From the IMG/VR virus record IMGVR_UViG_3300021600_000003, positions 19,249-83,248 of that record: 64,000 bases of DNA, one strand, 5' to 3'. The stretch is from a virus. Taxonomy: Duplodnaviria > Heunggongvirae > Uroviricota > Caudoviricetes. The notes beneath the pieces are model-generated. The model saw only the letters and a list, made by a program, of their open reading frames with translations. It did no database searches and had not been told where the DNA came from. How positions within the stretch are numbered: position 1 is the first letter of the stretch; each line of letters opens with the position of its first letter. This document shows, piece by piece, positions 1-64,000 of the stretch. The translations under genes and the position numbers were made by a program.

Positions 1-2238
1 TATAAGAGGTAAAACACTATCTGCAAATTCTTTTGCTTGCATTTGACCTTTATATTGATATATTGCATATTGATCATAAAAATATGCTACTGCATTTGAT
101 AAAAAAGGATCAGATAACATAGTAGGAGATGATGTTAAGAATACTAATTTATCTATACTTGTAGCATCTTTTAATTTTTCTATATCTACTTTTTGAATAT
201 TACCTGCTTTATCAACTACATTATCAAAATTAGTTTGACTAAAGTTTCCAGTTAATGCTCTCATAATTTGAGCCCCTTCTCCTATAAAGGTTCCGTGCAT
301 GTCTTCTCTAAGTTTAGCTTTCATTACCTCACCCTTTACTGTATCATACTTCCTTTGTAGTTCTGCCTTATATCTATGTATATAACCATCCATCCATTTG
401 TCTGTTATTTTTGCCAAATGAGTAGTTAATTTATTTTCTATATTTTTATTAGAAACAGCAAAATTAGTAGTAACATTACCCATGTTATTTAACATCTTAT
501 CATATATTGCCAATCCTTCTGTCTCAGAAGGCCATTTATCTTTGATATATGATAACATATTTTGAAACTCATCAGTAATTGTTTTAAAAGAAGTAGCAAA
601 TGTAGAATATGCTTGTAATTCACTAACATTATCTAACAGTTTATCTATTGTATTACTGGTCTGCATCTTCTTAATAGCAGCATTCATAGCATCTGGAATA
701 GTCTCCATTGAACGATATGTGTCACCTAGATTTTGAGCAACATTTAACATCTTTAATAACCTATGATTATTATCTGTAGGATTTTCCATAATATCCTTTA
801 GAAGATCTCCTGCTATAGCAAAACGAGATATTATATCAAATATTCTATTATAGTCTTTATTTGCTGGATCTTGTAACTCCTCAATAAGAGCTTTCATATT
901 CTTGCTCTCAACATTAACTCTGAATACTTTAGCAATCTGTTTTTTGATAGCTTTAGTAAACTCATACATAGCTTTTATGATATCTCCTGCCTCATATGTC
1001 TCAGGAGTTTCTTCTTCCATATTATCAAAAAATACACTATCATATACAGACATAACCTTCTTAACATTAAGATTACTTATATCTCCTTGTATAATTTGGT
1101 TAGCTGCCTTAATAAAAGGAGAATTAGCATCAAATAAAGGTTCTGTATAAATAGCTGGAGAGTTTATATGAAATAACTTTCTTAAAAACTTAAAGAAGTC
1201 ATGAGCCATTTGTCTTAACCAACCTCTCTTTTTTCCATATTTTGCATCTGCCTCATTTCTATATGCTGCCTTTACATATTCACCTATTTGTTGAGCAATA
1301 GCTTCTCTTTTTATCTTATCTATATCTGGACGTCCATTCTTCTGATAAGCTGGGTCTGTACTATATTTCTTGTATATCTCACTGTAGAGTGGCATATCTA
1401 TAATCTTTGCCATCATTTCCATCTTTAAAGGATGTTCATCTGGTAATAATTCAGTAAAGAAGTGAGATACCTCATGAGGTAATTCCTCAATCATAGCTCC
1501 TCTTTTTATTAAGATAGTATAATCTCTAATAAGAGCAACACCATTTCTATCTAAGTTATCAAACTCAGCTACTCTAGCATTAGGATTTAACTTCTTCATA
1601 AAGTTAAGCATATCCTGTACAGAAGGGTCTTGTAGAAATGGATGGTTTAACCATAGATTATCTCCTATAAGATTTAGAGAAGATGAGGTAAATTGCTTTA
1701 GATATGTAGCTCTTAGATAATCAGTTATGTGTGCAAATCCTCCACTTTGACCCAGAAGATATTTTACTACTAACTCTTCTGGAATATCAATCTTCCATTG
1801 ATTTAATCCTATACGAGTAATTACCTCTCGAGTAAATTGCTTATTAATATCAGCAATAATATTCTCTTCAAAACTTTTTAGTCCTACCTTTGGGAATATT
1901 TTTAAAGCTAGATTAACAATATTTTCACCAACAGCTCCTATTGCTCCTTCTTTTTCACTAGTAGAAGAATTAGCTTGTTCAGCTATTTCATGTAAAAATA
2001 ACTCTGGATCACTTTCAAATGATGTTTTATAAAGACCTTTAATTTCGTCTTTATATTTAAAAACATCATCTACCATTTTCAACTGTTCATCAGTTAAATT
2101 AGGTATATCAGTTTTTACCTCATTCTTTGCAGATAGTATATTATTATCTATATTAAAAAGAGATGACTGTACAGCTAATTCTTTAACTGCATCAATGATA
2201 CCAAGTTCTATTTTATTTTTATCTAGTCTACATTTCAT
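1..2238 (-). CDS. giant virion protein, C-terminally truncated by the window edge (at least 746 aa in window)
   Basis: ATG at 2238-2236 on the minus strand, with the frame open down to position 1 (own translation MKCRLDKNKIELGIIDAVKEL...). It is absent from the ORF track because it has no stop in the window. An in-frame stop lies upstream at 2265-2263. It contains an HEVSH (HExxH-like) motif. Confidence 0.6.
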   Translation of the reverse strand, partial: MKCRLDKNKIELGIIDAVKELAVQSSLFNIDNNILSAKNEVKTDIPNLTDEQLKMVDDVFKYKDEIKGLYKTSFESDPELFLHEIAEQANSSTSEKEGAIGAVGENIVNLALKIFPKVGLKSFEENIIADINKQFTREVITRIGLNQWKIDIPEELVVKYLLGQSGGFAHITDYLRATYLKQFTSSSLNLIGDNLWLNHPFLQDPSVQDMLNFMKKLNPNARVAEFDNLDRNGVALIRDYTILIKRGAMIEELPHEVSHFFTELLPDEHPLKMEMMAKIIDMPLYSEIYKKYSTDPAYQKNGRPDIDKIKREAIAQQIGEYVKAAYRNEADAKYGKKRGWLRQMAHDFFKFLRKLFHINSPAIYTEPLFDANSPFIKAANQIIQGDISNLNVKKVMSVYDSVFFDNMEEETPETYEAGDIIKAMYEFTKAIKKQIAKVFRVNVESKNMKALIEELQDPANKDYNRIFDIISRFAIAGDLLKDIMENPTDNNHRLLKMLNVAQNLGDTYRSMETIPDAMNAAIKKMQTSNTIDKLLDNVSELQAYSTFATSFKTITDEFQNMLSYIKDKWPSETEGLAIYDKMLNNMGNVTTNFAVSNKNIENKLTTHLAKITDKWMDGYIHRYKAELQRKYDTVKGEVMKAKLREDMHGTFIGEGAQIMRALTGNFSQTNFDNVVDKAGNIQKVDIEKLKDATSIDKLVFLTSSPTMLSDPFLSNAVAYFYDQYAIYQYKGQMQAKEFADSVLPLI

Positions 2239-2273
2239 TCTACAAATATATATGATTATTAATTAATTACAAA

Positions 2274-2714
2274 TTAACATTTAATATTAATTTGAGGAAG
2301 ATTATCAGGAATAACTATATCTCCTTCTTCAGAGACTATATAGTTTCCTTCTTTTTGTATATTTTCTACTTCTTGTTTACGAATTTGCTGAGCTGACTGT
2401 TCTTTTAAATCATTTTCTATTTGTGCTTTACTTCTGTCTATTGCCTCAAATGCAGTATCATTTGGTTCTATTTTTATCTTTGTAACTATAGATGATTGTC
2501 CCATTGTAGAATAATTACCTATACTTATGTCTCTTGAACGTATACGAAATAAATCTCCCATATCTACACCATATTTAGTTTTAGCTTTAGCAGTTAAAGT
2601 AGCAATAGTATCTATTAAACGACTAGAAGGTAATGTAGTATATAATTCCATATTAGGTTTTACTAACATATGTTCTATCATATACTTTAAAGTGGAATCT
2701 TTAGAACAACTCAT
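2274..2714 (-). CDS. hypothetical protein, 146 aa
   Basis: ORF track entry. Tightly packed between two giant genes on the same strand. Confidence 0.45.
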   Translation of the reverse strand: MSCSKDSTLKYMIEHMLVKPNMELYTTLPSSRLIDTIATLTAKAKTKYGVDMGDLFRIRSRDISIGNYSTMGQSSIVTKIKIEPNDTAFEAIDRSKAQIENDLKEQSAQQIRKQEVENIQKEGNYIVSEEGDIVIPDNLPQINIKC

Positions 2715-2718
2715 ATTA

Positions 2719-5700
2719 TTATATTTTACAATTTAATGGATCAATTTCATTATCTTTTACATCATCAAGCATAAAGTCATTTTTACCATCTAATTTAACA
2801 CTTTGCTCCTTTGCTAATCTATTCATAAAATGAGTAATATTTGTATTACCTAATTTACTATATAGTTTTCCTGTATGAGATTTTTGATAAGGTAGTCCCG
2901 GACGATCTTTCTTCTTTTTCTGATATAAATCACTTTCATGAACTCCATATTGTTCACTTGTTTCATCTGGTGCAGCAGCTATTTCATTATTAATAATAAC
3001 AGGATTATTCCATTTTAAGTCAGGATTCATATCCTTAAACATCTTTTCAAATTGTTTAAGATAATTTGTAATAACTTCATTAGTTGCTGCTTCTGTAGTC
3101 TCTCCATCTTTAAAAGAAGCTCCTTCTTTAAGGAAACGATTAAAGTTATTAATAGATGTTTCTACTACATTTTTGATAATCATAGGAGGCACCAAGTAAG
3201 AGAATGAACCTTTATTTCTCTCTAGATGAGAAGATTGTGTAAGCAGGTAATATCCTAGTACGTTAAATATCTGACGTATTTCTTTTACATTTGCTGAATC
3301 TTTATAGAAGTCTAGTCTATCTTGGTTCTGTCTAAGTTTAGCCTCAATAGTAGGAAAGCTAGATATATCAAACATTACTAACTTCTCAAAGTTATCTCTA
3401 AGAACTGTTTCTTCAGCTTCTCTATCTTTGGGATTTGGAGATAGATTAAAGGTTATATAGTTTTGAGGTAAAGCATTTAATACATCTTTAAAATCTGGAA
3501 CACCATCTTTCATAGGATCAATACCATGTTCTGATTTAGTATCAATACTTTGTATAAGAGGTATTTCTCTTAACTCTGAGTACTTTGAAGTAAGAATATC
3601 CAACTGAGATGATAATAAACTTTTACTATATAAAGCTCCAATCTTTTCATCTTCAGATAAATTATCTACCTTAGAAAGAAACTCTTTAGCAAAGGCTTTA
3701 TAACTATCAGTACTCTCAACCAAAGGTCTAAGTAAAGGAGATATATCATATTCAAAAAACTCATAAAGTTTATTAGCATTCTCTCCATCCTTATAGATAA
3801 AGAAGTTAAGATATGTAGAATATATAAAATCAGATATTACTCTCATCTCTACCTTTCTTCTATCCTCTGGAGTACCAAATGTCTGCCATACTATATTCTG
3901 TAATACATTTTGGAATTCTTTAACAAAGAATTTGTTATCATTTATTAATATATTTGGAAATGCATTTGATAACATATTTTTAACAGTCTCATCATTATAG
4001 AAAGGAGTTACCATACTTTCATCTTGAATCTTATTTTCAAATTCAGGGTTTGACATACCTGATACTTGACGTGCTTGTTTTAAAGCTTCTGCATATGAAA
4101 TAGCAGATAAACTATTAACTTTTGTTGAGTTTCTTGATAATCCCTTAATAAATAATAAGTAGAACATATCACCATCAGCCAATACTGTTCCATAATAAGA
4201 AGCTATATCCTTAGCCATATCAGTATAAGATGGATTCTCTCTAAGAAACTGTTCCATATTTCTTTTATACTTTGGTGCATTACGCTGGAATTCTCCATAC
4301 TTTTCAGTAAAATCTGCTAAATCTTTTTCAGAAAAAGATAAGTGTTTATCACCTAAATAGTTCTGAGATGCTGGACCTGCAGCAAACATATATTGATTAA
4401 TACTAGTTTTTCCATTAGTTTCTTCATTCTTAACTCGATACTTTCCCCATCCCGGAAAACCAGTTTTAGCATCCGATATTGGAAATATTTCACTACCTGA
4501 CCATTTCTGAACAGAAGATACTAATGCATGTTTTGGACGAGCATCTGTACCTAATTTATCTAATTCATTTTGTACGTCTTGTACAACAGGATTATTTAAG
4601 AATAAAATTGTTCTTTCTAAAGGAACTCCTTGTGCCATTAACCATATCATTGGTTTAACATTTAACCAAGTTATTCCAAGAGAAGGAAATATATCAGCAT
4701 TTTTAAATAAGTCTAATAGAGAAGATACTTCTGCTGATAAGTCTTTTGTAGTTCTGTCCCCATTCTCATTAAATACTGATATTTTAATACCCTTACTTGT
4801 ATCTTTATTATACAATAAAGGAGTATGTACAAAACGTTTATATGTTTTTTCTTTATTGTTCTTTACTTCTTCAAGTAGATTTATACCTGTATCTATTCTC
4901 TTAAGTAATGCATTAAGTGGACCAGCACGATATTCTCTCTGAATAGTTAATCCTGATATCTCTAATAAAGGAAGCATAGAACGGAAACGTACTAGAGAAC
5001 CTAAAATAGAACGGATAGCAAAATTATTATGGTGATTTGCAATATTAGTTACATAACTCATTGCCTCTAGAGAGGTAAGTTGTCTACCTAATTCTACTGG
5101 ACTTCCTGTTTTTCTCTCAAGATTTTCTTCTGCTAACTTCTTAATCTTAGCTATAGAGTCTGTTTCTGTAAGAAAATCATAGTTCTCAGGAGCTTCCATG
5201 AACTCTAATATTGATGATACTATATCATTAGTTACACCTTTAATATAATTATCTCTTTTACTTTCCATCTCATTTAATTCCTTCATTAAAGGAGATGAGA
5301 TTCTTTTACCTTTATTCAAATCAACAATTAAAGAAGATACTGCATCTACGATATCATTAAATTCTCCTTTTTTTCGTAACTTAAATAAAGTAGATTTAGG
5401 ATCTATAAATCCTGCAACTGTACGATATCCATCCTCTTCAACAATAGTTAAATCTCTATCTAAATCACTAACTGTCTTACCTTTTAGTGCATATACCTCA
5501 TTCTCTAAAAATTCTTTCTTTATAGAATTTAATTGTTCATCATCTGTTGATGTATTTTTAGCTAATAAGAATGATTTTTCTGTACCAATTTTAGTAGATA
5601 ATTCTTCTATCTTATTTGTAATATCACTATATTGTTCAGTAGGACGCTTAATTATACGACCTAAACTATTTAGATACCTGAATGATGCAGTTACTGTATC

Positions 5701-8700
5701 AATATCATTATCACTACCTGTCTGAGCATAGAACTCAGGAGGAAGTAATATCATATCTCCAAATGCTTCTGGCAAGAATTCTCTTACTATAATATGTGAG
5801 GAGAAGTTTAAGTCTTGTAAAGGGATACGTACACCAATAAATGTAATAGAATCTCCATATGTATTTAACCACTTCTCATTACGTATTGCCTCATTTAGTC
5901 TTTTAAGAGTAGTAATACGTTCTCCATCTGGATGATTTAAGTTAAGAAGGGGATAGAACTGCTTACGAAAAGATATACGACTTTCTACAGGAAGTGTAGA
6001 TATAGCTTTACCATCTACAATTTTTAATCCATGCCATTTTAATTCTATTGTTCCTCTATATTCTTCTGGTAAAGAATCTTCTAGTGAAGAATAAGTACCA
6101 TCTTTATTCTTTTTTCTAAATTTAATTGGTTCATTTGAACCCATCTCAAATGACTGATAGAATTTGGTACCATTTAACTTTACTTTACGGAAATTATCAT
6201 CTACAATACCAGCAATTAAATCAATAATATTCTTTTGGAAAGGAAGAGCCTCTAAAAAAGTAGAAAAATTACCATCATCATTACTATTAAGTAAGTCTAA
6301 TACTTTTTCATCAATATCTCCTATCTCTAACATTCTCTCTCTCAAATATTTAACAAAGGTTGCTTTATCTCTCATTTTACCATCAATATCTAATCCCATA
6401 TCTGTAAGAGCACGAGATGAATTAATACGAATATAATCACTTAAACTTCTTACTACTTTCTTATAAGAATTAAGAAGAGTAGTAGATACTGTTCCATATT
6501 TCTGTTGAGATAGTAATCCCTCATAGAAGATAGATCGTAACTGAACAGCAAATGTAGAACGATCATTTAGATGAGTAGTATTTTGTTGAAACTTGAAAAA
6601 TCCTCCTGCGTGGAATGTTGAATGTAAAGTTTTACCAACAGTACTTGATAAACCATCTTTACTAAATACATTTTCTACTGGAGGAGTAAATGCTTTACTA
6701 CCACTATCCATTACCATATAATCAATATCCTCTCCATACATCTTATCAAAAAGAGGACGTGTAATTCTATTCATATCAAATTCAGGAAGTAATACCCTTA
6801 ACCCCATCTTATCAAACGAAGGAGTCATTGGAGAATTAGTCTCATAATAAATAGGTCCTGTTAATGCATATTTAGATACATTAAAAGAAGAGTAACTACC
6901 ATCCTTATTAGGACCATTTTTAATATGATCACTTTCTTCATCTGAAAGTTCATGACCTAAACCTTGTTTTAATAGTAATATCTGTCTAATATATTCTTTT
7001 TCATCTTTATCCCAATCCCATACCATCTCTCTCATTCTCATAAAACGATTAGTATCTAAGTTAAGATAAGCACCAGCATCAGCAACTTCCATATCTTTAA
7101 AAGCAGTTAATATATTTACTTTCTCAACTCTCATTTGCTCAAGAGTAATATTAGCTCTTTCTCCTGTAGATTTCTGCTTACGAAGTAATAATAAGGCTTT
7201 AAGCATATTATCATCTTTTAAAGCAATACTCTCCATTTTAATATCCTTCATAACTACTTTCTTAACTAACTGATAGTTTTTTTGAGAAGTAATACCTTTT
7301 GATGATTGATATGTATCTTTTAGTGATCGAGCTGCTGTCTGAGCTGCCATAGCTTCTGCCATAATCTCATCTACCATATTGATAGAACCATTATTAGCAA
7401 TAATCTTTCTTCTCTTGATTGGATCTTTATAGTAAGTGTAATCTCCAAAGAATAGTAAACTATCCTCCATTGTCATAATGAAGTCATTAGCTATAATATC
7501 TCTAAATATACCATCAGATAACTGACCTAGTGTATTTATTTTCATATAGAATGGATTACGAACAGAGTTAATAGCTGATAGAGTATATAGTATATTATTA
7601 CTTTTCTCAGATAAGCTATTATTAAATACATTCTTATATGAGTTATCATTTGTTATTGCAACCTTCTCAAAATAATTACTTATCTCTAAATTGATTTGAT
7701 TGAAAAGAGTAGGATCTTTTACCTCAAGACGACTCATAAGAGTATTCATATCCCCACCTTCTTCTCTTATAAATGCTTTTATTTTTCCTCTAGAAATAGG
7801 AAGCATTTCATCAAATACACCTAATTTATCTAATCCTTTATTAGCATGATTAATATCTCTTTTAGCATTAGCATCATCTAGATAGTATTGGAACTTCCAA
7901 GCTGCATACTGTATATAATTTCTAACCTGATTAAGGAAAGTAGGATTAACAAAACCATCTCTTTCAATATTAACAGCTTTAATGAACTTTCTTTCTATAC
8001 CATCAGTTTCTTGTAAAGATAATCTCCAAGCTGTATTAGATGTCTCTACTCTTCTCATTTCAGAAGAACCATCAGACTCATATAGTACAGCATCCATTAA
8101 CATTTTCTCTTCTGCAGATGAATCTTGTACTCTCTTACTTTCTAAAGAGTCCTCACCTATGTCTGATATCTGAGATATAATAGATATACCCATTCTCATA
8201 TTTGGTACTTTAGTACCAGTCTGATTAAATATTCTATTAAATAACCAAGAGTTTATAATTTGAGGATTCTTTATTGGATCTAAGTGAGATAATGCTGGGA
8301 ACTTTGCAAAGTCACTAAAACTATTAATGTGCTCATTTATAAGCATTTCTGTTACCAACATGTTATTTGGTAAGAAGTGAGAGAATTGCATCTTGTCTAT
8401 AACAATCATAGAACCTGATGAGAAACGTTTATGATAGTTTTTCTCAATACGAGCTAACTGTTGGAATAGAGGAAGATATGCTGCAAATACTTTATATTTA
8501 GGATCTCTAGTTAATTTTCTATCCTTACCATCAAATAACATTTTACTAACAGGACTTGGAGAGAAAATACGACGAGCAAATCCTTGTAACTCCTCCTCCT
8601 TTTCTCTTAAGGTGTTCATAGCAATTATCTTTTGTACACCATCTAAATCTGGATTAATATTATACAGTTGTAGCTGTTTCCACTCTTTAACTAAGTTTAC

Positions 8701-11700
8701 TATATTTGTATTAAATAAATGAGCAATTTGCTCACCTGTTTTCTTATGGTAAGTGAATAGGATATCTCGTATTCTATTATAAATACTTCTTATCTCATTA
8801 AAATGATTAGGGTTTTCATATGCTTTATCATTTAATTCTATACCTAAATTAGAGAAGAATTCTTGTAATTCTCCTTTGTTAGGATCATTTGTATGGAAAT
8901 TCTTATATACATAGAATGCATTAAAATAGAAACGATTTCCAATATGATCATATATAAAAGGATTCTCACTCTCAAAGTCATTCATAAATTGAGTTAAACC
9001 TTGTTCACCATTTGCAAATATCTTATACATTGCATAATAAATACTTATATATTTTTTATTACTTTCATCAAAACGTTTCTTTGTATTTATCTGAAAACCT
9101 TTAGTAAAATCATTAAGTATACTATTAATAATACTCTCTAAGTTTTCTCTTGTTTGTATAGGAGATTGTATATAAGGATTCTCATTATCAGGAGCAAAGT
9201 TCATTCTTCTGACAACTGTATCAAATGGAACTTTTCTTAATGACATTACGAGCTCAAAATGCGTAAGGAATGACATAAGACGACCATGACTTTCTATATC
9301 TTCTGCAGATGCTTGTTGTGATGATAAGAGTTGTGATAAGTTTCGTAATTTTGGAATTAAACCTTCTATACCTTTTTCAGTATCTCCAAGTAATCTATCT
9401 CTAACTGATCTTAACTCAGGAAACAACATCATACTATGTTGTGAGTTAAGTTGTAATATCATTGTAGATAATGTAGGAGAACCCTGTAAGATATTTAAGG
9501 TCTTATAGAATGCTTCCTCTCTTGAGAGAGTAAGTGGTAATCCTGCTGTATTTGTTTCGAATTGTTCTTCGTTTAAATCAGATGATAATAAACGAGGTAT
9601 ACCATTAAAGAAGTCTTTTAATTCTTCTCTAGCAAATTCAATAGCTTGTTTTAGATTACCCGGATTATTATAATCTAAATCTGGAGACTCAGCTATATCT
9701 GGTTTTGTATCTTCATCACTTGTATCATTTGCTCCTTCCTCTTCTTTCTGCATAAATTCACTTAAACTCTCTTCATCTACAATACTAGATATTCTATTCT
9801 GATTTTTATCAAATAGATTACGTAGACTTCTATATTGAGAGAATTTAAAATAGGCACGCATAAAGTCAGCAAACCTAATTAAATCTCCATTTGGATTTTT
9901 CTCTAATATAAAATCTAAAAGATTACTATAATATGCTAAGTTTTCATCATTTGTTTTTAAATGACCTTCAACTACTTCATCCTCAGATTTATCAATAGCA
10001 TCATTTATCTGCTCACGCATTGAGTTAATAGCCTGCTTTTGGTTTTCTAAAGATTGTCTTATTATATCATGTAGAGTTTTAACTCCATCCATTGTCATTA
10101 AATCAGATATAACAACATTCTTTTCGGTTAGATATTGAGTAAGATTGAAATCAGCAAAGTCCCTGAACTCTCTAAATGTCATATTATCAATAACTCCACT
10201 GTCTCCAGTAGTTGAATCTATGAATAGTGAGTTAAGATGAGTAAATATAGCATTATCAGTAGAGAAATTACTTCTATTAAATGTATTAGTATTTAACTTC
10301 TCAAACATATCTAGATAAGAAATAGTACCCTTATTTGTAAACCATTCCCATAAGCTACGTAAAGCATCTAGAATTTTTCCAAATAAAGACTTTGCTTTCT
10401 TATTTCCCTCTAGAGGAGAATATGTTTTTGGAGATGTTGCATATCTCCTAAATTCTTCAGCTAGTAATTCTTCTATATCTATATTATTTGCTGTAGAAGT
10501 ATTTAGATTTCTAGAATCTCTTGTAGTAAAATCAATATTCTGTTTTTGTAGAGATTTATATAAATCTAATTTCTCACCTTTAGTAAGATATAACTGACTG
10601 AAACGATGCCAACCTTCATGATAATCTGCTCCCTTATTAACCTTTTCATAGAAGTTAATAGCATCTATAAAGAACTCAGCACCTGTTTGTGAGTTCATAG
10701 TACGAATAATATTAATTCTACCTTTTAGTTCTGGGAATCTTTCCTCTAACCAAGCTTGTCCTTTTAGTAAATCTTCTCTTGTAGCTAATGCGTCATTTGA
10801 ACGCAATATCATTTTTAAAGGATTATCTTTCTTAATATTCTTATTAAACCATGAAGTTAAACTTGGATTAAGAGGATTAACTGCTACATTGTTTTTTGCA
10901 GTAGGTATAATCCTATCATACATAGATTCTATTTTATCTCTATATAACTGAATTTCTTTAGATAAAATAGTACTATCTTGATTTTTATTAGTAACTTTAT
11001 TATAAGCAGTTATAGATAATCTTAAACTTCCTTTATCTTTAGTATTTAGTATTGTAGCAACATTTGAGATACTTGTAGTTAGATATATAATATCATTCTC
11101 TCCTTTAGATTGTAAACCTGTTGCTTGAGCAATCATCATATCATAGATGGATGCTTGTTTTCCATACTTAGTTTTTTCTCTTTCACTAAGAAATCCATCG
11201 GTGGTTTTAATATCAATAACCTTAAATGTACCATCTGGATATATAGCTAATAAATCTAATTCACCTCTCATACCTAATTCCCTAGAGTATAAGAAGAAAT
11301 TATTCTTTTGTTGAGGAGTTAATGATGAATTATCAACTACTGAACGTAAGTCTGTTAGATGAGCATCTTGATAGTTTGTTTGAATAAAGTTAATGGCATA
11401 CATCATGTCATTAATAAATTCTTCCATATATCTACTTACAACTGGAGATGGTAGTGACTTTAGAGGAGCATTATTTTCTGAGAAACGTCTGAATAAGTCT
11501 GTAAATTCTTTATCTTGTAGTATTTTCTCCTTAAAAGTATTATAGTCAATAGGATTAGTAAAGAACTTTCTTATTGTTATATCTGCTAAATCACCTCTTC
11601 TAGTAGAGATTGTTCCAGTAGTATCTTTACTTTTAACAAATGACCCATTTAAGAACTCAGTAACTCTAATTAACTTCATATTACTTCCATCCTCGTTCTT

Positions 11701-12189
11701 AAGTGTAGAAAAGTCCCATGTCATAGGATTACCTACACTAGTACCAAACTTAACCATTTCTGTAACTTGTGAAAAAGATGAGGATATCTTATCTAAGAAT
11801 GGTTTAACTTCTTCTCTAGTAATACTAGATGGAGCATTTTTAATTTCTCCTACATTTATACCTAATAATTTTTCTAATTGTTCTTTATTCTCATATTGTT
11901 CAATATTCTCTTTAGAGAACTGACCTTCTGTATGTGTTAATTCTGAGAACATTTTTCTTACAGAATCTGCCTTAACAAGTAAATGCAGCTTTCCTGCTAC
12001 ATACTGAGTCATAGCAAATGCATACTCAGTAGCATTTTTCTGTTTATCTTGTTTAAGGAATTCCTCAAACACAACATTATATACACTCTTGAGAATAGCT
12101 TCTGGAGATATAGTATAATCAGCAGAGATTACTCTACTTACTATTTCTAGGGCTAGTCTTTCTTTTTCTGGGCTTAGTGAACAAATCAT
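2719..12189 (-). CDS. giant virion/ejection protein, 3156 aa (crAss-like cargo-type protein). The N-terminal region carries a RecB/Cas4-like PD-(D/E)XK nuclease motif.
   Basis: Uninterrupted 9.47 kb ORF. Its start ATG overlaps the upstream gene's stop (TAATG). Residues ~309-350 read GELDLLAIYPDGTFKVIDIKTT...KYGKQASIY, i.e. PD...D-I-K...QxxxY. It also contains HEGWH. Confidence 0.85.
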   Translation of the reverse strand: MICSLSPEKERLALEIVSRVISADYTISPEAILKSVYNVVFEEFLKQDKQKNATEYAFAMTQYVAGKLHLLVKADSVRKMFSELTHTEGQFSKENIEQYENKEQLEKLLGINVGEIKNAPSSITREEVKPFLDKISSSFSQVTEMVKFGTSVGNPMTWDFSTLKNEDGSNMKLIRVTEFLNGSFVKSKDTTGTISTRRGDLADITIRKFFTNPIDYNTFKEKILQDKEFTDLFRRFSENNAPLKSLPSPVVSRYMEEFINDMMYAINFIQTNYQDAHLTDLRSVVDNSSLTPQQKNNFFLYSRELGMRGELDLLAIYPDGTFKVIDIKTTDGFLSEREKTKYGKQASIYDMMIAQATGLQSKGENDIIYLTTSISNVATILNTKDKGSLRLSITAYNKVTNKNQDSTILSKEIQLYRDKIESMYDRIIPTAKNNVAVNPLNPSLTSWFNKNIKKDNPLKMILRSNDALATREDLLKGQAWLEERFPELKGRINIIRTMNSQTGAEFFIDAINFYEKVNKGADYHEGWHRFSQLYLTKGEKLDLYKSLQKQNIDFTTRDSRNLNTSTANNIDIEELLAEEFRRYATSPKTYSPLEGNKKAKSLFGKILDALRSLWEWFTNKGTISYLDMFEKLNTNTFNRSNFSTDNAIFTHLNSLFIDSTTGDSGVIDNMTFREFRDFADFNLTQYLTEKNVVISDLMTMDGVKTLHDIIRQSLENQKQAINSMREQINDAIDKSEDEVVEGHLKTNDENLAYYSNLLDFILEKNPNGDLIRFADFMRAYFKFSQYRSLRNLFDKNQNRISSIVDEESLSEFMQKEEEGANDTSDEDTKPDIAESPDLDYNNPGNLKQAIEFAREELKDFFNGIPRLLSSDLNEEQFETNTAGLPLTLSREEAFYKTLNILQGSPTLSTMILQLNSQHSMMLFPELRSVRDRLLGDTEKGIEGLIPKLRNLSQLLSSQQASAEDIESHGRLMSFLTHFELVMSLRKVPFDTVVRRMNFAPDNENPYIQSPIQTRENLESIINSILNDFTKGFQINTKKRFDESNKKYISIYYAMYKIFANGEQGLTQFMNDFESENPFIYDHIGNRFYFNAFYVYKNFHTNDPNKGELQEFFSNLGIELNDKAYENPNHFNEIRSIYNRIRDILFTYHKKTGEQIAHLFNTNIVNLVKEWKQLQLYNINPDLDGVQKIIAMNTLREKEEELQGFARRIFSPSPVSKMLFDGKDRKLTRDPKYKVFAAYLPLFQQLARIEKNYHKRFSSGSMIVIDKMQFSHFLPNNMLVTEMLINEHINSFSDFAKFPALSHLDPIKNPQIINSWLFNRIFNQTGTKVPNMRMGISIISQISDIGEDSLESKRVQDSSAEEKMLMDAVLYESDGSSEMRRVETSNTAWRLSLQETDGIERKFIKAVNIERDGFVNPTFLNQVRNYIQYAAWKFQYYLDDANAKRDINHANKGLDKLGVFDEMLPISRGKIKAFIREEGGDMNTLMSRLEVKDPTLFNQINLEISNYFEKVAITNDNSYKNVFNNSLSEKSNNILYTLSAINSVRNPFYMKINTLGQLSDGIFRDIIANDFIMTMEDSLLFFGDYTYYKDPIKRRKIIANNGSINMVDEIMAEAMAAQTAARSLKDTYQSSKGITSQKNYQLVKKVVMKDIKMESIALKDDNMLKALLLLRKQKSTGERANITLEQMRVEKVNILTAFKDMEVADAGAYLNLDTNRFMRMREMVWDWDKDEKEYIRQILLLKQGLGHELSDEESDHIKNGPNKDGSYSSFNVSKYALTGPIYYETNSPMTPSFDKMGLRVLLPEFDMNRITRPLFDKMYGEDIDYMVMDSGSKAFTPPVENVFSKDGLSSTVGKTLHSTFHAGGFFKFQQNTTHLNDRSTFAVQLRSIFYEGLLSQQKYGTVSTTLLNSYKKVVRSLSDYIRINSSRALTDMGLDIDGKMRDKATFVKYLRERMLEIGDIDEKVLDLLNSNDDGNFSTFLEALPFQKNIIDLIAGIVDDNFRKVKLNGTKFYQSFEMGSNEPIKFRKKNKDGTYSSLEDSLPEEYRGTIELKWHGLKIVDGKAISTLPVESRISFRKQFYPLLNLNHPDGERITTLKRLNEAIRNEKWLNTYGDSITFIGVRIPLQDLNFSSHIIVREFLPEAFGDMILLPPEFYAQTGSDNDIDTVTASFRYLNSLGRIIKRPTEQYSDITNKIEELSTKIGTEKSFLLAKNTSTDDEQLNSIKKEFLENEVYALKGKTVSDLDRDLTIVEEDGYRTVAGFIDPKSTLFKLRKKGEFNDIVDAVSSLIVDLNKGKRISSPLMKELNEMESKRDNYIKGVTNDIVSSILEFMEAPENYDFLTETDSIAKIKKLAEENLERKTGSPVELGRQLTSLEAMSYVTNIANHHNNFAIRSILGSLVRFRSMLPLLEISGLTIQREYRAGPLNALLKRIDTGINLLEEVKNNKEKTYKRFVHTPLLYNKDTSKGIKISVFNENGDRTTKDLSAEVSSLLDLFKNADIFPSLGITWLNVKPMIWLMAQGVPLERTILFLNNPVVQDVQNELDKLGTDARPKHALVSSVQKWSGSEIFPISDAKTGFPGWGKYRVKNEETNGKTSINQYMFAAGPASQNYLGDKHLSFSEKDLADFTEKYGEFQRNAPKYKRNMEQFLRENPSYTDMAKDIASYYGTVLADGDMFYLLFIKGLSRNSTKVNSLSAISYAEALKQARQVSGMSNPEFENKIQDESMVTPFYNDETVKNMLSNAFPNILINDNKFFVKEFQNVLQNIVWQTFGTPEDRRKVEMRVISDFIYSTYLNFFIYKDGENANKLYEFFEYDISPLLRPLVESTDSYKAFAKEFLSKVDNLSEDEKIGALYSKSLLSSQLDILTSKYSELREIPLIQSIDTKSEHGIDPMKDGVPDFKDVLNALPQNYITFNLSPNPKDREAEETVLRDNFEKLVMFDISSFPTIEAKLRQNQDRLDFYKDSANVKEIRQIFNVLGYYLLTQSSHLERNKGSFSYLVPPMIIKNVVETSINNFNRFLKEGASFKDGETTEAATNEVITNYLKQFEKMFKDMNPDLKWNNPVIINNEIAAAPDETSEQYGVHESDLYQKKKKDRPGLPYQKSHTGKLYSKLGNTNITHFMNRLAKEQSVKLDGKNDFMLDDVKDNEIDPLNCKI

Positions 12190-15100
12190 TAGCAGTCGTC
12201 TTTTGTAACATCCCCTAAATTAAGAGTAGGGTCTGGATTATTAAATGCCTTTAAAATCTCATCATCTGATAAAGTTTCTCCTACTTTAACTATAGTAGTA
12301 GATGGGGACTTTTCTGTTTGAGCTTCTTGGTTTTGTATCTTTGTTAGTTCATTCATATCATTATCTAATGTTATAGCCATTCTCTTATTTACTCTAGCAT
12401 ATCCTTCTATATTTGGAGATGTTTTTATAGGTATAGATGAGGTGGCTACGTTTGCGTTAATAAAATTAGAGTAGTTCTCGTTTCCTTCTCTTAGTATTTC
12501 TTCCTGCAAAGGTAACTCATTTCTACTATCATAGTACGCTTTACTAATATTTAATGGACTTTTATATATATCTTCTAATTTAGTAATAGATTTCAATTCA
12601 TCGATAGTTATCTTTCCAGATGTTAAGAACTTCTTAAAGTTTTTTAAATCAACTAATAATATAACTGTTCCTAAATTTATAGGCTTAAACATATCTGGAC
12701 GAAGTAAAGTTTCTAGACTTCTCATATTATCAACAGTAGCTTCTAAATTACCTTTTATAGCAGCCTCAAATATATTTTCTCCATTCTCTGCTTTTAAGAT
12801 ATCTATTAGTTTCTCTCCTTTATTATTTTTAGCTTCTGCTATGCTAACTGGATGAAATTCAACTGATTCTGTTCCTGCAGAAGGTTTATTCAAATCCTTA
12901 TACATATCAAAATTTATACGCATAGAACGTTGATATATACCATGTATAGTGATATTCTCAGAAGATATATTACCTTTCTCACTTGACATATGACCTCTAG
13001 AAAAAAGCTCATTAGCCATATGCATAGTTTTACCTTTTGGTATAGTATAACTATTATTTGTACCTTCTCTATATAGCATTCCTTGAGTTACAAAATTTAT
13101 AGAAGCTGTAACTTTTCCGTTAGCTATTACATTCTTAAGGGTAGATAATACATTAACCCCATTAAATGAAGGATGTAAAGATATAGGAGTAGCTGTTAAA
13201 GGAGCTAAAGCAAAAGGAGGAGCAACTACATCACTTCTTCTTTTTCCTATATTCTGTTCACTATATAAATCAAATCCATCTAAATAGAATAAAAGATTAC
13301 TACCTTGAGCAAATGGAGAACCTACTTCATCAAACTTTACAAAGTTACCATCCTTATCAGCTACTACTCCATATATCTCGCCTTTTTTAGATATAGATAA
13401 TACTAATTTATAGTCCTCTTTTCTTAGTTTTCCAGAAGCTAATTTATCTAAAAAGTTAAAACGAGCTATATTATTATCTGATGTACGAATAGTACCTTTC
13501 TCAATATCCTTTGGATTAGATGTTACTACATTAATAGTTCCTTCATTTTTACCATTATCTGCATTATTATCTATCCTATTATTATGGATTATAAGTCCTT
13601 CTTTATCAGCCTCTTCCTTAAAGGTTGTCTCATTTTCAATAGCTTGCTGATGTAGACGATATGCTTGTCTTACCTCATCCAATAAAGAAGGTGGAACCAT
13701 TCCTGCTTCTTCTACAGAAGTATCATTTACTGTTGTTATAATAGATTCTCCTATTTTACTTATTGTTAAAGTTTTATTATTCTTATCTAAATCTTCTGGT
13801 TTATATTCTCTTCTATCTCTACCAGTTTTATTAATATCTTCCTGTTCAACAAATATATCTCCTACTTTAACTAAAGTTGTACTACTTGTTTGAGTATTTC
13901 CTTTTGTACCACTATGATGTCCTTTAGAACTTGGATTAGTAGTAGTAAGTCTTAATATATCACCATCTTTAGTATTTAAAGCAGCTTCTACAGCATTTTT
14001 AAATTTAATTTCTGTTATAGAAGTTTCCTTAGCATCTTCTACTGTAGGAGTAGGCTCATTTACAGCTTCTTCTGTGAACTGTCCAGTAACTTCTGTTTTT
14101 AAAGTATCAACTTTAGCTGTATTATATGCAGTAATTAAATCTATAACTTCTTGAGGTATCTCTACTTCTAAGTTACCCATCTCTTTTAAAAATCTTTCTA
14201 TAGCTCTATCAAGATTATCTGCATTTACATTAGGATCTGCAGCTTGGAATATTTGTATAAGTTGTTCACGTAATCCCTCTAGAGTAGAAGTTTTAGCCTC
14301 TTCCTCTTTTTTAGCCTGTTCTTCTGCTTTTATTCTATCTTTTTCTTCTTGTATAGCTTTTTCTTCTTCTGCTTTTACTGCTTCTTCTGCTTTAATCTCA
14401 GGATTCTGTTCTTTCTTAATATCACCTATTAATATTCTATCCTGTTCTTCTGGAGTCATTTTTTCAGCCTCTTCTTGTGTATATCCTTTATCTTTGAGTT
14501 TTTCTATTTTGATTTTTGCCATTAAGTTGTTATACAACTTTATTTTATCATTCCATCTAGATAATCCAGTTGCTGGATCAGAGTATTCTTTTACTAAAGA
14601 ATGAGCTTGTGCAGCAGTTGCTAGATATATCTCTTTTTGAAGAACAGCATTTTGATAGTGTCCAAGAGTAGTATCTATTTCTGCTTGTGCTAATTTTATA
14701 TCTGTACCCTTATCAAATTTAAAAATAGAATCAGAAGACGTTACATGTTCTGGTAAATTTTGACCTAATAAATTAAGTTCTTCTAATTGTTTATCTAGTT
14801 GTTGTTGAATAATCTTCTTAGTATCATTATCTAGATTTTCATTATTAATAACATCTGTATACATTGCTACTTTGGCAGCTAACATATTATAAGCACTAAA
14901 TACAGATGGAGTCTTAGTAAATGGATTCATTTCATTTTCTAAGTCAGCATATCTATTTGCTGCATTTGTAGCTGCATACTTTTGCATAGTATAATCAAAG
15001 ATATGAACTCTTAATCCAGCTAATTGTGAGAAGTAGTCTTCCTTACTTAATTTTAATGGATTATTGAATTTCAGTGCTTCTATCTTATGATAATCATCAT

Positions 15101-17258
15101 ACATATGTTGTGCAATATCAGCCCACTTTTTAGGATCTTCTGCCATCTCCCCAGTAACTCCATAGATTGCTAATTCTCCCGGAGTTTTATTTGTCCAATT
15201 CTTTATTCTTGATATTAGTTCTTCACCAGTACCATGCATAATATGACCTCTTAAGAAGTCACCAAATAATACATGTTGTAAGTATTCTCTTTTTTCTGGG
15301 TCAGTTATATCATCAATCTCTACTTTTCTAGCAAACATACTTTGTATCTTCTCTAGTTTAGCATTTATCTCAAGAGTTCTTTCTTTAACCTTATCTTCAT
15401 TAAAACTACCATCTGCATTATATAAATCACCTGTCATTACGTCTACATTCATCCATGCTGCTTTAGCATTTTTGATATTAGCAACTAAAGTAGCATGCTC
15501 ATGTTCTTCTGTCTTTCTTTCTCCTAAGGGAAGAATATGACCTTTTTGTCTTTCTCCTGCTAATTTAGCAAAACCTGCACCACCTAATATACCCATTACA
15601 GCACCTGCCATAATAGAGTCTGCTACTTCTTTATCATTTCCATGATAAGCATCTACTGTCTGTTGCCATAATTGTTCAAAGAAAGGTTTAGCATTAGTAA
15701 GAATACCTTGACTATCAGTATCATCACCTCTTCTCATATATGAACCTGCTGCTACACGAGTTGCAGCTTGTTGAGCATTTTCTTCCCAATAACCTTCCAT
15801 TATAGTAGCCTTAACACCTTCCTTACCATAAAAAGATATTCTTCTTCCCATAGTAGGAAGAAATCCTTTACTTGCTTTCTCAGCTATTTTTGCTGCATCT
15901 TCTCCTGCTAATTTTATTTCTGCTGCTGTCTTACCTGCATTTTTAGCTACTGTTTCTGCTTCTAATATAGCACTAGCTATCTTTCTTTCAGCTCTACTCT
16001 GTATTACATTTCCACTTTCATCTAATAATTCTCTAGTAAATATACTACCTACTCTTCTATTTCCTGCAGCTTGTTGGAACCATTTGTTCTCTAGTGCTCC
16101 AGATAATGATAAGATAAACATATTTAATCCAAACTGAGTAGGTGCATGTTCTGCAGATATTCTTCTAGCATCCTTCTCAGAATATCCTTTACCCATTAAA
16201 TCTTTTACATTAGATTGTAAACCATCTGTAGTTTCAGATACACTCTCCATTACTGTATTAAACATATGAGCAGTCATACCTCCTACATTACGAGAACCTG
16301 TTAGTCCCTCTAATGCTGTTCCTGTAGCTTTTGCAAAACGCCCTGCTGTTGCTGTTTCACCAACTCCTGCTGCTAATATCTTCTGAAATACATTAGCATC
16401 TTCAGCTGCTACAGCAAGTTTTGATAATTGTGTTAATTTTCCTAAACCCATAGCTGGTAAAGCAAATTGCAGAAGAAATCCTGCCCCATCTGCCATATCA
16501 CTTTGCCATAAATAAGGATCCATTAACTTAGAGAATGCTCCTTTATTATCGTAATTTATAGCTTTATATGTAGGAACAATTTCTTGTTTTACATAATCAT
16601 CTACATTCCTCATTGCACGAGCTAATACATTATCACTAACATCTAACCAAAAGTTATTTTTAGGACCACCATATGCCTCTGTAATCTCTCTTGATCCACT
16701 CGTAATCATACTATATAATGTTCCCACACCACCTATTACTCCAGTTGCGAATTTTGATAATACTCTTAATGCTGTTGTACCAGTAAATCTCCATGCTTTA
16801 CCAAACATAGAGTAATTATCCCATATATGTGTTTTATAGAAATCCTCATTTTCAGCTAAAGATACATCAGGGTTAAATCCAAACTTAGTTTTTCCACTTT
16901 CACTCCACCAATGCTGGTTAGTAAACTTTTCTTGACCTGCTTGATATTTTACCATTCTATCTAATCCTATACCACTCTTGAGAGATTGATTATTAGCCAT
17001 ACCTTGCAGCATATAATCTTTACCTATATCCCTCATTTTTGGATCAGTAGAAGTTATATAATCATTTAATGGAGGTACTTTATCAGAAGCTAATATACCA
17101 TCAGTAGATAAATCTTTTGGAATATATGTTATATCTGGAATATGAACATCCCCATAGAGAGAACTCAATCTCTCTTGAGTATCTAAACGTGTAGCTAATA
17201 GTCTATCATTAAATAGACCAGTAGCTAACTCAGATGGTATTCTTTCTATATCAGGCAT
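12189..17258 (-). CDS. giant virion protein, 1689 aa, with a Gly-rich N-terminal region and a central Lys/Glu-rich coiled coil
   Basis: ORF track entry. Central segment EEAEKMTPEEQDRILIGDIKKEQNPEIKAEEAVKAEEEKAIQEEKDRIKAEEQAKKEEEAK. Translationally coupled to its neighbours. Confidence 0.85.
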   Translation of the reverse strand: MPDIERIPSELATGLFNDRLLATRLDTQERLSSLYGDVHIPDITYIPKDLSTDGILASDKVPPLNDYITSTDPKMRDIGKDYMLQGMANNQSLKSGIGLDRMVKYQAGQEKFTNQHWWSESGKTKFGFNPDVSLAENEDFYKTHIWDNYSMFGKAWRFTGTTALRVLSKFATGVIGGVGTLYSMITSGSREITEAYGGPKNNFWLDVSDNVLARAMRNVDDYVKQEIVPTYKAINYDNKGAFSKLMDPYLWQSDMADGAGFLLQFALPAMGLGKLTQLSKLAVAAEDANVFQKILAAGVGETATAGRFAKATGTALEGLTGSRNVGGMTAHMFNTVMESVSETTDGLQSNVKDLMGKGYSEKDARRISAEHAPTQFGLNMFILSLSGALENKWFQQAAGNRRVGSIFTRELLDESGNVIQSRAERKIASAILEAETVAKNAGKTAAEIKLAGEDAAKIAEKASKGFLPTMGRRISFYGKEGVKATIMEGYWEENAQQAATRVAAGSYMRRGDDTDSQGILTNAKPFFEQLWQQTVDAYHGNDKEVADSIMAGAVMGILGGAGFAKLAGERQKGHILPLGERKTEEHEHATLVANIKNAKAAWMNVDVMTGDLYNADGSFNEDKVKERTLEINAKLEKIQSMFARKVEIDDITDPEKREYLQHVLFGDFLRGHIMHGTGEELISRIKNWTNKTPGELAIYGVTGEMAEDPKKWADIAQHMYDDYHKIEALKFNNPLKLSKEDYFSQLAGLRVHIFDYTMQKYAATNAANRYADLENEMNPFTKTPSVFSAYNMLAAKVAMYTDVINNENLDNDTKKIIQQQLDKQLEELNLLGQNLPEHVTSSDSIFKFDKGTDIKLAQAEIDTTLGHYQNAVLQKEIYLATAAQAHSLVKEYSDPATGLSRWNDKIKLYNNLMAKIKIEKLKDKGYTQEEAEKMTPEEQDRILIGDIKKEQNPEIKAEEAVKAEEEKAIQEEKDRIKAEEQAKKEEEAKTSTLEGLREQLIQIFQAADPNVNADNLDRAIERFLKEMGNLEVEIPQEVIDLITAYNTAKVDTLKTEVTGQFTEEAVNEPTPTVEDAKETSITEIKFKNAVEAALNTKDGDILRLTTTNPSSKGHHSGTKGNTQTSSTTLVKVGDIFVEQEDINKTGRDRREYKPEDLDKNNKTLTISKIGESIITTVNDTSVEEAGMVPPSLLDEVRQAYRLHQQAIENETTFKEEADKEGLIIHNNRIDNNADNGKNEGTINVVTSNPKDIEKGTIRTSDNNIARFNFLDKLASGKLRKEDYKLVLSISKKGEIYGVVADKDGNFVKFDEVGSPFAQGSNLLFYLDGFDLYSEQNIGKRRSDVVAPPFALAPLTATPISLHPSFNGVNVLSTLKNVIANGKVTASINFVTQGMLYREGTNNSYTIPKGKTMHMANELFSRGHMSSEKGNISSENITIHGIYQRSMRINFDMYKDLNKPSAGTESVEFHPVSIAEAKNNKGEKLIDILKAENGENIFEAAIKGNLEATVDNMRSLETLLRPDMFKPINLGTVILLVDLKNFKKFLTSGKITIDELKSITKLEDIYKSPLNISKAYYDSRNELPLQEEILREGNENYSNFINANVATSSIPIKTSPNIEGYARVNKRMAITLDNDMNELTKIQNQEAQTEKSPSTTIVKVGETLSDDEILKAFNNPDPTLNLGDVTKDDC

Positions 17259-17260
17259 TA

Positions 17261-19825
17261 TTATTGAGGTTTGGCTGGGTCAGTAAATGATAATACTAAT
17301 TGTTCTGGGTCAGTAAATGTATTATAATTAGTATCCCAGCTTCCATCTTTTAGTTGAACAGAAGGCATTAAACTTACTTGTCCATTAGATTTAACAGCAA
17401 TTACTTTTACATTTGCTCCAAATGGAGTAGTAAAACTATAAGAGGAGTAAGGAAACATTGTTCCATCAGGATTACTAACATCCTCAGATGTCATATAAGA
17501 TTTTTTTGAAAACTGTAATTGTCTTTCCATTAATGTTTTAAAATCTCTTATTTTATTTATCTGTGATTTTTGTTGTGGAGTAGGTAAGTTAGGAATATCA
17601 CGAAATGTATATGGTAACATAATAGCTTTTTTACCTCCCCAATCTACTTCAGTAGCACCTGAATTATATGTTTTAGCATTAGCTAGTACTGTTTGATCAC
17701 CCCATACATCATCACCAGTAGCACTAGTAGGGATAACTATTAGATTTTGACCATTAATATCATGACCTAATAACTTATAACCCTTTTTACCAGCTTCTCC
17801 ACCCTGTACACCTAATGCATTCTTTATAGCCATATCTACAGCCATATTCTTTTTAGGATCTACACGAGGTGCTACATATCTTTCAGCCTGATAATATGTC
17901 TTCCTATATAAATCATCTTTTGCATTCTGCATTCCTGTTACTAGTTCACCATTCCTTCTAAAGAATTCATTTAATTGTTTAATATCAGAAGATGGAGCTG
18001 TTTGTTGTTCACTAAAGAATTTACTTCCAAATAATCCAGATCCTCCATCATCATAAACTTTACCATTAATAGTATAACTATATCTTTCATGTTTAGATAT
18101 ACTTGTATTAGAATTATCTCTAACTCTTTGAATATCATTTTGTCTAATATTTGCTAATGCATCTCCAGTAATAACTGTACCATCTGATAAAGTAATTACT
18201 GTCTTTTTTAATTCTGCAGCTTGACTAGAAAATTGATTATTAACAACAGCATCAATAGCTTTTTGTTTTAAATCATGTCCTGCAACTTCTTCTTTTGCAT
18301 TATTATAACTTGTTATTAACTCAGTAAATTGTCTATCTCTGTTTTCTTTTGGAAGTTTACTTTGATTATTAACATAGTTTAGTAAGAAATTACTCCATCC
18401 AAGTTTATCAATTTGTTTTTGTTGATTAGGATCTTTTGCTAAGATATAATCATGTAAACTATTAAATGAGTTTGTAAATACATCATGTGCAACTTTTTGT
18501 TCCAATCCAGCTTGAACAGATCCATAATTCTGTCCTGTATCTATACCTTCTGTAACTGTAGGATTAATAGTTTGTAATTTATTACCAGCTATTTCTCCAG
18601 ATTGTTGTTTTAAATCTAAATCATATAGATATTTTTGTTTTAATTCATCCTTTCTATAATCATGCTCTCTCTGTTGAGCATAAGCTTTTTCAATTGCATT
18701 AAATTGTGCAATTCCTGCTGCATTAGCTGTTAATTTATTAGTATATTTATCACTCTTAAATGCTTCACCTAGATCCATATATTGTTTAGACATATAAATA
18801 CCAGCAGCTATTTGATTAAAGTTTTCTTTAATATATTGGTCAGGGTTATTACCAACCATATTTATATATTCTTTTTGCCTGTCGTCTAAATTTTTCTGTA
18901 GGGTAGGAAGCATATCCTGTAACTTCTTTATAGTAGCTTTATTATCTTCTGTTGGGTTTTGGATATCTTTAAGAGCAGCCAATTTACCACTTAAAGAATC
19001 TAATGCAGTTTGTTGTGGACCTATTGCATATGCATGATGATCAGTAACTAATAAATGAGGATTCATTTTATAGTATGCCCAGCCATCTATTCCCATTTGT
19101 TCTTTAGCTTTATCTGATAAACCTTCCATAAAACAGTTACCTGTTTCACCTGCTGAAGCTCCTGATTTAGAACTTTCATTAAAATACATATAATTAGAAG
19201 CTACATCTTGCCCTTCTGTAGCTGTTCCTTTACAATGTTTTAAAATGCTATCGTATTCCTGTTGAGGATTATAATATGGACTATATTGTTTTCTACCTAA
19301 TTTACCATATAAACCTTTTAATAATTCTGGATCTCTTGCTGTTTTTGGATTAAACTCTTCAAATCCATCTAATGCATATGCTAAATTTCTTTGTGTATAT
19401 CCTTCACCTTCTGGACCTGTAGATGATAATTTAGTTTTTCTATATCCATTAGCATCACTATAAATACCCTGCATTGTTTTGGTTAATTCACTATCATATA
19501 ATAATGCTTGATCACTCAAGAGTGGTTTGAACAAGTTAAATCCTTGTCTTTGTACAGAAGGATCTCCTAAATCCATAGTAGATAGTTTGGATAATTGCTT
19601 TTGTGCATCCTCCATATACTGTTTCCTAACTTCTTTATTAGAATCTAGTGTTAATGGCATATCTAGTATGTTATCATAGATATGTTTTACACGAGCAGCT
19701 CCTGCATCCCAGAAAGCATTCTGGGCAGAGATACCTTTAAAGATATCATTAATAGGCAACTCATAAGGTCTGAAGTTACTTACGGCTGCATAATCATTAT
19801 TACTATATGGTGATGTTGATGGCAT
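17261..19825 (-). CDS. virion structural protein, 854 aa
   Basis: ORF track entry. A promoter-like TAAATTTG element lies 5 nt upstream of its ATG. Confidence 0.8.
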   Translation of the reverse strand: MPSTSPYSNNDYAAVSNFRPYELPINDIFKGISAQNAFWDAGAARVKHIYDNILDMPLTLDSNKEVRKQYMEDAQKQLSKLSTMDLGDPSVQRQGFNLFKPLLSDQALLYDSELTKTMQGIYSDANGYRKTKLSSTGPEGEGYTQRNLAYALDGFEEFNPKTARDPELLKGLYGKLGRKQYSPYYNPQQEYDSILKHCKGTATEGQDVASNYMYFNESSKSGASAGETGNCFMEGLSDKAKEQMGIDGWAYYKMNPHLLVTDHHAYAIGPQQTALDSLSGKLAALKDIQNPTEDNKATIKKLQDMLPTLQKNLDDRQKEYINMVGNNPDQYIKENFNQIAAGIYMSKQYMDLGEAFKSDKYTNKLTANAAGIAQFNAIEKAYAQQREHDYRKDELKQKYLYDLDLKQQSGEIAGNKLQTINPTVTEGIDTGQNYGSVQAGLEQKVAHDVFTNSFNSLHDYILAKDPNQQKQIDKLGWSNFLLNYVNNQSKLPKENRDRQFTELITSYNNAKEEVAGHDLKQKAIDAVVNNQFSSQAAELKKTVITLSDGTVITGDALANIRQNDIQRVRDNSNTSISKHERYSYTINGKVYDDGGSGLFGSKFFSEQQTAPSSDIKQLNEFFRRNGELVTGMQNAKDDLYRKTYYQAERYVAPRVDPKKNMAVDMAIKNALGVQGGEAGKKGYKLLGHDINGQNLIVIPTSATGDDVWGDQTVLANAKTYNSGATEVDWGGKKAIMLPYTFRDIPNLPTPQQKSQINKIRDFKTLMERQLQFSKKSYMTSEDVSNPDGTMFPYSSYSFTTPFGANVKVIAVKSNGQVSLMPSVQLKDGSWDTNYNTFTDPEQLVLSFTDPAKPQ

Positions 19826-19830
19826 TTGTG

Positions 19831-19865
19831 CAAATTTACATTATAATTCCTTGGTTTCCAATTAA
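19831..19865 (-). promoter_or_regulatory. promoter-like element directly upstream of the 854-aa gene (TAAATTTG -7 box, 5 nt from the ATG)
   Basis: Minus-strand read ttaattggaaaccaaggaattataatgTAAATTTGcacaaATG. The -33 region is TTGG rather than TTTG. Confidence 0.35.
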
Positions 19866-19874
19866 TTTTATAAG

Positions 19875-21926
19875 TTATTTATATTTAAAGGGATTCTTTC
19901 CTTTATTAATCTTTCCTCCCATTTTCTTAAAGAGATTATCATATCCACTTGCTGTATTCTGTTGAGGAAAAGTAAATCCTTTTGCAACCATAATCTTAAG
20001 CAATTCATTTCTTTCTTTAGAACCCATTTTATCCCAATCTGCTAATTGTTTACCAAGATACTCTTGTAGGTATTCTGATTTAGGATCTGACTGAACATCC
20101 AGAAGATTTTTTGGATTACGATAAAAATTACCACTTTTCCAGTCAAATCCATATGCTGGATTATTTTGTGTAAGTAAGTTATAAGCCAATTTCTGGTTTG
20201 TTTGAACGTCTCCAAGCATATTATTCATAGCATTATTAGCTGTGTACTGCTTCATATTATCATAGTTCTTTCTACCTTCTATAGCTTGTTGGTAGTAACT
20301 TTGATCATTTTGCATATTGACCATACTCTCATTATTTTTAACTTGAGTATTAAACTCTCTAAACTGGTTGTTTATCTGAGCATTCTGATTATCATATTGT
20401 GTACGAATTCCCGGAATTTGGTTTATAGCTTGTCCATAAGCTGATGCTGCTTGAGCATTTCTCATGATAGGGTTAAGGGAGTTGGCTGACTGAGCTTGTT
20501 GATAAGCCATAGCTTTAGCATCTCCTACAGCTTGCTCTGGATTAACTAGAGAAGGAGAAGCATAGGTAGCTGTATATTTTGAACGATATGGCATATATCT
20601 CTGAACATTAGCATATTGTCCCCAATTATATAACTGAGATAGTTTTTGCCATGGAGTAAACTGCCAACTAGCTGTCTTCATACCTTGTTGTTGTTCATTA
20701 ATATTAGGAGGTTTTGGTGCAGGTGCTGGATCAGAGGGCCATTCTGCTGTTCCCGGACTTTTAATATTTATTTTAAGTCTATCTTGTGGCATCTTTCCAA
20801 CAGTTGCCATGTACTCAGCTGTTCTTGGACCCCATAAAGCATCTGTATTTGAAAGAATGTTATCTTTTCCATAATTATTAGCCTTACCATAGTTAGTAGT
20901 AGGGTACCTTGATAATATCTCTTTTGCTTTATCTGGATAGAATTTATGAAAAACATATTGGAAGTCTTGATAACTCTGAGATTGTTTTTTTCCTGCCTGT
21001 GCATCGGCTACTGCCTTATCATAATAAGGTTTGATTCGTGGGTCAATTTCCTCTCCTGCAGTAGGTGTAAATAATGATACAGGAACATTTGCAGTAGAGT
21101 TTAGACCATCCATACCTGATGTACCATCTGGTGCATTTAATGATACAGTAGGTATTTGTACTTGTTTATTACTACTTGGCATACTCCAATCACTTTGTAT
21201 ATCTCTCCATGATTTAGCTGCTGAAGCAGGTTGTTTCATACCTCCCCACTGTGCTTTTGGTAGATAAGGATTATTTACTTTACCACCAGCCTTAGCATAT
21301 TGTTTGTTTTCCTCAATACTTTGTTTTAACTGATTATCATATACTGGAGCTGTATTAGCAGAGAATGATGGTACACCATTAGGTAAACCTTTCTTGTTCT
21401 CTTGGATAAATGCTATATTACCAATTGTATTAATATATTTTTCTAACATAAGAGCTGCACTTTTTTTAGCTAAATCATCCTTATTAGAATCATTCATAAT
21501 ATTTACTAGACTGTTATAGTGTTTGATATCTACATTTCTCTTGAGAACATCAGCAGGTGTATTCCCTGCATATTTCCCTCCTTCCTTTAACTCATATAAC
21601 TTATGATCTTTTGGAGATAAATCTAATCCGTTAAAAGCTGAGAATATAAAAGAATCTGGTTTAAGTAATACATCCATACCACCTTTTGAGTGTCTTTTAC
21701 CTACTGCATTAAATAATGCAGATAAGTCAGGTTGTAATACAACTTCTTTACCCTCAATCTCAACATTTGCTTTATATGGATTTTCCTTTATTGTTGAATT
21801 GATTTTTGGATCAATATTAATAGAAGGATTGTCCTCTGCTGTTGAGAGAGGATCGACAAACACACTATTGTGTTTCTCATTAAATAAGTATTCATTCTTA
21901 TATGTTCTGTTATCTGCTACTCCCAT
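19875..21926 (-). CDS. Q/N-rich virion structural protein, 683 aa
   Basis: ORF track entry. The C-terminal half is strongly Asn/Gln-rich (NQNAQINNQFREFNTQVKNNESMVNMQNDQSYYQQ...). Confidence 0.75.
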   Translation of the reverse strand: MGVADNRTYKNEYLFNEKHNSVFVDPLSTAEDNPSINIDPKINSTIKENPYKANVEIEGKEVVLQPDLSALFNAVGKRHSKGGMDVLLKPDSFIFSAFNGLDLSPKDHKLYELKEGGKYAGNTPADVLKRNVDIKHYNSLVNIMNDSNKDDLAKKSAALMLEKYINTIGNIAFIQENKKGLPNGVPSFSANTAPVYDNQLKQSIEENKQYAKAGGKVNNPYLPKAQWGGMKQPASAAKSWRDIQSDWSMPSSNKQVQIPTVSLNAPDGTSGMDGLNSTANVPVSLFTPTAGEEIDPRIKPYYDKAVADAQAGKKQSQSYQDFQYVFHKFYPDKAKEILSRYPTTNYGKANNYGKDNILSNTDALWGPRTAEYMATVGKMPQDRLKINIKSPGTAEWPSDPAPAPKPPNINEQQQGMKTASWQFTPWQKLSQLYNWGQYANVQRYMPYRSKYTATYASPSLVNPEQAVGDAKAMAYQQAQSANSLNPIMRNAQAASAYGQAINQIPGIRTQYDNQNAQINNQFREFNTQVKNNESMVNMQNDQSYYQQAIEGRKNYDNMKQYTANNAMNNMLGDVQTNQKLAYNLLTQNNPAYGFDWKSGNFYRNPKNLLDVQSDPKSEYLQEYLGKQLADWDKMGSKERNELLKIMVAKGFTFPQQNTASGYDNLFKKMGGKINKGKNPFKYK

Positions 21927-24727
21927 GATTGTAAGATTTTATGTCCACCTTTTTTATATAGACCTTTTGGTTTTAAGTATTCATTAATGAAACGATTAAT
22001 TCTTTTAGGCTCATCAACATTTCCCGGAGAATTTATATCCAAAGCTTCACCTTTATAATGAAAGCTAGTTTTCGTATGTACTGGATTTACCTTCTTATCT
22101 AAACCTTCTCCATAGGTCAATCCATATTGAGGTAAAGCTTGAGCTACCTGTTCTAAAATATTTGGAGTAGCTGCAAAATGCAAGTGATCTCTATGTCCAG
22201 ATATTGGATGACCTAAATCTTTTCCATATTTTCTAGAGGTAAAACCTCCTGTTTCTGGATTATTATAGAAGACCTCAAATACCTTATTAGTACTTGTTCC
22301 TGTATAAGGATTACCAAATCCAGCATCTGAACTATTATCTTGTGCATAAGGGTTTCCACTATAGTAATTTTCTTGATTATTAGCTTGTTCCATAGCTAAA
22401 TTATTTTGTTCACTATTATCTGGACGTACATCTTCTGTTGTAGGAGCAGTATTATCATCTTTAGCTTTGCTTGTTACCTCATCTTCAGTATTACTATCAT
22501 CAAATAAGAAATTAAACATATCTTGTTGAGACATGCCACCATTCTGATAGATATTACCACCCATTTTTTGAGAAGACATTCCTTTAAATAAATCCATACT
22601 ATATGGATGAACAGTAAATGCTTCTTTATTTTTCTCAGAGAGTTTTATATTTCTAAACTTATTTACATCACTCTCAATAATAGGATCTAATCCTAATTGT
22701 TCCATAACTCCTCTATATTCATTACCTAAATCTTGCCAACTTGCTTTATTTAGAAAATCATTATTATTTATAATTTGTTCTTTTGGGTGATATATTGCAT
22801 TATTAGCAAGTCTTTTTTGGTTCATTCTTTCATCAAACTTAACAGGACCAATTAAAGAACGTTCTTGCATTGCTTTTGGATACATATATGTTGCAGCCAT
22901 TCTATCTTCATGCATCATATTCTGCAATTCCTTTAATCCAGCATAATCATGTGTATTAAATTTAGTAGGATTATAATTATCTAATAAGTTATATACTTCT
23001 TTATCTGTTAAAGATGTCTGAGGAATATATGATATTACTTTGTTAACTAAAGGATTATTAGATTGTGGTTTTTTAGGAATACCTATATTAAATGCCTCTC
23101 TAACATTAATCTCTTTATCTATATCTTCCCAATTTTTATAAAGTAAATCATTACTTTGACTTAAGTTATTGGGAAGAATACCATTATCAACAAATCTATT
23201 AGCATCTTCTTGTAATTTTAAAGAAGCAGTCCAACCTTCATCTGCATTCTGTCTCATTATATTTAAAAGTCCTCTATTCTTATATTTCAAGTTACCATAC
23301 CAAGGTGTACCATTTTCATAACTACTCATAGATTTTCCTACAAATGAATTTTCAATTGGAGAACTATATCCAGAAGTATGTTGATTACCATCCCATAATC
23401 CATACTCCTTAAGGTTATCTATTTTACTATATTCTGCTGTATTTTTTACAGGAGATAAATCACCAAATCCATTACCTAACTCATATAATTTCTTATCTCC
23501 TTGTTGAGTAAATATGCCCAATTCATCTACTCCTACATTACTTAATCTTGTAGGCATTAAGTTCTTTGCTCCTCTATACATACTTCCAGCTATAGGTAAT
23601 ACATCTAAAGCAGTAAATAATGTATTGGTTGATGCATTTCCTACATCTCTTAAATTCTTTACATTTGACCACTGATTATATAAATTTGGAGTATTCATTA
23701 ATGCTCTACTACCAATATATGCTGATCCTGCATTCATTAAATTTGCTCCAGCAATACCTCCTATATTGGTAGTTAACCCTTGACCTATAGTATTTACTAT
23801 TGAACTTTCTGCAACTGTTGAACCAATAGCATCTAGTGCAGAAAGTCCAAGTGGTGCAAGTTCAGCAGCAACATAAGGAACTAATGTACCTACTGCTAGA
23901 TTTCTAGCAAACTCTTTACGTTTTCTACTTGTTATATTAACTTGACTCTGAGGGTCTTGTGAGGTAATTCTTAAATAAGGATCTACTTTTTGACCATAGT
24001 TACTATCTCTAGAGATAGGAATATTGGATGCTTTTAGCTGTGGTTGTTCCTTTGCTTGTAAATTTGATAATTCAGAATTCCATCCTATTTGTGCTTTAGG
24101 TAGTACACCACCTTTCTTTACACTATTAGTAAGCATATTATAATTTAGTCCACCTTTCTGAAAATTAATCTTAGCTCCTATATTAATTCCAGTACTACTT
24201 TTTTCCTCTAAAGGATTCATTCTATTAAATTTAGCAGTAAGATTAAAACGTTTAGTAATAGGAAATTCTGCTGAAGCACCAAATTCGGTTCCCTCCTGAT
24301 TTCTTTGAAAATAAGGATTGAATACCGGTCCACTATTAATCTTCTGTTTTGGAAGATATAAATTAATAGGTGCTTGTCCACCTTTTTGATACATAGAATG
24401 ATCTGGAGATAAATTAGGAATAGATATATCCATTGCTCCCATACGGGTACCACCATCATCATATTTATCTAACCAACCTACAGAATCTCTTGATATTATT
24501 CTACCACCTACTTGCATAGGTATCTCTCTGACTACATCTCCCTCAAACTTATAAGGATTCTTTCTACCTGCCTTCATCTTTTTCTTATTACCCTTATTGT
24601 CTATTCCGAATAAGTCAAAAGGAGTATTAGACATATCTATTAATCCCTCTGGAGTATGAATATCCAGATAGGGATTATTAGCGTATGGAGAACCTTTACT
24701 GTATCCTAGTAGTGACTGTAAATCCAT
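21917..24727 (-). CDS. virion/tail protein, 936 aa, with a C-terminal LAS-type (peptidase M15-like) zinc-peptidase motif; candidate virion-associated peptidoglycan hydrolase
   Basis: C-terminal GHPISGHRDHLHF...TSFHYKGEALDINSPG matches the S-x-H-x2-G-x-A-x-D / H-x6-D signature of D-Ala-D-Ala-carboxypeptidase-like peptidases. Confidence 0.8.
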   Translation of the reverse strand: MDLQSLLGYSKGSPYANNPYLDIHTPEGLIDMSNTPFDLFGIDNKGNKKKMKAGRKNPYKFEGDVVREIPMQVGGRIISRDSVGWLDKYDDGGTRMGAMDISIPNLSPDHSMYQKGGQAPINLYLPKQKINSGPVFNPYFQRNQEGTEFGASAEFPITKRFNLTAKFNRMNPLEEKSSTGINIGAKINFQKGGLNYNMLTNSVKKGGVLPKAQIGWNSELSNLQAKEQPQLKASNIPISRDSNYGQKVDPYLRITSQDPQSQVNITSRKRKEFARNLAVGTLVPYVAAELAPLGLSALDAIGSTVAESSIVNTIGQGLTTNIGGIAGANLMNAGSAYIGSRALMNTPNLYNQWSNVKNLRDVGNASTNTLFTALDVLPIAGSMYRGAKNLMPTRLSNVGVDELGIFTQQGDKKLYELGNGFGDLSPVKNTAEYSKIDNLKEYGLWDGNQHTSGYSSPIENSFVGKSMSSYENGTPWYGNLKYKNRGLLNIMRQNADEGWTASLKLQEDANRFVDNGILPNNLSQSNDLLYKNWEDIDKEINVREAFNIGIPKKPQSNNPLVNKVISYIPQTSLTDKEVYNLLDNYNPTKFNTHDYAGLKELQNMMHEDRMAATYMYPKAMQERSLIGPVKFDERMNQKRLANNAIYHPKEQIINNNDFLNKASWQDLGNEYRGVMEQLGLDPIIESDVNKFRNIKLSEKNKEAFTVHPYSMDLFKGMSSQKMGGNIYQNGGMSQQDMFNFLFDDSNTEDEVTSKAKDDNTAPTTEDVRPDNSEQNNLAMEQANNQENYYSGNPYAQDNSSDAGFGNPYTGTSTNKVFEVFYNNPETGGFTSRKYGKDLGHPISGHRDHLHFAATPNILEQVAQALPQYGLTYGEGLDKKVNPVHTKTSFHYKGEALDINSPGNVDEPKRINRFINEYLKPKGLYKKGGHKILQSWE

Positions 24728-24730
24728 TTA

Positions 24731-27025
24731 TTAGTTTTTATGAAATCCATGATTCTTTTTCATCATTAATGCAAATGCTCTTCTATGTCCTGTACATTTA
24801 GGATTACTCATTGGAGTACACCATCCTTCATGATCAGGATTAACAGCTCCTCTTAACCAGTTTCCACCCTCTTTCATCATACCTTGTTGTTGCATCATAG
24901 CTTGCTGATTAGGATCCATTTGTTGCTGTTGAGGCTGTTGTTGTTGAGGTTGCTGTTGCTGTTGACCTTGCTGTACAGCTTGTGCCATTTGTTGAATAGC
25001 TTGTTGCTGTTGCTGTGGTTGCATTTGCTGTAACTGTTGCATGATCTTTCTAGGATCCTGTCCTGCTATCTGAGCATAAGCTTGTATCAACTGCATAACT
25101 TGCTGTTGCTGCCCTTGTTGTGCATGTTGAGCTTGTCTATGGGAAGCCTGACGTTTTGCAGGGTTACCACCTTTTCTTAGTATCATATCGTCTTGATTTA
25201 TATCTCCACCACTTTCGTAGTTTTTTAAATTAATATCTCTATATGGTAATACAGCATCTAATGTTCTACCAAAGAATCCTATATTATCTAACTCACTCTT
25301 TATTTTACTAATATCTTTTGGTTTAATAGTATAAGGTTGATTATTAAATGGTAGAGTTTTTAAGTTATTAATACTTCTATAGTTTTCACCATTTGACCAC
25401 AATTGATGAGCTAATGGGTTAATCATACTTTGACTAAGAGTATCTCCGGGTAATTGAGCAGGAGGACGTACATCACCAATTCCTAATATTCCTAATCTTC
25501 CTCCTGTCTGATATTCATCTAATCCCATATCTAAATCATCAGGAGTAGGTTCGATTAAATTATTTCCTATATTTCTCATTGTTTGATTAAATCCACCCCA
25601 TTGTTTATATGGATGAGGACCCTTTCCAAATCTCATTAACTTACTTATTAAATCTTTTACAACCATATCATCTATAGAATAACCTCCCATAGCTTTCTCT
25701 GGATATGATGGATGTTTACCACCAGTCATATTCATAGGACCAGCATCATTACTCCATTTACCATGCTCTCTTAATATATTCTTTAGATTACCTCCAAATT
25801 TGGCATAGTAACTATATGGATTCATCATCCCTCCTTGTTGTGCATACATATTATTTGGTGTATATTGAAAGTTAGATACTGGCATAGCACTCATTTGTCC
25901 TAATGCTGTTTGTTGATTATAGTCATATTGATTCTGTTGATTACGAGCATGTATTCCTGATAGGAAATTTGCTCCAATTGCAGCACCTCGTATTCCTAAG
26001 AATACATCAAATGGGTCAGTCTTCTCTTTTTTAGCAAGTTGTTTAGGATGATTTGTACCCGGACCAGCACCAGCTGCAGTTTGATTAGCTTCTGCACGAT
26101 TTTGGTCTTGGTTTATATTATTACCATCATAAGGGTTAGCTGTCTTTTGTCCATTTACTGGATCTGTAGTAAAACCAGTATTAAAATATTGAGTATCATT
26201 TCCCGGAGCATTATTAACATCTGCTAAAGCTGCTGCTTCTTCTTCTGGAGTTAATGGTAAATCAGTTGAAAGTGGAGGGGTATTAGGTTGATTGGCTTGA
26301 TTAGGAAGCCATGGATTTTTTCCAAATGGAGAATAAGTGACAGCTTTACCGGGCATATTAATAGTAGGTACATAATTCTGAGCAGGAGCTGTAGATGCAG
26401 TAGTACCTTGAGTACCTTTACTATCATCTCCTGTTTGTACCCAACTATCTGTCTTTTTGTCATAGTATCCCGGACTCCAACTACCATCTAGATTCTGAAT
26501 ACCTTTATTGGTACCACCTGTTTGTTTTTTCTTACGCATAGCATCCTTCATAGCTTCTTGTCTCAATCTTTCCGTACTAGCTTTATAGTTTGCCCAAGAT
26601 TTTCCAGTAAAGCCATAAGGAATAACATCTCTTTGAGGTTCCCATAATGGAGTATCTCTATTTACATAATTTAAAGCTAATTCACGAGATATATTCTTTA
26701 ATTGTTCAGTTGAAATTTCAGGGTGAGCCATATTGAAACGATCAAACCCATCATCAGGAAAAGAAGAACCTTTTCTTTTATCTAATAATGGAGGTAATTG
26801 TAAATCATCATAAAACTTATTATAAATAGGCTGTAATTGTTCCATTGTTAAACTAGATTGAAGTGGTCCAAGACCACCTACTTGAAGTTTTTTCTTTGGA
26901 CGTAGATGTTTTTTAGGTACTTCATCTGGTAGATGTTTATAATCTGTCTGTTTGCCCCATTTATCTGCCCATTCTTGATGAGTAGCAAATGCCCACTTAC
27001 TTTGTTGTTTAGATTTGAATGGCAT
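24731..27025 (-). CDS. poly-Q-containing virion protein, 764 aa
   Basis: ORF track entry. C-terminal QQGQQQQVMQ...QQGQQQQQPQQQQPQQQQMDPNQQAMMQQQ low-complexity tract, followed by a Cys/His-rich tail CTPMSNPKCTGHRRAF. Confidence 0.75.
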   Translation of the reverse strand: MPFKSKQQSKWAFATHQEWADKWGKQTDYKHLPDEVPKKHLRPKKKLQVGGLGPLQSSLTMEQLQPIYNKFYDDLQLPPLLDKRKGSSFPDDGFDRFNMAHPEISTEQLKNISRELALNYVNRDTPLWEPQRDVIPYGFTGKSWANYKASTERLRQEAMKDAMRKKKQTGGTNKGIQNLDGSWSPGYYDKKTDSWVQTGDDSKGTQGTTASTAPAQNYVPTINMPGKAVTYSPFGKNPWLPNQANQPNTPPLSTDLPLTPEEEAAALADVNNAPGNDTQYFNTGFTTDPVNGQKTANPYDGNNINQDQNRAEANQTAAGAGPGTNHPKQLAKKEKTDPFDVFLGIRGAAIGANFLSGIHARNQQNQYDYNQQTALGQMSAMPVSNFQYTPNNMYAQQGGMMNPYSYYAKFGGNLKNILREHGKWSNDAGPMNMTGGKHPSYPEKAMGGYSIDDMVVKDLISKLMRFGKGPHPYKQWGGFNQTMRNIGNNLIEPTPDDLDMGLDEYQTGGRLGILGIGDVRPPAQLPGDTLSQSMINPLAHQLWSNGENYRSINNLKTLPFNNQPYTIKPKDISKIKSELDNIGFFGRTLDAVLPYRDINLKNYESGGDINQDDMILRKGGNPAKRQASHRQAQHAQQGQQQQVMQLIQAYAQIAGQDPRKIMQQLQQMQPQQQQQAIQQMAQAVQQGQQQQQPQQQQPQQQQMDPNQQAMMQQQGMMKEGGNWLRGAVNPDHEGWCTPMSNPKCTGHRRAFALMMKKNHGFHKN

Positions 27026-30000
27026 TATCGTATACTTAAGAGTTTCTTAATATTATATAATTTTGTTATAAACTTATTCTTTCCAGATACACTTCTGATA
27101 AGACGGAATTTATTATAGTAATGTCTAAATTTCTTTCTTTGTTCTTCTGCTTTATCCATATCAATAGCTAGTGGATTAATAACTTGTTTATAACCACTTT
27201 CATCTGTTGGAAATAGATGATTTTCAGCTAATGTAAATTCACCTCTATCTTTAACCATATCCCAGAATTGATTTATACGATACTTGTTTTCCTCTTTTGA
27301 GAAAAGAATATCATATGTTACCAAATCAGTAGTACTTCTTATTGGATATTTGATATCTAACTCAGGTTCGTTAGAACGATAGTTTAACCTTAAAAGAGGA
27401 GATATCTGTTCACTGTTACTTACAACTAAATGTGAGAAGTTCTCGTGATGCATATGAAAACGATCTCTTCCAAAATTCTTATAGTGATATACCTCTAATA
27501 AATATTCTAATGAACGAGGTATCTCTATCTGTTGTCCAGAATTAGATAAGAACTCTATCTCAAAAGGATAATCTACTCCATAAAAGTTACAGAAACTATC
27601 ATAACTTTCATTATGTTTATAAGCACTATTTCCCTTAATAGTCATAAAGTGATCATCTCTCTGTATAGTCCAATCAGGATGCCAATCATGCCAACTTATA
27701 AATCCTTTATCTAGAGGACTATATGATAATGTCCATGATATATCATTAAAATATCTTTCATCTCTGAGAGATATAGCATTTCCTTTATATATAAATGCAC
27801 TACCATTCCATGTAATATCCTTAATCAAATCTCTCTTTGGTGAGAAATCTCTCTTACACAAATAAAATGTTTCATTAAATGAATCAAAAGCTGTTAAATA
27901 ACCAACTCCAGATATAGGATTCTCTATCTGAGGATATATAGGAAAATACTTATATAGAAAGATAGGCATATAGTTTTTACACCAATACGATATACCCTCT
28001 CTAGAGATATCATCTAAATTCTCTGTATAGTTTATAATTCTACCTTGTCTTTCAGATGGATAATATCTACCAGTATGACTATTAGTAAAAGCATATCTGC
28101 TATTACATGCTGCATAGTTATTATCTGTAGGCATAATCTCACGTGGATCTTGAGCAAATAATCCACCATCTCCTATAGTAATCTTTCTACCAGACTGATC
28201 AAGAGATAAGAAATCTCTACCCATTGTAATAAAAGGAGATGCCTTAGAGAATAAGAATATTACCCTATCCTGATCTAACTTATGTATACCTGTTAACTCA
28301 CCAAAATCACTCTCACGGAAAGCAAAGTAGTTAGCTGGTAAGAAGTGTTGCCAGTTATCTCCTTGTTGCATATTAAATGCTGGTAAAGAGTATATTACAC
28401 TATTTGTTTGTTGAGTTGGTATTGGGTCAGCAGGATCAAAATTAAATCTCTGCATAGGTGAAAATATCTCTGTTGTATATAAATCAGAAAAAGCACGAGA
28501 TATATTAAATTCCTCTGGAGAAGATAAACGATCTGAACGGAATATTTCAGTTAGATTTCTATCTTTCTTTGAATAGTAAGGAAACTCATTCAACTGCTTC
28601 TCTCTAAAGTCTACATTATAATCAGCCTCAACAAAGAAGTCTAATCCAGCATTATTGGATAAGTACATATAAGCATTATCTACTCTACTGATATTTTTCT
28701 TATCATTACCTATACAATCTAAATTATACTTACTTGTTGTACTACTTGAGAATTTAGTATAGTTTATTGTTTTAGGAGATATCAATTCAGCAAAATCAAA
28801 CTTAGTAGTATCCATCCAGAAACGAGGGTATCCTATATTACGATATTTTCTATAATCATATTCTACCCCTGAAGGATAATTTGTATTAGCTAGATTCTGA
28901 GAGAAAAACTGCATTCTCTTTTGGAATTGGAAACGAGTAATAATACAATCTCCCCCATATAAGATAGGAGTAGTACTAAAATCACTATCAAATGGTAATA
29001 AACAACCATGTATAGATACAGAAGATGATGACCCTAATTGTCCATATTGGTTAGGATTTATCTCCTTATTAGTAACATAGAATGCTGAACCTACTGACTT
29101 TGTTTTTTTATTTAAGTCACTACATACCTTAAATCCACTAGCTGTATTTCTTGTTGTATCTTTTGTTGAAGGATCCTTTATAGCTTTATTTAATTGAAGA
29201 TAAATAGAAGGTTCTCTCAATAGGTTATTAAATACTTCACCTTCTATTGATACTACAGTTGAAGGTATTTGTAAAGCAGGTTTAACTAAACGTCTTCTCT
29301 TATTACCTTCAGAAACACATATAGATTGATTAAAGATAGCAGAAGCATTATACTGATATACATAATCAGTAGATGCCATAAAGTTATAGATAGTATTTAA
29401 TATTTCATCAGAATACCTAATAATAGAGATTGCTGTTAAAACAACAGTTGCTGATGCTGAAGCTATAATTTTCAATACATCTTTTAAAAGCTTAATATAT
29501 GTCTTTATCTGCTTCCAGTTAGTAGGATTTCCGGGATTACTTGCTATCAAAGCTAATAAGTCAGATATTGCATCTAGTGTAGCTGTACCAGTAATAGATA
29601 AAGCAGAACCACCACCTTGTGAGGTAGATTGTGTGGAATGTGTTACACCTGCTGGTGATGACGAATTAGGTCCAAAATTTATATTTGTTACTCCGGGTGT
29701 TGTAACAAAGTCTGATGTACCTGTTGCTGTAATGTTTAAACTTGCTTTTCCCTTATCTGCTCCAGTACCTGTTGTATTTATACGAGTTTTTAATCCTTGT
29801 GCCTCAAAGTAGGTCTCAATAGTACCAACAGTTAATGCTGCCCAGAAGGCAAATTGTGTAAGTAATTTACCTTGTGGATGATTATGTACCAAGTCGAATT
29901 TACCACTAACATCAGCTATTTCCTCACACTCAATCTTTATCTCTGGACCAAGTGAATACTTTGGCTCAAAAGAGGTATGAGGAGAGTAAAAAGTAAACTT

Positions 30001-31737
30001 ATCTTTATGATAATCTGTTAATGGAGTAAAGTTTGTTTCCTTATGTTTCTTAAATGCTGTCTGTGTAGATGATAAAAACTGATCAGGTGATAAGTCATTT
30101 ACTGGATAGTTAGAATAGAGAACAGTTTCATCAAATGATTTGTCATAATAAGAACGAACATTTGTCATTAAACCTCTTGCTATTACCGTTCCATTTCCAC
30201 CCTTTCTATCAGAACGAGTAATCTTATATCCTACAATATCTGGGTTATCAAAACGAGGAATATTCTTAAAACGAATACCTAATATATTAATATAAGTCTT
30301 GTTTCCTATTTTATTATAACGAGGAACTATACACTCATCAGGCATCTTATGATAACGGATTGGTGTATTTGCACTCTTTCCAAAAGTAGCTACATTATCA
30401 GGATATAAATCAGTACTCTCAAAGTATCCTAATTTTCCTGTACCTAAAACTCTTCTTCCACATGCAAAATCATTATTCTCAACTTTCATTTTTTCTGCAG
30501 TATTCTCTACTCTCCAGCGTGGAATAGCATCTTTCTTCTCACAATCACTAAATTGTTTATCTAATTCATATACGTCAGCAGAAGATACTGGAGTCAAATC
30601 ATCACTAGTAGATAGTCTTCCAGCAATAGCAAATTTTTCTGTTAATTCTCCTGTATTATAAATACCTTGAATATAGAAGTCATAATTCTCATCTCTATAG
30701 TATGATATATCCTTTCCATCATCTTCATAATAATTACTTTCTACTTGCTCTACAACATATTCAGCCTCAATAGTTAATGCTTTTAATTGATAATCTTCTT
30801 CTGGACGACTTACTAAATCTCCAAATAATAGATAGTTTGCATTAGAAGAAATAATACCAGCTTTAATCCAAGTTGGTTTCTGTATTACTAAATCAGATAG
30901 TAGAATATTAAGATATGTTGTATTAACAAAATCTGTAATAGATACACTCTTTACTTTTGTAGAATAGATACCTACTTGTTTTGCTAACTTTGTTACTCCT
31001 TTTGTAGCAGGATCTACATAATTACCTACTACAACTAAAGCAAAATAATCAAATTCTGTATCTATATTATCTAAAGTTAACTCTAGAGAGTTACTGTTTG
31101 TGACAGAATATAGTTGTTGTCTGTTTGAGATACCATACCAATCAGTAAATACTTGTCCATTAACTACATAAGCCAAAGCTACAGAATACATACCATTTGG
31201 CATATTACCATATTGACCTTTCTTAGTATTAATACAAGGATATTTTATCTTTCTAAATATTCTAATATCATCACATGTTGCTTTTGATATATTCTTTAAT
31301 TCTATTCTTCTAGGTAGATTTCTCTTATCTGTAAAATATATAATTGTACCCTTCTGAAAGTCGTTTTTACTCTCTCCAGTAATAGGATAAGCATCATTAA
31401 AATTAAGGCAATCATTATTATATAGTTTCTTATAACTACATGATTTACTGTTTCCTATACCAATTTCTGAGTGAATATTGTTAGTAGAAAATATAACAAT
31501 ATCATCATTAGATATAGATATTGTACCAATAATTTTATAAGGAGCACTAAAACATAAAGTATTACTAGGTTCATTACCAATTGAACCTAAATCACCTTCC
31601 TTACTATTTCTTACAGCATTTCTGGCATGAGTATACTGCTCTTTACCAATAAGAGAATTTGTAAGGTCTGTTACCAAACCAGCCTTAGTAGTTATATTAG
31701 TCGTCTCGTTAGATGTATTCTGTAACTTATCTGGCAT
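27025..31737 (-). CDS. large tail/virion protein, 1570 aa
   Basis: ORF track entry. TAATG stop/start coupling with both neighbouring genes. Confidence 0.8.
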   Translation of the reverse strand: MPDKLQNTSNETTNITTKAGLVTDLTNSLIGKEQYTHARNAVRNSKEGDLGSIGNEPSNTLCFSAPYKIIGTISISNDDIVIFSTNNIHSEIGIGNSKSCSYKKLYNNDCLNFNDAYPITGESKNDFQKGTIIYFTDKRNLPRRIELKNISKATCDDIRIFRKIKYPCINTKKGQYGNMPNGMYSVALAYVVNGQVFTDWYGISNRQQLYSVTNSNSLELTLDNIDTEFDYFALVVVGNYVDPATKGVTKLAKQVGIYSTKVKSVSITDFVNTTYLNILLSDLVIQKPTWIKAGIISSNANYLLFGDLVSRPEEDYQLKALTIEAEYVVEQVESNYYEDDGKDISYYRDENYDFYIQGIYNTGELTEKFAIAGRLSTSDDLTPVSSADVYELDKQFSDCEKKDAIPRWRVENTAEKMKVENNDFACGRRVLGTGKLGYFESTDLYPDNVATFGKSANTPIRYHKMPDECIVPRYNKIGNKTYINILGIRFKNIPRFDNPDIVGYKITRSDRKGGNGTVIARGLMTNVRSYYDKSFDETVLYSNYPVNDLSPDQFLSSTQTAFKKHKETNFTPLTDYHKDKFTFYSPHTSFEPKYSLGPEIKIECEEIADVSGKFDLVHNHPQGKLLTQFAFWAALTVGTIETYFEAQGLKTRINTTGTGADKGKASLNITATGTSDFVTTPGVTNINFGPNSSSPAGVTHSTQSTSQGGGSALSITGTATLDAISDLLALIASNPGNPTNWKQIKTYIKLLKDVLKIIASASATVVLTAISIIRYSDEILNTIYNFMASTDYVYQYNASAIFNQSICVSEGNKRRRLVKPALQIPSTVVSIEGEVFNNLLREPSIYLQLNKAIKDPSTKDTTRNTASGFKVCSDLNKKTKSVGSAFYVTNKEINPNQYGQLGSSSSVSIHGCLLPFDSDFSTTPILYGGDCIITRFQFQKRMQFFSQNLANTNYPSGVEYDYRKYRNIGYPRFWMDTTKFDFAELISPKTINYTKFSSSTTSKYNLDCIGNDKKNISRVDNAYMYLSNNAGLDFFVEADYNVDFREKQLNEFPYYSKKDRNLTEIFRSDRLSSPEEFNISRAFSDLYTTEIFSPMQRFNFDPADPIPTQQTNSVIYSLPAFNMQQGDNWQHFLPANYFAFRESDFGELTGIHKLDQDRVIFLFSKASPFITMGRDFLSLDQSGRKITIGDGGLFAQDPREIMPTDNNYAACNSRYAFTNSHTGRYYPSERQGRIINYTENLDDISREGISYWCKNYMPIFLYKYFPIYPQIENPISGVGYLTAFDSFNETFYLCKRDFSPKRDLIKDITWNGSAFIYKGNAISLRDERYFNDISWTLSYSPLDKGFISWHDWHPDWTIQRDDHFMTIKGNSAYKHNESYDSFCNFYGVDYPFEIEFLSNSGQQIEIPRSLEYLLEVYHYKNFGRDRFHMHHENFSHLVVSNSEQISPLLRLNYRSNEPELDIKYPIRSTTDLVTYDILFSKEENKYRINQFWDMVKDRGEFTLAENHLFPTDESGYKQVINPLAIDMDKAEEQRKKFRHYYNKFRLIRSVSGKNKFITKLYNIKKLLSIR

Positions 31738-32255
31738 TAAAAAGGTTTTGAAATAGATAAAGCTCTTGTTATAGCTTTCTCTGTAAAGTTAAAGTTGCTT
31801 ACTACAACTCCCATCTCGAGAGCTCTCTTCTCGATTCTTTTAAATATTTGGTTTTTAACTGTTTTCTTTTTGATATCTTCCCAATAACAATCCTCTAGAT
31901 GATCTGATAGTACACCCATACAAATGTCATGTAGATTACTTCTCCAATCATTTGTTTCTACTACAGCTTGAATAATATCACCTATATAGAAATCAAATTC
32001 ACAACCGATCATAATAGTCTTATTATCAAGAGTAGTTACTGTTACAGGAATAATATTCATTGTATCAGCCTTAACATTCTCTAAATGATATGTATCTATA
32101 AAAGGTATTTTTAAATGTGCACCGGGAGATAAGCTTTTAATTAATTTACCTCTTCTATATAGTACTCCTTCTTCGTATTGTAGTACGAATAAAATGAATT
32201 TGGCATCATCCCACATAGTTTGAAACCAAGATATTAAGGAACCAAAAATATCCAT
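31737..32255 (-). CDS. hypothetical protein, 172 aa
   Basis: ORF track entry. Coupled to the downstream 1570-aa gene. Confidence 0.55.
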   Translation of the reverse strand: MDIFGSLISWFQTMWDDAKFILFVLQYEEGVLYRRGKLIKSLSPGAHLKIPFIDTYHLENVKADTMNIIPVTVTTLDNKTIMIGCEFDFYIGDIIQAVVETNDWRSNLHDICMGVLSDHLEDCYWEDIKKKTVKNQIFKRIEKRALEMGVVVSNFNFTEKAITRALSISKPF

Positions 32256-32256
32256 A

Positions 32257-32529
32257 TTATTTTATTTTTTTAAAAAACCATACAATATTTGTTTCAGGAA
32301 TTCGTTTCTTATCTGCATCTAGATAGTTATCTCCAACTTTGAAACCTCTTCTCCAGTAACAGAATTCATCAAATCCAATTTCTGTGTAATCATTTCCATC
32401 TTCATCTGTTCCAACCAAGTCTGTTAAAGCAGTATCGCTATATAACATTATTACCTTAACAGTATCCTGAGAGTAACAATTAATGGTGATGATGATTGCC
32501 AGTATGAATAGTACGATACGTATTAGCAT
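32257..32529 (-). CDS. small protein with an N-terminal signal/TM segment, 90 aa
   Basis: MLIRIVLFILAIIITINCYSQ hydrophobic N-terminus. The 5' end overlaps the 311-aa ORF. Confidence 0.35.
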   Translation of the reverse strand: MLIRIVLFILAIIITINCYSQDTVKVIMLYSDTALTDLVGTDEDGNDYTEIGFDEFCYWRRGFKVGDNYLDADKKRIPETNIVWFFKKIK

Positions 32530-33415
32530 TACTATTAAAATATTTAAAGTATTCGTTATACCACTTCATTTCTTTCTTTCTCTGCATATCTACATATTCT
32601 CCATATTCCTTTGTAGCTGTTACATTAAAGGCATCTAACCAAGCTTTTACTCTCTCTGTCTGTGCCAATTTATACATATCTCCATAATGACCATCACTAT
32701 TAAAGATAGTATCCATCAATACTTTCTCCTTAACTGACCACTCATAATATGGAGTAATTAAAGGATGAAATGGAAATAATAAATGACCATCCTCATCTTG
32801 CATATTAGCTAAATACATGATATATAATTCTCCTGAACGGAATGGAGTATTAATATAATCATTTTCAATAGTTACCTGATATCTTCCTTTATGTCCTACG
32901 TTAGGACAAGATATATGACAAAATGACTGAGATGTTGGAGCAATACTTAACTCTATGAAAGACATACTGTTATGAACTGTTACATTTTCTGTTCTCTTGA
33001 TAACAACTCCATAACTATCTGCATTTCCTAATGATCCTCTATCTACTTCTGCCTCATAAATAATATCTCTATCAAAGTTATTACTAAAAGGATTACGCAT
33101 ACTCATTGTAATACTATTACTTGTAGATAAAGCTGTTACAAAGAATAACTTATCAAAGTTTAATGGCAACTTAGCTTTATAGTCATGAACTGGTATACAT
33201 AGTTGTTTTAAATCTCTAATAGATATTCCTAATCTCTCATTACAAGCCATTACAGTTTTAACACAGGTACCTTCATCTATCAAACCCTCAGCATCCATCT
33301 TCCTAAAGTCACTCTTGACGATAGCCATCAAATCCTCTATAGGACGTAATTCCAACATCTTCTTGGGAACTGGTATATGTATCTTTTCGTGATCGTGGTG
33401 GTGTGTATGTTCCAT
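32480..33415 (-). CDS. hypothetical protein with His-rich N- and C-termini, 311 aa
   Basis: Starts MEHTHHHDHEKIH and ends TGNHHHH-stop. Candidate metal-binding termini. Confidence 0.6.
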   Translation of the reverse strand: MEHTHHHDHEKIHIPVPKKMLELRPIEDLMAIVKSDFRKMDAEGLIDEGTCVKTVMACNERLGISIRDLKQLCIPVHDYKAKLPLNFDKLFFVTALSTSNSITMSMRNPFSNNFDRDIIYEAEVDRGSLGNADSYGVVIKRTENVTVHNSMSFIELSIAPTSQSFCHISCPNVGHKGRYQVTIENDYINTPFRSGELYIMYLANMQDEDGHLLFPFHPLITPYYEWSVKEKVLMDTIFNSDGHYGDMYKLAQTERVKAWLDAFNVTATKEYGEYVDMQRKKEMKWYNEYFKYFNSNANTYRTIHTGNHHHH

Positions 33416-34104
33416 TATGTTTTACGAGTTGTATTTTTATTAATCTCCTCATCTTCTGGCATTCTTTTAGATGTTCCTGCTAGTAATTCTAATGATTTGG
33501 CTATTATCTCTGCTTCTACCCATTGAGGACAAGTAAAAGGAGTATCTAAAAAACGTACGCATTCTGTATTAGCTGCCTCACAATCTAAACACTGTTGAGT
33601 ATGTAAGGAAACATCATCTGTATAATAACTTAATACTGAAGCATAGTGAGGATTATCTTCAGGAATCCATAAGTAACCATCCTCAAAGAAACAGTATTTT
33701 TGATTACTTTTACTTTTATATGGATCTTTTCTCTTATGCATCCATACGCCACTTGTGGTATAAAAATAGTCAATACTTCCATCAACAGAAGATACTGACT
33801 TTAACATAGGACCACTACCATCTTGCCATATATCAGGCAACTTTTCAGCACTTCGATAGATAGTACATTTTGCTTTAATAGGTAAACAACTATCTATTAA
33901 TGGTACTTCTATCATTCTTACAATATAGTTCTGAAATAAGAAGTTACTTCCCCAAATTCTACCTGCAGATGACTCTCTCAAAATAAGCCACTGAGTTTGT
34001 TCTAAGATAGTCTGATAAAGAAATTGAGTACTATAAGTACTATCTGAGTTCTTCTCTCTCAGCTTATTACGTAAGGAATCTATAATTTCTCTTTTTGTTG
34101 ACAT
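33415..34104 (-). CDS. hypothetical Cys-containing protein, 229 aa
   Basis: ORF track entry. CLDCEAANTECVRFLDTPFTCPQW segment. Confidence 0.55.
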   Translation of the reverse strand: MSTKREIIDSLRNKLREKNSDSTYSTQFLYQTILEQTQWLILRESSAGRIWGSNFLFQNYIVRMIEVPLIDSCLPIKAKCTIYRSAEKLPDIWQDGSGPMLKSVSSVDGSIDYFYTTSGVWMHKRKDPYKSKSNQKYCFFEDGYLWIPEDNPHYASVLSYYTDDVSLHTQQCLDCEAANTECVRFLDTPFTCPQWVEAEIIAKSLELLAGTSKRMPEDEEINKNTTRKT

Positions 34105-34703
34105 TACTTTTTAGTTTTATTTCTCCAAACACTTCTTCCTCCAATCGTTATTCTTGCTACACGTATGTTAGATGGATTATTTACAATATATTCATTAGCT
34201 GCTTTTGTTAATTCTCTTGTCTCATCAAAAGCATAGAATTGTAGTATTTTATTAAACTTAACTGCTTGTCGTCTTTCCCATTTAACACGAGCTGGTTTAC
34301 CTTTAGAGTCGAAATTATGTGGTCGGATTTCTTCTCCTTGTTTATCTGTTGCTCCATGACTTATCACATCCATCTTGTAAGGAATATATTGGATTTTTAA
34401 TTCTCCAGTATAACTACCTAATTTTACTCCTAAGGGATTATTTACTGCACTATATCTTATCTTCTCAGCTATATCTAACCACTTATTATAGAAATCTTCC
34501 CAAGTTACATTCTTATATTCAGGGAATTCCATTAGGAATTTCCTATATAATTCTTTTGTTATTACCATCTTTGAAAACTCACCCTTTCTCATACGAGGAG
34601 CTTTTCTATCATTACTATAAACTGGTTTCATCCAATAAGTTATTTTTCTGGATAATATAATACTATTCCTGAATACAATATACACATTTTTAATGTGATA
34701 CAC
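34104..34703 (-). CDS. hypothetical protein, 199 aa (the true start may be an internal Met)
   Basis: ORF track entry. Confidence 0.5.
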   Translation of the reverse strand: MYHIKNVYIVFRNSIILSRKITYWMKPVYSNDRKAPRMRKGEFSKMVITKELYRKFLMEFPEYKNVTWEDFYNKWLDIAEKIRYSAVNNPLGVKLGSYTGELKIQYIPYKMDVISHGATDKQGEEIRPHNFDSKGKPARVKWERRQAVKFNKILQFYAFDETRELTKAANEYIVNNPSNIRVARITIGGRSVWRNKTKK

Positions 34704-34775
34704 AAATTAACCTTATAAATTAAAAAACCCCTGTAAATACAGGGGTAATTATATAAGGATTCAATTTGGATGACA

Positions 34776-35618
34776 TCAGGGTTTATACCTGAATTTCTTT
34801 ATTGGACAGTATTCTTGTAGCCTATTATAGACTTTTTCAAGTAAAATTACGTCTTCTTTGCAATAATCTACCATTAAAGTCATGGATTTATTGTCATTAT
34901 ATAGAAGAATTTGTTTCCACATATCATAATCTGTCTTAACCTTTCCACCATATCCTAGGAATTTACCCATATAATCTAACCTATTAGTATTAAAACGGAA
35001 ACTTTGACGTGCCATCTTAAGGGTATCAATACTATTAAATTTAGGACTGATAGGAATATTATGATATATACATCTGGTTCTCAACCACTTAATATCAAAG
35101 TTGTCACCATTTTGTGCTATAATCTCGTCAGCAGAATCTGCTATCTTAGCAAATTGCTGAATCATTTTCTTGTCACAACCTTTATCCCACTTGAGAGAAT
35201 AAACTGTACTTTCTCCTGCCCATTTCCAGCAGATACATATGATTGCTCTTTCTTGTACAATACTATCATGACTAATACTTATCTTATTACCTACTCCCCA
35301 TGACATTACTAAATCAGGACTAACTTCTATATCAAAGAATAGTTTTGTCTTAGGACGACTCTTTTGCTCCATGATACGGTTATACATATCAAGTACATCC
35401 GATTCTTCTTTGGAGGCTATGTAAGTAGATGCTGCACGTAAAGTACTCTGTACTTCCCTTATTAGGTCAAGTTCTTTTGTTACCTCTGCATGCGTTTTTT
35501 TAATATTTGAGTGGGGATGTGTACTCCATAAAGCTCTTGCTACTAGTGTAGGTGATTTCTTAATGTAGCCTTTTTTAGAGAGAAGGAAATTCTTAATTTG
35601 TGCTCTTGTAATATTCAT
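34776..35618 (-). CDS. DEDDy-type 3'-5' exonuclease (DnaQ-like fold), 280 aa
   Basis: Exo I FFDIEV, Exo II IAQNGDNFDIKWL and Exo III YCKEDVILLEKVY motifs are present in the canonical order. Confidence 0.75.
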   Translation of the reverse strand: MNITRAQIKNFLLSKKGYIKKSPTLVARALWSTHPHSNIKKTHAEVTKELDLIREVQSTLRAASTYIASKEESDVLDMYNRIMEQKSRPKTKLFFDIEVSPDLVMSWGVGNKISISHDSIVQERAIICICWKWAGESTVYSLKWDKGCDKKMIQQFAKIADSADEIIAQNGDNFDIKWLRTRCIYHNIPISPKFNSIDTLKMARQSFRFNTNRLDYMGKFLGYGGKVKTDYDMWKQILLYNDNKSMTLMVDYCKEDVILLEKVYNRLQEYCPIKKFRYKP

Positions 35619-35679
35619 AAAGTGGAGTTTAGTAAAAGAAGGGATAGTGGGGCATCTATCCCTTCTTAAGATAAGAAAA

Positions 35680-35868
35680 TTAAAGACTTCGCAGATAACT
35701 CTGCCTAAATGGCTCTAATTTCAGTACAATACTCCTAATTGTCTTTTCAGAACAATTAAATTTTGCAGCTAAACGTTCAGCTGACCATTTGAAGTAAGAT
35801 GGATTTGTAACTAGGTGATTTTCAATACGTTGTTTCATGATGGTTTGTTTTAAATTATCAATACACAA
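35680..35868 (-). CDS. small putative HTH DNA-binding protein, 62 aa
   Basis: SAERLAAKFNCSEKTIRSIVLKL resembles a helix-turn-helix. Confidence 0.4.
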   Translation of the reverse strand: MCIDNLKQTIMKQRIENHLVTNPSYFKWSAERLAAKFNCSEKTIRSIVLKLEPFRQSYLRSL

Positions 35869-36002
35869 ATGTACAGCGAAAATCAGCGATTTCCTAATAT
35901 TTAATGTTAAGAAATTGTTAAGAGTGGGATGGAGGGTTCTCGAAACCCATGCACCTACTTTTTACAGACGTTGTGACTTGCCCTGAGTATCATCCCGAGT
36001 TG

Positions 36003-36085
36003 CGGAGAGAATGGGACTCGAACCCACAAAGCTTTTACACCCGACAGTTTAGCAAACTGCTCCTATACCATTAAGGGACCTCTCC
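36003..36085 (-). tRNA. tRNA-Ser(GCT)
   Basis: Hand-folded cloverleaf: acceptor GGAGAGG/TCTCTCC, anticodon loop TTGCTAA, long variable arm, T-loop TTCGAGT. Confidence 0.8.
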
Positions 36086-36090
36086 AAGTG

Positions 36091-36178
36091 CGGTAAGGGT
36101 GGGATTCGAACCCACGGGACTTTTACATCACACAAGTTTTCAAGACTAGGCTCTTTTGACCACTTGAGTACCCTTCCT
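36091..36178 (-). tRNA. tRNA-Ser(TGA)
   Basis: Hand-folded: anticodon loop CTTGAAA, long variable arm, T-arm GTGGG-TTCGAAT-CCCAC. One A-A mismatch in the acceptor stem. Confidence 0.65.
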
Positions 36179-36304
36179 TATTTAAAATACTGACGTTCTC
36201 CTAGAAGATAAATCTTTGCTAGAAAGAAATACTTCACTCTTCTTTTTGACTGCCTTTTTCGAATAAATTTTCGAATAGCTTGTCTTTTTGTTAATTTAAT
36301 CATG

Positions 36305-36378
36305 TGTCCAAGACGGGACTCGAACCCGTAAAATCCAGATTTTAAGTCTGACATGTATTCCAGTTCCATCACAAGGAC
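36305..36378 (-). tRNA. tRNA with anticodon TAA (Leu by anticodon) but a class I, short-variable-arm structure; possibly atypical or a pseudogene
   Basis: Anticodon arm TCAGA-CTTAAAA-TCTGG and T-arm ACGGG-TTCGAGT-CCCGT. The acceptor stem has two U-U mismatches. 74 nt. Confidence 0.5.
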
Positions 36379-36383
36379 GTTAG

Positions 36384-36470
36384 TGAGGAGTGAGAGATTC
36401 GAACTCTCATGCTACTATTATTTCGCCTCGGTTTCTAAAACCGAGTTGTCTACCGTTCCAGCAACTCCCC
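36384..36470 (-). tRNA. tRNA-Leu(TAG)
   Basis: Acceptor GGGGAGT/ACTCCTC, anticodon arm TCGGT-TTTAGAA-ACCGA, long variable arm, T-loop TTCGAAT. 87 nt. Confidence 0.75.
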
Positions 36471-36948
36471 GTCTGTTTCTTGTTTGTTGGGCATGACAAT
36501 TAGGACATAAAATCTGTAGATTCCAAAGTCCATTATTGTAATGATTACTATCTTTATGGTCCAGTTCTAATACTACTGGGTCTCCCATCCATTCTGTTAT
36601 ACCACAGATTTCACATTGCTCTTTCTTCAATCCTTCCTTTATCAACTTCTTTTTAAGAGTGTGACTGTTTATAGTACTTCCATTGTAACAATAAGAAAGT
36701 ACAGGTTTTTTATTATGAGCTATTCTTCCTTTCGTTACTGACTTACCAAGGAAATGTGAAGTATCAATTTCAAAGTATCCAACTCTTTTCTTGATGTAAC
36801 ACTGAGCTCCTGTCATAGGTTTCACTCCTATATTTCTACATACATCAGCCCAAGTTTTAGAATTCTTTACAGCTTTTTCCAAGCTTTCTTTTGTGTGTTT
36901 ATTTCTCATTGGTATACATTTGATACCAATATACAACATATATGCCAA
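36418..36948 (-). CDS. HNH homing-type endonuclease, 176 aa
   Basis: CEICGITEW...LELDHKDSNHYNNGLWNLQILCPNCH HNH/zinc-finger motif. The 3' end of the ORF reads through the 5' half of tRNA-Leu(TAG). Confidence 0.8.
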   Translation of the reverse strand: MAYMLYIGIKCIPMRNKHTKESLEKAVKNSKTWADVCRNIGVKPMTGAQCYIKKRVGYFEIDTSHFLGKSVTKGRIAHNKKPVLSYCYNGSTINSHTLKKKLIKEGLKKEQCEICGITEWMGDPVVLELDHKDSNHYNNGLWNLQILCPNCHAQQTRNRRGVAGTVDNSVLETEAK

Positions 36949-37000
36949 TTTACCAAATCTTTTTTAAGACCTGCGTGTCTACCAATTTCACCATATCGCC

Positions 37001-37034
37001 AAAATAAGAAACCCCAGCTTCTTCAGGGCTGGGG
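37001..37034 (-). terminator. intrinsic terminator between promoter P2/micro-ORF and the HNH gene
   Basis: Minus-strand RNA forms ccccagc-(9-nt loop)-gcugggg, followed by UUUCUUAUUUU. Confidence 0.55.
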
Positions 37035-37067
37035 TTTCGAGGAATAATCCTCTTTCAAGTGGTATTT

Positions 37068-37133
37068 TTACATACCATACCCAGCTCGATTACTCAAGAG
37101 TGATAAACTGGAATATGATAAATATTGCTTCAT
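37068..37133 (-). CDS. leaderless micro-ORF, 21 aa (MKQYLSYSSLSLLSNRAGYGM), between promoter P2 and an intrinsic terminator; may be a small-RNA gene instead
   Basis: ATG 8 nt after the -7 element TATATTTG. TAA stop at 37068-37070. A terminator hairpin follows at 37001-37034. Confidence 0.25.
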   Translation of the reverse strand: MKQYLSYSSLSLLSNRAGYGM

Positions 37134-37140
37134 TAGAAAA

Positions 37141-37176
37141 CAAATATACGAATAATATTTTAATCTACCAAATTTA
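37141..37176 (-). promoter_or_regulatory. Bacteroides-type promoter P2, near-identical copy of P1
   Basis: Minus-strand read TAAATTTGgtagattaaaatattattcgTATATTTG. Confidence 0.6.
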
Positions 37177-37374
37177 TTTTTCATCTGGTAAGTTTATGAT
37201 TTCAAGACCTTTCTTTCTCATAGCCTCACAAAATAGGTCAAATCCACCCTGCCAAGTTATTACCTTAATAGTTCTTTCTGGAGGATTAGTATAGAAAGCA
37301 TCTTTGACTGCCTTCTCAATCTCATCAAGAGTTATTGGTTTATTCTCCATTTGTAAGTTTTTGTTTGACATCAT
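37174..37374 (-). CDS. hypothetical small protein, 66 aa
   Basis: ORF track entry. One of three partly overlapping small minus ORFs between the tRNA blocks. Confidence 0.3.
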   Translation of the reverse strand: MMSNKNLQMENKPITLDEIEKAVKDAFYTNPPERTIKVITWQGGFDLFCEAMRKKGLEIINLPDEK

Positions 37375-37591
37375 GAATCATTGGTCCTAACTTTTCTCCA
37401 TTCTCATTTACACGTACTCCATGTACGAAATGGGTTTTACCTTGTTTATAGGCTCTTAAGTGTTTGTTATGGAAATTTCTACCATCTCTTCCTTCTTTCT
37501 CGAGAATCTCTCTATAGTTATCAGATGTTACTAACAATCCAAGAAATTCTCTGTTTGTCTTTGATTTCCCAAGTGCATTTTTCTGGGTCAT
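37340..37591 (-). CDS. hypothetical small basic protein, 83 aa
   Basis: ORF track entry. Same orientation as the surrounding genes. Confidence 0.3.
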   Translation of the reverse strand: MTQKNALGKSKTNREFLGLLVTSDNYREILEKEGRDGRNFHNKHLRAYKQGKTHFVHGVRVNENGEKLGPMIHDVKQKLTNGE

Positions 37592-37724
37592 TATACTTTA
37601 TTTTACTACGTCTATTAAAATTTCTCAAGTAACGTAAATATCTACGCTCTTGAGGTGATAAATTTGCTATCATATCACAAATATAATAACAATTTATATA
37701 GAATCCAAATTTATTTTTGTACAC
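37521..37724 (-). CDS. hypothetical small protein, 67 aa
   Basis: ORF track entry. Confidence 0.3.
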   Translation of the reverse strand: MYKNKFGFYINCYYICDMIANLSPQERRYLRYLRNFNRRSKIKYNDPEKCTWEIKDKQRISWIVSNI

Positions 37725-37744
37725 CTAGAAGGATTTGAACTTTG

Positions 37745-37820
37745 TACCCTATGAAGGACTCGAACCCTCAAAATCTCCTAATTCGTATTCAGGTGCTTTA
37801 TCCAATTTAGCTAATAGGGC
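37745..37820 (-). tRNA. tRNA-Arg(ACG)
   Basis: Acceptor GCCCTAT/ATAGGGT, D-stem GCT/AGC, anticodon arm CCTGA-ATACGAA-TTAGG. Confidence 0.75.
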
Positions 37821-37825
37821 ATGTG

Positions 37826-37898
37826 GGTGACTAAGGGGAATCGAACCCCCATTTGTAAGCTTCACAGACTTTTGCTTTACCGTTAAGCTATAGCCACC
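37826..37898 (-). tRNA. tRNA-His(GTG) with an encoded G-1
   Basis: Anticodon loop CTGTGAA, discriminator C. An extra 5' G (plus-strand c at 37898) pairs with C73. Confidence 0.75.
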
Positions 37899-37900
37899 AG

Positions 37901-37971
37901 TTTCCTTGTCAGGGGTCGAACCTAAGATAACAGAGTCAAAGTCTGTTGTGTTACCATTACACTACAAGGAA
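37901..37971 (-). tRNA. tRNA-Gln(TTG)
   Basis: Perfect acceptor TTCCTTG/CAAGGAA, D-stem GTGT/ACAC, anticodon arm ACAGA-CTTTGAC-TCTGT. Confidence 0.75.
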
Positions 37972-37976
37972 ATATG

Positions 37977-38049
37977 CACGTATGAGAGGACTCGAACCCC
38001 TGACGCTTGGTTTTGGAAACCAACGCTCTACCAACTGAGCTACACACGC
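37977..38049 (-). tRNA. tRNA-Trp(CCA)
   Basis: D-arm GCTC-AGTTGGTA-GAGC, anticodon arm TTGGT-TTCCAAA-ACCAA, T-loop TTCGAGT. Confidence 0.8.
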
Positions 38050-38055
38050 ATGATG

Positions 38056-38128
38056 TGGTACAAAGTGGTATCGAACCACTATCTCAGGATTTTCAGTCCT
38101 TCGCATAGACCATCTTTGCTATTGTACC
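38056..38128 (-). tRNA. tRNA-Phe(GAA)
   Basis: Perfect acceptor GGTACAA/TTGTACC, anticodon loop CTGAAAA, T-arm AGTGG-TTCGATA-CCACT. Confidence 0.75.
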
Positions 38129-38133
38129 TTTAG

Positions 38134-38208
38134 AGATCAGTAAGAGATTCGAACTCTTGATTTTACAGTTTTGCAGACTGTTGCCTTTGACCACTCAGCC
38201 AACTGATC
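38134..38208 (-). tRNA. tRNA-Cys(GCA)
   Basis: Perfect acceptor GATCAGT/ACTGATC, anticodon arm ACAGT-CTGCAAA-ACTGT, T-arm AAGAG-TTCGAAT-CTCTT. Confidence 0.75.
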
Positions 38209-38213
38209 ATTTG

Positions 38214-38285
38214 AGCCACATGAAGGATTCGAACCATCACCCTCTGATTACAAAACAGAATAGCTACCGTTACTATTAATGTGGC
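38214..38285 (-). tRNA. tRNA-Thr(TGT) (alternative fold gives GTA/Tyr)
   Basis: Perfect acceptor GCCACAT/ATGTGGC and D-stem ATAG/CTAT. The anticodon stem is imperfect; the best fold has loop TTTGTAA. Confidence 0.55.
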
Positions 38286-38291
38286 ATTATG

Positions 38292-38365
38292 TCTAGATGG
38301 CAAGATTCGAACTTGCGACCCCTTGCTCCCAAAGCAAGTGTTCTACCTGACTGAACTACATCTAG
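38292..38365 (-). tRNA. tRNA-Pro(TGG)
   Basis: Perfect acceptor CTAGATG/CATCTAG, D-stem GTTC/GAAC, anticodon arm CTTGC-TTTGGGA-GCAAG, T-arm GCAAG-TTCGAAT-CTTGC. Confidence 0.8.
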
Positions 38366-38396
38366 ATAAAAGAAAACCCCCTAGTTTCCTAGAGGG
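38366..38396 (-). terminator. intrinsic terminator between promoter P1/micro-ORF and tRNA-Pro
   Basis: Minus-strand RNA forms cccucuag-GAAA-cuaggggg (8 bp including one G-U, GNRA loop), followed by UUUUCUUUUAU. The mismatch would be C-A on the plus strand, so the structure is minus-specific. Confidence 0.6.
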
Positions 38397-38505
38397 TCTT
38401 CATATAGAACTGCACGAAAATCGTTTAGTTACGTATACAGAACTCCCTTAACAGTTGTACACTGTGTAAAGGTCGGCCATGTATGACGTTGCACTTTTTT
38501 CATAA

Positions 38506-38577
38506 TTATTTTTTAACTGGTGGAACAGGTTTTTTACCTCCACATCCACAACCATATGATGTATGAATAACTTTCAT
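38506..38577 (-). CDS. leaderless micro-ORF, 23 aa (MKVIHTSYGCGCGGKKPVPPVKK), between promoter P1 and an intrinsic terminator; may be a small-RNA gene instead
   Basis: ATG (38577-38575) lies 4 nt after the TATATTTG -7 element. TAA stop at 38506-38508. Confidence 0.3.
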   Translation of the reverse strand: MKVIHTSYGCGCGGKKPVPPVKK

Positions 38578-38581
38578 AAAA

Positions 38582-38617
38582 CAAATATACAACATTATTT
38601 TTAATTTTCCAAATTTA
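38582..38617 (-). promoter_or_regulatory. Bacteroides-type promoter P1 (TTTG-N20-TATATTTG)
   Basis: Minus-strand read TAAATTTGgaaaattaaaaataatgttgTATATTTG. Matches the Bacteroidota -33 TTTG / -7 TAnnTTTG consensus with a 20-nt spacer. Confidence 0.6.
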
Positions 38618-38641
38618 TTTTAAAAAAAGGGACCGTAGAAA

Positions 38642-39082
38642 CTAGTTGAAGTAAGGTAATATTTTAAGTACAAATTTCTCCAAGTCCATTTTAGTATCTT
38701 CAGCGTATAATTCTGTAAGCTTCTGAAGAGAAATAACTGCACCATTTCTTGAGATATTCCTTGAGTGATAAATATTCTCTTTTTGAGTACACCACTCTAG
38801 GTTTTCTACTGTGTTATTCGCTCTATTTCCATCCTTATGATTTATGTTAGGTTTACCATCTGGATTATCTAAGAAGGCAAATGCAACTATCCTGTGCACT
38901 AGAATAGTTGTTGCTTTACTGTTCTTCCATAACAAAGTCTTATAATAACCATTCTTGAGAGATAGTTTTAATATCTTCTCTTTCCGTTTTGATGGGGAAT
39001 TTCCCTGTAGACTTTTTAGTCTTCCTAAACTGCTTACCTGATAACGACCTTCAAAACCTACTATGTCTTTCCATATTTCCAT
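38642..39082 (-). CDS. HNH homing-type endonuclease, 146 aa
   Basis: INHKDGNRANNTVENLEWCTQKEN HNH motif. Confidence 0.8.
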   Translation of the reverse strand: MEIWKDIVGFEGRYQVSSLGRLKSLQGNSPSKRKEKILKLSLKNGYYKTLLWKNSKATTILVHRIVAFAFLDNPDGKPNINHKDGNRANNTVENLEWCTQKENIYHSRNISRNGAVISLQKLTELYAEDTKMDLEKFVLKILPYFN

Positions 39083-39114
39083 AATACAATATACGAAGAA
39101 TATTTGAGATTACC

Positions 39115-39144
39115 AAATAAAAAAGGTCCTCGAGAGCGAGGACC
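39115..39144 (-). terminator. intrinsic terminator after the fibre gene cluster
   Basis: Minus-strand RNA forms ggtcctcg-cucu-cgaggacc (8-bp perfect stem), followed by UUUUUUAUUU. Confidence 0.7.
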
Positions 39145-39153
39145 ATAAATAAC

Positions 39154-39167
39154 TCGGAGAACCAACA
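39154..39167. repeat. exact 14-mer, inverted copy d (CTCGGAGAACCAAC on the plus strand), intergenic next to terminator T1
   Basis: Reverse complement of the 14-mer. Followed by AACCGAG, which forms a local inverted repeat ctcgg...ccgag. Confidence 0.8.
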
Positions 39168-39176
39168 ACCGAGGTT

Positions 39177-40241
39177 TTAAATAGTTGGATAACTTACTGC
39201 ACCATCAAAATTAACTACAATAGTCTTTGATGTGGCTGTTGTGAAAGAAGATTGGAACTCTAATAAGATATTTTGAGTTGATTTCCTGATAATGTAGTTA
39301 TACATTTGACCTACACTTTCTATGTAAGTAATTGATTTTAAATCACTTGTACCTGCTTGTTCAGCTAAAGTCAAACAAGTTGTTGGGATATTTCCCATTG
39401 TAATAGTATATTTTCTATTTGCAGAAGTATTAGCTGCAAATGCTATAGTGTAAGATATAGAACCACGGAACTCTAGAGTACCATCAAAACGATAACGATA
39501 CTGAGGAGCACCTGATAAAAAGACAACATTAGCATTTCCTGTAGGAACTATAGTGATATCTCTCCATGTATTATCAAAACAAGCTCTTACTACCTGAATA
39601 GAAGGATTTGTTGATACAATATATGGATTAATTAATGTGCCTGTTCCTGTTACTGTAACTCCTGTACCAGCTATCACCTTGGTCTCTGAGCCATCTGGAG
39701 CAATACATGTAGACATTAATTTACCATCTGTTCCTATATATAAAGGATTACCTATATCTGTTGATAACAAAGTAACTGGAACTACATCAAATAGTATATC
39801 CTCATTTCCTGCTGGATTTTCTTTTGTTTTAGATAGGAAAATACCTGTCTTAAGCTTATCCCATAAGTATCCTGTTGTAGTATCTGCTGCAGATACCTTT
39901 GCATTTACATCTATAGGAACACCTCCTTGAACAGCATCAATTCTTATCTTCTCATCACAGCCAGTTCCTGTAACTGTAAGTGTAATATCTGTTCCTGCCT
40001 CTAACTTATCTATTAAGTATTTAGGGCATATATCACTACCATCAACAAGAACTTTACCTATTGAGCATATTTTATCATTAATCTTTGATAAAATAGTATC
40101 TCCGTCCTCAGCGTTAGAAACACCAAGACAAGATAAGTAAGTACCTGAGTACGTAGTACAACCAAAAGTATTTGGATTTATACATCCACAATCATCATGT
40201 TGACTACAAGGGTTGCATGGGTTATTATCTGTACAAGACAT
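39177..40241 (-). CDS. tail fibre/spike-like protein, 354 aa
   Basis: Gly/Thr-rich beta-type repeats (VTVTGTGT...). Adjacent to the paralogous fibre genes. Followed by a strong intrinsic terminator. Confidence 0.65.
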   Translation of the reverse strand: MSCTDNNPCNPCSQHDDCGCINPNTFGCTTYSGTYLSCLGVSNAEDGDTILSKINDKICSIGKVLVDGSDICPKYLIDKLEAGTDITLTVTGTGCDEKIRIDAVQGGVPIDVNAKVSAADTTTGYLWDKLKTGIFLSKTKENPAGNEDILFDVVPVTLLSTDIGNPLYIGTDGKLMSTCIAPDGSETKVIAGTGVTVTGTGTLINPYIVSTNPSIQVVRACFDNTWRDITIVPTGNANVVFLSGAPQYRYRFDGTLEFRGSISYTIAFAANTSANRKYTITMGNIPTTCLTLAEQAGTSDLKSITYIESVGQMYNYIIRKSTQNILLEFQSSFTTATSKTIVVNFDGAVSYPTI

Positions 40242-40258
40242 ATTATAATTTTTATTTA

Positions 40259-41629
40259 TTAAAGTATAGTTGTTGTTGTGGTTGTTGAGGTGGTAAACTC
40301 TACAAAGTCTTCAACACATGTAGATGATAAAAGAGTACTATCTGAAACTGTAGTAACTGATGCATAAGGAGGTAATACAAATACATCTCCTGTTGCCATA
40401 CTTACTGTTTTATCTACACAATTTGAATTAGTATTATCACATAATTTATAGTTAACTATCACATCTCCAGCAGCTGTTAATGTACAGAACTGACATGGAT
40501 CTCTATCTACTATTTTCTCTAGACACTTATTGCACTGAATTCCTTTAAGAGTATTACACATTTTACCTTCAATATTTACTACCAAATTACCAGTTGAAGA
40601 TAAACCATCTATTGCTACCTCTAAAGTAGAATTAGCTGAGATAACTATATCGAAGTACTGAATGTTTCCCAATGTGTCTGTAATGCTACCAGATGACCCA
40701 CAATCCTCGAAATTTGCTGGGATGGACGTTCCTGCTCCCTTTGTAAATTTTATCACTATACCACTCATATCAGTATTGAACAGGGCTGTAAATCCTAAGT
40801 ACACATCATCACATGTTACTTTACAACATCCATTCTCGATTGATAATATACGAGTACGTAAAGATTGTACCTCTAAAAGAGTATTTCCATAGTTATCTGC
40901 CCAATTTGAGGGAGAAGCATTCCATCCTGTTATACTACCAAATTCTGGATTTAAGTCAGTAGGAGTATTTGCTAAAGCATCTGTTATATCTGTTACTGTC
41001 CCAATAGATTGTTTATAGTCACAAACCTCTTTTGAGAGATTCTGTACTTGTACAGATAATGGTAAAGACTCTGATTTTACACAAGTAGATACTTGAACTT
41101 CTCTAATTACTCTTGATCTACTTGCTTCATTTATAGCTTCTTGTAATTTTAAGATGCTAGTATCAGCACTATCTAGTGTACCCTCATGTTTACATAAAAC
41201 ATTGATAATCAATTGGTCTAGCTCATCTCTTGTTATAGATAAGTTTAAGCCATTAAAAGAAGCATAACATTTCAAGTCAACTTTAATACTTGTATCTTGA
41301 AATAATATTGCTAATTGTTTTTCTAACTCATTTATATAACTTTTTAGACAAATATGATTATCTCTAAGAAGTGTTAAAATTGATATTATTGTAATTTCTT
41401 CTGGTGCAGTTTTTTGACATATTGTCAGAAGACCACTTATATCAAAACTTGATAAATTCTTAGGTACTAGATTTTGAATTTGAGATACTATTTCACTCAA
41501 GAGTGGATTAAGAGAATCTCCGTTACATATTCCCAAAGTAGGTATATCTATATCATCCCATATTTTACAAGAGGATGGTGTAGGAATACAGTCTTCATTT
41601 GTACATTTTTCTACTCTTTTCATTAGCAA
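40259..41629 (-). CDS. tail fibre/receptor-binding protein, 456 aa, paralogue of the upstream 567-aa protein
   Basis: The N-terminal ~300 aa are alignable with the 567-aa protein (CIPTPSSC, LGICNGDSLN, DLKCYA, LNPEFG, GWN, NWA.NYGN). Divergent C-terminus ending in a poly-Thr tract. Confidence 0.75.
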   Translation of the reverse strand: MLMKRVEKCTNEDCIPTPSSCKIWDDIDIPTLGICNGDSLNPLLSEIVSQIQNLVPKNLSSFDISGLLTICQKTAPEEITIISILTLLRDNHICLKSYINELEKQLAILFQDTSIKVDLKCYASFNGLNLSITRDELDQLIINVLCKHEGTLDSADTSILKLQEAINEASRSRVIREVQVSTCVKSESLPLSVQVQNLSKEVCDYKQSIGTVTDITDALANTPTDLNPEFGSITGWNASPSNWADNYGNTLLEVQSLRTRILSIENGCCKVTCDDVYLGFTALFNTDMSGIVIKFTKGAGTSIPANFEDCGSSGSITDTLGNIQYFDIVISANSTLEVAIDGLSSTGNLVVNIEGKMCNTLKGIQCNKCLEKIVDRDPCQFCTLTAAGDVIVNYKLCDNTNSNCVDKTVSMATGDVFVLPPYASVTTVSDSTLLSSTCVEDFVEFTTSTTTTTTIL

Positions 41630-43326
41630 GTACAGATATCTTCATAAGGAATAAGATAGTTCCACTCAAATGAAGGATTTGTCCATTTAACTAATGGCAT
41701 ACCTAAATAAGTTGGAATTTCTACTGCTACCATTTTAGGACTAACTGCAGCCCCTCCTGCATTACATAATATGTTACATAAACCTAAAGGAACAGATACA
41801 GGAATAGAATTCATTAAAAAGTCTCCATCAGTATCCCATACATTTCCACCAACATCTACCAAAGGATATTCTACAGTTCCTATCTTAATATGAGTCATAT
41901 AAGCATCATTCAAATCACCTAAGCTATTACCTTCCCATTTAAACTGCCAACATTTATATCCACTTGGTAAAGGAAGAATACCCGAACAAGTTGATGATAG
42001 TGTTATATTACCTGTAGGTATAACTGCATGAATAACAACATCTTTAGGGAATAATACGCACTGATTATTTATCATAGTAATAGTCTTCTCTGGAGTACCA
42101 TAAACAACTACTACATGAGCACCTACATCTCCATTTGCACAAACCTTGCAATCTCCACAACTACTAGAATTTACAATTTTTCCAATACAATCAGTACATG
42201 TTAAACTACCATTTGACATATTAGCTTCCACCTTTATAATCAAATCTTGAGTTATATTAAGAGAAGGAATTGGAACAGTTATAATAGCACTATTTGATAT
42301 AGGATAACTAACTGTTGAGTAAGTCTCAACATTATTATCAATATCTGTAATAGTGATTGTTGAACCAATATCTATAAAACCTACTGGGATATTTGTTCCA
42401 GCACTAGCTGTAAAGCTAATAATTATTGCAGTTTTAGCTGTATTAAATGCAGCTGTATAACCTATTTTTACCTTATCACAATTAGCACCACAACAATCTG
42501 TTTCAATTGTTATAACACGTTGACGCATATTCTCTAACTCTAATAATAGATTACCATAGTTATTAGCCCAGTTTTTAGGTACTAAATTCCAACCAGCAAT
42601 TAATCCAAATTCTGCATTTAGATCTCCGGGAGTATTACCTAATGCTGTTGATATATCTGATGGAAATCCAGCAGCATTCTCTAAATTGCATATCTCTGTA
42701 GATGTATTCTGTAATTGAACTGATGTTGGTAGGGTAGCTCCATTAATACAAGTTGGAATTTCTAACTCGTCTACATTACTAACTACATTCAAAGCATCAA
42801 TCTCAGCTTGTAATAAAATTAATTGACCTTCTATAGTTGTCAAACGACTCTCATGAGAACATAATGTATTAATACATAATTGGTTAAATTGCTCTCTAGT
42901 AAGTCCTAATGCATTACCTAAATTATCAAATTCAGCATAACACTTTAAATCTACATTTACAGATGTTGTTTTAAACAACTCATCCATACCAGCTTTAACC
43001 GTATTAATAAAATCTTTAAGACAAATCTGATTATTTTTAAGTAATGTAAGTATAGATACAATAGTAATTTCTACTGGCTCTTTTTGATTGCATATGTCTA
43101 ATAAGGCATCAATATCAAATGTAGATAAATCTTCACCAGTTAATGTCTTTAACTTTGTAATGATTTCAACAATAAGATTATTAAGAGAATCTCCGTTGCA
43201 TATTCCTAAATACGGAATTTCTCCACCATTCCAATCAATACATGATGAAACAGAGGGAATACAATTCTCAACTAAACATTTTTCCTTTGCCATATTTATT
43301 TTTTTCCAATTCGTATTTCCATCCAA
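41623..43326 (-). CDS. tail fibre/receptor-binding protein, 567 aa, paralogue of the 456-aa protein
   Basis: Shared Cys-rich N-terminal domain and a divergent C-terminal domain. Confidence 0.75.
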   Translation of the reverse strand: MDGNTNWKKINMAKEKCLVENCIPSVSSCIDWNGGEIPYLGICNGDSLNNLIVEIITKLKTLTGEDLSTFDIDALLDICNQKEPVEITIVSILTLLKNNQICLKDFINTVKAGMDELFKTTSVNVDLKCYAEFDNLGNALGLTREQFNQLCINTLCSHESRLTTIEGQLILLQAEIDALNVVSNVDELEIPTCINGATLPTSVQLQNTSTEICNLENAAGFPSDISTALGNTPGDLNAEFGLIAGWNLVPKNWANNYGNLLLELENMRQRVITIETDCCGANCDKVKIGYTAAFNTAKTAIIISFTASAGTNIPVGFIDIGSTITITDIDNNVETYSTVSYPISNSAIITVPIPSLNITQDLIIKVEANMSNGSLTCTDCIGKIVNSSSCGDCKVCANGDVGAHVVVVYGTPEKTITMINNQCVLFPKDVVIHAVIPTGNITLSSTCSGILPLPSGYKCWQFKWEGNSLGDLNDAYMTHIKIGTVEYPLVDVGGNVWDTDGDFLMNSIPVSVPLGLCNILCNAGGAAVSPKMVAVEIPTYLGMPLVKWTNPSFEWNYLIPYEDICTC

Positions 43327-43440
43327 AGATCTCTTAATTTATCTCTAGAACTATACGAATCATATTTCTTAGAAAAACAAGTTTCTATAAAATACTTATC
43401 ACTAAGTAGTTGCTCATATTTTAGAGATGCAAACTTACAT

Positions 43441-43989
43441 TTAACATTGACACTCATTGCTATATCTTTCTAGTAATTTAACAGCCCATTCATATAATTG
43501 TTTACCTTCTTTCTTCTCGTTACATTCTTCTACCTTATATTTGGCAGCCATAATATATTCATCTATCTCTCTTAACTTTTCTCTCTGATTATGATATTCT
43601 TCTCTAGTAATCTTACAAGCATCAGATTTTAGATTATCCCATTGATGTGATAATTTATGACGTAAATCAGTTACTCTTAAGTGCATATATTCTACTATTG
43701 TAGCAGAATTAGGTTTATATGATTGTTTTATTTCATATATACCATCAGGTAAATCACGAAGAGCTGTTAGATCTGCTACTTTACGATATCCTAAACTTGA
43801 TGAGTTTAAAGCTAAAGAAAAGTTCTTCTGAACATGAAAGGTTACCCATGTTTCCTTATTTACTGGTAGTACCTCTATTAAGTAATTTGTAATCTCATTA
43901 TCATTACAATAATGGGACGTATCATATATCCTAAGTACTTTAAGATTAGGATAGTCTGAAACCTCAAGGTATAATTCGTTGGTAGGCAC
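43441..43989 (-). CDS. hypothetical protein, 182 aa
   Basis: ORF track entry. Confidence 0.5.
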   Translation of the reverse strand: MPTNELYLEVSDYPNLKVLRIYDTSHYCNDNEITNYLIEVLPVNKETWVTFHVQKNFSLALNSSSLGYRKVADLTALRDLPDGIYEIKQSYKPNSATIVEYMHLRVTDLRHKLSHQWDNLKSDACKITREEYHNQREKLREIDEYIMAAKYKVEECNEKKEGKQLYEWAVKLLERYSNECQC

Positions 43990-44100
43990 AGTATAAGATA
44001 GTTAAAAAATGTGAGAAATTAAAATAATTCTTTATGTTAAAAAGAAAAAGCTTGGCAGACTTACTGCCTACCAAGCTTCAACTTTTAGAACTTAGATATA

Positions 44101-46362
44101 TTAGATACCTTGCATTCCACTACTTCCTCCAACGTTAGCTTCATTTATATGAAGTGTTACACCTGATTTAGCAGTAATTACACTTAAAACATTATTTTCA
44201 AATGTTGTAGCAGCTACATCTCCCTCTTTGAAGGCAAATACTGCTGTGAATGTTTCTTGAACTGATTTCTTTCTGAAACCATTAACTCCATAAGATGCTT
44301 TGAAACGTACATAATACAAGTTGTAGAATGCACTTCTATCAACAGTCTGTAGAAGATTTTGGTCAAAAGCCTCTCTCATTCTTGGCTCAAGAGAGAATTG
44401 ATTAATATGTTTCAGATAAGCTTCTGTCTTCATAATCACTTCTCTTACTACATACTCTCCACTCTGACGAGCAATTCTACCAATTCTGCTTTGAGAAACA
44501 GTTGGCCAGTTTGCTACATCACATACATCATCATCTTCTCCAAGTAATGAAATTTCCATTTTAATTGGTTCAGTTTCGTAGTAATCCATAGGATTAAAAG
44601 AACAGTTACCAAATTTAGGATCAATATATCCTGCAGTCACACGGATACCGCACTTACGTGATGCATTAGCTATAACTGTTTCAGGAACAACAACCCATGA
44701 ACTATTTTCAAATGCTGGAATAGTATCATATGTAAAGGTTACATTACTTGTTAAACATCCCTCATCAAGACAGTCTTGAGAAGATTGAGTTACAGTATAG
44801 TCATCTTTACAATTAGTTCCTGCAATTTTTGTTACACTTGCAATATTAATACCAACTACACCAGCTAAAGCAGCTTTGATGTCATCAACTCTACTTTCAC
44901 CATTACAATCCAATTGATTGATATTAGATAAACGTAAAGTTCTTACTGAATTAATACCAGTACCACAGTTTGTCCAAGCTACTGCAGATGGATTAGCCCA
45001 AGTACATACTGGACCTTCACTAGAAGCTAAAGTCACACTATCACCTAGTAATGCTACCAAATCAATACCTGAAGTTGTTACCAACTTAACTGTAGCTACA
45101 CCTTGATCATTTGATATAAATGTTGCAGTAATTACAGGAGTTAATAAATGGTCTGTACCAACACCAACTACTGTAAGATCTCTCTTAGTTCCAGCATAAG
45201 CTAAAGCAGCTGTTGTAGCAAAAGCTATTGTGTCAGCATCTACTTTAATTATATAGTAATCAGTAGCATCAGTAATACCTGTGATTGCAGTACCACCATT
45301 TTTACTATAGGTTACTTTATCACCAGTATTTAAACCATGAGCAACTTTTGTAACTGTATTAGTAGTAACATTTGTATTAGCAACTTCTGAGTTTATTGTA
45401 ACTTTTGTAGCTACTTCATAAGCTGTACCAATAACATCAGCATAAGTTTGACGAGGAGTTGAACCTGACAAATCTTCTGTTCCTGCTAATGGACGGTTTA
45501 CAAAATAGGTATTAGTACCTGATGACAATGTTGAGCCAGCTGGACATACTCCACAAACTGCTAATAATACATCACCATAGTATGCAAATGATGTAGGTTG
45601 AGATTCTGCATCGTCAATACATATTTGGTATGTAGATGTAGAACCATCTCTTGCAGTTCTTACTACAGTACTTCCAGAAGGAGCCTGAGCTTGAACAGCT
45701 TGTAATGAAAGAGCATCACCGTTATCACATAAGTCCAAACACCATTTAATCATAGTAGTTGCTGCAGCACTATAATCGGCTGTAACCAATTTAGCACTAA
45801 CACCAAACTTACGTAATTCTGTATGTTTGTTAATACTATTAATAAGAGCTTGAGTATGAGTCAAACAATCAGTAATAGGATCTGGACAATCATTACCTGC
45901 ACAAGGTGTTGTACAGTCTTCCTTCGGAGTGTAGGAAACTACATACTCTTTTGGACCGTTAAAGAAACGGTAAACTGGTTGACCATGGAAGTAAAATTTA
46001 ATACGAATAGCTTTACCTGTTTCGTAAGACAGGGATTTTGAGGATGGACCACCATTGAAACCGATAACCCACTCTTCATTTGCAATGGTTTGAGGACGAG
46101 AAAGATACATATCTTCTACATCATGACCAAAGAAAAATGGTGATTTGTGACTATTTGTTACAGGTTGACCGTACCAATCAAGTCCACCAAATGCTCCTTG
46201 AGCAAAGAAGAATTCTTTTCCGTTTCCAATTGATGTAGCTACTGAGAATGTTGCACGATCAAAGATACCAACCTTACCAGAAGTAAGATCAGCTGAATGA
46301 CCAGATGCAGCAACTCCACCTGTAACTACGTAAAAAGGTACGTGATAACTGTTGTTTTCCAT
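44101..46362 (-). CDS. abundant virion structural protein, 753 aa (candidate capsid-associated or decoration protein)
   Basis: ORF track entry. Visibly GC-richer, biased codon usage (ggt/act/gtt/aac), typical of highly expressed structural genes. Confidence 0.7.
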   Translation of the reverse strand: MENNSYHVPFYVVTGGVAASGHSADLTSGKVGIFDRATFSVATSIGNGKEFFFAQGAFGGLDWYGQPVTNSHKSPFFFGHDVEDMYLSRPQTIANEEWVIGFNGGPSSKSLSYETGKAIRIKFYFHGQPVYRFFNGPKEYVVSYTPKEDCTTPCAGNDCPDPITDCLTHTQALINSINKHTELRKFGVSAKLVTADYSAAATTMIKWCLDLCDNGDALSLQAVQAQAPSGSTVVRTARDGSTSTYQICIDDAESQPTSFAYYGDVLLAVCGVCPAGSTLSSGTNTYFVNRPLAGTEDLSGSTPRQTYADVIGTAYEVATKVTINSEVANTNVTTNTVTKVAHGLNTGDKVTYSKNGGTAITGITDATDYYIIKVDADTIAFATTAALAYAGTKRDLTVVGVGTDHLLTPVITATFISNDQGVATVKLVTTSGIDLVALLGDSVTLASSEGPVCTWANPSAVAWTNCGTGINSVRTLRLSNINQLDCNGESRVDDIKAALAGVVGINIASVTKIAGTNCKDDYTVTQSSQDCLDEGCLTSNVTFTYDTIPAFENSSWVVVPETVIANASRKCGIRVTAGYIDPKFGNCSFNPMDYYETEPIKMEISLLGEDDDVCDVANWPTVSQSRIGRIARQSGEYVVREVIMKTEAYLKHINQFSLEPRMREAFDQNLLQTVDRSAFYNLYYVRFKASYGVNGFRKKSVQETFTAVFAFKEGDVAATTFENNVLSVITAKSGVTLHINEANVGGSSGMQGI

Positions 46363-46391
46363 AAAACTGTGTTGTTAATTGTTATTAATTA

Positions 46392-47063
46392 TTAATTGTT
46401 AGATTCGACTCTACTCTCTGCCAGAGCCTTTGCATTTAATGATTCAATATCTGAGGCTATAATCTTACAAGCTTCATCTACAAGCATATCACATATATCA
46501 TCTTTGAATTCCACTACAGTATCTAACTTTTTAAAGTTATAAAATACTGGTTTTCTGTAATACGTTAATTCTACTTTGTCTATAGTAAAATCTTTATTGT
46601 GATATATATGAAGTTTATTTCCTATAAGAGTATGAAATGTTTCCTCAAATATAAAAGAAGGGAGCGTATTTAACAAATCATCTACATTAGCTTCCTCTCT
46701 GAGGTGAGATTTTATTGAAATATTTGTACAATTCCCCTTACTCACATAGGGTGTTAACCTCTTAAAATAAAGATAATCTGAAGGTAACTTATTAGTTTCT
46801 ACATACACTCCCTTATTTCTTATTGTTAATCCATCTCTCTTGAGAATAATCTGTAAATCATCTACTCTAGTCGTTGTCTCTTCATCTCCTTCATGAGTAG
46901 CATTATTACCTCTATACTGCCTTCTTACCCACTCATTAATTCCTTTATTAAAGGCTTCCTGTTTGATATATGGCCAAAGATTGTCATAATCAGAAGAGGC
47001 ACCTTTATTTAAACGTATATCAATTTTTGTGGATATTTGAGTCAGTGTCATTATTCTTTCCAT
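46392..47063 (-). CDS. hypothetical protein, 223 aa
   Basis: ORF track entry. Confidence 0.5.
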   Translation of the reverse strand: MERIMTLTQISTKIDIRLNKGASSDYDNLWPYIKQEAFNKGINEWVRRQYRGNNATHEGDEETTTRVDDLQIILKRDGLTIRNKGVYVETNKLPSDYLYFKRLTPYVSKGNCTNISIKSHLREEANVDDLLNTLPSFIFEETFHTLIGNKLHIYHNKDFTIDKVELTYYRKPVFYNFKKLDTVVEFKDDICDMLVDEACKIIASDIESLNAKALAESRVESNN

Positions 47064-48046
47064 TTAGTCTCTACAGCTGCTTTCAGATTGTCAAAGTCTA
47101 CTCTGAATTTAGGTTTTTGTAGATTATCTACAGCTTCCTTTATTGTATTTCCAAGTATTGTACCTTCTGAGGTAACAAACTTTTTCTCTCTTTGGGAAAT
47201 TAAGTTAAAATAATCTCCAGCTTTAACATATGCCTCAGTATAAAGTAACTGTCTAGTTTGAGGAGTTTTCCACTTATCTACATAATCAATAAACGTCTTA
47301 GGACAATTTTTCTTCTTCTTAAGTTGAAGCTTACCATCAATATATTTAATATGATAGTTAATTAAATCCTTTTCTGTAGTAGAGTAGTTATATGCTCCAA
47401 AAGCATTTGTGTCATATTGCATACACCAAGCAAGTATATATAAGGCATCTTTTCCGAATTCTTTTCTTAATAATGTTAATTCACCATGAGCATCTGAACG
47501 AGTGATATCTTCTTCTTCTCCAAAATCATTAGTCTCAACCTCTAGAGCTAAGTAATGAGGAATCTGATATTTTTCAGCCCAATCTCTTGTAGGAGCTACA
47601 ATATCTGAAAAAGCTCCACCTATAATTGATAAATACAACAAGGCATGCTCTGGACGGTCTGTATCATAAAACACATCAATTGTCTCATGAGTAACTTTAA
47701 GACGACTTATATCTCCTCTTTTTTTCCAAAATGAATAGTTATCAGAACTAATAACCTGAGAACCTCCATAATATCTCTCAATAAGAGGACGTAGTGTTTT
47801 AATTGTATCTGCTACAATAGGTTTTTCTTCATCTGAAAACCATTTATAAAACTCTACTTGTTCTTCATCTAATCCTGTAGCAAATTTCCATTTTATTGGA
47901 TTTCCTTGATGATCAGTTTCTATTGTTCGAGCTGTTCTTTCACAGTCTCTGTTAAAAGGTTCACCTGTTCCGGAGTATCTTACTACTAAATCTCCTTCTT
48001 TTACAGCCTTAGCTGCAGTGTTTCTAATTGCAAATTTTATTGACAT
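47051..48046 (-). CDS. hypothetical structural-module protein, 331 aa
   Basis: ORF track entry. Follows the putative capsid gene. Confidence 0.6.
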   Translation of the reverse strand: MSIKFAIRNTAAKAVKEGDLVVRYSGTGEPFNRDCERTARTIETDHQGNPIKWKFATGLDEEQVEFYKWFSDEEKPIVADTIKTLRPLIERYYGGSQVISSDNYSFWKKRGDISRLKVTHETIDVFYDTDRPEHALLYLSIIGGAFSDIVAPTRDWAEKYQIPHYLALEVETNDFGEEEDITRSDAHGELTLLRKEFGKDALYILAWCMQYDTNAFGAYNYSTTEKDLINYHIKYIDGKLQLKKKKNCPKTFIDYVDKWKTPQTRQLLYTEAYVKAGDYFNLISQREKKFVTSEGTILGNTIKEAVDNLQKPKFRVDFDNLKAAVETKWKE

Positions 48047-48116
48047 ATTGATGGTTTTTAATAAAGACTTAGTTGTTTATCCAGCACTGCCACGGGGAGG
48101 CGTCTTCTTAGTGCCA

Positions 48117-48141
48117 ACTTGGTGCCTTGAAAGCACCAAGT
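48117..48141. other. perfect 9-bp palindromic hairpin downstream of the putative capsid gene
   Basis: acttggtgc-cttgaaa-gcaccaagt. The T-run is only on the plus-strand side (attattttaggggtattactttttttt). Orientation and function are unclear. Confidence 0.4.
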
Positions 48142-48216
48142 ATTATTTTAGGGGTATTACTTTTTTTTACCACCACATTTTTTCTTTTCTGACATAATTG
48201 TATGTTTTAATTGTTA

Positions 48217-49926
48217 TTAAAGAGCTGCAATACCAGTACGTGGATTCTTTGGAACCATTTTCAGTAACTTAGTAGGATCTTTCACAATTGCTGTGTCAGC
48301 TTTACTAACAAACTTAACTTGATATCCACTTAATTCATCTGAAGCCTGAGATACTGTAATATTCTGACCATTGATGTTTGTTGAAGAACGTAACAGTGGG
48401 TGAGTATTATCACCAGCCTCAACAATCATTCTCATCTTAGTACCATTCTTACGAATAATAGCTATGTTGTCTTTTGATGTGTTGTAGTCTTCAATTAACA
48501 TTGTGTAAGAAGATAAACGGTAACCACCCGGTAAAATTGGGTTAACAAACTCGTCAGCTTTTACTGGATCAAATCCGGGTTCCCATTCAACTTGAAGGTA
48601 ACCAATGTTTGGAATTTGATACTTAGTGAAACGTGGAGCATTGTATGTAAGGTTAGCTGCGTTTTGACCAGTAATGAATCCGAATTCAGCATTTTGTAAC
48701 TGAGCTGGAATCATAAATCCTTTTTTCAAGAAGGCTTGGTAAATCAATTCTGAACCACCACGACCTGTCTTAACAATATAAACGTTATCAGAGATTGATT
48801 CACGTAAAGGAACTTTACCAAATTCAAAATCTTTAATAGCATCTGTAAGTGTATCCAATCCAAAAGTATCAATAGAGAAAGAATGTTTATAACCTGCCAT
48901 ATCTAATTGGAACCAAACACCGGGAACAAGTCTCTGTGTATCATAACCATCTCTAAGTAAATCAATTTGGTCAGACCAAATCATTAAATCATTATTTTGT
49001 TTCTGCATCAAGTTGATAGCAATACTATCTAACAAGTTAACCATAGCAGCTTCACCATTACCTTTACCTTTTTCTTCCTGTAATCTTTCGAAATACATTT
49101 TGTAAGATTCTGGATTTCTTAAGTCTACTACTTTATTATCAGCAATACCACGAACTTGATAGAATTGTAGAACTGTCTGCTCCATCATTGCTATTTGCTT
49201 AGCATCAATACGAGTGTTTGTATTAAGGTACTCACAAGCACCAGAAGTAACACGGTAAGATTGTTGCAACATCATGTTGGATAAATAGTTCTTGTATTTA
49301 GCAAGAGAAGGTACACCACTGATTGACCAAACGCTCTTATTGCTGGAGAAATCAAGACTTCTCATATCAGCCAATTTAACGATTTGACGTTGTGGTTGGA
49401 ATTCTGCTTTACTAACAAACTTCACATGAGCATTAGTATTAAGTACAGCCCAAACTTTAAAGTGCTCACCTAATTGCTCAATAGGACGATCAACTACTGT
49501 AAAAGATATACGTGAAGTCAAGTCAAATTTGAAGATAGAACCGGGACCTAAGTCTCTACGGGTAACTACAAATGGGAGTTCCTCACCATCCATACCTTGC
49601 TTATCTTTATCTAGACCACCAGCAACTAAACGAGTTGTAGAGTCAGCAGCAGAAGGTAATTCGAATGTGTAGTAATCTGCATCCGTATAGATAACTTGTG
49701 CATTATCTATAGCCAATGTTAACAATGGGGAGTCTGTACGTTGTCTTAAAGCCCACAAATCCAATACGCCAAAATCTAATGGCTGAGTTGGAGCAAGAGC
49801 TGTTACATAGGGGATATCAATATGATTTTTGATACCTAAAGAGCGTGCTTGCCCGATAAAAATACCGGGATGACCTAATGTTCCTAAGCCCGTTCTGTTG
49901 TCTGTTCCGGGAATAAATTCTGGCAT
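48217..49926 (-). CDS. putative major capsid protein, 569 aa
   Basis: Position immediately after the portal and scaffold-like genes. Biased high-expression codon usage. Followed by a 170-nt intergenic region with a strong palindromic hairpin. Confidence 0.6.
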   Translation of the reverse strand: MPEFIPGTDNRTGLGTLGHPGIFIGQARSLGIKNHIDIPYVTALAPTQPLDFGVLDLWALRQRTDSPLLTLAIDNAQVIYTDADYYTFELPSAADSTTRLVAGGLDKDKQGMDGEELPFVVTRRDLGPGSIFKFDLTSRISFTVVDRPIEQLGEHFKVWAVLNTNAHVKFVSKAEFQPQRQIVKLADMRSLDFSSNKSVWSISGVPSLAKYKNYLSNMMLQQSYRVTSGACEYLNTNTRIDAKQIAMMEQTVLQFYQVRGIADNKVVDLRNPESYKMYFERLQEEKGKGNGEAAMVNLLDSIAINLMQKQNNDLMIWSDQIDLLRDGYDTQRLVPGVWFQLDMAGYKHSFSIDTFGLDTLTDAIKDFEFGKVPLRESISDNVYIVKTGRGGSELIYQAFLKKGFMIPAQLQNAEFGFITGQNAANLTYNAPRFTKYQIPNIGYLQVEWEPGFDPVKADEFVNPILPGGYRLSSYTMLIEDYNTSKDNIAIIRKNGTKMRMIVEAGDNTHPLLRSSTNINGQNITVSQASDELSGYQVKFVSKADTAIVKDPTKLLKMVPKNPRTGIAAL

Positions 49927-49951
49927 ATATATTTGTTTTTATTTTGGTATC

Positions 49952-51160
49952 TTAACCTCTACCAAAAGAGGGCTTTTTATTAAACTGATTACGTTGAACA
50001 GATGGTCTCCTTTCTTCTTCATCAAAATCGTTACCAGAGGCTTTATGTGTATCCCCTGCTAATCTCAATTTCTTCTCAAGAGAGGCAGCTGTTTGGTTAG
50101 CTACTGAAGTACCTAAGTAATTATAGAAGGCATCCTTTTTAGCTAGTAACAGAGCAATTTCTTTTAGAGTCTCAAAGTCTTTTTTCTCAAATAGATTATC
50201 TATTGCTGTATAAACTCCGTACCCTTGTGTCTCTTCAGAGGGTTCTGCTATCAAATCATAGATTGCAGCCTTCTCGTCTTGTCTTAGTTTAGTCTTTCCA
50301 AAAATAGGTTTTTCAATTGCTTGTAAAGCATTTTCCCTAATGTCAGTAACTAACTGTATATATTGCTTCTGTTGTTCTTGTTCAGCTTGAATCATCTGTC
50401 CTAGATACTGTTGTTCTTGTTGGATGATCAGTGGCTTGTATTGTTTTGCTGTTGCAACTAATTTATCTGTAGTTTTTAGAGCATCTATCTGAGAAGTAAC
50501 TATTTCCTCTGGCTCTCCTTTCTGTTCCATCCTAGTACGTACTATTGCTTCTGCACCTTCTGGAGTATTCTCATCTAAATTAGCTACAGATTGTATTGTT
50601 TTTACACCTTGTAGGAATGGTATTACCTGTGATGGATCATCTACCATTTCTGCATATTGACTAACTGCCTTCCATGCTGGAGATTTGCTATTATACCATG
50701 CACTCTCCATTTGCTTTTTGGCTTCATCTAGACGATAATTGATTTGTAACTCAAGTACCTCATCATATTCTTCTGCCGTTTTTGGTATAAATGATACCTT
50801 ATTTCCGTCCTTATCTATTTCATCTACTGCAATAAACTTTCCGTTTTTGATTCTCTCTTGATAATAAGAGGATAAATCCGTAAGTGGCTGCTGTTGTAGT
50901 TTTTTAGATTCTCCTAGAATATCAGCATTTCCATCTGGAGCTAAGGTAGTTTCCTCTGTTGTAGAGGGAGCTAAAGTAGTCTCCTCTGTTGTAGATGGAG
51001 GTAATGTTGTTTCTTCTGTTGTACTTCTTTGTTTAGCAAACATATCAAGGTTGTGTTCTTGCATTCCAAAGTTAACTGGAGCAATTTGATTTGTTTGTCC
51101 TATTCCGGGAAATAAGTCAATCAGTGCATCCTGATTGATGTCTTTTACATTTGTTTCCAT
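49952..51160 (-). CDS. scaffold-like acidic helical protein with an N-terminal STTEETTLAP x3 tandem repeat, 402 aa
   Basis: Acidic, Gln/Glu-rich, predicted helical. Lies between the portal and the putative capsid gene. Confidence 0.6.
   Translation of the reverse strand: METNVKDINQDALIDLFPGIGQTNQIAPVNFGMQEHNLDMFAKQRSTTEETTLPPSTTEETTLAPSTTEETTLAPDGNADILGESKKLQQQPLTDLSSYYQERIKNGKFIAVDEIDKDGNKVSFIPKTAEEYDEVLELQINYRLDEAKKQMESAWYNSKSPAWKAVSQYAEMVDDPSQVIPFLQGVKTIQSVANLDENTPEGAEAIVRTRMEQKGEPEEIVTSQIDALKTTDKLVATAKQYKPLIIQQEQQYLGQMIQAEQEQQKQYIQLVTDIRENALQAIEKPIFGKTKLRQDEKAAIYDLIAEPSEETQGYGVYTAIDNLFEKKDFETLKEIALLLAKKDAFYNYLGTSVANQTAASLEKKLRLAGDTHKASGNDFDEEERRPSVQRNQFNKKPSFGRG
50936..51025 (-). repeat. 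in-frame tandem repeat encoding (STTEETTLAP)x3 in the scaffold-like gene
   Basis: Three consecutive ~30-nt units are visible in the nucleotide sequence (ggagctaaggtagtttcctctgttgtagag...). Confidence 0.7.
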
Positions 51161-51262
51161 CTTGTTGGTTTTAAGTGTTCTATAAATTGATAATAAACAT
51201 TTTAAGTTAATTTTCCAAATAAATGTGAATATAGCTAATTAGAAAACGATAATATATACTAA

Positions 51263-54052
51263 TTATTTTTTAGTCTTCTTTTTACTATCGTATTGATTCT
51301 TGTTTTTATCTGCTACATATTTAACAGCATCTGTCTGCATTTTGGCCTTCTGTAAATCAGTCATATTCTTCTCTCTTTCGACATTTAATTTTTCTCTATC
51401 TACCTGATCTTTTTGTTGTAAAGTATCCTGTACATTTTTCCTATCCATATTCATTTGCTGCATTTTCAGATAATGATCAACATTCTCCTGAGAGTCAGGT
51501 ACCTGATTTGTATTAATATCTGATGACATTCCACCCATTGCTCTGATAGAAGCAACATCAACTTGTGTTTGTCTGTTCTTATCATTTTGATCAGATGTGA
51601 ATTGATGTTGAGCATCTAGTGCTTGTTGAGCAGATTGTTGTTTTTGTTGCTCTAACTGCATCTCATGTTCTTGTTTAGATTGTTCTCTTTGTTGAGCTTC
51701 TATTTCACCTTCTTTAATTAATTCCATTAACTTTGGAACTGATTGTTCTACTAAAGCTTGTATTTGAGCAGAAGGTTTAATCTCTAAAGTATTATTACTC
51801 TTTAAGAATTCAGTTATTGTTTGTAGAGCTGCTCTTACATTTGCTCTACTTACTAAATTAATATTATAGTGCGGTAATAGATTATCCATACCTTCTATCT
51901 CTAACATTATAGTTTCATCCTTCTCATTCATATATGTTGCTCTAGAGGACTCTTGGAAAGTAGTATAGAATTGGGCAGCATCTAACATACGTTGTCTAAC
52001 TCTTTGCATTAAGTTAGAGTGTTGCTCAAAGTACTTCTCAGTCTGAGCTTCAGAGTAAGCAATACCCTGATTAATACCAGTAGCTGTCTCTGATGCTTTA
52101 TTCTGACCTAAGCGATTTCTAGTAATACCTATCAATTCACCTGCTTCCCATTTAATCTGTTGACCTAATTGAAAATACATTTGAGCTTCTTGTATTGTAG
52201 ATAACTGTAATACTGTTGGTAGTGCTGGTTGACCTGCACCTTCTAATGCATCACGAGATACACTATATGGAAGAATATCAGATTCTCTTAACATATCTTC
52301 ATAACCTTCTTGAGCATCTAAACCAGATACTGATGCAGATAGATTATTATTAGTCATAGTACGTCTGTCTATAGCTATCTTATTACCAAAATCTTTTAGG
52401 AACTTCTTAGGAACTCTATTCATACAGATATTATAGATAATCTGTAAAGGTTTTATACGATCAATAAATGAATGACTATCTGTATTTAGGTATGAATATT
52501 CACATCCTTCTATAGGAGGTAAACTATCAAATGGATTTGAACGTCCTTTAAATTGAAATTTAGTTGGACCACCATCGATATATATTGACTCCATAGTATT
52601 TGGAGTATTTAACCAAAACGTATGTTTCTGATTAGGAGATATCTTCATTAAATGTCTCCACTCTGGAACCCACGTCCAGTCTATATGTTCACCATATAGT
52701 AAGTTATCTTTACTTTCTTCTTTTACAACTGACTTATCATATACTGGTTCAACTGTAACTTTATAGTTCTCATCTACCCAATCTGGTTTTGGACGTGTAC
52801 CATCTCTATTTACTTTACTCAACCATCCAATCCTCTTGAGAGAACGCCAGTATAGACGTAATACACGGAACATTTGTGGATGACCAGTTACTCTTCTTCC
52901 CCAAATAGGATTTAAGATATCTACTTCTTGATTATGATCGAAGTTAGGATTTCTCATAAAGTTATATGCTAACTCTTTACCTAATAAAGCATCATTCATT
53001 TTTGGATCTAAACTAGTAGAATCAAGCCATGGTTTAGATAAGTCATAATATGAACCTTGATGTGCTTTAAGATAATCTGGAACCATGATATTAGAAGTCT
53101 TAACATAGATATCCTTTAACTTAAGAATATCTGCTTCCTTCATCTTTCTTCCAAACTTATTAACAATATCTCCAGATGACATAAAATCAAACCATAAAAA
53201 ATAATCTCCATCACTAACATACTTAATGTTTGGTCCTTTATGATAATCACACCATTTTGGATTGAGTAACTCTAAACGAAAATCATCATCAAGTAAATCC
53301 AAATGCCAAAACTCTCTATCACATATCAATCCACTCTCAAAACCATCTGGTTCTAATTCAGCTAAATCATATCTTTTCTCTTGTATTTGTAATACTTTTT
53401 CTGCCCACTTTACACCAGTACTACGGAAATTACGAGATGTATCCTCTATCTGTTTCAGATTCTGCATAAACTGCTGCATCTGTTGTTGATATTGTTGAGG
53501 GTCAGATTGTTCTGATAATCCCATTTCAGCAAGTTGTTGCTGTTTCTGCATTGCTGCATATTCAGTTACTACTTGTTCAAATTGTTGTTTTTTATTATTG
53601 AATGCTTCTGCAGTAGATGTAGGATCAATAGCTTCAACTCTCCATTGATTATCTCTCTTAATAAATTCACCTCTTAATACATCTATAAAGTTAGGTGCAA
53701 TAGGATAGAATTGTTCTAAAGGAGATTGTGATTCATGAGGTACTAACATTCCTACAGCTTGATAGTAATCATTCTGTGTAGGATTAATAATATAATCAGA
53801 AGGATTCAACTTACCATATCTCATCCAATAGTTTCTTTGGATTTTTCCAGCCTTTTTTTCTACATTATGCCAACCAGCTACTTCATAATAGTCTGCTACA
53901 GCTTGTATCCAGTCTGCTGTTTTCTCCTCTAGAGTAAGCATCTGGAATGGAAGAATATCATTGATGGCTCCACCTAATAGTTTATTTCTATCAAGTTTGA
54001 AACCTTTGTAGAGGTCTGAACCCCATATTACCGTTTTTTGTGAATTTGCCAT
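51263..54052 (-). CDS. putative portal protein, 929 aa
   Basis: Large ORF immediately downstream of, and 3 nt from, the large terminase gene. C-terminal Gln-rich, charged tail. Confidence 0.6.
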   Translation of the reverse strand: MANSQKTVIWGSDLYKGFKLDRNKLLGGAINDILPFQMLTLEEKTADWIQAVADYYEVAGWHNVEKKAGKIQRNYWMRYGKLNPSDYIINPTQNDYYQAVGMLVPHESQSPLEQFYPIAPNFIDVLRGEFIKRDNQWRVEAIDPTSTAEAFNNKKQQFEQVVTEYAAMQKQQQLAEMGLSEQSDPQQYQQQMQQFMQNLKQIEDTSRNFRSTGVKWAEKVLQIQEKRYDLAELEPDGFESGLICDREFWHLDLLDDDFRLELLNPKWCDYHKGPNIKYVSDGDYFLWFDFMSSGDIVNKFGRKMKEADILKLKDIYVKTSNIMVPDYLKAHQGSYYDLSKPWLDSTSLDPKMNDALLGKELAYNFMRNPNFDHNQEVDILNPIWGRRVTGHPQMFRVLRLYWRSLKRIGWLSKVNRDGTRPKPDWVDENYKVTVEPVYDKSVVKEESKDNLLYGEHIDWTWVPEWRHLMKISPNQKHTFWLNTPNTMESIYIDGGPTKFQFKGRSNPFDSLPPIEGCEYSYLNTDSHSFIDRIKPLQIIYNICMNRVPKKFLKDFGNKIAIDRRTMTNNNLSASVSGLDAQEGYEDMLRESDILPYSVSRDALEGAGQPALPTVLQLSTIQEAQMYFQLGQQIKWEAGELIGITRNRLGQNKASETATGINQGIAYSEAQTEKYFEQHSNLMQRVRQRMLDAAQFYTTFQESSRATYMNEKDETIMLEIEGMDNLLPHYNINLVSRANVRAALQTITEFLKSNNTLEIKPSAQIQALVEQSVPKLMELIKEGEIEAQQREQSKQEHEMQLEQQKQQSAQQALDAQHQFTSDQNDKNRQTQVDVASIRAMGGMSSDINTNQVPDSQENVDHYLKMQQMNMDRKNVQDTLQQKDQVDREKLNVEREKNMTDLQKAKMQTDAVKYVADKNKNQYDSKKKTKK

Positions 54053-54054
54053 AA

Positions 54055-56337
54055 TTAAAGCATTGAATAAGGTTTACCGGGCTTTCCGGGCTTAGATGAA
54101 TATGTTTTTTCCATACCTCCTAGCATGTTGGTTCTCCGAGGTTGCCTATACTCAGGCTTCTTCTCTTCTACTATTTCACTTTTTCTTTTAATAAAACGAT
54201 TCTGTTGATATATCTTACAAATAAATAAAGCTCCCATAAATGATACTAACCTATCATAGTTACCTCTTATTTTTCCTTTAACCTCTGAGTATCTAATAAA
54301 TTCCTCAAGTAACCAGTAATCATCTATTCTATCTATTCCAGTAAATAACTTTAGAGTTTCTTCTTGTCCATTCTTTGTAAATGTAGAACGGTTATATTCT
54401 GTATGAAAGTATTCTTTTGTATAAGCCTTAAAGTATTTCCATATCTCACTATTGTCTCCTTTATGAAATCCGAACTTGGAGTTATTTGCAGTATTACCAC
54501 TCTTGATATTCAAATCCTTAAATAATGGAACATCACTTTCTTTTGCTAGATACTTCTCTGCTTTTCCAATTTCTCTCATATAGTTAATAAAGTTGGGTTT
54601 ATTTCTTTCTGCATATGTAAATGCATTATATAACTTAATACCTAACCATATTTGTTCATTTGTTTTACGAGCTGTATCAAAACGTCCACGATATGTAGCC
54701 ACTAACTTATCACCTTCTATACGCTTTGATAGTTTACCATTAGCATCTCTATAGGTAACTTCTACAGCTGTCTTAAAGATATCTACAGAAGCTACTGATG
54801 AGGATGTGTCTGTTTGATCTACCTCAATAGCATCAACACAAGCAAAGTAAGTAAAGAATTCAGCAGTCTCATCAGGTAACTCATATAATGTCCATACTCC
54901 TCTCTTATCTTCCCACTCTGGATTAATTGGATAACGATGTTCTTCTGGTAATCTTAGATTAGACAATATTGTCTTACCATCTACATTTTCACTTAATAAT
55001 CCTTTCTGAGGTTTGAACTCCCAAACATTATTCTGTTCCTTTATTTTAATACGTTCTTGTTGTTTCTTTAATAACTCTATTGGAAACTCTGATATGTTTC
55101 TCTGAGCAAATGCTTGTTCAGGAGAAGTACACTTTTGAGATAATTGCAGTTGTTTTAGTTCTGCTCTTTTTGTTGAGTTCTTAATTTGTTCTTCCTTTCG
55201 AGCTATCCATTCCATAGCTAATGGTACATTTGAACGTCCATTTTTATCCATGAATGGTTGCTTAGTTACATCATCTTTACCAAGCATGTTATATGCTTCA
55301 CTAATGAATATACAACATTTATCCTTTTCTGGGTTTTTATCCCATATATTTTTAACACCTAAGAAATTATTATCTTCAGGATTATAAAATATTGATTTTA
55401 ATCCTTCAGCATCCTCCAACTCACCTACAGAACCACAAGCTATGATAGTACCTGTTGTTTCAGTACCTTTTTCTAGAGCTGGTCTTACGAACTCTAATGT
55501 TGATGATAATGTAGGAGATACACCGGGCTCCTCATAATTAAAGAATGTCTGACTACCACCTACATCATTTGAGGGAGATTGTTTAAAGGTAACACCTACT
55601 AACTTAGATTGTAACCCATAAGGATTATTATCTTGACCCATAGTAACCTCATTCCACTCTAGAGCTTTAGGTAATACGGGTCCTCTTTTCCAAGCTGTTG
55701 TAGTATTAATATGCTTTCTATATCCCTCAAGAAATCTCCAACTCTTCTTAACAAGCTTCTCATCAAAAGCACCAACAGTATTAATACTACCTTCAAACCA
55801 ACAATATGACCAATATAAAATAGCCATGTGTTTAAAAGAGTAACCTTTCTGTCTACCTTTTACGCCACCTATATGCTTTCCAGTTAACAAAGCAAGCATA
55901 CAGTAATGCATATACCAAATATCTCCGTCCCATACGTCAGGTAATCTTTTTCTTTTTAGTAAATCATCGTATATAGGACAAAAGTTAAGGTACCAATAGT
56001 AAAATGGTGGTAGATACATATCATCTACAATCAATCCATTTAGTACTTTATCTTTTTCATTACTCCAGTACTTCTTCCACTGATGAGTTCCTTTTATTGC
56101 TTTTATATATTTACCACCCTCAAAGTTAGGTTTCTTAGATTGCTTCTGAATAGCAGTATACTTTAAACCTTCTATTTGATAATCTTCTGCATTATCATAT
56201 ATATATTTATCTGGAGACTCTTTAAATTGGTCTTCCACATATGCAATAAACTCATCTTTATCTTCAAAGATTCTATGCCCCCATTGTTGGTTCTCCGAGG
56301 TATAAGTCTGTATTTTTAAAGAAAATTCCCAAAACAT
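54055..56337 (-). CDS. terL: terminase large subunit, 760 aa
   Basis: N-terminal ATPase P-loop-like GGVKGRQKGYS (RQxGK-type). C-terminal nuclease-like FACVDAIEVDQTD. Confidence 0.8.
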   Translation of the reverse strand: MFWEFSLKIQTYTSENQQWGHRIFEDKDEFIAYVEDQFKESPDKYIYDNAEDYQIEGLKYTAIQKQSKKPNFEGGKYIKAIKGTHQWKKYWSNEKDKVLNGLIVDDMYLPPFYYWYLNFCPIYDDLLKRKRLPDVWDGDIWYMHYCMLALLTGKHIGGVKGRQKGYSFKHMAILYWSYCWFEGSINTVGAFDEKLVKKSWRFLEGYRKHINTTTAWKRGPVLPKALEWNEVTMGQDNNPYGLQSKLVGVTFKQSPSNDVGGSQTFFNYEEPGVSPTLSSTLEFVRPALEKGTETTGTIIACGSVGELEDAEGLKSIFYNPEDNNFLGVKNIWDKNPEKDKCCIFISEAYNMLGKDDVTKQPFMDKNGRSNVPLAMEWIARKEEQIKNSTKRAELKQLQLSQKCTSPEQAFAQRNISEFPIELLKKQQERIKIKEQNNVWEFKPQKGLLSENVDGKTILSNLRLPEEHRYPINPEWEDKRGVWTLYELPDETAEFFTYFACVDAIEVDQTDTSSSVASVDIFKTAVEVTYRDANGKLSKRIEGDKLVATYRGRFDTARKTNEQIWLGIKLYNAFTYAERNKPNFINYMREIGKAEKYLAKESDVPLFKDLNIKSGNTANNSKFGFHKGDNSEIWKYFKAYTKEYFHTEYNRSTFTKNGQEETLKLFTGIDRIDDYWLLEEFIRYSEVKGKIRGNYDRLVSFMGALFICKIYQQNRFIKRKSEIVEEKKPEYRQPRRTNMLGGMEKTYSSKPGKPGKPYSML
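54127..54140. repeat. exact 14-mer GTTGGTTCTCCGAG, copy a (inside terL, C-terminal codons)
   Basis: Exact match. On the mRNA-sense strand it reads CTCGGAGAACCAAC and encodes RRTNM. Confidence 0.8.
56286..56299. repeat. exact 14-mer GTTGGTTCTCCGAG, copy b (inside terL, N-terminal codons)
   Basis: Exact match. Encodes SENQQ in a different frame from copy a. Confidence 0.8.
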
Positions 56338-56339
56338 AA

Positions 56340-56843
56340 TTAATATTCTCCCATTTCATTGCTACCTTTCATTTTAGTTCCTAATTCATCATCAGCTATC
56401 TTTCTTAGATTTGTGGCAGATGCTACTAACTTTTCGAACTTATCTACAATAGTAATACGATCTTTCATATCTCCTCCCATTGGAGTATCTCTCAAATATG
56501 TTCTCCATCTATGACTTTCAGCTTCCATTTCATCTGCTGCTTGTGAAGCTTCTGACTTAAACAATCCCTGTAATCTTTCAATTGCAGGGTCAATTAATTC
56601 ATCATCTTCATTAAAGTCTCCTAATGTTTCTTTAACATCATATAATGCTGCCTCAGAACGTTCTTCTTGTGGCAAATTTCTATATGGAGAATCTGGATAT
56701 GATAAGTGAGCAATATATGTTAGATATGGAATAGCATCACTATCTCCATACTTAGTAATAATCTTATTCAACTCAGGAATACTAAAACCCTCAGCAGTTA
56801 TCTCAATTGATCCATTAACATATTCTAATATTCTTGGTGTCAT
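56340..56843 (-). CDS. hypothetical protein, 167 aa; candidate terminase small subunit by position
   Basis: Immediately upstream of, and coupled to, terL. Confidence 0.45.
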   Translation of the reverse strand: MTPRILEYVNGSIEITAEGFSIPELNKIITKYGDSDAIPYLTYIAHLSYPDSPYRNLPQEERSEAALYDVKETLGDFNEDDELIDPAIERLQGLFKSEASQAADEMEAESHRWRTYLRDTPMGGDMKDRITIVDKFEKLVASATNLRKIADDELGTKMKGSNEMGEY

Positions 56844-57640
56844 TTACTATAAATTGTTTCTAGCATTTCTATTACCTCTTTCTTTCTATATGGTAATTTT
56901 ATCTTATCTATCTTTAATACGATAGGTAATCCTTTTTTATCTAATACTGGTAAATTATCATTATTAGGATCTCTTTCTAATTGAATATGTTCTAATATAA
57001 TATCTCCCGGCTTAAGTAATCCTCTATTGGACTTCCATAGAAGATACATATATAGAGACATCTTAATTGAATAAATATTAGCATTACATTCCTCTAGATG
57101 AGAAAGTGGTGGTAATAACCTTGCTGGGTCTGTCCATTTTGATGAGAATGCCTTATAATCAATCTTGGCATCAGTCTTATAATCCCAGATATTTATCTTC
57201 TTATTAACTACAATTACTTTATCAGCTTGTCCACATATCATGTGATCTATATCATATATCATTAACTCTCTATACTCTGTATTATCTTGTAACTGATTAA
57301 TAGGAATTGAATGTTTATAATTATCTATTATAGGACAGAACTCAATATTACATTTAACATTATAGAAGTTTGGAGTGTCATGAGAATCCATTTCTCTTAA
57401 ACTATGATATTTGGTTCCGATAGATGATGCTATATCTCTCTTTCTTTCCCATTTAGCTAATACCTCTTGAGTGGTTGTTGGTTCTCCGAGTCTTGTTTTC
57501 TTTTTTGCTACCTTGGCAGCAATCTCATTCCAGTTAACTTTATTCTTAAAGCGTTCTGTAAATGCTGATACAGAGATTAATTCTCTGTTATCATCTAAAA
57601 TATACTGATGGCTCTCCTCTATAAACTTTACTTTATGCAT
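56840..57640 (-). CDS. PD-(D/E)XK family nuclease (RecB/Cas4-like), 266 aa
   Basis: MIYDIDHMICGQADKVIVVNKKINIWDYKTDAK fits the D...D-x-K core. Confidence 0.65.
   Translation of the reverse strand: MHKVKFIEESHQYILDDNRELISVSAFTERFKNKVNWNEIAAKVAKKKTRLGEPTTTQEVLAKWERKRDIASSIGTKYHSLREMDSHDTPNFYNVKCNIEFCPIIDNYKHSIPINQLQDNTEYRELMIYDIDHMICGQADKVIVVNKKINIWDYKTDAKIDYKAFSSKWTDPARLLPPLSHLEECNANIYSIKMSLYMYLLWKSNRGLLKPGDIILEHIQLERDPNNDNLPVLDKKGLPIVLKIDKIKLPYRKKEVIEMLETIYSK
57477..57490. repeat. exact 14-mer GTTGGTTCTCCGAG, copy c (inside the PD-(D/E)XK nuclease gene)
   Basis: Exact match. Encodes GEPTT, a third frame. Shares the extended GGTTGTTGGTTCTCCGAGT context with copy d. Confidence 0.8.
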
Positions 57641-57935
57641 ATGATTCTGCTGTAAACTCCAATTTAATTACTTGATTTCCATTCCATTGGACTTGTACAT
57701 TCTTTCTTTGTTGTCCTATTGTTCCCGGTGTGAATACTACATCTATTGTAGTACACTCTCCATCTGCCAACATTGCCTTTTTACATTCTGCTTTGGTGCA
57801 AGATGAACAACCTACCCAAAGTTTTGTTATCTGAACTGGTGTATTACCATCATTCTTTACAGTAAAGTTAAATGATGTTGGCTTTCCAAACTTGATTTTA
57901 CCTAAATCAATTGTTGCTGGTGATGCTACTAACAT
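57633..57935 (-). CDS. DUF1573-like beta-sandwich domain protein, 100 aa
   Basis: IDLGKIKFGKPTSFNFTVKNDGNTPVQITKLWVGCSSCT matches the Bacteroidota DUF1573 pattern. Confidence 0.5.
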   Translation of the reverse strand: MLVASPATIDLGKIKFGKPTSFNFTVKNDGNTPVQITKLWVGCSSCTKAECKKAMLADGECTTIDVVFTPGTIGQQRKNVQVQWNGNQVIKLEFTAESYA

Positions 57936-58269
57936 TTATATTATTGGTTTTTTTGTAAGTAATCCATGTGCTTTTATTCATCATCTCTGGATAACAGAAT
58001 GGTTCATTCTCACAACCCATGTCTGCCTTAGTCTTTCCCATTATCTCACAACCACATTGTATACAGTGTCCCTCAACCCAACATAGTGGAGATTTATCTT
58101 TAACTTGTTCTCTTCTCCACAATATTTGTTCTTTAATATATTTAGGTGTAGGAAGGATAGAACGCATCCAACTCTGGAATACAGCCCATATATGTTTCAA
58201 ATCTAACTTAGCTGGATTTAAAGCGGTCGTCTTCCCTGTCAATAGGTTGTAATAATACTTGAGTTTCAT
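57907..58269 (-). CDS. hypothetical Cys-rich protein, 120 aa
   Basis: ORF track entry. CWVEGHCIQCGCEIMGKTKADMGCENEPFC. Confidence 0.4.
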   Translation of the reverse strand: MKLKYYYNLLTGKTTALNPAKLDLKHIWAVFQSWMRSILPTPKYIKEQILWRREQVKDKSPLCWVEGHCIQCGCEIMGKTKADMGCENEPFCYPEMMNKSTWITYKKTNNINVSSITSNN

Positions 58270-58630
58270 AACGTTTTTCTCTTACTTGTTTTTTAATATT
58301 CAAATACTTATCGTATTCTAATAATCTCTCTTGAAAGTTAAGATATTGCAGGTGCTTATCTAGATAGGCAGCATAAGCCATATTTGAGGGAAACTCATCT
58401 CTGTGTCTTATTAAAGCTCTATCTGTCCACTCATTTACCACAATCTCTAACCTCTTCTTTCTTAAATGCCAAGAACCTACTCCTTTGAGCTTTAAGATTA
58501 GGGAGGTAGGTTCTTTTAACATTCTTGCAGTTTCACGAAATATAAATGAGCCAATGTCTTTATATAACTGCTCACTTTGTTCGTTTTTTTCTGCTAATTC
58601 TTTGTATATATCTAGATGACTAGTTTGCAT
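58208..58630 (-). CDS. hypothetical protein, ~140 aa; start moved to the internal Met so it does not overlap the upstream gene
   Basis: ORF track entry 58208..58729. Met34 (ATG at 58630-58628) lies 5 nt after the upstream gene's TAG stop. Confidence 0.4.
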   Translation of the reverse strand: MQTSHLDIYKELAEKNEQSEQLYKDIGSFIFRETARMLKEPTSLILKLKGVGSWHLRKKRLEIVVNEWTDRALIRHRDEFPSNMAYAAYLDKHLQYLNFQERLLEYDKYLNIKKQVREKRYETQVLLQPIDREDDRFKSS

Positions 58631-58988
58631 GAGTAATAGTATGTTGTAATAGCAATCTATCAAACTGTACAACGGGTATATATTTAGTTGATACTGAAAG
58701 AGATGTATTACGTGGTTTCTCAAAAACACCTAAGTTAGTATACTTAGAGAGAGTATTACGTATTGATTGTCTACTCTTCTTGTATTTCTTATCTAAACAT
58801 ATATCAAAGAACTCATCCTGTTTCTGAGTATTGGAGTATCCTCCAAATGTATATAGTTCTATGACTATATTTATATCGTTCTCATATGGTTGTATACCGT
58901 ACTGCAGGAATTTCAAGTACAAATGTACTCGAAGCACGTCCTTTTTATCAGGCAAGAGAACTTTATCTAGAAATGATTTGATTACCAT
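58620..58988 (-). CDS. hypothetical protein, 122 aa
   Basis: ORF track entry. Promoter-like TTTGGAAAGTTAA element upstream. Confidence 0.45.
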   Translation of the reverse strand: MVIKSFLDKVLLPDKKDVLRVHLYLKFLQYGIQPYENDINIVIELYTFGGYSNTQKQDEFFDICLDKKYKKSRQSIRNTLSKYTNLGVFEKPRNTSLSVSTKYIPVVQFDRLLLQHTITHAN

Positions 58989-59071
58989 AGTTGGTTTTAT
59001 AGTATATAATACGAAAAATAAATTAACTTTCCAAATTTATTTTATAAATTAACTTGGAAAGTTAAAATAAC

Positions 59072-59443
59072 TTATACAGGTATTCTTAATAGTTCAGCTT
59101 TGTTTTCTAGTAATACATTTAAGTCTCTAAGCTTATGTATATCTAACCCACTATCAGTAAGCATCTTCTCATTCCAAGTAATAACTGTTTGAGATTGTCC
59201 TCTTGTTGTGAAGTCTTCAAACTCAAATGGACAAATAGATGCAGGAATATGTAAAATTCTGTTAATTAAATCTTTACGATATTGCTTAAAGAACTCACCA
59301 TAATCTATTTTCTCTGACTGTCCTAATTGAACAGTCAGTTTTTTATCATGATCAATGACGGTAAACTGTTTACGCATACCGTCATTGTCTGTATAAGCAC
59401 CACCATGATTACCAACATGTTGTGATTTTTTATCTACTGCCAT
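59072..59443 (-). CDS. hypothetical protein, 123 aa
   Basis: ORF track entry. Confidence 0.45.
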   Translation of the reverse strand: MAVDKKSQHVGNHGGAYTDNDGMRKQFTVIDHDKKLTVQLGQSEKIDYGEFFKQYRKDLINRILHIPASICPFEFEDFTTRGQSQTVITWNEKMLTDSGLDIHKLRDLNVLLENKAELLRIPV

Positions 59444-59811
59444 TAGTTTGATGTTTGTGTTTTCATATTGTCCATACTGATAATAGGAGTAGTTACAAAA
59501 TCTGTCTTAGGTGTAATATCTACTTCTTCTATATTAAGAGTACCATCACCTTTGTCATTAATCTCTCCTAACTCTTGCTGCATTTTCTTCATAAACTCTT
59601 CATACTCAGCCTTTTCTTTTGCAATATGTTCATTTAAACGTGTCTTGTACTCTTTATAAAGAGGTTCCAACTTTTCTGCTTCCATAGAGTAATACATCTT
59701 TTCATAGTAAGCTTTCCATGAACGAGCAGACAATTCTTGTTCTACTACTTGTGTTCTCATTTCTTCCATTTGTTTTGTGTCTACATTCATTACACCATTT
59801 GTCTTTGCCAT
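59443..59811 (-). CDS. hypothetical coiled-coil protein, 122 aa
   Basis: ORF track entry. Lys/Glu-rich helical sequence. Confidence 0.45.
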   Translation of the reverse strand: MAKTNGVMNVDTKQMEEMRTQVVEQELSARSWKAYYEKMYYSMEAEKLEPLYKEYKTRLNEHIAKEKAEYEEFMKKMQQELGEINDKGDGTLNIEEVDITPKTDFVTTPIISMDNMKTQTSN

Positions 59812-59828
59812 TGTTATTGTTTTTATTA

Positions 59829-60371
59829 TTAATAATCCCAGTTAGGGTTGTTTAAGTTTTCCCATGCAAATACTAATCCTTTATCACTATCAAACTTCTC
59901 TGTATAAAAATCAGGAGTAAATATACTATCACTCTTGAGATAAAGAGATGCAAATCTGTATTGGGATGAATCTAGGATATTTCGTATTGCAGTTTTTACT
60001 TTATGAAAATTCTTTCCTCTTAAGGTACCACTATCTATAAAGAGATACTTATCTTTTTTCTCTATATACTTAGTTATCCATCCAGCAAGATACTTATCAA
60101 AGTGTCTATATTCTCTATCCAATGTATCCCAAACCTGAGACATTGTTGGATAGGGCATTGGTAAATCTATTACCTCAAATAACTCATTATTGTTTAAGAA
60201 GGATATACGATGATTTACTATCTGAGTTAAATAAGAAGAATAATCTGGTGAACAGTTTATAATAGTAATATCAGAATTTACCCATCCACTATCTATAATC
60301 TTATTAGCTAAGATAGAAATATCCTCTATCTCTTTCTTGTAACTTATATAAAAGTAGTTATTTTTCTCCAT
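59829..60371 (-). CDS. hypothetical protein, 180 aa
   Basis: ORF track entry. Confidence 0.5.
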   Translation of the reverse strand: MEKNNYFYISYKKEIEDISILANKIIDSGWVNSDITIINCSPDYSSYLTQIVNHRISFLNNNELFEVIDLPMPYPTMSQVWDTLDREYRHFDKYLAGWITKYIEKKDKYLFIDSGTLRGKNFHKVKTAIRNILDSSQYRFASLYLKSDSIFTPDFYTEKFDSDKGLVFAWENLNNPNWDY

Positions 60372-60774
60372 TTGTTAATTTCTCATAATCATCTATAGAT
60401 AATGTTTTGATTTTGAGTACCTTCTCTTCTTTTGGTGGAAATAAAGTCTCATACTTTTTTGCAAACTCCTGCAATTCATCCTTAAACTTCTTCCTTGACC
60501 AAGGAACTAGAAGCTGTCCAACATTAGCAAAGCGTACTATACAAGCATCAAACTTTTTGTTTAATGCTTTATCTAGTGAGTCTCTAGTTGGTAACCATCT
60601 ATCTTCCATTCCAATTACATCCCAATAGGGATACTCAGCCACTCCGAATATAACATCATAATCTTCCTCAGATTCTGATGGTAAAGTTCCTAGGCGTTCT
60701 TTTTCCTGATTTTTTCTTTCCTCATTATCACCATCTACCATGACAATTGGGAACTTAAATAGTTGTTCTAGCAT
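60358..60774 (-). CDS. hypothetical protein, 138 aa
   Basis: ORF track entry. Confidence 0.45.
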   Translation of the reverse strand: MLEQLFKFPIVMVDGDNEERKNQEKERLGTLPSESEEDYDVIFGVAEYPYWDVIGMEDRWLPTRDSLDKALNKKFDACIVRFANVGQLLVPWSRKKFKDELQEFAKKYETLFPPKEEKVLKIKTLSIDDYEKLTNGEK

Positions 60775-60777
60775 ATA

Positions 60778-61428
60778 TTATTTACCAATGTGTATTTTTT
60801 GAAAGTAACCCACCTTGGCTTGTGGTTTACCTGTTATAAAATTATATCCAACTCCTAACTGGAGAATATTTTCCTTCTTATTCTTTAGCAGTAATCCTAA
60901 ATCAAAAGTCATATCTGGACCAGTAACCGTTCCACCAACAAACCATTGGTTCTTAATAGGTGCATATATGGTATTAGTAATAGTAGTTGTAGTATGAGGG
61001 AAGTATAGTTGATAGGAAGACTTAGTCTCTTTAAGAGTATTCTCTGATACTGTCTGGTCTAAATTAACTACTCCTACTCTATTTCCAGCTGTATCCTTTA
61101 GAGTAATAGAATCTGAATACCTCTTAAGTGATAGAAACTTAGTCACTAACTCTTGATACTGAGTAGTTAGTTTAGCTATATCAGCTGAGGCATTATATTG
61201 CTGAGGTATAGTAATAGGTAAAATTGTCTGACCTTGTTGCTGTGGTTGGTAAGGAGGATTAATCACAATAGGTTGAAGGGTCTGAACAGTATGTGTAGTT
61301 GTATCATGAGTATTCTGAGGAGCATTTGTATTATGTCCACATCCACCAAACCAAAATATAAGGAAGGCTACTCCTATAAGGATAACTCCAATATTATGCT
61401 TTAAGATATCTATTAAGTGTTGTTTCAT
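60778..61428 (-). CDS. putative membrane-anchored or lipoprotein, 216 aa
   Basis: N-terminal hydrophobic segment ILIGVAFLIFWFGGCGH, followed by a Thr/Gln-rich region. Confidence 0.5.
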   Translation of the reverse strand: MKQHLIDILKHNIGVILIGVAFLIFWFGGCGHNTNAPQNTHDTTTHTVQTLQPIVINPPYQPQQQGQTILPITIPQQYNASADIAKLTTQYQELVTKFLSLKRYSDSITLKDTAGNRVGVVNLDQTVSENTLKETKSSYQLYFPHTTTTITNTIYAPIKNQWFVGGTVTGPDMTFDLGLLLKNKKENILQLGVGYNFITGKPQAKVGYFQKIHIGK

Positions 61429-61682
61429 TAAAGTATTGTTTCGTCTGAAAATCTGTGTGTCTTAATAACTCTTCCTGATCCATCTAGTAGTCCTAACCAA
61501 TCTCCAACTTCAAGACGTTTAAGATATACATCATTATTCGTAATAATCTTAAGATGTGAATTATCGATATCAAGAGTAATAACAATCTCTTCAAGATAGG
61601 GAAATCCTTTCTCTATAGTAGTACCATCATGAGAGATATACTTTTTAATCTTCATCTTCTTTAATTTGAATACTTTTAACAA
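61428..61682 (-). CDS. hypothetical protein, 84 aa
   Basis: ORF track entry. Confidence 0.35.
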   Translation of the reverse strand: MLKVFKLKKMKIKKYISHDGTTIEKGFPYLEEIVITLDIDNSHLKIITNNDVYLKRLEVGDWLGLLDGSGRVIKTHRFSDETIL

Positions 61683-61845
61683 AAACTATATTCTTCCCCT
61701 CATATATCTGAATCTCAATAAGATTCCTTATAGCAAGTGTATTAAGCTTATGTCCAACTGTAAGGGAAGATACATTTGGGATATAATAGGCTCTCCATCC
61801 TTGGTGCTGAAGATCCCTTGTTAACTCTTTGAATGTCATATGCAA
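61645..61845 (-). CDS. hypothetical protein, 66 aa; first gene of the minus-strand block
   Basis: ORF track entry. Confidence 0.3.
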   Translation of the reverse strand: MHMTFKELTRDLQHQGWRAYYIPNVSSLTVGHKLNTLAIRNLIEIQIYEGKNIVFVKSIQIKEDED

Positions 61846-62100
61846 ATATATAGTATTTATACATGTTCTTCCAAATATTTACCATTCTTTTAACATTTCT
61901 TTAACATATATATATAATTTATAATTTTTATATTTTTTATATTTTTTAAAATTTTTCTAAAACAGAATGTTGGAGAGGATATATGAAAATGATACCCCAT
62001 GAAGAAAACCATCTGCCTCCTACCCCCTATGTTTATTTTAAGCAAGTGAATTTCTGAGGAAGGTATTAACAAAGTATTTTTTAACCAAATATATAAAACA
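61846..62100. promoter_or_regulatory. AT-rich divergent intergenic region where transcription switches from minus to plus
   Basis: No long ORF. Runs of tttttatattttttaaaatttttc. Minus-strand genes lie to the left and plus-strand genes to the right. Confidence 0.5.
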
Positions 62101-62328
62101 ATGAAAGCTTTACGCATTCTGTTCATTCTCGTTGGGATAATGGGAATAACAACAACATCTCTCATGCTCGTTGACATCTGGCATGGCAGGGTACAACATT
62201 TAAGGATGTCTCCTGAATACCATGCTAATACCGATTGGGGAGCAATTACAATCCTCATCATGATGTTCTGCATGTCAACATTCATGGTAGTGTTCACCTA
62301 TTTCTTAACCAAAAACAATAAGTCATGA
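62101..62328 (+). CDS. small membrane protein, 75 aa (two predicted TM helices)
   Basis: ILFILVGIMGITTTSLMLV and ITILIMMFCMSTFMVVFTYFL hydrophobic segments. First gene of the plus-strand block. Confidence 0.4.
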   Translation: MKALRILFILVGIMGITTTSLMLVDIWHGRVQHLRMSPEYHANTDWGAITILIMMFCMSTFMVVFTYFLTKNNKS

Positions 62329-62621
62329 AGACAATTCAAACAGGCTGTATTCAAACAGTCTTATCTCAATCAGGCAAGCTGGAGTGTTACAAATGTACAT
62401 TTCCTGTTCCTGAAGATGTAGCATGTGCATTGCAATTCGTTGATATGCAGCACATTAGAAACAAATGGTATTATGTTCGAACATCTATGGACTTCGAACA
62501 ATTGTGGTATTGGGTTAATCTAATGCAAGTAACAGTCAATGATTACAAAGTTACTATCTATGAGCAGAAGAAGAACATTGCTTTATTTAAATGTGTCACT
62601 TATAAAACAAACATATTATGA
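62325..62621 (+). CDS. hypothetical protein, 98 aa
   Basis: ORF track entry. ATGA overlap with the preceding gene. Confidence 0.4.
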   Translation: MKTIQTGCIQTVLSQSGKLECYKCTFPVPEDVACALQFVDMQHIRNKWYYVRTSMDFEQLWYWVNLMQVTVNDYKVTIYEQKKNIALFKCVTYKTNIL

Positions 62622-62760
62622 ACACAATCTCAGACAAAGTGTTTAACTGGTTATACGAACAAATCAAACCAGTAAGGCAAGGTATTCTTGTTGTCATTCC
62701 AACAGGCAAGTTGTTGGACAAATTGTTATTACAATGGTACGAAGGTACAGGTAATGACTA

Positions 62761-62804
62761 AGCCAAGGAGGAGTTTATGCAGGGTTCGATTCCCTGCTTG
62801 GCTC
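62761..62804 (+). other. tRNA-like minihelix 1 (acceptor stem plus T-arm, no D or anticodon arms)
   Basis: agccaag-(13 nt)-caggg-ttcgatt-ccctg-cttggct-c. Perfect 7-bp acceptor pairing and a canonical T-loop. Confidence 0.55.
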
Positions 62805-62838
62805 GAAAGGGACACAAAAAACCCTTATTTATTATATT

Positions 62839-63057
62839 ATGCAAATCGTAGGTTATCAACTAAATGTACTTGGACGTACAATGGTTGTAAAACAGAAACC
62901 CACTAATGAAGTGGTTAAATTCATCTCTAAAGAGCAATTTGATAAAGGAGTTAATTCTCTTGAGTCAAGATTCCTTGTAACTGAAGGATTACCATTGCTT
63001 GATGGAAATATTATACAGGTATTTTATATTAAATCATCTAAAAAGAAAACATCATGA
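62839..63057 (+). CDS. hypothetical protein, 72 aa
   Basis: ORF track entry. Confidence 0.4.
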   Translation: MQIVGYQLNVLGRTMVVKQKPTNEVVKFISKEQFDKGVNSLESRFLVTEGLPLLDGNIIQVFYIKSSKKKTS

Positions 63058-63344
63058 AAGAAGTATTTAAAGCAGCACTGAGAGAACTGCTAATAAAACT
63101 CAGATTGGAAAAGAATCCAATACCATCAACAGTTGATGAAGACGGAGAAATTGATGACGATAAATATCAATCAGCTCTAGAAGTACAATGGGACAATGAA
63201 GATAATAACATCTATGAGAGAATAGATAGGGTTAGAGAATTACTTAAGGATGATGATTGGGTTGATGATGATGAATGGCTTACAGATGCATTTAAGATTC
63301 TTACTGAAGAGGGTTATAAATTCACAATATCTAAAACATTCTAA
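63054..63344 (+). CDS. hypothetical acidic protein, 96 aa
   Basis: ORF track entry. Asp/Glu-rich. Confidence 0.45.
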   Translation: MKEVFKAALRELLIKLRLEKNPIPSTVDEDGEIDDDKYQSALEVQWDNEDNNIYERIDRVRELLKDDDWVDDDEWLTDAFKILTEEGYKFTISKTF

Positions 63345-63348
63345 ATTA

Positions 63349-63395
63349 AGCCAAGGTAGGAGTGTAGGTTGGGGTTCGATTCCTCAGCTTGGCTA
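63349..63395 (+). other. tRNA-like minihelix 2, paralogous to minihelix 1
   Basis: agccaag-(14 nt)-ttgggg-ttcgatt-cctcag-cttggct-a. Shares agccaagg, aggag, ggttcgattcc and gcttggct with element 1. Confidence 0.55.
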
Positions 63396-63435
63396 TAAAC
63401 TTCTGGGAGGAGTTATAAAACCCACAACTATTACA

Positions 63436-64000
63436 ATGAAATATCTATTAATTCAAAACAAAGGAGAAATTATCCCACAAGACATTATCTTGATGGGCTC
63501 ATCGACCAAGCGTGGTGCAACTGATAAGATTGGTCAGTTTGGTAGTGGTAGTAAATATGCTCTTGCATGGCTGCTACGTAATGATTGTCAACCAGCTATA
63601 TATGCTGGTGTCAATGAAATCCCTATTGAGAAGAGGATGACTGAGCATCGTGGTATTCCACGGGATGTCATCTATGTAAATGGTGAGAATACCAATATCA
63701 CTACTGAATTGGGATTGAAATGGACAGCATGGATGGCATTACGAGAACTCATTAGTAATGCTATTGATGAGAGTGATGAAGTGGTGGAAACAATACAGAC
63801 TCACAATATTAAGGATTATACTAAGGATGGTATAACCTCAATATTTATCCCAATCATTGATAGTATCAAAGAGGTAATGGATAACTATGAGTATTACTTT
63901 GCTTTCGAGAGAGTACCTGATTGGATTGGTGAGAAGGGTATGTTATACTTAAAGACTGAGCAAAGTGAGATAAACATCTATCGTAAAGGTATTCGTTGTC
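63436..64000 (+). CDS. hypothetical protein, truncated by the window edge (at least 188 aa)
   Basis: ATG at 63436 with the frame open to 64000 (own translation MKYLLIQNKGEIIPQDIILMGSSTKRGATDKIGQFGSGSKYALAWLL...RELISNAIDE...). Confidence 0.5.
   Translation, partial: MKYLLIQNKGEIIPQDIILMGSSTKRGATDKIGQFGSGSKYALAWLLRNDCQPAIYAGVNEIPIEKRMTEHRGIPRDVIYVNGENTNITTELGLKWTAWMALRELISNAIDESDEVVETIQTHNIKDYTKDGITSIFIPIIDSIKEVMDNYEYYFAFERVPDWIGEKGMLYLKTEQSEINIYRKGIRC

Follow-up and report, generated by a model that had tools for sequence, protein, structure and literature searches.

A predicted gp66-type virion RNA polymerase among the distal tail and injected-cargo genes of a distant crAss-like podophage

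Positions 1-31737 of the window (the whole 64,000-nucleotide stretch analyzed here, taken from the virus record IMGVR_UViG_3300021600_000003) most probably, at roughly 90%, belong to a distant crAss-like podophage with a large genome (about 160 kb) and encode its distal tail and injected cargo, with a virion RNA polymerase of the type of gp66 from Cellulophaga phage phi14:2 in the 3156-aa open reading frame (ORF). A previous, sequence-only reading had already assigned the cluster to the distal tail and ejected cargo of a crAss-like phage, and the matches of the muzzle and ring proteins bear this out. The polymerase was missed in that reading because DxDGD was searched for instead of the motif of the family.

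Organization of the module and its tail and cargo proteins

The genes are encoded on the minus strand, in the order: ring proteins, muzzle (1570 aa), four proteins of 764, 936, 683 and 854 aa, and the polymerase set. This set comprises the gp67-like 1689-aa protein, the 3156-aa polymerase, a 146-aa protein and a gp65-like protein of which 746 aa are seen. This order is matched in a 168.5-kb relative, L005. The lengths and the strand previously given for all seven complete giant ORFs are correct, and all eight ORFs that had been counted exist, but there is a ninth, the 146-aa ORF between the 3156-aa ORF and the partial ORF at the window edge (also on the minus strand, its 746 aa counted from the ATG at 2238). 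The tight stop-start coupling that had been described holds for most of the cluster, with TAATG overlaps at 12189, 27025 and 31737, one 10-nt overlap and otherwise gaps of 2-4 nt, but not for two loose junctions with gaps of 49 nt (19826-19874) and 35 nt (2239-2273). The best matches of the terminase all belong to phages that are crAss-like or infect Flavobacterium, with identities of only 24-27%; the muzzle is nearest to those of Lightbulbvirus, the epsilon group and a cyanophage.

The 1570-aa ORF (27025-31737, minus strand; 18 Cys) encodes the muzzle, the distal tail gatekeeper. Searches with tblastn match it to the annotated 'Muzzle protein' of the epsilon crAss-like phage crAssE-Sib, to phi4:1 gp042, a virion protein verified by mass spectrometry, and, as the strongest muzzle match, to Leptolyngbya phage Lbo-JY46 (94% coverage, E = 2e-93); it also matches PHROG 37948 (2.7e-38). 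Beyond the span of the sequence-only reading lie the genes of two Cys-rich tail-barrel ring proteins of 311 and 229 aa (32480-34104, minus strand; 1.6-3.1% Cys), whose blastp matches include the two proteins annotated as ring proteins in crAssE-Sib and phi4:1 gp043/gp045; they also match PHROGs 9863 and 34036. Cellulophaga phage phi4:1 (Lightbulbvirus) and crAssE-Sib are among the closest annotated muzzle and ring relatives, although the identities are only 21-28%.

The four giants between the muzzle and the polymerase set yielded no informative homologs. The 764-aa, Gln/Gly-rich protein (24731-27025, minus strand; 0.26% Cys), for which no homolog was found in the PDB or in the phage collection, has the same place, after the muzzle and before the polymerase trio, as crAss001 gp45/gp46. 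The Cys-free 936-aa protein (21917-24727, minus strand) probably occupies the 'tail lysozyme' position and contains a strongly conserved N-terminal module of 75 aa (24503-24727), which recurs at 49-89% identity in about 30 proteins, most of them free of Cys. For ten of these proteins, an assignment to PF18013 (Phage_lysozyme2) had been precomputed, and this C-terminal domain was confirmed in both of the two that were scanned; no lysozyme domain was detected in the 936-aa protein itself. The Cys-free, Asn/Gln-rich 683-aa protein (19875-21926, minus strand) and the 854-aa protein (17261-19825, minus strand) keep their order in L005.

Cys makes up 0-0.26% of the residues in this set's eight large ORFs; the muzzle, ring and fibre-like proteins range from 1.1 to 4.8%, and the ejected proteins gp50, gp51 and gp52 of coliphage N4 contain none. 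Furthermore, the record annotations for phi4:1 and phi14:2 list homologs as detected in virions by mass spectrometry, for phi4:1 including the giant genes downstream of the muzzle. Because the giants are depleted in Cys as ejected proteins are, and because homologs are found in virions, we assign them to the cargo, and the four middle giants are probably ejected. The layout is the same as in Bacteroides phage crAss001, where the ring proteins are followed by the muzzle gp44, the cargo proteins gp45 and gp46, and the polymerase-associated gp47, gp49 and gp50. However, homologs of gp45/gp46 were undetected here, the intermediate proteins number four rather than two, and crAss001 gp47 is encoded on the strand opposite to gp50 and gp49.

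By analogy with phi14:2 and with the mass spectrometry of crAss001, and in line with the Cys depletion, the proteins of this set would be packaged in the virion, travel down the tail in an unfolded state, either before the DNA or together with it, and then refold, after which the polymerase would transcribe the early genes. The enzyme would thus work like N4 gp50 (Schitoviridae), a giant, Cys-free polymerase that the N4 capsid carries and that leaves it by way of a short tail; the N4 enzyme has an unrelated, T7-like single-subunit fold and lacks terminal Cys.

The virion RNA polymerase and its partners

The sequence of the 3156-aa ORF (2719-12189, minus strand) is homologous to that of phi14:2 gp66. 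In blastp, aa 1561-2164 align with aa 859-1365 of gp66 (E = 6e-7), the alignment stopping exactly at the active-site motif (2164 versus 1365), and p-crAssphage gp44 is matched as well (E = 5.5e-10); all 40 tblastn matches in the phage collection are to crAss-like genomes, and the annotated genes among them are mostly RNAP. Direct comparison with gp66 by hhalign gives 98.3% (E = 2e-14), and an indirect chain leads from gp66 to the family member P0015 (4e-30) and from P0015 to the 3156-aa ORF (6e-56). Identity to any characterized polymerase is only about 22%. Plain BLAST already finds this ORF as a polymerase, so the enzyme is recognizable.

The AlphaFold2 model of the core (aa 1401-2600; 4390-7989, minus strand) has a pLDDT of 81.8 and a pTM of 0.78. 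When the whole segment was compared with the PDB using Foldseek, the best match was 6vr4_A, that is, gp66 (E = 3.1e-26, probability 1.00, TMq 0.56), followed by QDE-1 (7y7p_A, 9e-4) and then beta' subunits. Homology, the predicted fold, motif conservation and synteny together identify the 3156-aa protein as a predicted single-chain two-barrel RNA polymerase of the gp66 type. The locus lies downstream of the tail genes, with gp67-like and zincin-bearing gp65-like genes on either side, as at the end of the structural module of phi14:2, from which it differs by one more gene, that of the 146-aa protein, which separates the polymerase gene from the gp65-like one. The earlier proposals of a polymerase outside the window, or of giants that do something else, for instance as tail fibres or proteins with a purely structural role, are extremely improbable. 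They could draw on the lack of a literal DxDGD, on the nearly empty Pfam and PHROG results for the giants and on the related phi4:1, where no gp66-like polymerase separates the gp67-like gene from the gp65-like one. However, the 3156-aa ORF is identified as a gp66-type polymerase at the level of sequence, profile and fold alike, and the giants are as Cys-poor as ejected proteins, the Cys-rich fibre-like ORFs being located at 39-46 kb.

The upstream partner, the 1689-aa protein (12189-17258, minus strand), resembles gp67, which belongs to the polymerase trio and is a virion protein (aa 116-494 versus aa 44-364 of gp67; blastp E = 1.5e-12). The 146-aa ORF (2274-2714, minus strand), a candidate linker protein, has no PHROG match and is conserved in L005 as a 152-aa protein with 57% identity and the same Cys pattern. 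The partial ORF at the window edge (1-2238, minus strand) encodes the N-terminal 746 aa of a gp65-like, zincin-bearing polymerase-associated protein: it is 45% identical to a 2068-aa ORF of L005, where the full length is thus about 2068 aa, and in more than 35 IMG/VR loci, the ORF that follows the polymerase matches this L005 ORF, with E values down to 1e-24. The direct match to gp65 is weak (E = 0.05); the HExxH motif, HEVSH here (aa 255-259; 1462-1476, minus strand), starts at aa 255, compared to aa 245 in gp65.

Active-site motif and additional domains of the polymerase chain

As had been observed, a motif scan finds no literal D-x-D-G-D in any giant ORF, and the near-match VLADGDMF lies in the 3156-aa protein (aa 2669). 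However, DxDGD, which had been taken as invariant in crAss-like polymerases, is not the motif of this family, which is DxDxD with Ile or Val in the fourth position; crAss-type virion RNA polymerases have DFD[I/V]D (Drobysheva 2020). The claim that no polymerase motif is recognizable fails with the choice of motif: the 3156-aa ORF contains DNDID (aa 2160-2164; 5698-5712, minus strand) in the context GSDNDIDTVT. A predicted two-barrel polymerase is thus present among these ORFs, with DNDID rather than DxDGD. The three Asp residues map to D1361/D1363/D1365 of gp66 in hhalign (confidence 9), so that the DxD[I]D active sites align residue for residue, and D2160, D2162 and D2164 would form the Mg-binding triad. 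Across 24 aligned sequences, these three Asp and the Gly before them (G758, D760, D762 and D764 in the numbering of alignment A1) are invariant.

DNDID is invariant in the close clade of the 3156-aa protein and confined to it, with no occurrence among 80 IMG/VR relatives (DFDID, n = 46; DFDVD, n = 26). Distant family members (P0014-P0021 and P0023) have DFD[I/V]D, and GSDFDIDK appears in distant members as it does in gp66. The second position, Asn here, is Phe in gp66 and in 74 of 79 IMG/VR motif instances, and Tyr or Cys in the rest. The fourth-position Gly of the cellular-type NADFDGD was not found in the 3156-aa protein, where this position is Ile, as is normal for crAss enzymes. Neurospora QDE-1 and the cellular multisubunit RNA polymerases share the active site of two double-psi barrels with the Asp triad, but have DYDGD or DFDGD and resemble the 3156-aa protein only very remotely (TM of at most 0.17).

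The replacement of Phe by Asn could be taken to mean that the protein descends from a polymerase but is catalytically dead or repurposed, now serving only as a scaffold or a nuclease carrier. The restriction of DNDID to a single clade and the gain of other catalytic domains by the same chain are compatible with such a fate, which we nevertheless consider unlikely, since invariance extends from the three Asp and the Gly before them to more than 25 further core positions, in sequences with only 19-25% identity, and since the crAss-typical Ile is retained. Moreover, metal coordination in the cellular and QDE-1 enzymes (NADFDGD) does not involve the second position of the motif.

An active polymerase, the preferred reading, would carry two further modules into the cell with it. 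Sequence motifs and fold similarity identify the N-terminal region (aa about 140-425; 10915-11772, minus strand) as a predicted Cas4/RecB-like PD-(D/E)XK nuclease domain, with the motifs GELD312, D326-I-K328 and Q345xxxY349 kept in 14 homologs. Searched alone, this domain matches PF12705 (22.7 bits versus a cut-off of 22; E = 1e-4). There is also a match to the PHROG 298 exonuclease (2e-6), and the fold of the domain resembles those of the Cas4-family ACE1, the AdnA nuclease and Exo5. The four-Cys Fe-S cluster typical of Cas4/AddB was not found, the domain being Cys-free. Next to it is a zincin-like HExxH module (aa about 470-610; 10360-10782, minus strand) with the motifs HEGWH (aa 524-528; 10606-10620) and EELLAEEF (aa 573-580), in which H524, E525, W527, H528, E573 and E574 do not vary across 23 sequences. 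The HMM of this module matches 61 polymerase ORFs in IMG/VR loci, with no Pfam match and no fold support for the module. No counterpart of the nuclease head was found in gp66, the gp66 alignment beginning at aa 426 of the query. Compared with gp66 (2180 aa, DFDID, about 22% identity), the 3156-aa chain has a 425-aa PD-(D/E)XK head and an HExxH module undetectable in gp66, and the presence of both on the polymerase polypeptide is specific to this lineage.

Terminal cysteines and a candidate disulfide chain

The few Cys residues of the polymerase set are located at protein termini. The single Cys of the gp67-like protein is its last residue, the polymerase has only two, at positions 3 and 3154, the two in the 146-aa protein (1.37%) are at position 3 and the last residue, and the only one in the 746 aa seen of the gp65-like protein is at position 3. 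The same pattern occurs in phi14:2 (gp67, Cys1797 of 1797; gp66, Cys3 and Cys2179 of 2180; gp65, Cys3), in crAss001 (gp47, Cys2339 of 2341; gp50, Cys5 and Cys2404 of 2412; gp49, Cys5), in phi4:1 and in most of 56 metagenomic loci. In phi4:1, the gp67-like gp038 and the gp65-like gp035 both have terminal Cys and, in contrast to the window, the place of the polymerase is taken by a protein of 517 aa that has an N-terminal and a C-terminal Cys.

These positions suggest that the proteins of the polymerase module may be disulfide-linked head to tail for injection: the pattern fits a linear chain, with Cys at the C-terminus alone in the first protein, at each end of those in the middle and at the N-terminus alone in the last. 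It is less probable, but a sizeable possibility, that the terminal Cys serve otherwise, in metal binding, attachment to the portal or ring, homodimers or N-to-C cyclization of one chain. The disulfides of the candidate chain are so far predicted from Cys positions, the Cys-rich ring and muzzle proteins are possible partners, and crAss001 virions are rich in structural disulfides. However, the Cys counts per protein agree with the linear chain, and cyclization leaves the proteins with a single Cys unexplained. Furthermore, three of the four polymerases without an N-terminal Cys follow a Cys-free upstream ORF rather than a gp67-like protein; P0015 and P0016 have a gp67-like N-terminal region, and the single Cys of P0015 is C-terminal.

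A crAss-type virion RNA polymerase among the giant genes

The giant minus-strand genes at positions 1-31737 largely conform to the map drawn earlier by inspection: the strand and the lengths of 3156, 1689, 854, 683, 936, 764 and 1570 aa were reproduced, as was the 746-aa stretch that is open to the window edge. The count of eight ORFs, however, has to be raised to nine because the stretch that separates the 3156-aa gene (2719-12189) from the partial one holds an additional ORF of 146 aa (2274-2714). The tight coupling noted for the cluster holds at most junctions, with a TAATG overlap at three and a distance of a few bases at most of the others, but at two the genes stand 49 and 35 nt apart. 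Across positions 1-20000, neither promoter-like sites (103 vs 112 expected from shuffles) nor terminator-like sites (9 vs 5.1 +/- 2.3 in shuffles) are in clear excess, which fits co-transcription.

The sequence-only reading correctly recognized this cluster as a crAss-like module of tail proteins and ejected cargo, but found no recognizable virion RNA polymerase in it. We identified the 3156-aa ORF as an enzyme of the same type as gp66, the virion RNA polymerase of Cellulophaga phage phi14:2 (PDB 6VR4). In blastp searches, residues 1561-2164 aligned with gp66 859-1365 (E 6e-7; the alignment stops exactly at the active-site motif), and residues 2116-2185 matched p-crAssphage gp44 across its DFDVD region (E 5.5e-10). 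When residues 1500-2700 were compared with the phage collection by tblastn, only crAss-like genomes were retrieved, mostly through genes annotated as RNAP. A search over 5.8 billion proteins yielded 23 homologues, one of which, P0015, provides a transitive link, to gp66 at 4e-30 and to the 3156-aa ORF at 6e-56. Profile comparison of the 3156-aa family with gp66 using hhalign (98.3%, E 2e-14) placed D2160, D2162 and D2164 on gp66 D1361, D1363 and D1365 with confidence 9. An AlphaFold2 model of residues 1401-2600 (pLDDT 81.8, pTM 0.78) retrieved 6VR4 as the best fold match (E 3.1e-26, TMq 0.56), followed by QDE-1 (9e-4) and then by many beta' subunits. The BLAST, hhalign and fold matches overturn, on that reading's own terms, the claim of a missing polymerase. 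phmmer searches of PDB sequences with single giants as queries gave no informative match and missed even 6VR4, and Pfam and PHROG scans of all giants were almost blank, producing just a weak PD-(D/E)XK match and a muzzle PHROG.

The literal D-x-D-G-D motif is indeed absent from the giant ORFs. According to the phi14:2 paper, crAss enzymes carry DFDxD (1361-DFDID-1365 in gp66), and the fourth position is Ile or Val, not Gly, in all crAss-like polymerases. This is not a crAss-like lineage devoid of a recognizable virion polymerase; the enzyme was overlooked because the motif searched for was the wrong one for crAss enzymes. The 3156-aa protein contains three sites with the D.D.D pattern, among which only GSD2160-N-D-I-D2164 is conserved; for lack of conservation, the sites at 1725 (DWDKD) and 2242 (DLDRD) were rejected as active sites. 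The ADGD at 2672, singled out earlier as the nearest match, is partly conserved as EDGD but lies outside the catalytic barrel aligned with gp66. The Gly and the three Asp of the motif are invariant in a 24-sequence alignment. All 13 close homologues (33-71% identity to the 3156-aa protein) have GSDNDID, and the distant ones mostly have GSDFDIDK, as in gp66, or GSDFDVDK. None of 80 IMG/VR relatives has DNDID (46 have DFDID, 26 DFDVD, and a few have other variants), which marks the Asn as specific to this clade. Screens for crAss-type polymerases would be better served by DxD[IVG]D, with G[SGA]DxDxD as its context, than by DxDGD.

The neighbours of the polymerase conform to this assignment. The 1689-aa protein matches phi14:2 gp67 (E 1.5e-12). 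The partial 746-aa ORF shares 45% identity with a protein of 2068 aa in a 168.5-kb relative (L005) that has the same gene order; in more than 35 loci, this longer protein in turn matches the gene that lies downstream of the polymerase. HEVSH at residue 255 of the partial ORF is the counterpart of HEIMH at residue 245 in gp65, the zincin-bearing polymerase-associated protein of phi14:2. On the other side of the cluster, the 1570-aa protein is the muzzle and two ring proteins are encoded at 32480-34104, all on the minus strand; these roles are defined by the crAss001 atlas, where cargo proteins lie between the muzzle and the polymerase trio. Judging from its terminase (24-27% identity to crAss-like and Flavobacterium phage terminases), the phage appears to be a remote relative. 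We regard the module as a new and divergent representative of the crAss-type virion polymerase modules already known, with a DNDID variant and a nuclease head. Phage phi4:1 has the virion proteins gp038 (gp67-like) and gp035 (gp65-like), which we considered and rejected as polymerases; in place of a gp66-type polymerase, the region between them encodes a protein of 517 aa that has a Cys at each end and, after it, a hypothetical ORF of 119 aa (gp036).

Additional domains and the middle giants

Besides the DNDID variant of the active site, the lineage adds to the family a nuclease head that travels on the polymerase chain. The gp66 alignment begins only at residue 426 of the 3156-aa protein, and within the 425 aa ahead of that point lies a PD-(D/E)XK domain whose GELD, DxK and QxxxY motifs are conserved. 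Scanned alone, this head attains the Pfam cut-off, and a fold search matched it to Cas4-family ACE1, AdnA nuclease and Exo5; Fe-S cysteines are absent. In 10 IMG/VR relatives (L057, L018, L043, L030, L074, L007, L008, L026, L071 and L028), the domain resides instead on the upstream gp67-like protein, so the break point between the two proteins has moved. A second module of the polymerase, HEGWH...EELLAEEF, is invariant in 23 sequences and was found in 61 related polymerase ORFs; this HExxH module, scanned in isolation, had no Pfam match, and no fold was assigned. Distant homologues (P0015-P0018) hang yet other domains on the same chain, namely, a histidine phosphatase (His_Phos_1), a 2OG-Fe(II) oxygenase (2OG-FeII_Oxy_2), cpYpsA and DUF7831. 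The varied enzymes on polymerase chains resemble the 'polyvalent protein' theme.

For the four giants in the middle of the cluster (764, 936, 683 and 854 aa), phmmer detected no homologue among PDB sequences and tblastn no match in 50,697 phage records. In a simple hydropathy scan, the putative cargo proteins showed no transmembrane-like segment, which sets them apart from crAss001 gp45. A module formed by the N-terminal 75 aa of the 936-aa protein (24503-24727, minus strand) recurs at 49-89% identity in about 30 proteins that otherwise diverge and are mostly Cys-free (P0025-P0055). Ten of these are annotated with PF18013 (phage tail lysozyme), which was confirmed at the C-terminus of both module-bearing proteins that we scanned. 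It may act as a conserved element for docking or ejection to which a variable body is joined. Cys accounts for 0-0.26% of residues in the four giants, whereas the muzzle, ring and fibre-like proteins have 1.1-4.8%; the ejected gp50, gp51 and gp52 of coliphage N4 have zero Cys. We infer that all four are ejected cargo from their location, with the muzzle on one side and the polymerase trio on the other, from the order kept in L005 and from the low Cys content.

Terminal cysteines of the polymerase-module proteins

The few Cys of the polymerase-set proteins in the window are located at the extreme ends and are arranged along the gene order. The single Cys of the 1689-aa protein is its last residue (Cys1689), the polymerase has only Cys3 and Cys3154, the 146-aa protein has Cys3 and, as its last residue, Cys146, and the partial gp65-like protein has only Cys3 (window positions 12181-12194, 2728-2730, 2706-2708, 2277-2279 and 2230-2232). 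The same arrangement is seen in phi14:2 (gp67, Cys1797 of 1797; gp66, Cys3 and Cys2179 of 2180; gp65, Cys3) and is shared by the polymerase-module proteins of phi4:1. P0015, which includes a gp67-like N-terminal region, has a single Cys, at the C-terminus.

We surveyed 56 distinct complete polymerase ORFs in IMG/VR (median, 3464 aa). Cys is present within the first 7 residues in 53/56 and within the last 7 in 54/56, and 47 of the 56 contain exactly two Cys, both terminal. Among the upstream proteins, 51/57 end with Cys (49/57 have a single, C-terminal Cys), and 64/65 downstream proteins start with Cys (48/65 have a single, N-terminal one). In the exceptions that were checked, Cys lies within 8-21 residues of the end. 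An N-terminal Cys is missing from four polymerases, three of which are preceded by a Cys-free upstream ORF rather than by a gp67-like protein. No mention of this pattern was found in the literature checked, which included the preprint text of the phi14:2 paper.

The simplest interpretation of these cysteines would be a disulfide-linked linear chain that is threadable through the tail and reduced in the cytoplasm. We put at about even odds the possibility that crAss-type polymerase-module proteins are joined head to tail in this manner, through pairing of a Cys at the very C-terminal end of one protein with a Cys at positions 3-6 of the next. In the window, the predicted chain would run Cys1689 (1689-aa protein) - Cys3/Cys3154 (polymerase) - Cys3/Cys146 (146-aa protein) - Cys3 (gp65-like protein). 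Such a chain would be covalent yet linear and hence threadable, a 'virtual polyprotein'; its members could be ejected through the tail in a fixed order and then freed once the disulfides are reduced in the cytoplasm. In the 10 relatives in which the break point moves and the nuclease domain is on the upstream protein, the Cys pair flanking the break point is retained. Structural disulfides are known in crAss001 virions.

Possibly, the terminal Cys have other partners or roles than head-to-tail disulfides. An origin of the pattern in the nucleotides of the gene junctions (gaps of -4 to +67 nt in relatives) is ruled out by crAss001, where the pattern is kept even though gp50 and gp49 are encoded on one strand and gp47 on the other. 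If the disulfides are real, the linked chain would offer a testable mechanism for ordering and pulling a cargo of ~600-900 kDa through the crassvirus tail, steps that the 2023 crAss001 and 2026 N4 papers still describe as an open question. The terminal-Cys rule is the most novel lead from this analysis and is directly testable with cultured phages.

Other features of the tail region

Twelve tRNA genes (Ser x2, Leu x2, Arg, His, Gln, Trp, Phe, Cys, Thr and Pro) are located inside the structural module at 36002-38365 (minus strand). The array lies between tail genes and is flanked by a 280-aa ORF similar to a DNA polymerase exonuclease subunit (34776-35618, minus; PHROG 403, 8e-49) and an HNH endonuclease ORF (38642-39082, minus; PHROG 59, 9e-44); together, these genes may represent an inserted mobile block. 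Farther along, ORFs of 354, 456, 567, 182 and 753 aa (39177-46362, minus) encode unusually Cys-rich proteins (2.4-4.8% Cys), quite unlike the Cys-free products of the cargo genes; these are probably external tail or fibre proteins stabilized by disulfides. The 311-aa ring protein (32480-33415, minus) starts with MEHTHHHDHEKIH and ends with HTGNHHHH, being His-rich at both termini.

Follow-up and report, generated by a model that had tools for sequence, protein, structure and literature searches.

Crass-like phages are the most abundant human gut viruses and are widespread in the sea as well. A standing question concerning their injected polymerase, which uses only single-stranded DNA templates in vitro, is how transcription of the duplex is started. 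In phage phi14:2 this polymerase is gp66, which is translocated into the cell and accepts ssDNA or denatured DNA, but no dsDNA, as template; its eukaryotic relative QDE-1 requires a helicase and RPA (preprint 10.1101/2020.03.07.982082). The proteins gp65-67 of phi14:2 are annotated from virion MS/MS, and gp47 of crAss001, a 'putative RNA-polymerase subunit', has been detected in virions (PMC10172136). PDDEXK domains inside large transcription-block proteins of some crAss-like phages were described by Yutin et al. 2021 (PMC7886860) and in a review (PMC10136315), both of which record the existence of the domain without residues, fold or function. A nuclease in the giant protein is thus a feature already known for some crAss-like phages, and what is gained here are the catalytic residues D203, D312, D326 and K328 together with the domain boundaries.

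The stretch of DNA analysed here, called the window, comprises 64,000 nucleotides and contains a giant ORF with the following surroundings and landmarks.

12189..17258, minus strand: upstream cargo protein of 1689 aa, phi14:2 gp67 homologue (BLASTP against gp67, E 7e-13)
2719..12189, minus strand: giant ORF of 3156 aa, crAss-like virion RNA polymerase homologue (phi14:2 gp66)
5698..7509, minus strand: gp66-alignable RNA polymerase core region, with the catalytic DxDxD motif DNDID at its end
12181..12183, minus strand: Cys3 of the giant, one of two cysteines in 3156 aa
2728..2730, minus strand: Cys3154 of the giant, third residue from the C-terminus and the only other cysteine

The gene order is terL-portal-MCP-tail-gp67-like-giant, with terL, portal and MCP identified within the window, so that the giant sits in the cargo/transcription block, past the tail genes and beside the gp67-like protein, whose stop codon overlaps its ATG (TAATG). 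Residues 1561-2164 align with residues 859-1365 of phi14:2 gp66 in BLASTP, the DNDID motif (aa 2160-2164, window 5698-5712) pairing with DFDID 1361 of gp66, and residues 2116-2185 are 40% identical to the 'RNAP catalytic subunit' KP06_gp44 of crAssphage (tblastn, E 8e-6). The DxDxD motif is kept in 23/23 homologues of the giant. Full-length homologues number 13, and the relatives of this clade are located on contigs of 130-170 kb. Judged at the sequence level by the DxDxD region and the position in the cargo block, the giant belongs to the crAss-like virion RNA polymerase (phi14:2 gp66) family. The structure of phi14:2 gp66 was not matched when PDB sequences were searched with the whole giant (phmmer) or with the full-length family profile, the sole match being the AdnB nuclease. 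The phage itself represents a very divergent clade, its TerL being about 26% identical to those of known crAss-like phages; among the matches listed, all TerL relatives are from crAss-like phages, nearly all of them so by organism name. Since neither the giant gene (megablast) nor its N-terminal 500 aa (tblastn) had a match in 50,697 phage records, the clade is absent from deposited phages. As a separate observation, the cargo giants are almost free of cysteines save at the outermost positions of the chains, where they are arranged head to tail: besides the two cysteines listed above, the single cysteine of the 1689-aa gp67-like cargo protein is its last residue. In crAss001, the corresponding terminal cysteines would pair as gp47 C2339 with gp50 C5 and gp50 C2404 with gp49 C5.

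Upstream of the polymerase region, the giant carries an N-terminal extension of about 730 aa, which consists of a nuclease domain and an HExxH module.

10912..11700, minus strand: RecB-family PD-(D/E)XK nuclease domain, aa ~164-426, assigned by profile, fold and conservation
11563..11604, minus strand: helix of motif I, RRGDLADITIRKFF, aa 196-209; G199 and D203 invariant in the alignments, in helix 45-62 of the model
11143..11265, minus strand: motifs II-IV, aa 309-349, G309-x-x-D312, D326-x-K328 and Q345-x3-Y349
10009..10821, minus strand: HExxH module, aa ~457-727, with invariant columns in alignments

We are highly confident that residues ~164-426 form a RecB-family PD-(D/E)XK nuclease domain. 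A sequence-only reading of this DNA had pointed to a RecB/Cas4-like motif at 11140-11265, which corresponds to residues 309-350 of the giant, and the peptide in question, GELDLLAIYPDGTFKVIDIKTTDGFLSEREKTKYGKQASIYDMM, is indeed present as residues 309-352 (window 11134-11265, minus strand). Profile searches returned PD-(D/E)XK matches: Pfam PF12705 (PDDEXK_1) matched the fragment aa 200-450 with E 5e-5 (23.8 bits versus a cut-off of 22) and was matched by 13/15 relatives, with a best value of 5e-8; PHROG 298 'exonuclease' matched the domain; and the nuclease family profile matched the RecB-like nuclease of AdnB in the PDB. The same family profile collected 603 proteins at E<=1e-3, and all ten small ones tested (10/10) scored above the PF12705 cut-off. 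As for the structure, the AF2 model of the nuclease core (pLDDT 85-94) contains the restriction-endonuclease-like alpha-beta-beta-beta-alpha-beta core, judged by the order of the secondary-structure elements, with a long helical insert (aa ~216-272) between motif I and the beta-core. Its structural neighbours are Dna2, AdnAB/AddAB, MGME1, RecE, lambda exonuclease and Cas4, all of which are nucleases working at DNA ends.

The catalytic motifs occur in the order motif I (D203), motif II (D312), motif III (D326/K328) and motif IV (Q345/Y349), motif I (G199/D203) lying about 110 residues upstream of motif II. D203, D312, D326, K328, Q345 and Y349 are invariant in 30/30 full-length relatives in the alignments, down to about 24% identity, and D326 aligns with D1014 of AdnB, the residue mutated in nuclease-dead AdnB structures. 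The RecB-type assignment of the earlier reading was borne out by profile, fold and invariant residues, but its 'PD' aspartate D319 (11233-11235) is not catalytic, because this position drifts among relatives (D/N/E/K/S/T); in motif II it is D312, within GELDLL, that is the invariant aspartate. A textbook regular expression for the RecB family (G..D hh, 6-20 aa, hh[DE].K[ST], 10-40 aa, Q...Y), which was written after seeing the site, matched the window just once over its six frames, namely at the motif of the giant, and was found in 1/20,000 shuffles of the giant protein; conservation among relatives is the stronger argument compared with this count. By sequence, profile and fold the domain is complete, and it is very probably catalytically active and metal-dependent. 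The label 'Cas4-like' holds at the level of the fold only. Cas4 sensu stricto was ruled out, since it needs four conserved Fe-S cysteines and there is no cysteine in aa 4-3153. The nuclease domain itself has zero cysteines and therefore lacks an Fe-S cluster of the Cas4/AddB type. Pfam Cas_Cas4 (PF01930) was not among the matches at E<=1, and the gene is part of a phage structural/cargo operon without CRISPR context.

In the adjacent module, HEGWH (aa 524-528, window 10606-10620) is invariant, as is EE..AEEF (aa 573-579) downstream of it. The module is a probable zincin-like metallopeptidase with a putative fold: the AF2 model, which is poor (pLDDT 64), shows its elements in the order helix, strands, HExxH helix and Glu helix, in agreement with what PMC5512222 describes. 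With this poor model as query, Foldseek returned nothing below E 0.7, and profile searches of Pfam, NCBIfam and the PDB gave no match to the module. A second-iteration local HMM of the module, in turn, matched crAss001 gp47 (E 5.4e-18) and cr118_1 gp14 (E 2.7e-24).

The phage encodes another nuclease of this type within the structural block.

56840..57640, minus strand: stand-alone PD-(D/E)XK nuclease gene (PHROG 298 'exonuclease', E 4.6e-18)

The gene, which had been described as lying next to terL, is real, but it is one gene apart from terL (54055-56337), with a 167-aa ORF in between. Its counterpart in Yutin et al. 2021 (PMC7886860) is 'PDDEXK_a', and the motifs GTKYHSLRE, GQADKV and IWDYKT can be recognized by eye. 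NCBIfam and PDB searches with the stand-alone nuclease yielded no informative match. Both this protein and the nuclease domain of the giant match PHROG 298; a direct hhalign comparison of the domain profile with the stand-alone nuclease, gave no relation (probability 0.3%), a result that is uninformative with a single sequence as template.

The giant is likely to be packaged in the capsid, so that its nuclease domain would reach the cell by ejection along with the DNA, as is suggested by its homology to phi14:2 gp66 and crAss001 gp47/gp50, which have been found in virions by mass spectrometry. Overall we prefer, tentatively and at slightly less than an even chance, the reading that an active RecB-type nuclease on an injected virion RNA polymerase acts on the phage's own DNA end. 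This reading is based on the structural neighbours of the domain, which act at DNA ends. Like them, the nuclease would act on a free DNA end, and the free end at ejection would be that of the incoming phage genome, a substrate that we consider possible at somewhat below even chances. Limited resection of this end could expose ssDNA. This might provide the template for a type of polymerase that, in vitro, transcribes single-stranded but not duplex DNA; alternatively, it might be used for annealing of terminal repeats. End processing is also proposed because cr118_1 gp14 fuses a RecD-like SF1 helicase, i.e. the other half of a RecBCD/AddAB-type machine, to the corresponding giant, and because related nuclease domains occur in homologues of each of the cargo/transcription-block proteins gp65, gp66 and gp67, most other nuclease-bearing giants of the sample matching none of these three. 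The annotation of cr118_1 gp14 as 'exonuclease V' was rejected as an indication of a PD-(D/E)XK domain, since it reflects this C-terminal RecD-like SF1 helicase. For a phage, resecting its own genome end carries a risk, except where resection is limited or the end redundant. A more specific proposal, which we regard as unlikely, is that the nuclease would be a template preparer resecting the leading genome end to provide ssDNA, that other crAss lineages would solve the need for ssDNA by the fused RecD-like helicase, and that the crAss block would accordingly combine an RNA polymerase with interchangeable RecBCD-like halves in a cargo chain joined via terminal cysteines.

The main competing explanation, to which we assign a rather low but appreciable likelihood, follows the sequence-only reading: the nuclease would be an injected effector against the host, degrading host, plasmid or rival-phage DNA or the nucleic acid of a defence system, as in polyvalent proteins that are delivered along with invading DNA. 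Iyer et al. 2017 (PMC5512222) classed virion RNA polymerases fused to metallopeptidases as polyvalent proteins and discussed injected DNases as possible degraders of host or rival DNA, yet PD-(D/E)XK is not among the polyvalent-protein DNases they catalogued. Distant relatives of the giant carry conflict-type accessory domains, namely ART-PolyVal and a 2OG-Fe(II) oxygenase (P0017), cpYpsA/SLOG (P0015) and a histidine phosphatase (P0016), and only some crAss lineages have the nuclease, as expected of accessory weaponry. Neither the family HMM nor a second-iteration HMM detected it in the cargo block of phi14:2, p-crAssphage or cr118_1, from which we conclude that it is no general requirement of a gp66-type polymerase. 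This patchy presence together with the varied accessory domains looks like a conflict/effector toolbox rather than a core function. However, free DNA ends, which a bacterial chromosome lacks, are required by the nearest structural relatives, and the one or few polymerase molecules to be expected per virion would be a poor dose for bulk degradation. Furthermore, domain and active site are stable to 24% identity across many clusters, which is more than is typical of anti-defence genes.

It is quite improbable that the domain acts in recombination or at genome ends in the manner of lambda exonuclease or RecE, resecting terminal repeats for annealing, circularisation or concatemers independently of transcription, since the phage already has the stand-alone PDDEXK gene, crAss-like phages usually carry another PDDEXK in the replication block (PMC7886860), no partner protein for annealing was seen next to it, and Pfam YqaJ (PF09588), the lambda exonuclease family, was not matched; the steady fusion to transcription/cargo proteins would also be left unexplained. 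We give very little weight to an RNA nuclease that might process transcripts or host RNA on the viral polymerase, for which the N-terminal PD-(D/E)XK cap-snatching endonucleases of influenza PA and bunyavirus L are the analogue. The least credible option is that the PD-(D/E)XK fold has degenerated and, no longer catalytic, is retained for a role in DNA binding or in packaging, or else that the motif matches by chance. A degenerate fold would be compatible with the PF12705 score of the whole giant, which at 18.7 bits is under the cut-off of 22, and with the substitution of motif III or IV in three short relatives (P0032, P0037 and P0041; 464-522 aa), but in the full-length proteins all six catalytic positions are invariant while the adjacent D319 drifts freely. 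Chance is ruled out by the profile, fold and shuffle results as well as by residue invariance. An intact, conserved DNA-end nuclease on the polymerase is a testable candidate for the missing step at the start of transcription, or for an injected weapon.

Compared to AdnAB/AddAB/RecBCD, Dna2, MGME1 and EXO5, the giant differs in having no helicase in the same polypeptide and in being fused to an RNA polymerase, and whereas Dna2, AddB and EXO5 carry an Fe-S cluster, its nuclease domain does not. From Cas4, with its four-cysteine Fe-S cluster, it is set apart by the absence of cysteines, of a Cas_Cas4 match and of CRISPR context. Lambda exonuclease and the YqaJ family form a toroidal trimer; the domain differs from lambda exonuclease, RecE and the phage alkaline exonucleases (YqaJ-like) in the missing Pfam YqaJ match and in its long helical insert. 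With the virion RNA polymerase of phage N4 and other polyvalent proteins (PMC5512222) the giant would share the arrangement of a large RNA polymerase that travels in the virion, is injected and has a probable zincin-like HExxH domain and other enzymatic modules fused to it, but the N4 enzyme is a T7-like single-subunit polymerase, whereas the giant is predicted to be a two-barrel DxDxD polymerase. The closest counterpart is gp47 of crAss001, in which a RecB-like nuclease (aa ~1694-1881, with GTSVDSVIR, GEVDIL, IYDVKTS and QLSAY; local HMM E 1.7e-18) is likewise followed by an HExxH module (HEAFH, aa 2100-2298), so that this cultured phage provides a model carrying the same nuclease domain in a virion protein. 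In crAss001 the unit forms the C-terminus of the gp67-like protein, and here it forms the N-terminus of the gp66-like polymerase; the break between the polypeptides therefore falls on the opposite side of it. The likeness to the crAss-like phages of PMC7886860 and PMC10136315 consists in a PD-(D/E)XK domain in a giant RNAP-associated protein combined with a stand-alone PDDEXK_a in the structural block, while in the present case it is the catalytic (DxDxD) subunit that carries the domain, at its N-terminus, and the clade is a very divergent one.

The window represents a late region of the phage, encoding terminase, portal, major capsid and tail proteins, and nearly all deposited phages with a related terminase are crAss-like (Crassvirales), at only about 26% identity. 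The relevant features are as follows.

Features of the window
2719..12189, minus strand: giant ORF of 3156 aa, the longest in the window
10009-10821, minus strand: HExxH module, aa ~457-727 of the giant, with HEGWH at 10606-10620
11134-11265, minus strand: putative nuclease peptide, residues 309-352 of the giant
48217-49926: major capsid protein
51263-54052: portal
54055-56337: terminase (TerL)
56840-57640, minus strand: stand-alone nuclease gene (PHROG 298, E 4.6e-18)

The region of the giant around DNDID (aa 2160-2164) is 40% identical to crAssphage gp44, the 'RNAP catalytic subunit' (E 8e-6), and residues 1561-2164 align with residues 859-1365 of gp66 of Cellulophaga phage phi14:2, an experimentally characterised virion RNA polymerase (10.1101/2020.03.07.982082), placing DNDID on DFDID. 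The 1689-aa protein encoded upstream of the giant matches phi14:2 gp67 (E 7e-13). From these alignments we conclude that the giant is a gp66 homologue with about 700 additional N-terminal residues, which comprise a helical start, a nuclease (aa ~164-426) and the HEGWH module. The 1689-aa gene ends in a stop codon that overlaps the ATG of the giant (TAATG, 12187-12191), suggesting that translation of the two cargo proteins is coupled. Since phi14:2 gp65-67 were annotated from virion proteomics, gp66 enters the cell together with the DNA (10.1101/2020.03.07.982082), and gp47, gp49 and gp50 of crAss001 were detected in virions (PMC10172136), we infer that the giant is likewise packaged. PF13981 (SopA-like central domain) matches 5 of the 15 proteins in an alignment of the giant with 14 homologues (best E 4.8e-6), and is unmatched in the giant itself at E<=0.05 (Pfam). 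A gene for a DnaQ-like 'DNA polymerase exonuclease subunit' (PHROG 403, E 8e-49) is located at 34776-35618, minus strand, among late genes that are otherwise structural.

Translation confirmed the peptide in which the sequence-only reading had recognised a RecB-family PD-(D/E)XK nuclease, its coordinates covering residues 309-350. A generic RecB-family pattern (G..D-hh, 6-20 aa, hh[DE]xK[ST], 10-40 aa, Q...Y), written after the site had been seen, matched only this site across the six frames of the window and occurred in 1 of 20,000 shuffles of the giant protein. PF12705 (PDDEXK_1) matched aa 200-450 above the Pfam cut-off of 22 (23.8 bits, E 5e-5) and the whole protein below it (18.7 bits, E 0.0018), and PHROG 298 'exonuclease' matched with E 1e-7. 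Homologues in the protein database comprise 13 full-length proteins with 33-71% identity, one with 24% and more distant giants; 13 of 15 aligned family members match PF12705 (best E 5e-8). The profile of these 15 proteins (aa 150-455) identified in the PDB the RecB-like nuclease domain of mycobacterial AdnB (E 1.4e-3), aligning D326 with AdnB D1014, the residue altered in nuclease-dead AdnB structures. Among 1.84 billion representatives it matched 603 proteins at E<=1e-3, and all 10 small stand-alone matches tested carry PF12705 above cut-off. An AlphaFold2 model of aa 150-455 (mean pLDDT 76.9, pTM 0.74; block means of 85-94 over the catalytic strands and helix) retrieved as top Foldseek matches in the PDB exclusively RecB/Cas4/lambda-exonuclease-type nucleases. 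Therefore, both the profile match and the fold, the absence of which would have spoken against the family assignment, were found, and we consider aa ~164-426 to be a PD-(D/E)XK nuclease domain of RecB type with predicted activity.

The active site was assigned from an alignment of 34 family members, which include 30 full-length proteins. Eight residues are invariant in all 30 full-length proteins, whereas the column of D319 contains D, N, E, K, S or T, which therefore leads to the following motifs.

Active-site motifs of the giant (invariant columns)
Motif I: G199-xxx-D203, in a helix
Motif II: G309-E-L-D312
Motif III: D326-I-K328
Motif IV: Q345-xxx-Y349

The 'PD' aspartate D319, which had been proposed as an active-site residue, was thus rejected in favour of D312; 'PDG' is a beta-hairpin turn. 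The likeness to Cas4 did not hold either, since the domain contains no cysteine and thus cannot hold an Fe-S cluster such as those found in Cas4, AddB and Dna2, and Pfam searches of the giant returned no match to Cas_Cas4 or YqaJ. Motif III or IV is changed in three short relatives (464-522 aa), but the intact site in every full-length protein argues for an active enzyme.

The HExxH module directly follows the nuclease, an arrangement found in 33 proteins. Its HEGWH and a downstream EE..AEEF are invariant in the family, and it is probably a zincin-like metallopeptidase, judged by these motifs; searches with Foldseek (queried with a poor AlphaFold2 model), the PDB, Pfam and NCBIfam returned nothing for this module. 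The ORF running off the window start (1-2238, minus strand) begins MKC and has HEVSH at aa 255, at nearly the same position as HEIMH (aa 245) in phi14:2 gp65, a protein that is associated with the RNAP and bears a zincin. The product of this ORF shares 45% identity with the 2068-aa protein after the giant in a relative's locus (L002); its BLASTP match to gp65 was not significant.

The nuclease-HExxH-polymerase architecture is identical in about twenty 50%-identity clusters, and related nuclease domains occur beyond these in many other crAss-type giants.

Nuclease and accessory domains in related proteins
P0060, P0063, P0067: nuclease upstream of the polymerase core in fused gp67-gp66 proteins
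P0061, P0094 and others: nuclease in gp65-like proteins
P0111, P0098, P0113: nuclease in gp67-like proteins
P0015 (distant homologue of the giant): C-terminal cpYpsA/SLOG domain
P0016 (distant homologue): histidine phosphatase domain
P0017 (distant homologue): ART-PolyVal and 2OG-Fe(II) oxygenase domains
P0018 (distant homologue): PF25176 domain
cr118_1 gp14 (locus L001, 2503-17343): RecD-like SF1 helicase

Like the giant, crAss001 gp47 carries a nuclease (aa 1734-1881, E 1.7e-18 with a second-iteration local HMM; motif I at 1694-1729), in which all four motifs are legible by eye, followed by an HExxH module (HEAFH; aa 2100-2298, E 5.4e-18). cr118_1 gp14 has the HExxH module and, C-terminally, the helicase. 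The family and second-iteration HMMs found no nuclease in this protein or in the cargo blocks of phi14:2 and p-crAssphage. The accessory enzyme domains correspond to the 'polyvalent protein' pattern.

The giant thus presents complete RecB-type active-site residues on a polymerase with homologues that are ejected into the host. Structural neighbours of the RecB-type domain cut DNA from a free end, and the nuclease of the giant would be expected to do the same; the free end available at ejection would be the leading end of the phage's own genome. Limited resection of this incoming end, which could provide a single-stranded template or allow annealing of terminal repeats, is our favoured if tentative reading, because phi14:2 gp66 accepts ssDNA and denatured DNA as templates but not duplex DNA and its eukaryotic relative QDE-1 requires a helicase and RPA (10.1101/2020.03.07.982082), and because the polymerase giant of another crAss lineage carries a fused RecD-like helicase (cr118_1 gp14).

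The main alternative, put forward in the sequence-only reading, is an injected effector directed against the host or its defences. The patchy distribution of the nuclease and the conflict-type domains of related giants (ART, 2OG oxygenase, SLOG, phosphatase) speak for it, but the dependence of the fold relatives on DNA ends and the deep conservation of the domain make it less likely. Cleavage of RNA and an inactive fold are minor alternatives to end resection, the latter being disfavoured by the intact active site.

The usual complement of a crAss-like phage is one to three PDDEXK nucleases, PDDEXK_a belonging to the structural block and PDDEXK_b to the replication block, and a PDDEXK domain was already reported in the large transcription protein of some such phages (Yutin et al. 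2021, PMC7886860), which a 2023 review restates, terming the function unclear (PMC10136315). The nuclease of the giant is therefore a divergent case of a documented feature, and the stand-alone gene at 56840-57640 fits PDDEXK_a. The present analysis adds to this the identity of the active-site residues, evidence for the fold, the finding that the domain is paired with an HExxH module, and the connection to crAss001 gp47. Iyer et al. 2017 (PMC5512222) described virion RNAPs with a fused zincin peptidase as 'polyvalent proteins'; PD-(D/E)XK is missing from their list of DNases for such proteins.

The placement of cysteines in the cargo proteins is probably more worthy of attention than the nuclease motif. 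These giants contain almost no cysteine except at the extreme ends, where the residues are arranged head to tail.

Cysteines of cargo proteins
Window, 1689-aa protein: only the final residue C1689 (12192-12194)
Window, 3156-aa giant: only C3 (12181-12183) and C3154 (2728-2730)
Window, 146-aa protein: only C3 (2706-2708) and last residue C146 (2277-2279)
Window, next ORF 1-2238, running off the window start: C3 alone in 746 visible residues (2230-2232)
phi14:2 gp67: last residue
phi14:2 gp66: C3 and C2179 of 2180
phi14:2 gp65: C3
crAss001 gp47: C2339 of 2341
crAss001 gp50: C5, C1334 and C2404 of 2412
crAss001 gp49: C5
cr118_1 gp14: C4943 of 4946 and four internal
cr118_1 gp15: C3
p-crAssphage gp45: C1956 of 1957 and two internal
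p-crAssphage gp44: C3 and seven internal

The protein that comes first in the order has a cysteine only at its C-terminus; those in the middle have one at either end, and the last, gp65-like proteins one at the N-terminus alone (residue 3-5). This holds in five phages from at least three crAss families, including the rearranged crAss001, where gp47 is encoded on the strand opposite to that of gp50 and gp49; locus L002 is among the loci covered. Internal cysteines have a frequency of 0.0003 in 87 giants (at least 1200 aa long), of which 71 have a cysteine within the last six residues and 44 within the first six. Of the remaining 37 ORFs in the window, only four, all encoding cysteine-rich proteins, have terminal cysteines. 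Neither the phi14:2 preprint and the crAss001 atlas nor a full-text literature search yielded a mention of this pattern.

Three unannotated ORFs of 354, 456 and 567 aa between capsid and tail genes (39177-43326, minus strand) contain 3.7-4.8% cysteine, in contrast to the cysteine-free cargo proteins, and recall the disulfide-stabilised tail of crAss001 (PMC10172136). A 311-aa virion structural protein (PHROG 34036; 32480-33415, minus strand) starts MEHTHHHD and ends HTGNHHHH, natural His-rich tags that may bind metal.

As the simplest reading, the positions of the terminal cysteines suggest disulfide bonds that link the C-terminus of each cargo protein with the N-terminus of its successor. The polypeptide break precedes the nuclease-HExxH unit in this phage and follows it in crAss001, and each of the two breaks is flanked by a cysteine pair. 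Such a head-to-tail disulfide chain would mimic the single-polypeptide cargo fusions of other lineages.

Follow-up and report, generated by a model that had tools for sequence, protein, structure and literature searches.

A cluster of tRNA genes in a crAss-like phage is probably governed by multivalent ribosome-mediated (leader-peptide) transcription attenuators, in each of which the core of a short leader ORF would serve as a checklist, each tRNA of the block immediately downstream being represented in it by one codon or a few. We identified two such candidate modules in the window, that is, the whole 64,000-nucleotide stretch of DNA analysed here, which is a crAss-like phage tRNA island, and further ones in related and in unrelated contigs. 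The evidence is computational throughout: what can be read from the sequence is that leader codons correspond to tRNAs, that the architecture is conserved, and that alternative pairings exist; translation of the ORFs, the starts and ends of the transcripts, and the direction of regulation are what we infer.

In the mechanism that we envisage, a sigma-A type promoter would give rise to a leaderless or nearly leaderless RNA on which a ribosome would translate the short leader ORF. If all codons were decoded quickly, the ribosome would reach the stop codon and cover region 2 of the leader, the terminator would form, and transcription would end a few nucleotides short of the first tRNA. If any codon were slow, the matching charged tRNA being scarce, possibly through codon-usage mismatch or through cleavage or depletion of host tRNAs, the ribosome would stall on region 1; the freed region 2 would then pair with the 5' arm of the terminator, and RNA polymerase would read into the tRNA block. 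The outcome would be more of those very tRNAs, a demand-driven feedback on the phage tRNA supply.

Promoters, leader ORFs, and terminators of the tRNA island

The architecture repeats itself for each tRNA block: a promoter is followed by a short ORF, a hairpin with a U-run, and, 6-10 nt further on, the first tRNA. In the window, it comprises module A (38616-38366) and module C (37175-37001), with their tRNA blocks and neighbours, as follows.

38582-38616, minus strand: promoter P1, Bacteroidota sigma-A type, with -33 TTTG and -7 TATATTTG
38506-38577, minus strand: ORF1a, encoding MKVIHTSYGCGCGGKKPVPPVKK, the N-terminal module of the leader peptide
38429-38503, minus strand: sensor (leader) ORF A, encoding MKKVQRHTWPTFTQCTTVKGVLYT, the second micro-ORF of the predicted P1 transcript
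38440-38454, minus strand: region 2 of attenuator A, predicted to pair with sensor codons in free RNA
38366-38401, minus strand: intrinsic terminator A, a 13-bp stem (38401-38389/38384-38372) and a U-run
37744-38365, minus strand: tRNA block A, with Pro(UGG), Thr(UGU), Cys(GCA), Phe(GAA), Trp(CCA), Gln(UUG), His(GUG), and Arg(ACG)
37678-37712, minus strand: promoter P3, the third exact copy of the motif, with an ATG 4 nt 3' of it
37141-37175, minus strand: promoter P2, with the same motif and 7 nt between the -7 box and the ATG of sensor ORF C
37068-37133, minus strand: sensor (leader) ORF C, encoding MKQYLSYSSLSLLSNRAGYGM
37080-37085, minus strand: region 2 of attenuator C, GCUGGG, within the last codons of the ORF and complementary to CCCAGC of the terminator 5' arm
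37001-37038, minus strand: intrinsic terminator C, a stem (37038-37028/37018-37008) and a U-run
36962-37000, minus strand: 5' half of tRNA-Leu(UAA), ending just past the anticodon loop
36418-36956, minus strand: HNH cassette, a degenerate promoter-like site (36956-36928) and the HNH ORF (36909-36418)
36002-36470, minus strand: tRNA block C, with Leu(UAG), a 75-nt tRNA with anticodon UAA, Ser(UGA), and Ser(GCU)

All the promoters, ORFs, and terminators that the preliminary description had located on the minus strand were found where it had put them, and the match of the promoters to the Bacteroidota sigma-A consensus (-33 TTTG, -7 TAnnTTTG, spacing of ~19-21 nt) was confirmed; their activity is a prediction. 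The duplicated promoter of that description does consist of two exact copies, but a third, P3, had been overlooked, so that the exact motif, AAATTTG-N20-TATATTTG, is present three times in the window, compared to 0.00 in dinucleotide shuffles. P3 lies upstream of three ordinary small ORFs (37673-37521, 37591-37340, and 37374-37174), for which a Pfam search returned no matches. Degenerate copies of the motif are located 5' of both HNH genes (at about 39116-39088 and 36956-36928), and the islands of the relatives carry 3-4 exact-type promoter motifs each.

In the published Bacteroidota geometry, TAnnTTTG is placed at -12 to -5 (PMC9723704), and therefore, with 4 nt in between, transcription would begin at the A of the ATG (+1). 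Such a gap separates the -7 box of P1 from the ATG of ORF1a and predicts a leaderless mRNA, in agreement with what had been surmised earlier; for P2, the predicted 5' UTR is ~3 nt, and the ortholog in the relative L004 has an identical 7-nt gap. By our tally, roughly one in two of the distinct promoters in the islands of this lineage has a gap of exactly 4 nt; leaderless mRNAs are, however, uncommon in Bacteroidota hosts, at 3.7-5.5% (sources including PMC9723704), which counts against the attenuator reading.

A single micro-ORF had been assigned to each promoter. ORF1a and ORF C are indeed present, but the second micro-ORF of the P1 transcript (38503-38429) had escaped notice, and it is the informative one: the true sensor after P1 is this second ORF, not ORF1a. 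The 2-nt gap between the stop codon of ORF1a and the start of ORF A suggests translational coupling of the two, which are fused in L001 and L085 and separate in the window and L080; in L003 and L004, ORF1a lies upstream of the promoter. The position of the window sensor A as a second cistron counts against the attenuator reading. Terminator A, of which L001 and L080 carry nearly identical copies, ends 6 nt before tRNA-Pro, and no promoter was seen between it and this first tRNA. With the terminator adjoining the first tRNA and no promoter in between, expression of the tRNAs from the module promoters would require read-through, and we propose that attenuator A controls the Pro...Arg block.

The same logic in module C is complicated by an insertion. 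The preliminary description had tRNA-Pro follow the first terminator, as it does, and the HNH gene follow the second, where we find half of a tRNA-Leu(UAA) instead. Judging from the sequence, this half is what is left of the tRNA that originally headed block C, intact in L001, and the HNH cassette, with its own promoter-like site, is a later, secondary insertion that splits tRNA-Leu; the end of the HNH ORF overlaps tRNA-Leu(UAG). L004 has an orthologous cassette, and cassettes of the same kind split tRNA-Pro and tRNA-Cys in L003/L004. Insertion in a conserved gene and a presence/absence polymorphism are the marks of a free-standing HNH homing-endonuclease cassette, of which the activity is predicted; the Pfam support for the HNH domain is weak, at 20.3 bits (E = 6e-4) against a cut-off of 21.4 bits. 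It had been suggested that terminator 2 attenuates the HNH gene from P2, and the HNH ORF does lie downstream of it on the same strand, where read-through transcripts would include it. This explanation appears highly improbable given the tRNA-Leu half that intervenes, the promoter-like site of the HNH ORF itself, the other tRNAs split by such cassettes in L003/L004, and L001, in which the orthologous leader and terminator directly adjoin the intact tRNA-Leu and the HNH gene is absent. What we propose instead is that attenuator C formerly controlled the Leu/Ser tRNAs and that the HNH cassette subsequently entered the first of them. Cassettes with promoters of their own, lodged between attenuator and tRNAs (module C of the window; module A of L003/L004), would partly bypass the control, another point against the attenuator reading.

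Correspondence between leader codons and downstream tRNAs

The sensor ORFs spell out the content of the arrays that they precede. In ORF A, QRHTWPTFTQCTT precedes Pro-Thr-Cys-Phe-Trp-Gln-His-Arg, and the core codons (38491-38453) specify 13 consecutive residues drawn solely from the 8 amino acids of block A, with 8/8 present (analytic p ~4e-7) and at least one strictly cognate codon for all 8 tRNAs. The core of ORF C (37124-37092), YLSYSSLSLLS, consists of 11 consecutive Leu, Ser, and Tyr residues only (analytic p ~1e-7), samples the two codon families of Leu (UUR and CUN) as well as the two of Ser (UCN and AGY), and precedes Leu-Leu-Ser-Ser, to which Tyr is added in a relative (Tyr(GUA) in block C of L004). 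Among the 297 small ORFs in the six frames of the window, these two are extreme outliers, with runs of 13 versus 7 for the next best (A) and 11 versus 6 (C).

Sensors of classes A and C were compared across the window and its relatives, and those of a third class, B, in which MIADNGDVRGIEKNG precedes Lys...Ala, across the relatives; the window lacks block B, and the corresponding sensor is absent too. The 11 sensor ORFs of the three classes contain runs of 9-16 residues from the set of their own block and of at most 5 from those of the others, and cover 8/8 (A), 10/10 (B), and 3/3 (C) of the amino acids. Even the Arg codon family follows the downstream Arg isoacceptor: CGN is used in 6/6 class-A sensors, with tRNA-Arg-ACG downstream, although AGA/AGG account for 69% of the Arg codons of the genome, and AGA is used in class-B sensors, with tRNA-Arg-UCU downstream. 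Class-C sensors keep rare codons (TCC, 3%; CTC, 2%; TTG, 8%). The match between sensor and array is imperfect in places. Sensor A of L003/L004 retains Trp, and ARAGORN calls no tRNA-Trp in either; the window sensor C retains Tyr codons, and no tRNA-Tyr is called in the window. Furthermore, most tRNAs are represented by just one or two sensor codons each, which is to be counted against the attenuator reading.

This correspondence extends beyond the lineage. An unbiased scan of 395 tRNA-adjacent micro-ORFs revealed five further elements in four unrelated contigs (L137, L124, L248, and two in L256), there being 8 matches at p < 1e-4 versus 0.3 expected and a permutation maximum of 2. All five have a hairpin and a U-run and pass the switch test described below at P <= 0.02; the element in L248 is preceded by a sigma-70-type promoter.

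The modules might, in principle, be small genes of an ordinary kind, or small RNAs, shielded from their surroundings by terminators, for example, genes for Cys-rich metal-binding peptides, with the tRNA match being incidental or a product of generic codon adaptation. The class-A ORFs of the relatives are Cys-rich, with 6-7 Cys in CxxC-like spacing, and are conserved as ORFs, and the leaders are significantly structured, as such genes or RNAs could be. However, the window class-A ORF has been left with a single Cys but with the full 8-amino-acid checklist, and the three sequence-unrelated classes, like the five elements from unrelated contigs, fit the array that follows them and no other. Generic codon adaptation, moreover, cannot yield runs of 9-18 residues limited to the amino acids of the array, and no Rfam family is matched. 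In class B of the relatives, the order of residues is scrambled (identical at 5/15 aligned positions) and the composition kept (12/15), which speaks against both a peptide with a defined fold and an sRNA that acts through its sequence. We consider this explanation very unlikely, and given the behaviour of class B, the small RNAs or micropeptide mRNAs suggested in the preliminary description find no support as the main reading; by contrast, its suggestion that read-through into the tRNA array is under control of an attenuation type gains strong support, in the far more specific form of a codon checklist.

Alternative folds and the predicted switch

All 16 elements (11 leaders of this lineage and the five found elsewhere) fold in the models as a classical 1:2 / 2:3 / 3:4 attenuator, with a 1:2 hairpin, a terminator, and a U-run in 11/11 lineage leaders. 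The window leaders fold better than shuffles (z = -3.75 for module A and z = -4.72 for module C), the consensus fold of five class-A leaders, few as these sequences are, retains both helices with 6 compensated pairs, and a compensatory change in region 2 of C is found in L001 (GCUGGA/UCCAGC).

In the switch test, constrained folding with a modelled ribosome footprint was compared to dinucleotide shuffles. With the footprint on the sensor core, region 2, including that of attenuator A, is predicted to form an antiterminator with the terminator 5' arm, with a stabilisation of 7-25 kcal/mol versus 1-6 in shuffled sequences, and this pairing disappears once the ribosome is placed at the stop codon. 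Antiterminator strength reaches p <= 0.05 in 10/11 lineage leaders and 4/5 elements elsewhere, and the switch beats the shuffles at p < 0.05 in 9/11 and 5/5, respectively (14/16). In five elements, the equilibrium probability of the terminator drops to ~0-35% only with the A-site in or just before the sensor core. The two window elements behave differently: the terminator stays at ~0.99 at equilibrium for every ribosome position, and the antiterminators are modest (7-9 kcal/mol), so that the switch would have to be kinetic. Also to be counted against the attenuator reading is the closeness of the last few sensor codons to region 2, which a ribosome stalled there would mask.

The dominance of the window terminators in every modelled ribosome state leaves some room for a scenario in which the checklist is real and translated but acts through decay of the leader RNA, processing of the precursor by RNase P/RNase E, Rho access, or the hairpin as a protective 3' end after an RNase P cut; with the hairpin just 6-10 nt from the first tRNA, RNase P cleavage would leave a hairpin-ended leader RNA. 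We regard this as unlikely because a U-run, the signature of intrinsic termination, follows the hairpin in every element, and because in 16/16, region 2 is complementary to the terminator 5' arm far above shuffles and lies 3' of the sensor codons, an arrangement that only the antiterminator model requires.

Far less credible still is a codon run that acts untranslated, by direct anticodon pairing in a T-box-like leader with multiple specifiers. Such a leader would have the choice between terminator and antiterminator in common with our modules, and the triplets could base-pair with the anticodons of the array tRNAs; however, these triplets are always in one frame, in an ORF whose start codon coincides with the predicted +1 or lies a few nucleotides from it, and the stop codon is sited such that a terminating ribosome covers region 2. 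Thirteen adjacent specifiers would lack structural precedent, and neither a T-box-like platform or discriminator nor a match to the T-box or any other Rfam family was found, rendering this possibility extremely improbable.

Leader-peptide attenuation remains the preferred reading. The elements have a short ORF of 21-46 codons near the start (predicted +1 per PMC9723704), regulatory codons that match the regulated genes in runs of 9-18, a GC-rich hairpin with a U-run before the first of these genes, and, in constrained folding, a mutually exclusive antiterminator and masking by a ribosome at the stop codon. The genes regulated would be tRNA arrays rather than those for amino acid biosynthesis or aminoacyl-tRNA synthetases, and therefore, the modules represent a variant beyond the scope of the classical attenuator.

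Relation to known systems and implications

The leaders of trp, his, leu, thr, pheA, and ilvGMEDA share with the phage elements a short ORF with regulatory codons, the 1:2 / 2:3 / 3:4 hairpins, and a terminator just 5' of the first regulated gene (for a general description, see PMC1183508). In the predictions for the phage elements, as in these operons, stalling in region 1 favours the antiterminator and a ribosome that has reached the stop codon masks region 2; unlike these operons, the phage elements would regulate tRNAs, not biosynthetic enzymes, and several are predicted to be leaderless. The ilvGMEDA and thr leaders sense more than one amino acid. Classical leaders, however, mostly contain runs of the regulatory codon, whereas those of the phages list 3-10 amino acids, usually with one or two codons each, and tell isoacceptor families apart. 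No sequence similarity to the classical families is apparent: covariance models of Rfam Thr_leader, His_leader, Leu_leader, Trp_leader, and T-box gave no match, only the tRNAs reached the gathering score, and a permissive search yielded sub-threshold matches at chance level.

Genes of the decoding apparatus are placed under a terminator/antiterminator switch that reads a specific charged tRNA in pheST (with its pheM leader) and in T-box systems, a likeness that the phage elements share. Unlike the phage checklist, pheM reads one amino acid and controls a synthetase; the T-box binds uncharged tRNA untranslated and contains a conserved sequence, whereas the phage signal resides in an ORF. Cys-rich small ORFs of Mycobacterium tuberculosis reportedly respond to the cleavage of tRNA-Cys by VapC4 (Barth et al. 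2021, PNAS), and there, too, upstream codon-enriched small ORFs sense tRNA depletion and alter downstream expression. That system is a cellular stress response involving a single tRNA species and protein-coding targets; in the phage elements, by contrast, the downstream genes are the sensed tRNAs, which would close the feedback loop. Full-text literature searches found no precedent for such control of tRNA genes.

Like the tRNA regions of T4 and T5, the window is a tRNA cluster interrupted by promoters and terminators as well as by small ORFs and HNH genes, the T5 annotation being a mosaic of the same kind. The T4/T5 regions are interspersed with small ORFs, with stable RNAs, and with genes for homing endonucleases (SegB; F-Tfl HNH enzymes). 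Unlike in the window, scans found no checklist ORF in the tRNA arrays of T5 (best p_adj = 0.04 for a match to downstream tRNAs), crAss001, IAS virus, cr116_1, L062, and L172, which counts against the attenuator reading.

The role of phage tRNAs has been debated for decades; the suggestions are that they compensate for codon usage, replace host tRNAs that have been degraded, or help to evade anticodon nucleases (PMC10264068). The findings reported here suggest that the phage measures its own need for the tRNAs of the array and adjusts their transcription. A broader and distinctly more tentative possibility is that several unrelated phage lineages exert closed-loop, demand-driven control over their tRNA arrays, the checklist switching on exactly those tRNAs when decoding is slow; slow decoding could follow a strike by a host anticodon nuclease or a tRNA-depleting defence system, and the modules might then be inducible counter-defence or codon-supply switches, each showing which tRNAs the phage cares about. 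The checklist leaders provide a simple sequence signature with which such elements could be annotated in viral metagenomes, and the modules might yield a compact genetic part for reporting the capacity to decode chosen codons. If the attenuator reading is true, leader-peptide attenuation would extend to RNA genes, in a multivalent design with one codon per tRNA; leader sequences would predict which codons matter; and tRNA supply would be both limiting and actively managed during infection.

The tRNA island and its relatives

The minus strand of the window carries, at 35950-39160, an island of 12 tRNA genes, in a genome of about 32% GC where a neighbouring gene matches the Pfam family CrAss_Ring_2, which identifies the phage as crAss-like. 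No close relative was found among the deposited phages searched, and an Rfam search, both at the gathering score and in permissive mode, returned only tRNAs and chance-level hits. The two promoter copies (P1 and P2), two ATG-initiated ORFs and two terminators of the preliminary description were all recovered where it had placed them. The ATG lies 4 nt (P1) and 7 nt (P2) past the -7 box, the ORFs that follow span 23 and 21 codons, the leaders fold with z = -3.75 and -4.72, both ending in strong hairpin and U-run terminators, and the number of exact promoter-motif copies expected from dinucleotide shuffles is 0.00. The promoter is indeed present at both places, but to call it duplicated misses a third exact copy, P3; likewise overlooked was a second micro-ORF in the P1 transcript, which, rather than the first (ORF1a), is the sensor in the scheme developed below.

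Features of the island and its flanks
39177-40241, structural gene upstream of the tRNA island
38503-38429, minus strand, second micro-ORF in the P1 transcript (sensor ORF A), starting 2 nt past the stop of the first micro-ORF
37678-37712, minus strand, P3, third exact promoter copy, upstream of three ordinary small genes
37000-36962, minus strand, 5' half (39 nt) of tRNA-Leu(UAA), directly after terminator 2, the terminator of the P2 leader
34776-35618, gene matching RNase_H_2 and PolB-type exonuclease domains, downstream of the tRNA island

Scans anchored on proteins brought up further members of the lineage, three IMG/VR contigs and a few metagenome contigs (L001, L003, L004, L080 and L085 among them), with flanking genes 66-87% identical to those of the window at the amino acid level; the scans yielded only about 7 useful loci, so that covariation is thin. 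The islands of the relatives are larger, with 17-26 tRNAs and 3-4 copies of the island promoter each, and all share one module, namely, a promoter, a short ORF, a hairpin with a U-run, and the first tRNA 6-10 nt further on. The P2 leader was considered as a homolog of the leader preceding the relatives' Lys block and rejected as such: it is orthologous instead to the Leu/Ser leader found in L004 and L001, and the Lys-block leader forms a separate class, B. All relatives have block B (13-15 tRNAs, from Lys to Ala) together with the sensor ORF of that block; the window has neither, and three small ORFs under P3 occupy the position (37141-37744, compared with 3438-8590 in L001).

In about half of the distinct island promoters, by our tally, the ATG falls exactly 4 nt past TATATTTG. 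Given this gap and the placement of TAnnTTTG at -12 to -5 in the transcription start map of Flavobacterium psychrophilum (PMC9723704), the A of the AUG is predicted to be at +1. Because leaderless mRNAs make up only 3.7-5.5% of the total in Bacteroidota hosts (PMC7366714, PMC9723704), the predicted arrangement is unusual for the phylum, and it looks to be under selection. ORF1a (MKVIHTSYGCGCGGKKPVPPVKK, window 38506-38577) forms a single ORF with the sensor in L001 and L085, is separate from it in the window and L080, and is located upstream of the promoter in L003 and L004. It retains a conserved YG(G)CGCG(G)K(K/P) module, with Gly, Lys, Cys and Pro codons abundant; the Gly and Lys tRNAs belong to block B, lost from the window.

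Leader ORFs that match the downstream tRNAs

The leader ORFs fall into three classes according to the tRNA block that follows, and each contains a core, a run of codons limited to the amino acids of that block.

Leader-ORF classes, with downstream tRNA blocks and sensor cores
Class A: block Pro, Thr, Cys, Phe, Trp, Gln, His, Arg; cores QRHTWPTFTQCTT (window), RQWHTPTCTQCPF (L001), RQHTWFTCTQCPF (L080), QRTWHTCTQCPF (L085), QRTHTQWFTCPQCPCT (L004)
Class B (not in the window): block Lys, Lys, Val, Arg, Asn, Met, Gly, Gly, Glu, Asp, Ile, Ile, Ala; cores MIADNGDVRGIEKNG (L004), NMIVDRMIGANEK (L001)
Class C: block Leu(UAG), Leu(UAA), Ser(UGA), Ser(GCU), Tyr(GUA); cores YLSYSSLSLLS (window), LSYYSSLLSLLS (L004), SYYSSLSLL (L001)

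Runs of residues from the amino acid set of the ORF's own block extend over 9-16 positions, as against 5 or fewer for the sets of the other blocks, and the cores cover all the amino acids concerned (8/8 in A, 10/10 in B, 3/3 in C). Among all 297 small ORFs of the window, the two sensors are extreme outliers (runs of 13 vs 7 and 11 vs 6), and the analytic probabilities are approximately 4e-7 for class A, 1e-7 for class C, and 3.5e-3 for class B. The correspondence reaches down to isoacceptors. ORF A has a strictly cognate codon for every block A tRNA of the window; the Arg codon is CGT, CGC or CGA in 6/6 class-A ORFs, followed by tRNA-Arg(ACG), in a genome where 69% of Arg codons are AGA/AGG, and AGA in class-B ORFs, followed by tRNA-Arg(UCU). 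Class-C ORFs sample both Leu and both Ser codon families and conserve the very rare TCC, CTC and TTG. The class-B cores of L001 and L004 have 12/15 residues in common by composition and 5/15 by position. Composition is thus maintained whereas order is not, which, together with the isoacceptor matches, indicates selection on the presence of codons rather than on the peptide sequence.

Several observations border on this correspondence. A candidate tRNA-Ser(UGA) and tRNA-Tyr in L001, spotted by eye, were not confirmed by Rfam and are not counted here. A tRNA-like stretch with a GTA triplet lies 3' of tRNA-Ser(GCU) in the window (35925-36001), where L004 has tRNA-Tyr(GUA); neither ARAGORN nor Rfam called a tRNA there, and it may be a decayed tRNA-Tyr, though three Tyr codons remain in sensor C. 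In L004 (5676-5714; also in L077, L082 and L083), a 12-codon ORF, MIEDVGVKNVQC, lies 48 nt before tRNA-Lys(CUU), with 8 residues belonging to the downstream set (p_adj ~0.1); this could be either a relic or another mini-sensor that an inserted gene now precedes.

The same kind of ORF recurs in unrelated phages. Our scanner took every ATG-initiated ORF of 8-70 codons ending at most 150 nt upstream of a tRNA and scored it, Bonferroni-corrected, against the amino acids of the 2-16 tRNAs that follow. The 329 sequences scanned, with 395 candidate ORFs, included 120 viral contig stretches sampled by the island promoter and 120 sampled by a generic tRNA D-arm pattern.

Elements in contigs of unrelated phages
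L137: TMNLNMNMNTLTVVNNTL..IR before a 16-tRNA Ile/Asn/Arg/Leu/Val/Thr/Met array, p_adj = 2e-5
L248: QQQYQPQPYP before Tyr/His/Pro/Gln, p_adj = 8e-8
L256, element 1: NKHKHFSKSSKWFSNKS before a Lys/His/Phe/Trp... array, p_adj = 1.5e-6
L256, element 2: core SSSRSSS before Arg/Ser/Asn/Ile/Thr/Leu/Cys, p_adj = 5.7e-5
L124 (weaker): FDF..EAAEADF before Asp/Ala/Phe/Glu, p_adj = 3e-3

Eight matches at p < 1e-4 were observed, against 0.3 (maximum 2) when ORFs were paired with tRNA sets taken from other loci. Each of the five new elements has a hairpin with a U-run and a region 2, the 3' part of the leader ORF, located 3' of the sensor core. The L248 promoter is of the sigma-70 type (TTGCAA-N17-TATAAT, about 10 nt before the ATG). 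A GC-rich candidate, L224, lacks a U-run and was discarded as a false positive. The scanner found no such ORF in T5, crAss001, IAS virus, cr116_1, or the large arrays of contigs L062 and L172; such ORFs are thus confined to certain lineages, and the scanner is selective in what it reports. In L256 (minus strand, 3524-4335), a near-duplicate tRNA unit, Lys-His-Phe-Lys-Trp followed by Trp-Lys-His-Phe-Lys, suggests that a sub-block behind a single sensor ORF was recently amplified in tandem.

The fold and the modelled ribosome switch

All 11 leaders of the window lineage share a fold in which the sensor codons (region 1) pair with region 2, followed by the terminator (3:4) and a U-run; both helices reappear in a consensus fold computed from five class-A leaders, and class C shows a compensatory change (GCUGGG/CCCAGC in the window, GCUGGA/UCCAGC in L001). 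We let the modelled ribosome cover positions -15 to +12 nt relative to the A-site codon and folded the RNA only up to the point at which the 3' arm of the terminator is still untranscribed. Under this constraint, a ribosome on the sensor core leaves region 2 paired to the 5' arm of the terminator in 11/11 leaders, and this antiterminator is stabilised by 7-25 kcal/mol, compared with 1-6 in dinucleotide-shuffled leaders (p <= 0.05 in 10/11). With the ribosome at the stop codon, the pairing disappears or is much weaker (switch p < 0.05 in 9/11); the five elements from unrelated phages all pass the same switch test (P <= 0.02). In five of the 11 leaders, the equilibrium probability of the terminator drops to about 0-35%, and only with the A-site in or just before the sensor core. 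As modelled, the design is that of a classical 1:2 / 2:3 / 3:4 attenuator. For both elements of the window, the equilibrium favours the terminator in all ribosome states modelled, so that the switch there would have to be kinetic.

HNH cassettes and the probable targets of attenuation

The preliminary description placed the HNH gene directly after terminator 2 and proposed it as a target of attenuation. The tRNA-Leu(UAA) half intervenes, and the comparison with relatives points elsewhere. L001 has no HNH gene there, and its class-C terminator directly adjoins an uninterrupted tRNA-Leu(UAA); in the window, this tRNA breaks off just past the anticodon loop and is followed by a degenerate island promoter and then by the HNH ORF, whose end is overlapped by a complete tRNA-Leu(UAG). 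L003 and L004 have the same arrangement at tRNA-Pro and tRNA-Cys, with 5' fragments that match the resident tRNA genes (22/22 for Cys) and divergent intact copies behind the HNH gene. A group I intron in the tRNA-Leu gene was rejected, given that no intron was hit, that the 3' half corresponding to the fragment is missing, and that the L001 gene is uninterrupted; a free-standing HNH cassette carrying replacement tRNAs is favoured. The split tRNAs, the cassettes' own promoters and the intact L001 gene thus imply that the HNH genes are later insertions and not targets of the attenuators.

The tRNA-splitting cassettes (window 36304-37000; L003 3995-4640 and 4747-5481) interrupt the tRNA in or near the anticodon arm, and each brings its own island-promoter copy and a divergent replacement tRNA of the same amino acid specificity, either overlapping the HNH ORF at its 3' end or lying beyond it. 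Judging by sequence, they look like homing endonucleases that would target phage tRNA genes and supply a presumably cleavage-resistant substitute. A 74-75-nt cassette tRNA with the anticodon UAA (Leu codons UUA/UUG; window 36304-36378, L004 9264-9337) has a short variable arm, unlike a normal class II tRNA-Leu. A second homing-endonuclease gene, with NUMOD4 and HNH_3 domains (window 38642-39082, with 39088-39160), lies between the terminator of the structural gene (39144-39125) and P1, behind a degenerate promoter with the ATG 4 nt past the box; it is present in L001 and L085 and absent from L003, L004 and L080.

The attenuated read-through into the tRNA array originally suggested was right in spirit, given the match of sensor codons to downstream tRNAs and the ribosome-dependent alternative pairing in silico, and the best-supported interpretation is that both window modules are multivalent leader-peptide attenuators. 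They share the mechanistic design of the trp, his and ilv leaders in every structural feature tested but differ in that the regulated genes are tRNA arrays, that each of 3-10 amino acids is represented in the sensor by one codon or a few, with isoacceptor families told apart, and that the elements reside in phages and many are predicted to be leaderless. Neither the Rfam leader families nor the T-box model matched them. Conceptual neighbours are the pheST leader and T-box riboswitches as well as, reportedly, the VapC4/Cys small-ORF response of M. tuberculosis. Searches of a full-text library that takes in a minority of subscription journals returned no account of tRNA genes under the control of a leader peptide. 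The evidence is computational throughout. If the ORFs are translated and the transcripts end as predicted, a ribosome would stall on region 1 when any codon served by the downstream tRNA block is decoded slowly, and the stalled ribosome would favour the antiterminator and hence increase transcription of that very block. The physiological trigger could be a codon-usage mismatch or cleavage of host tRNAs.
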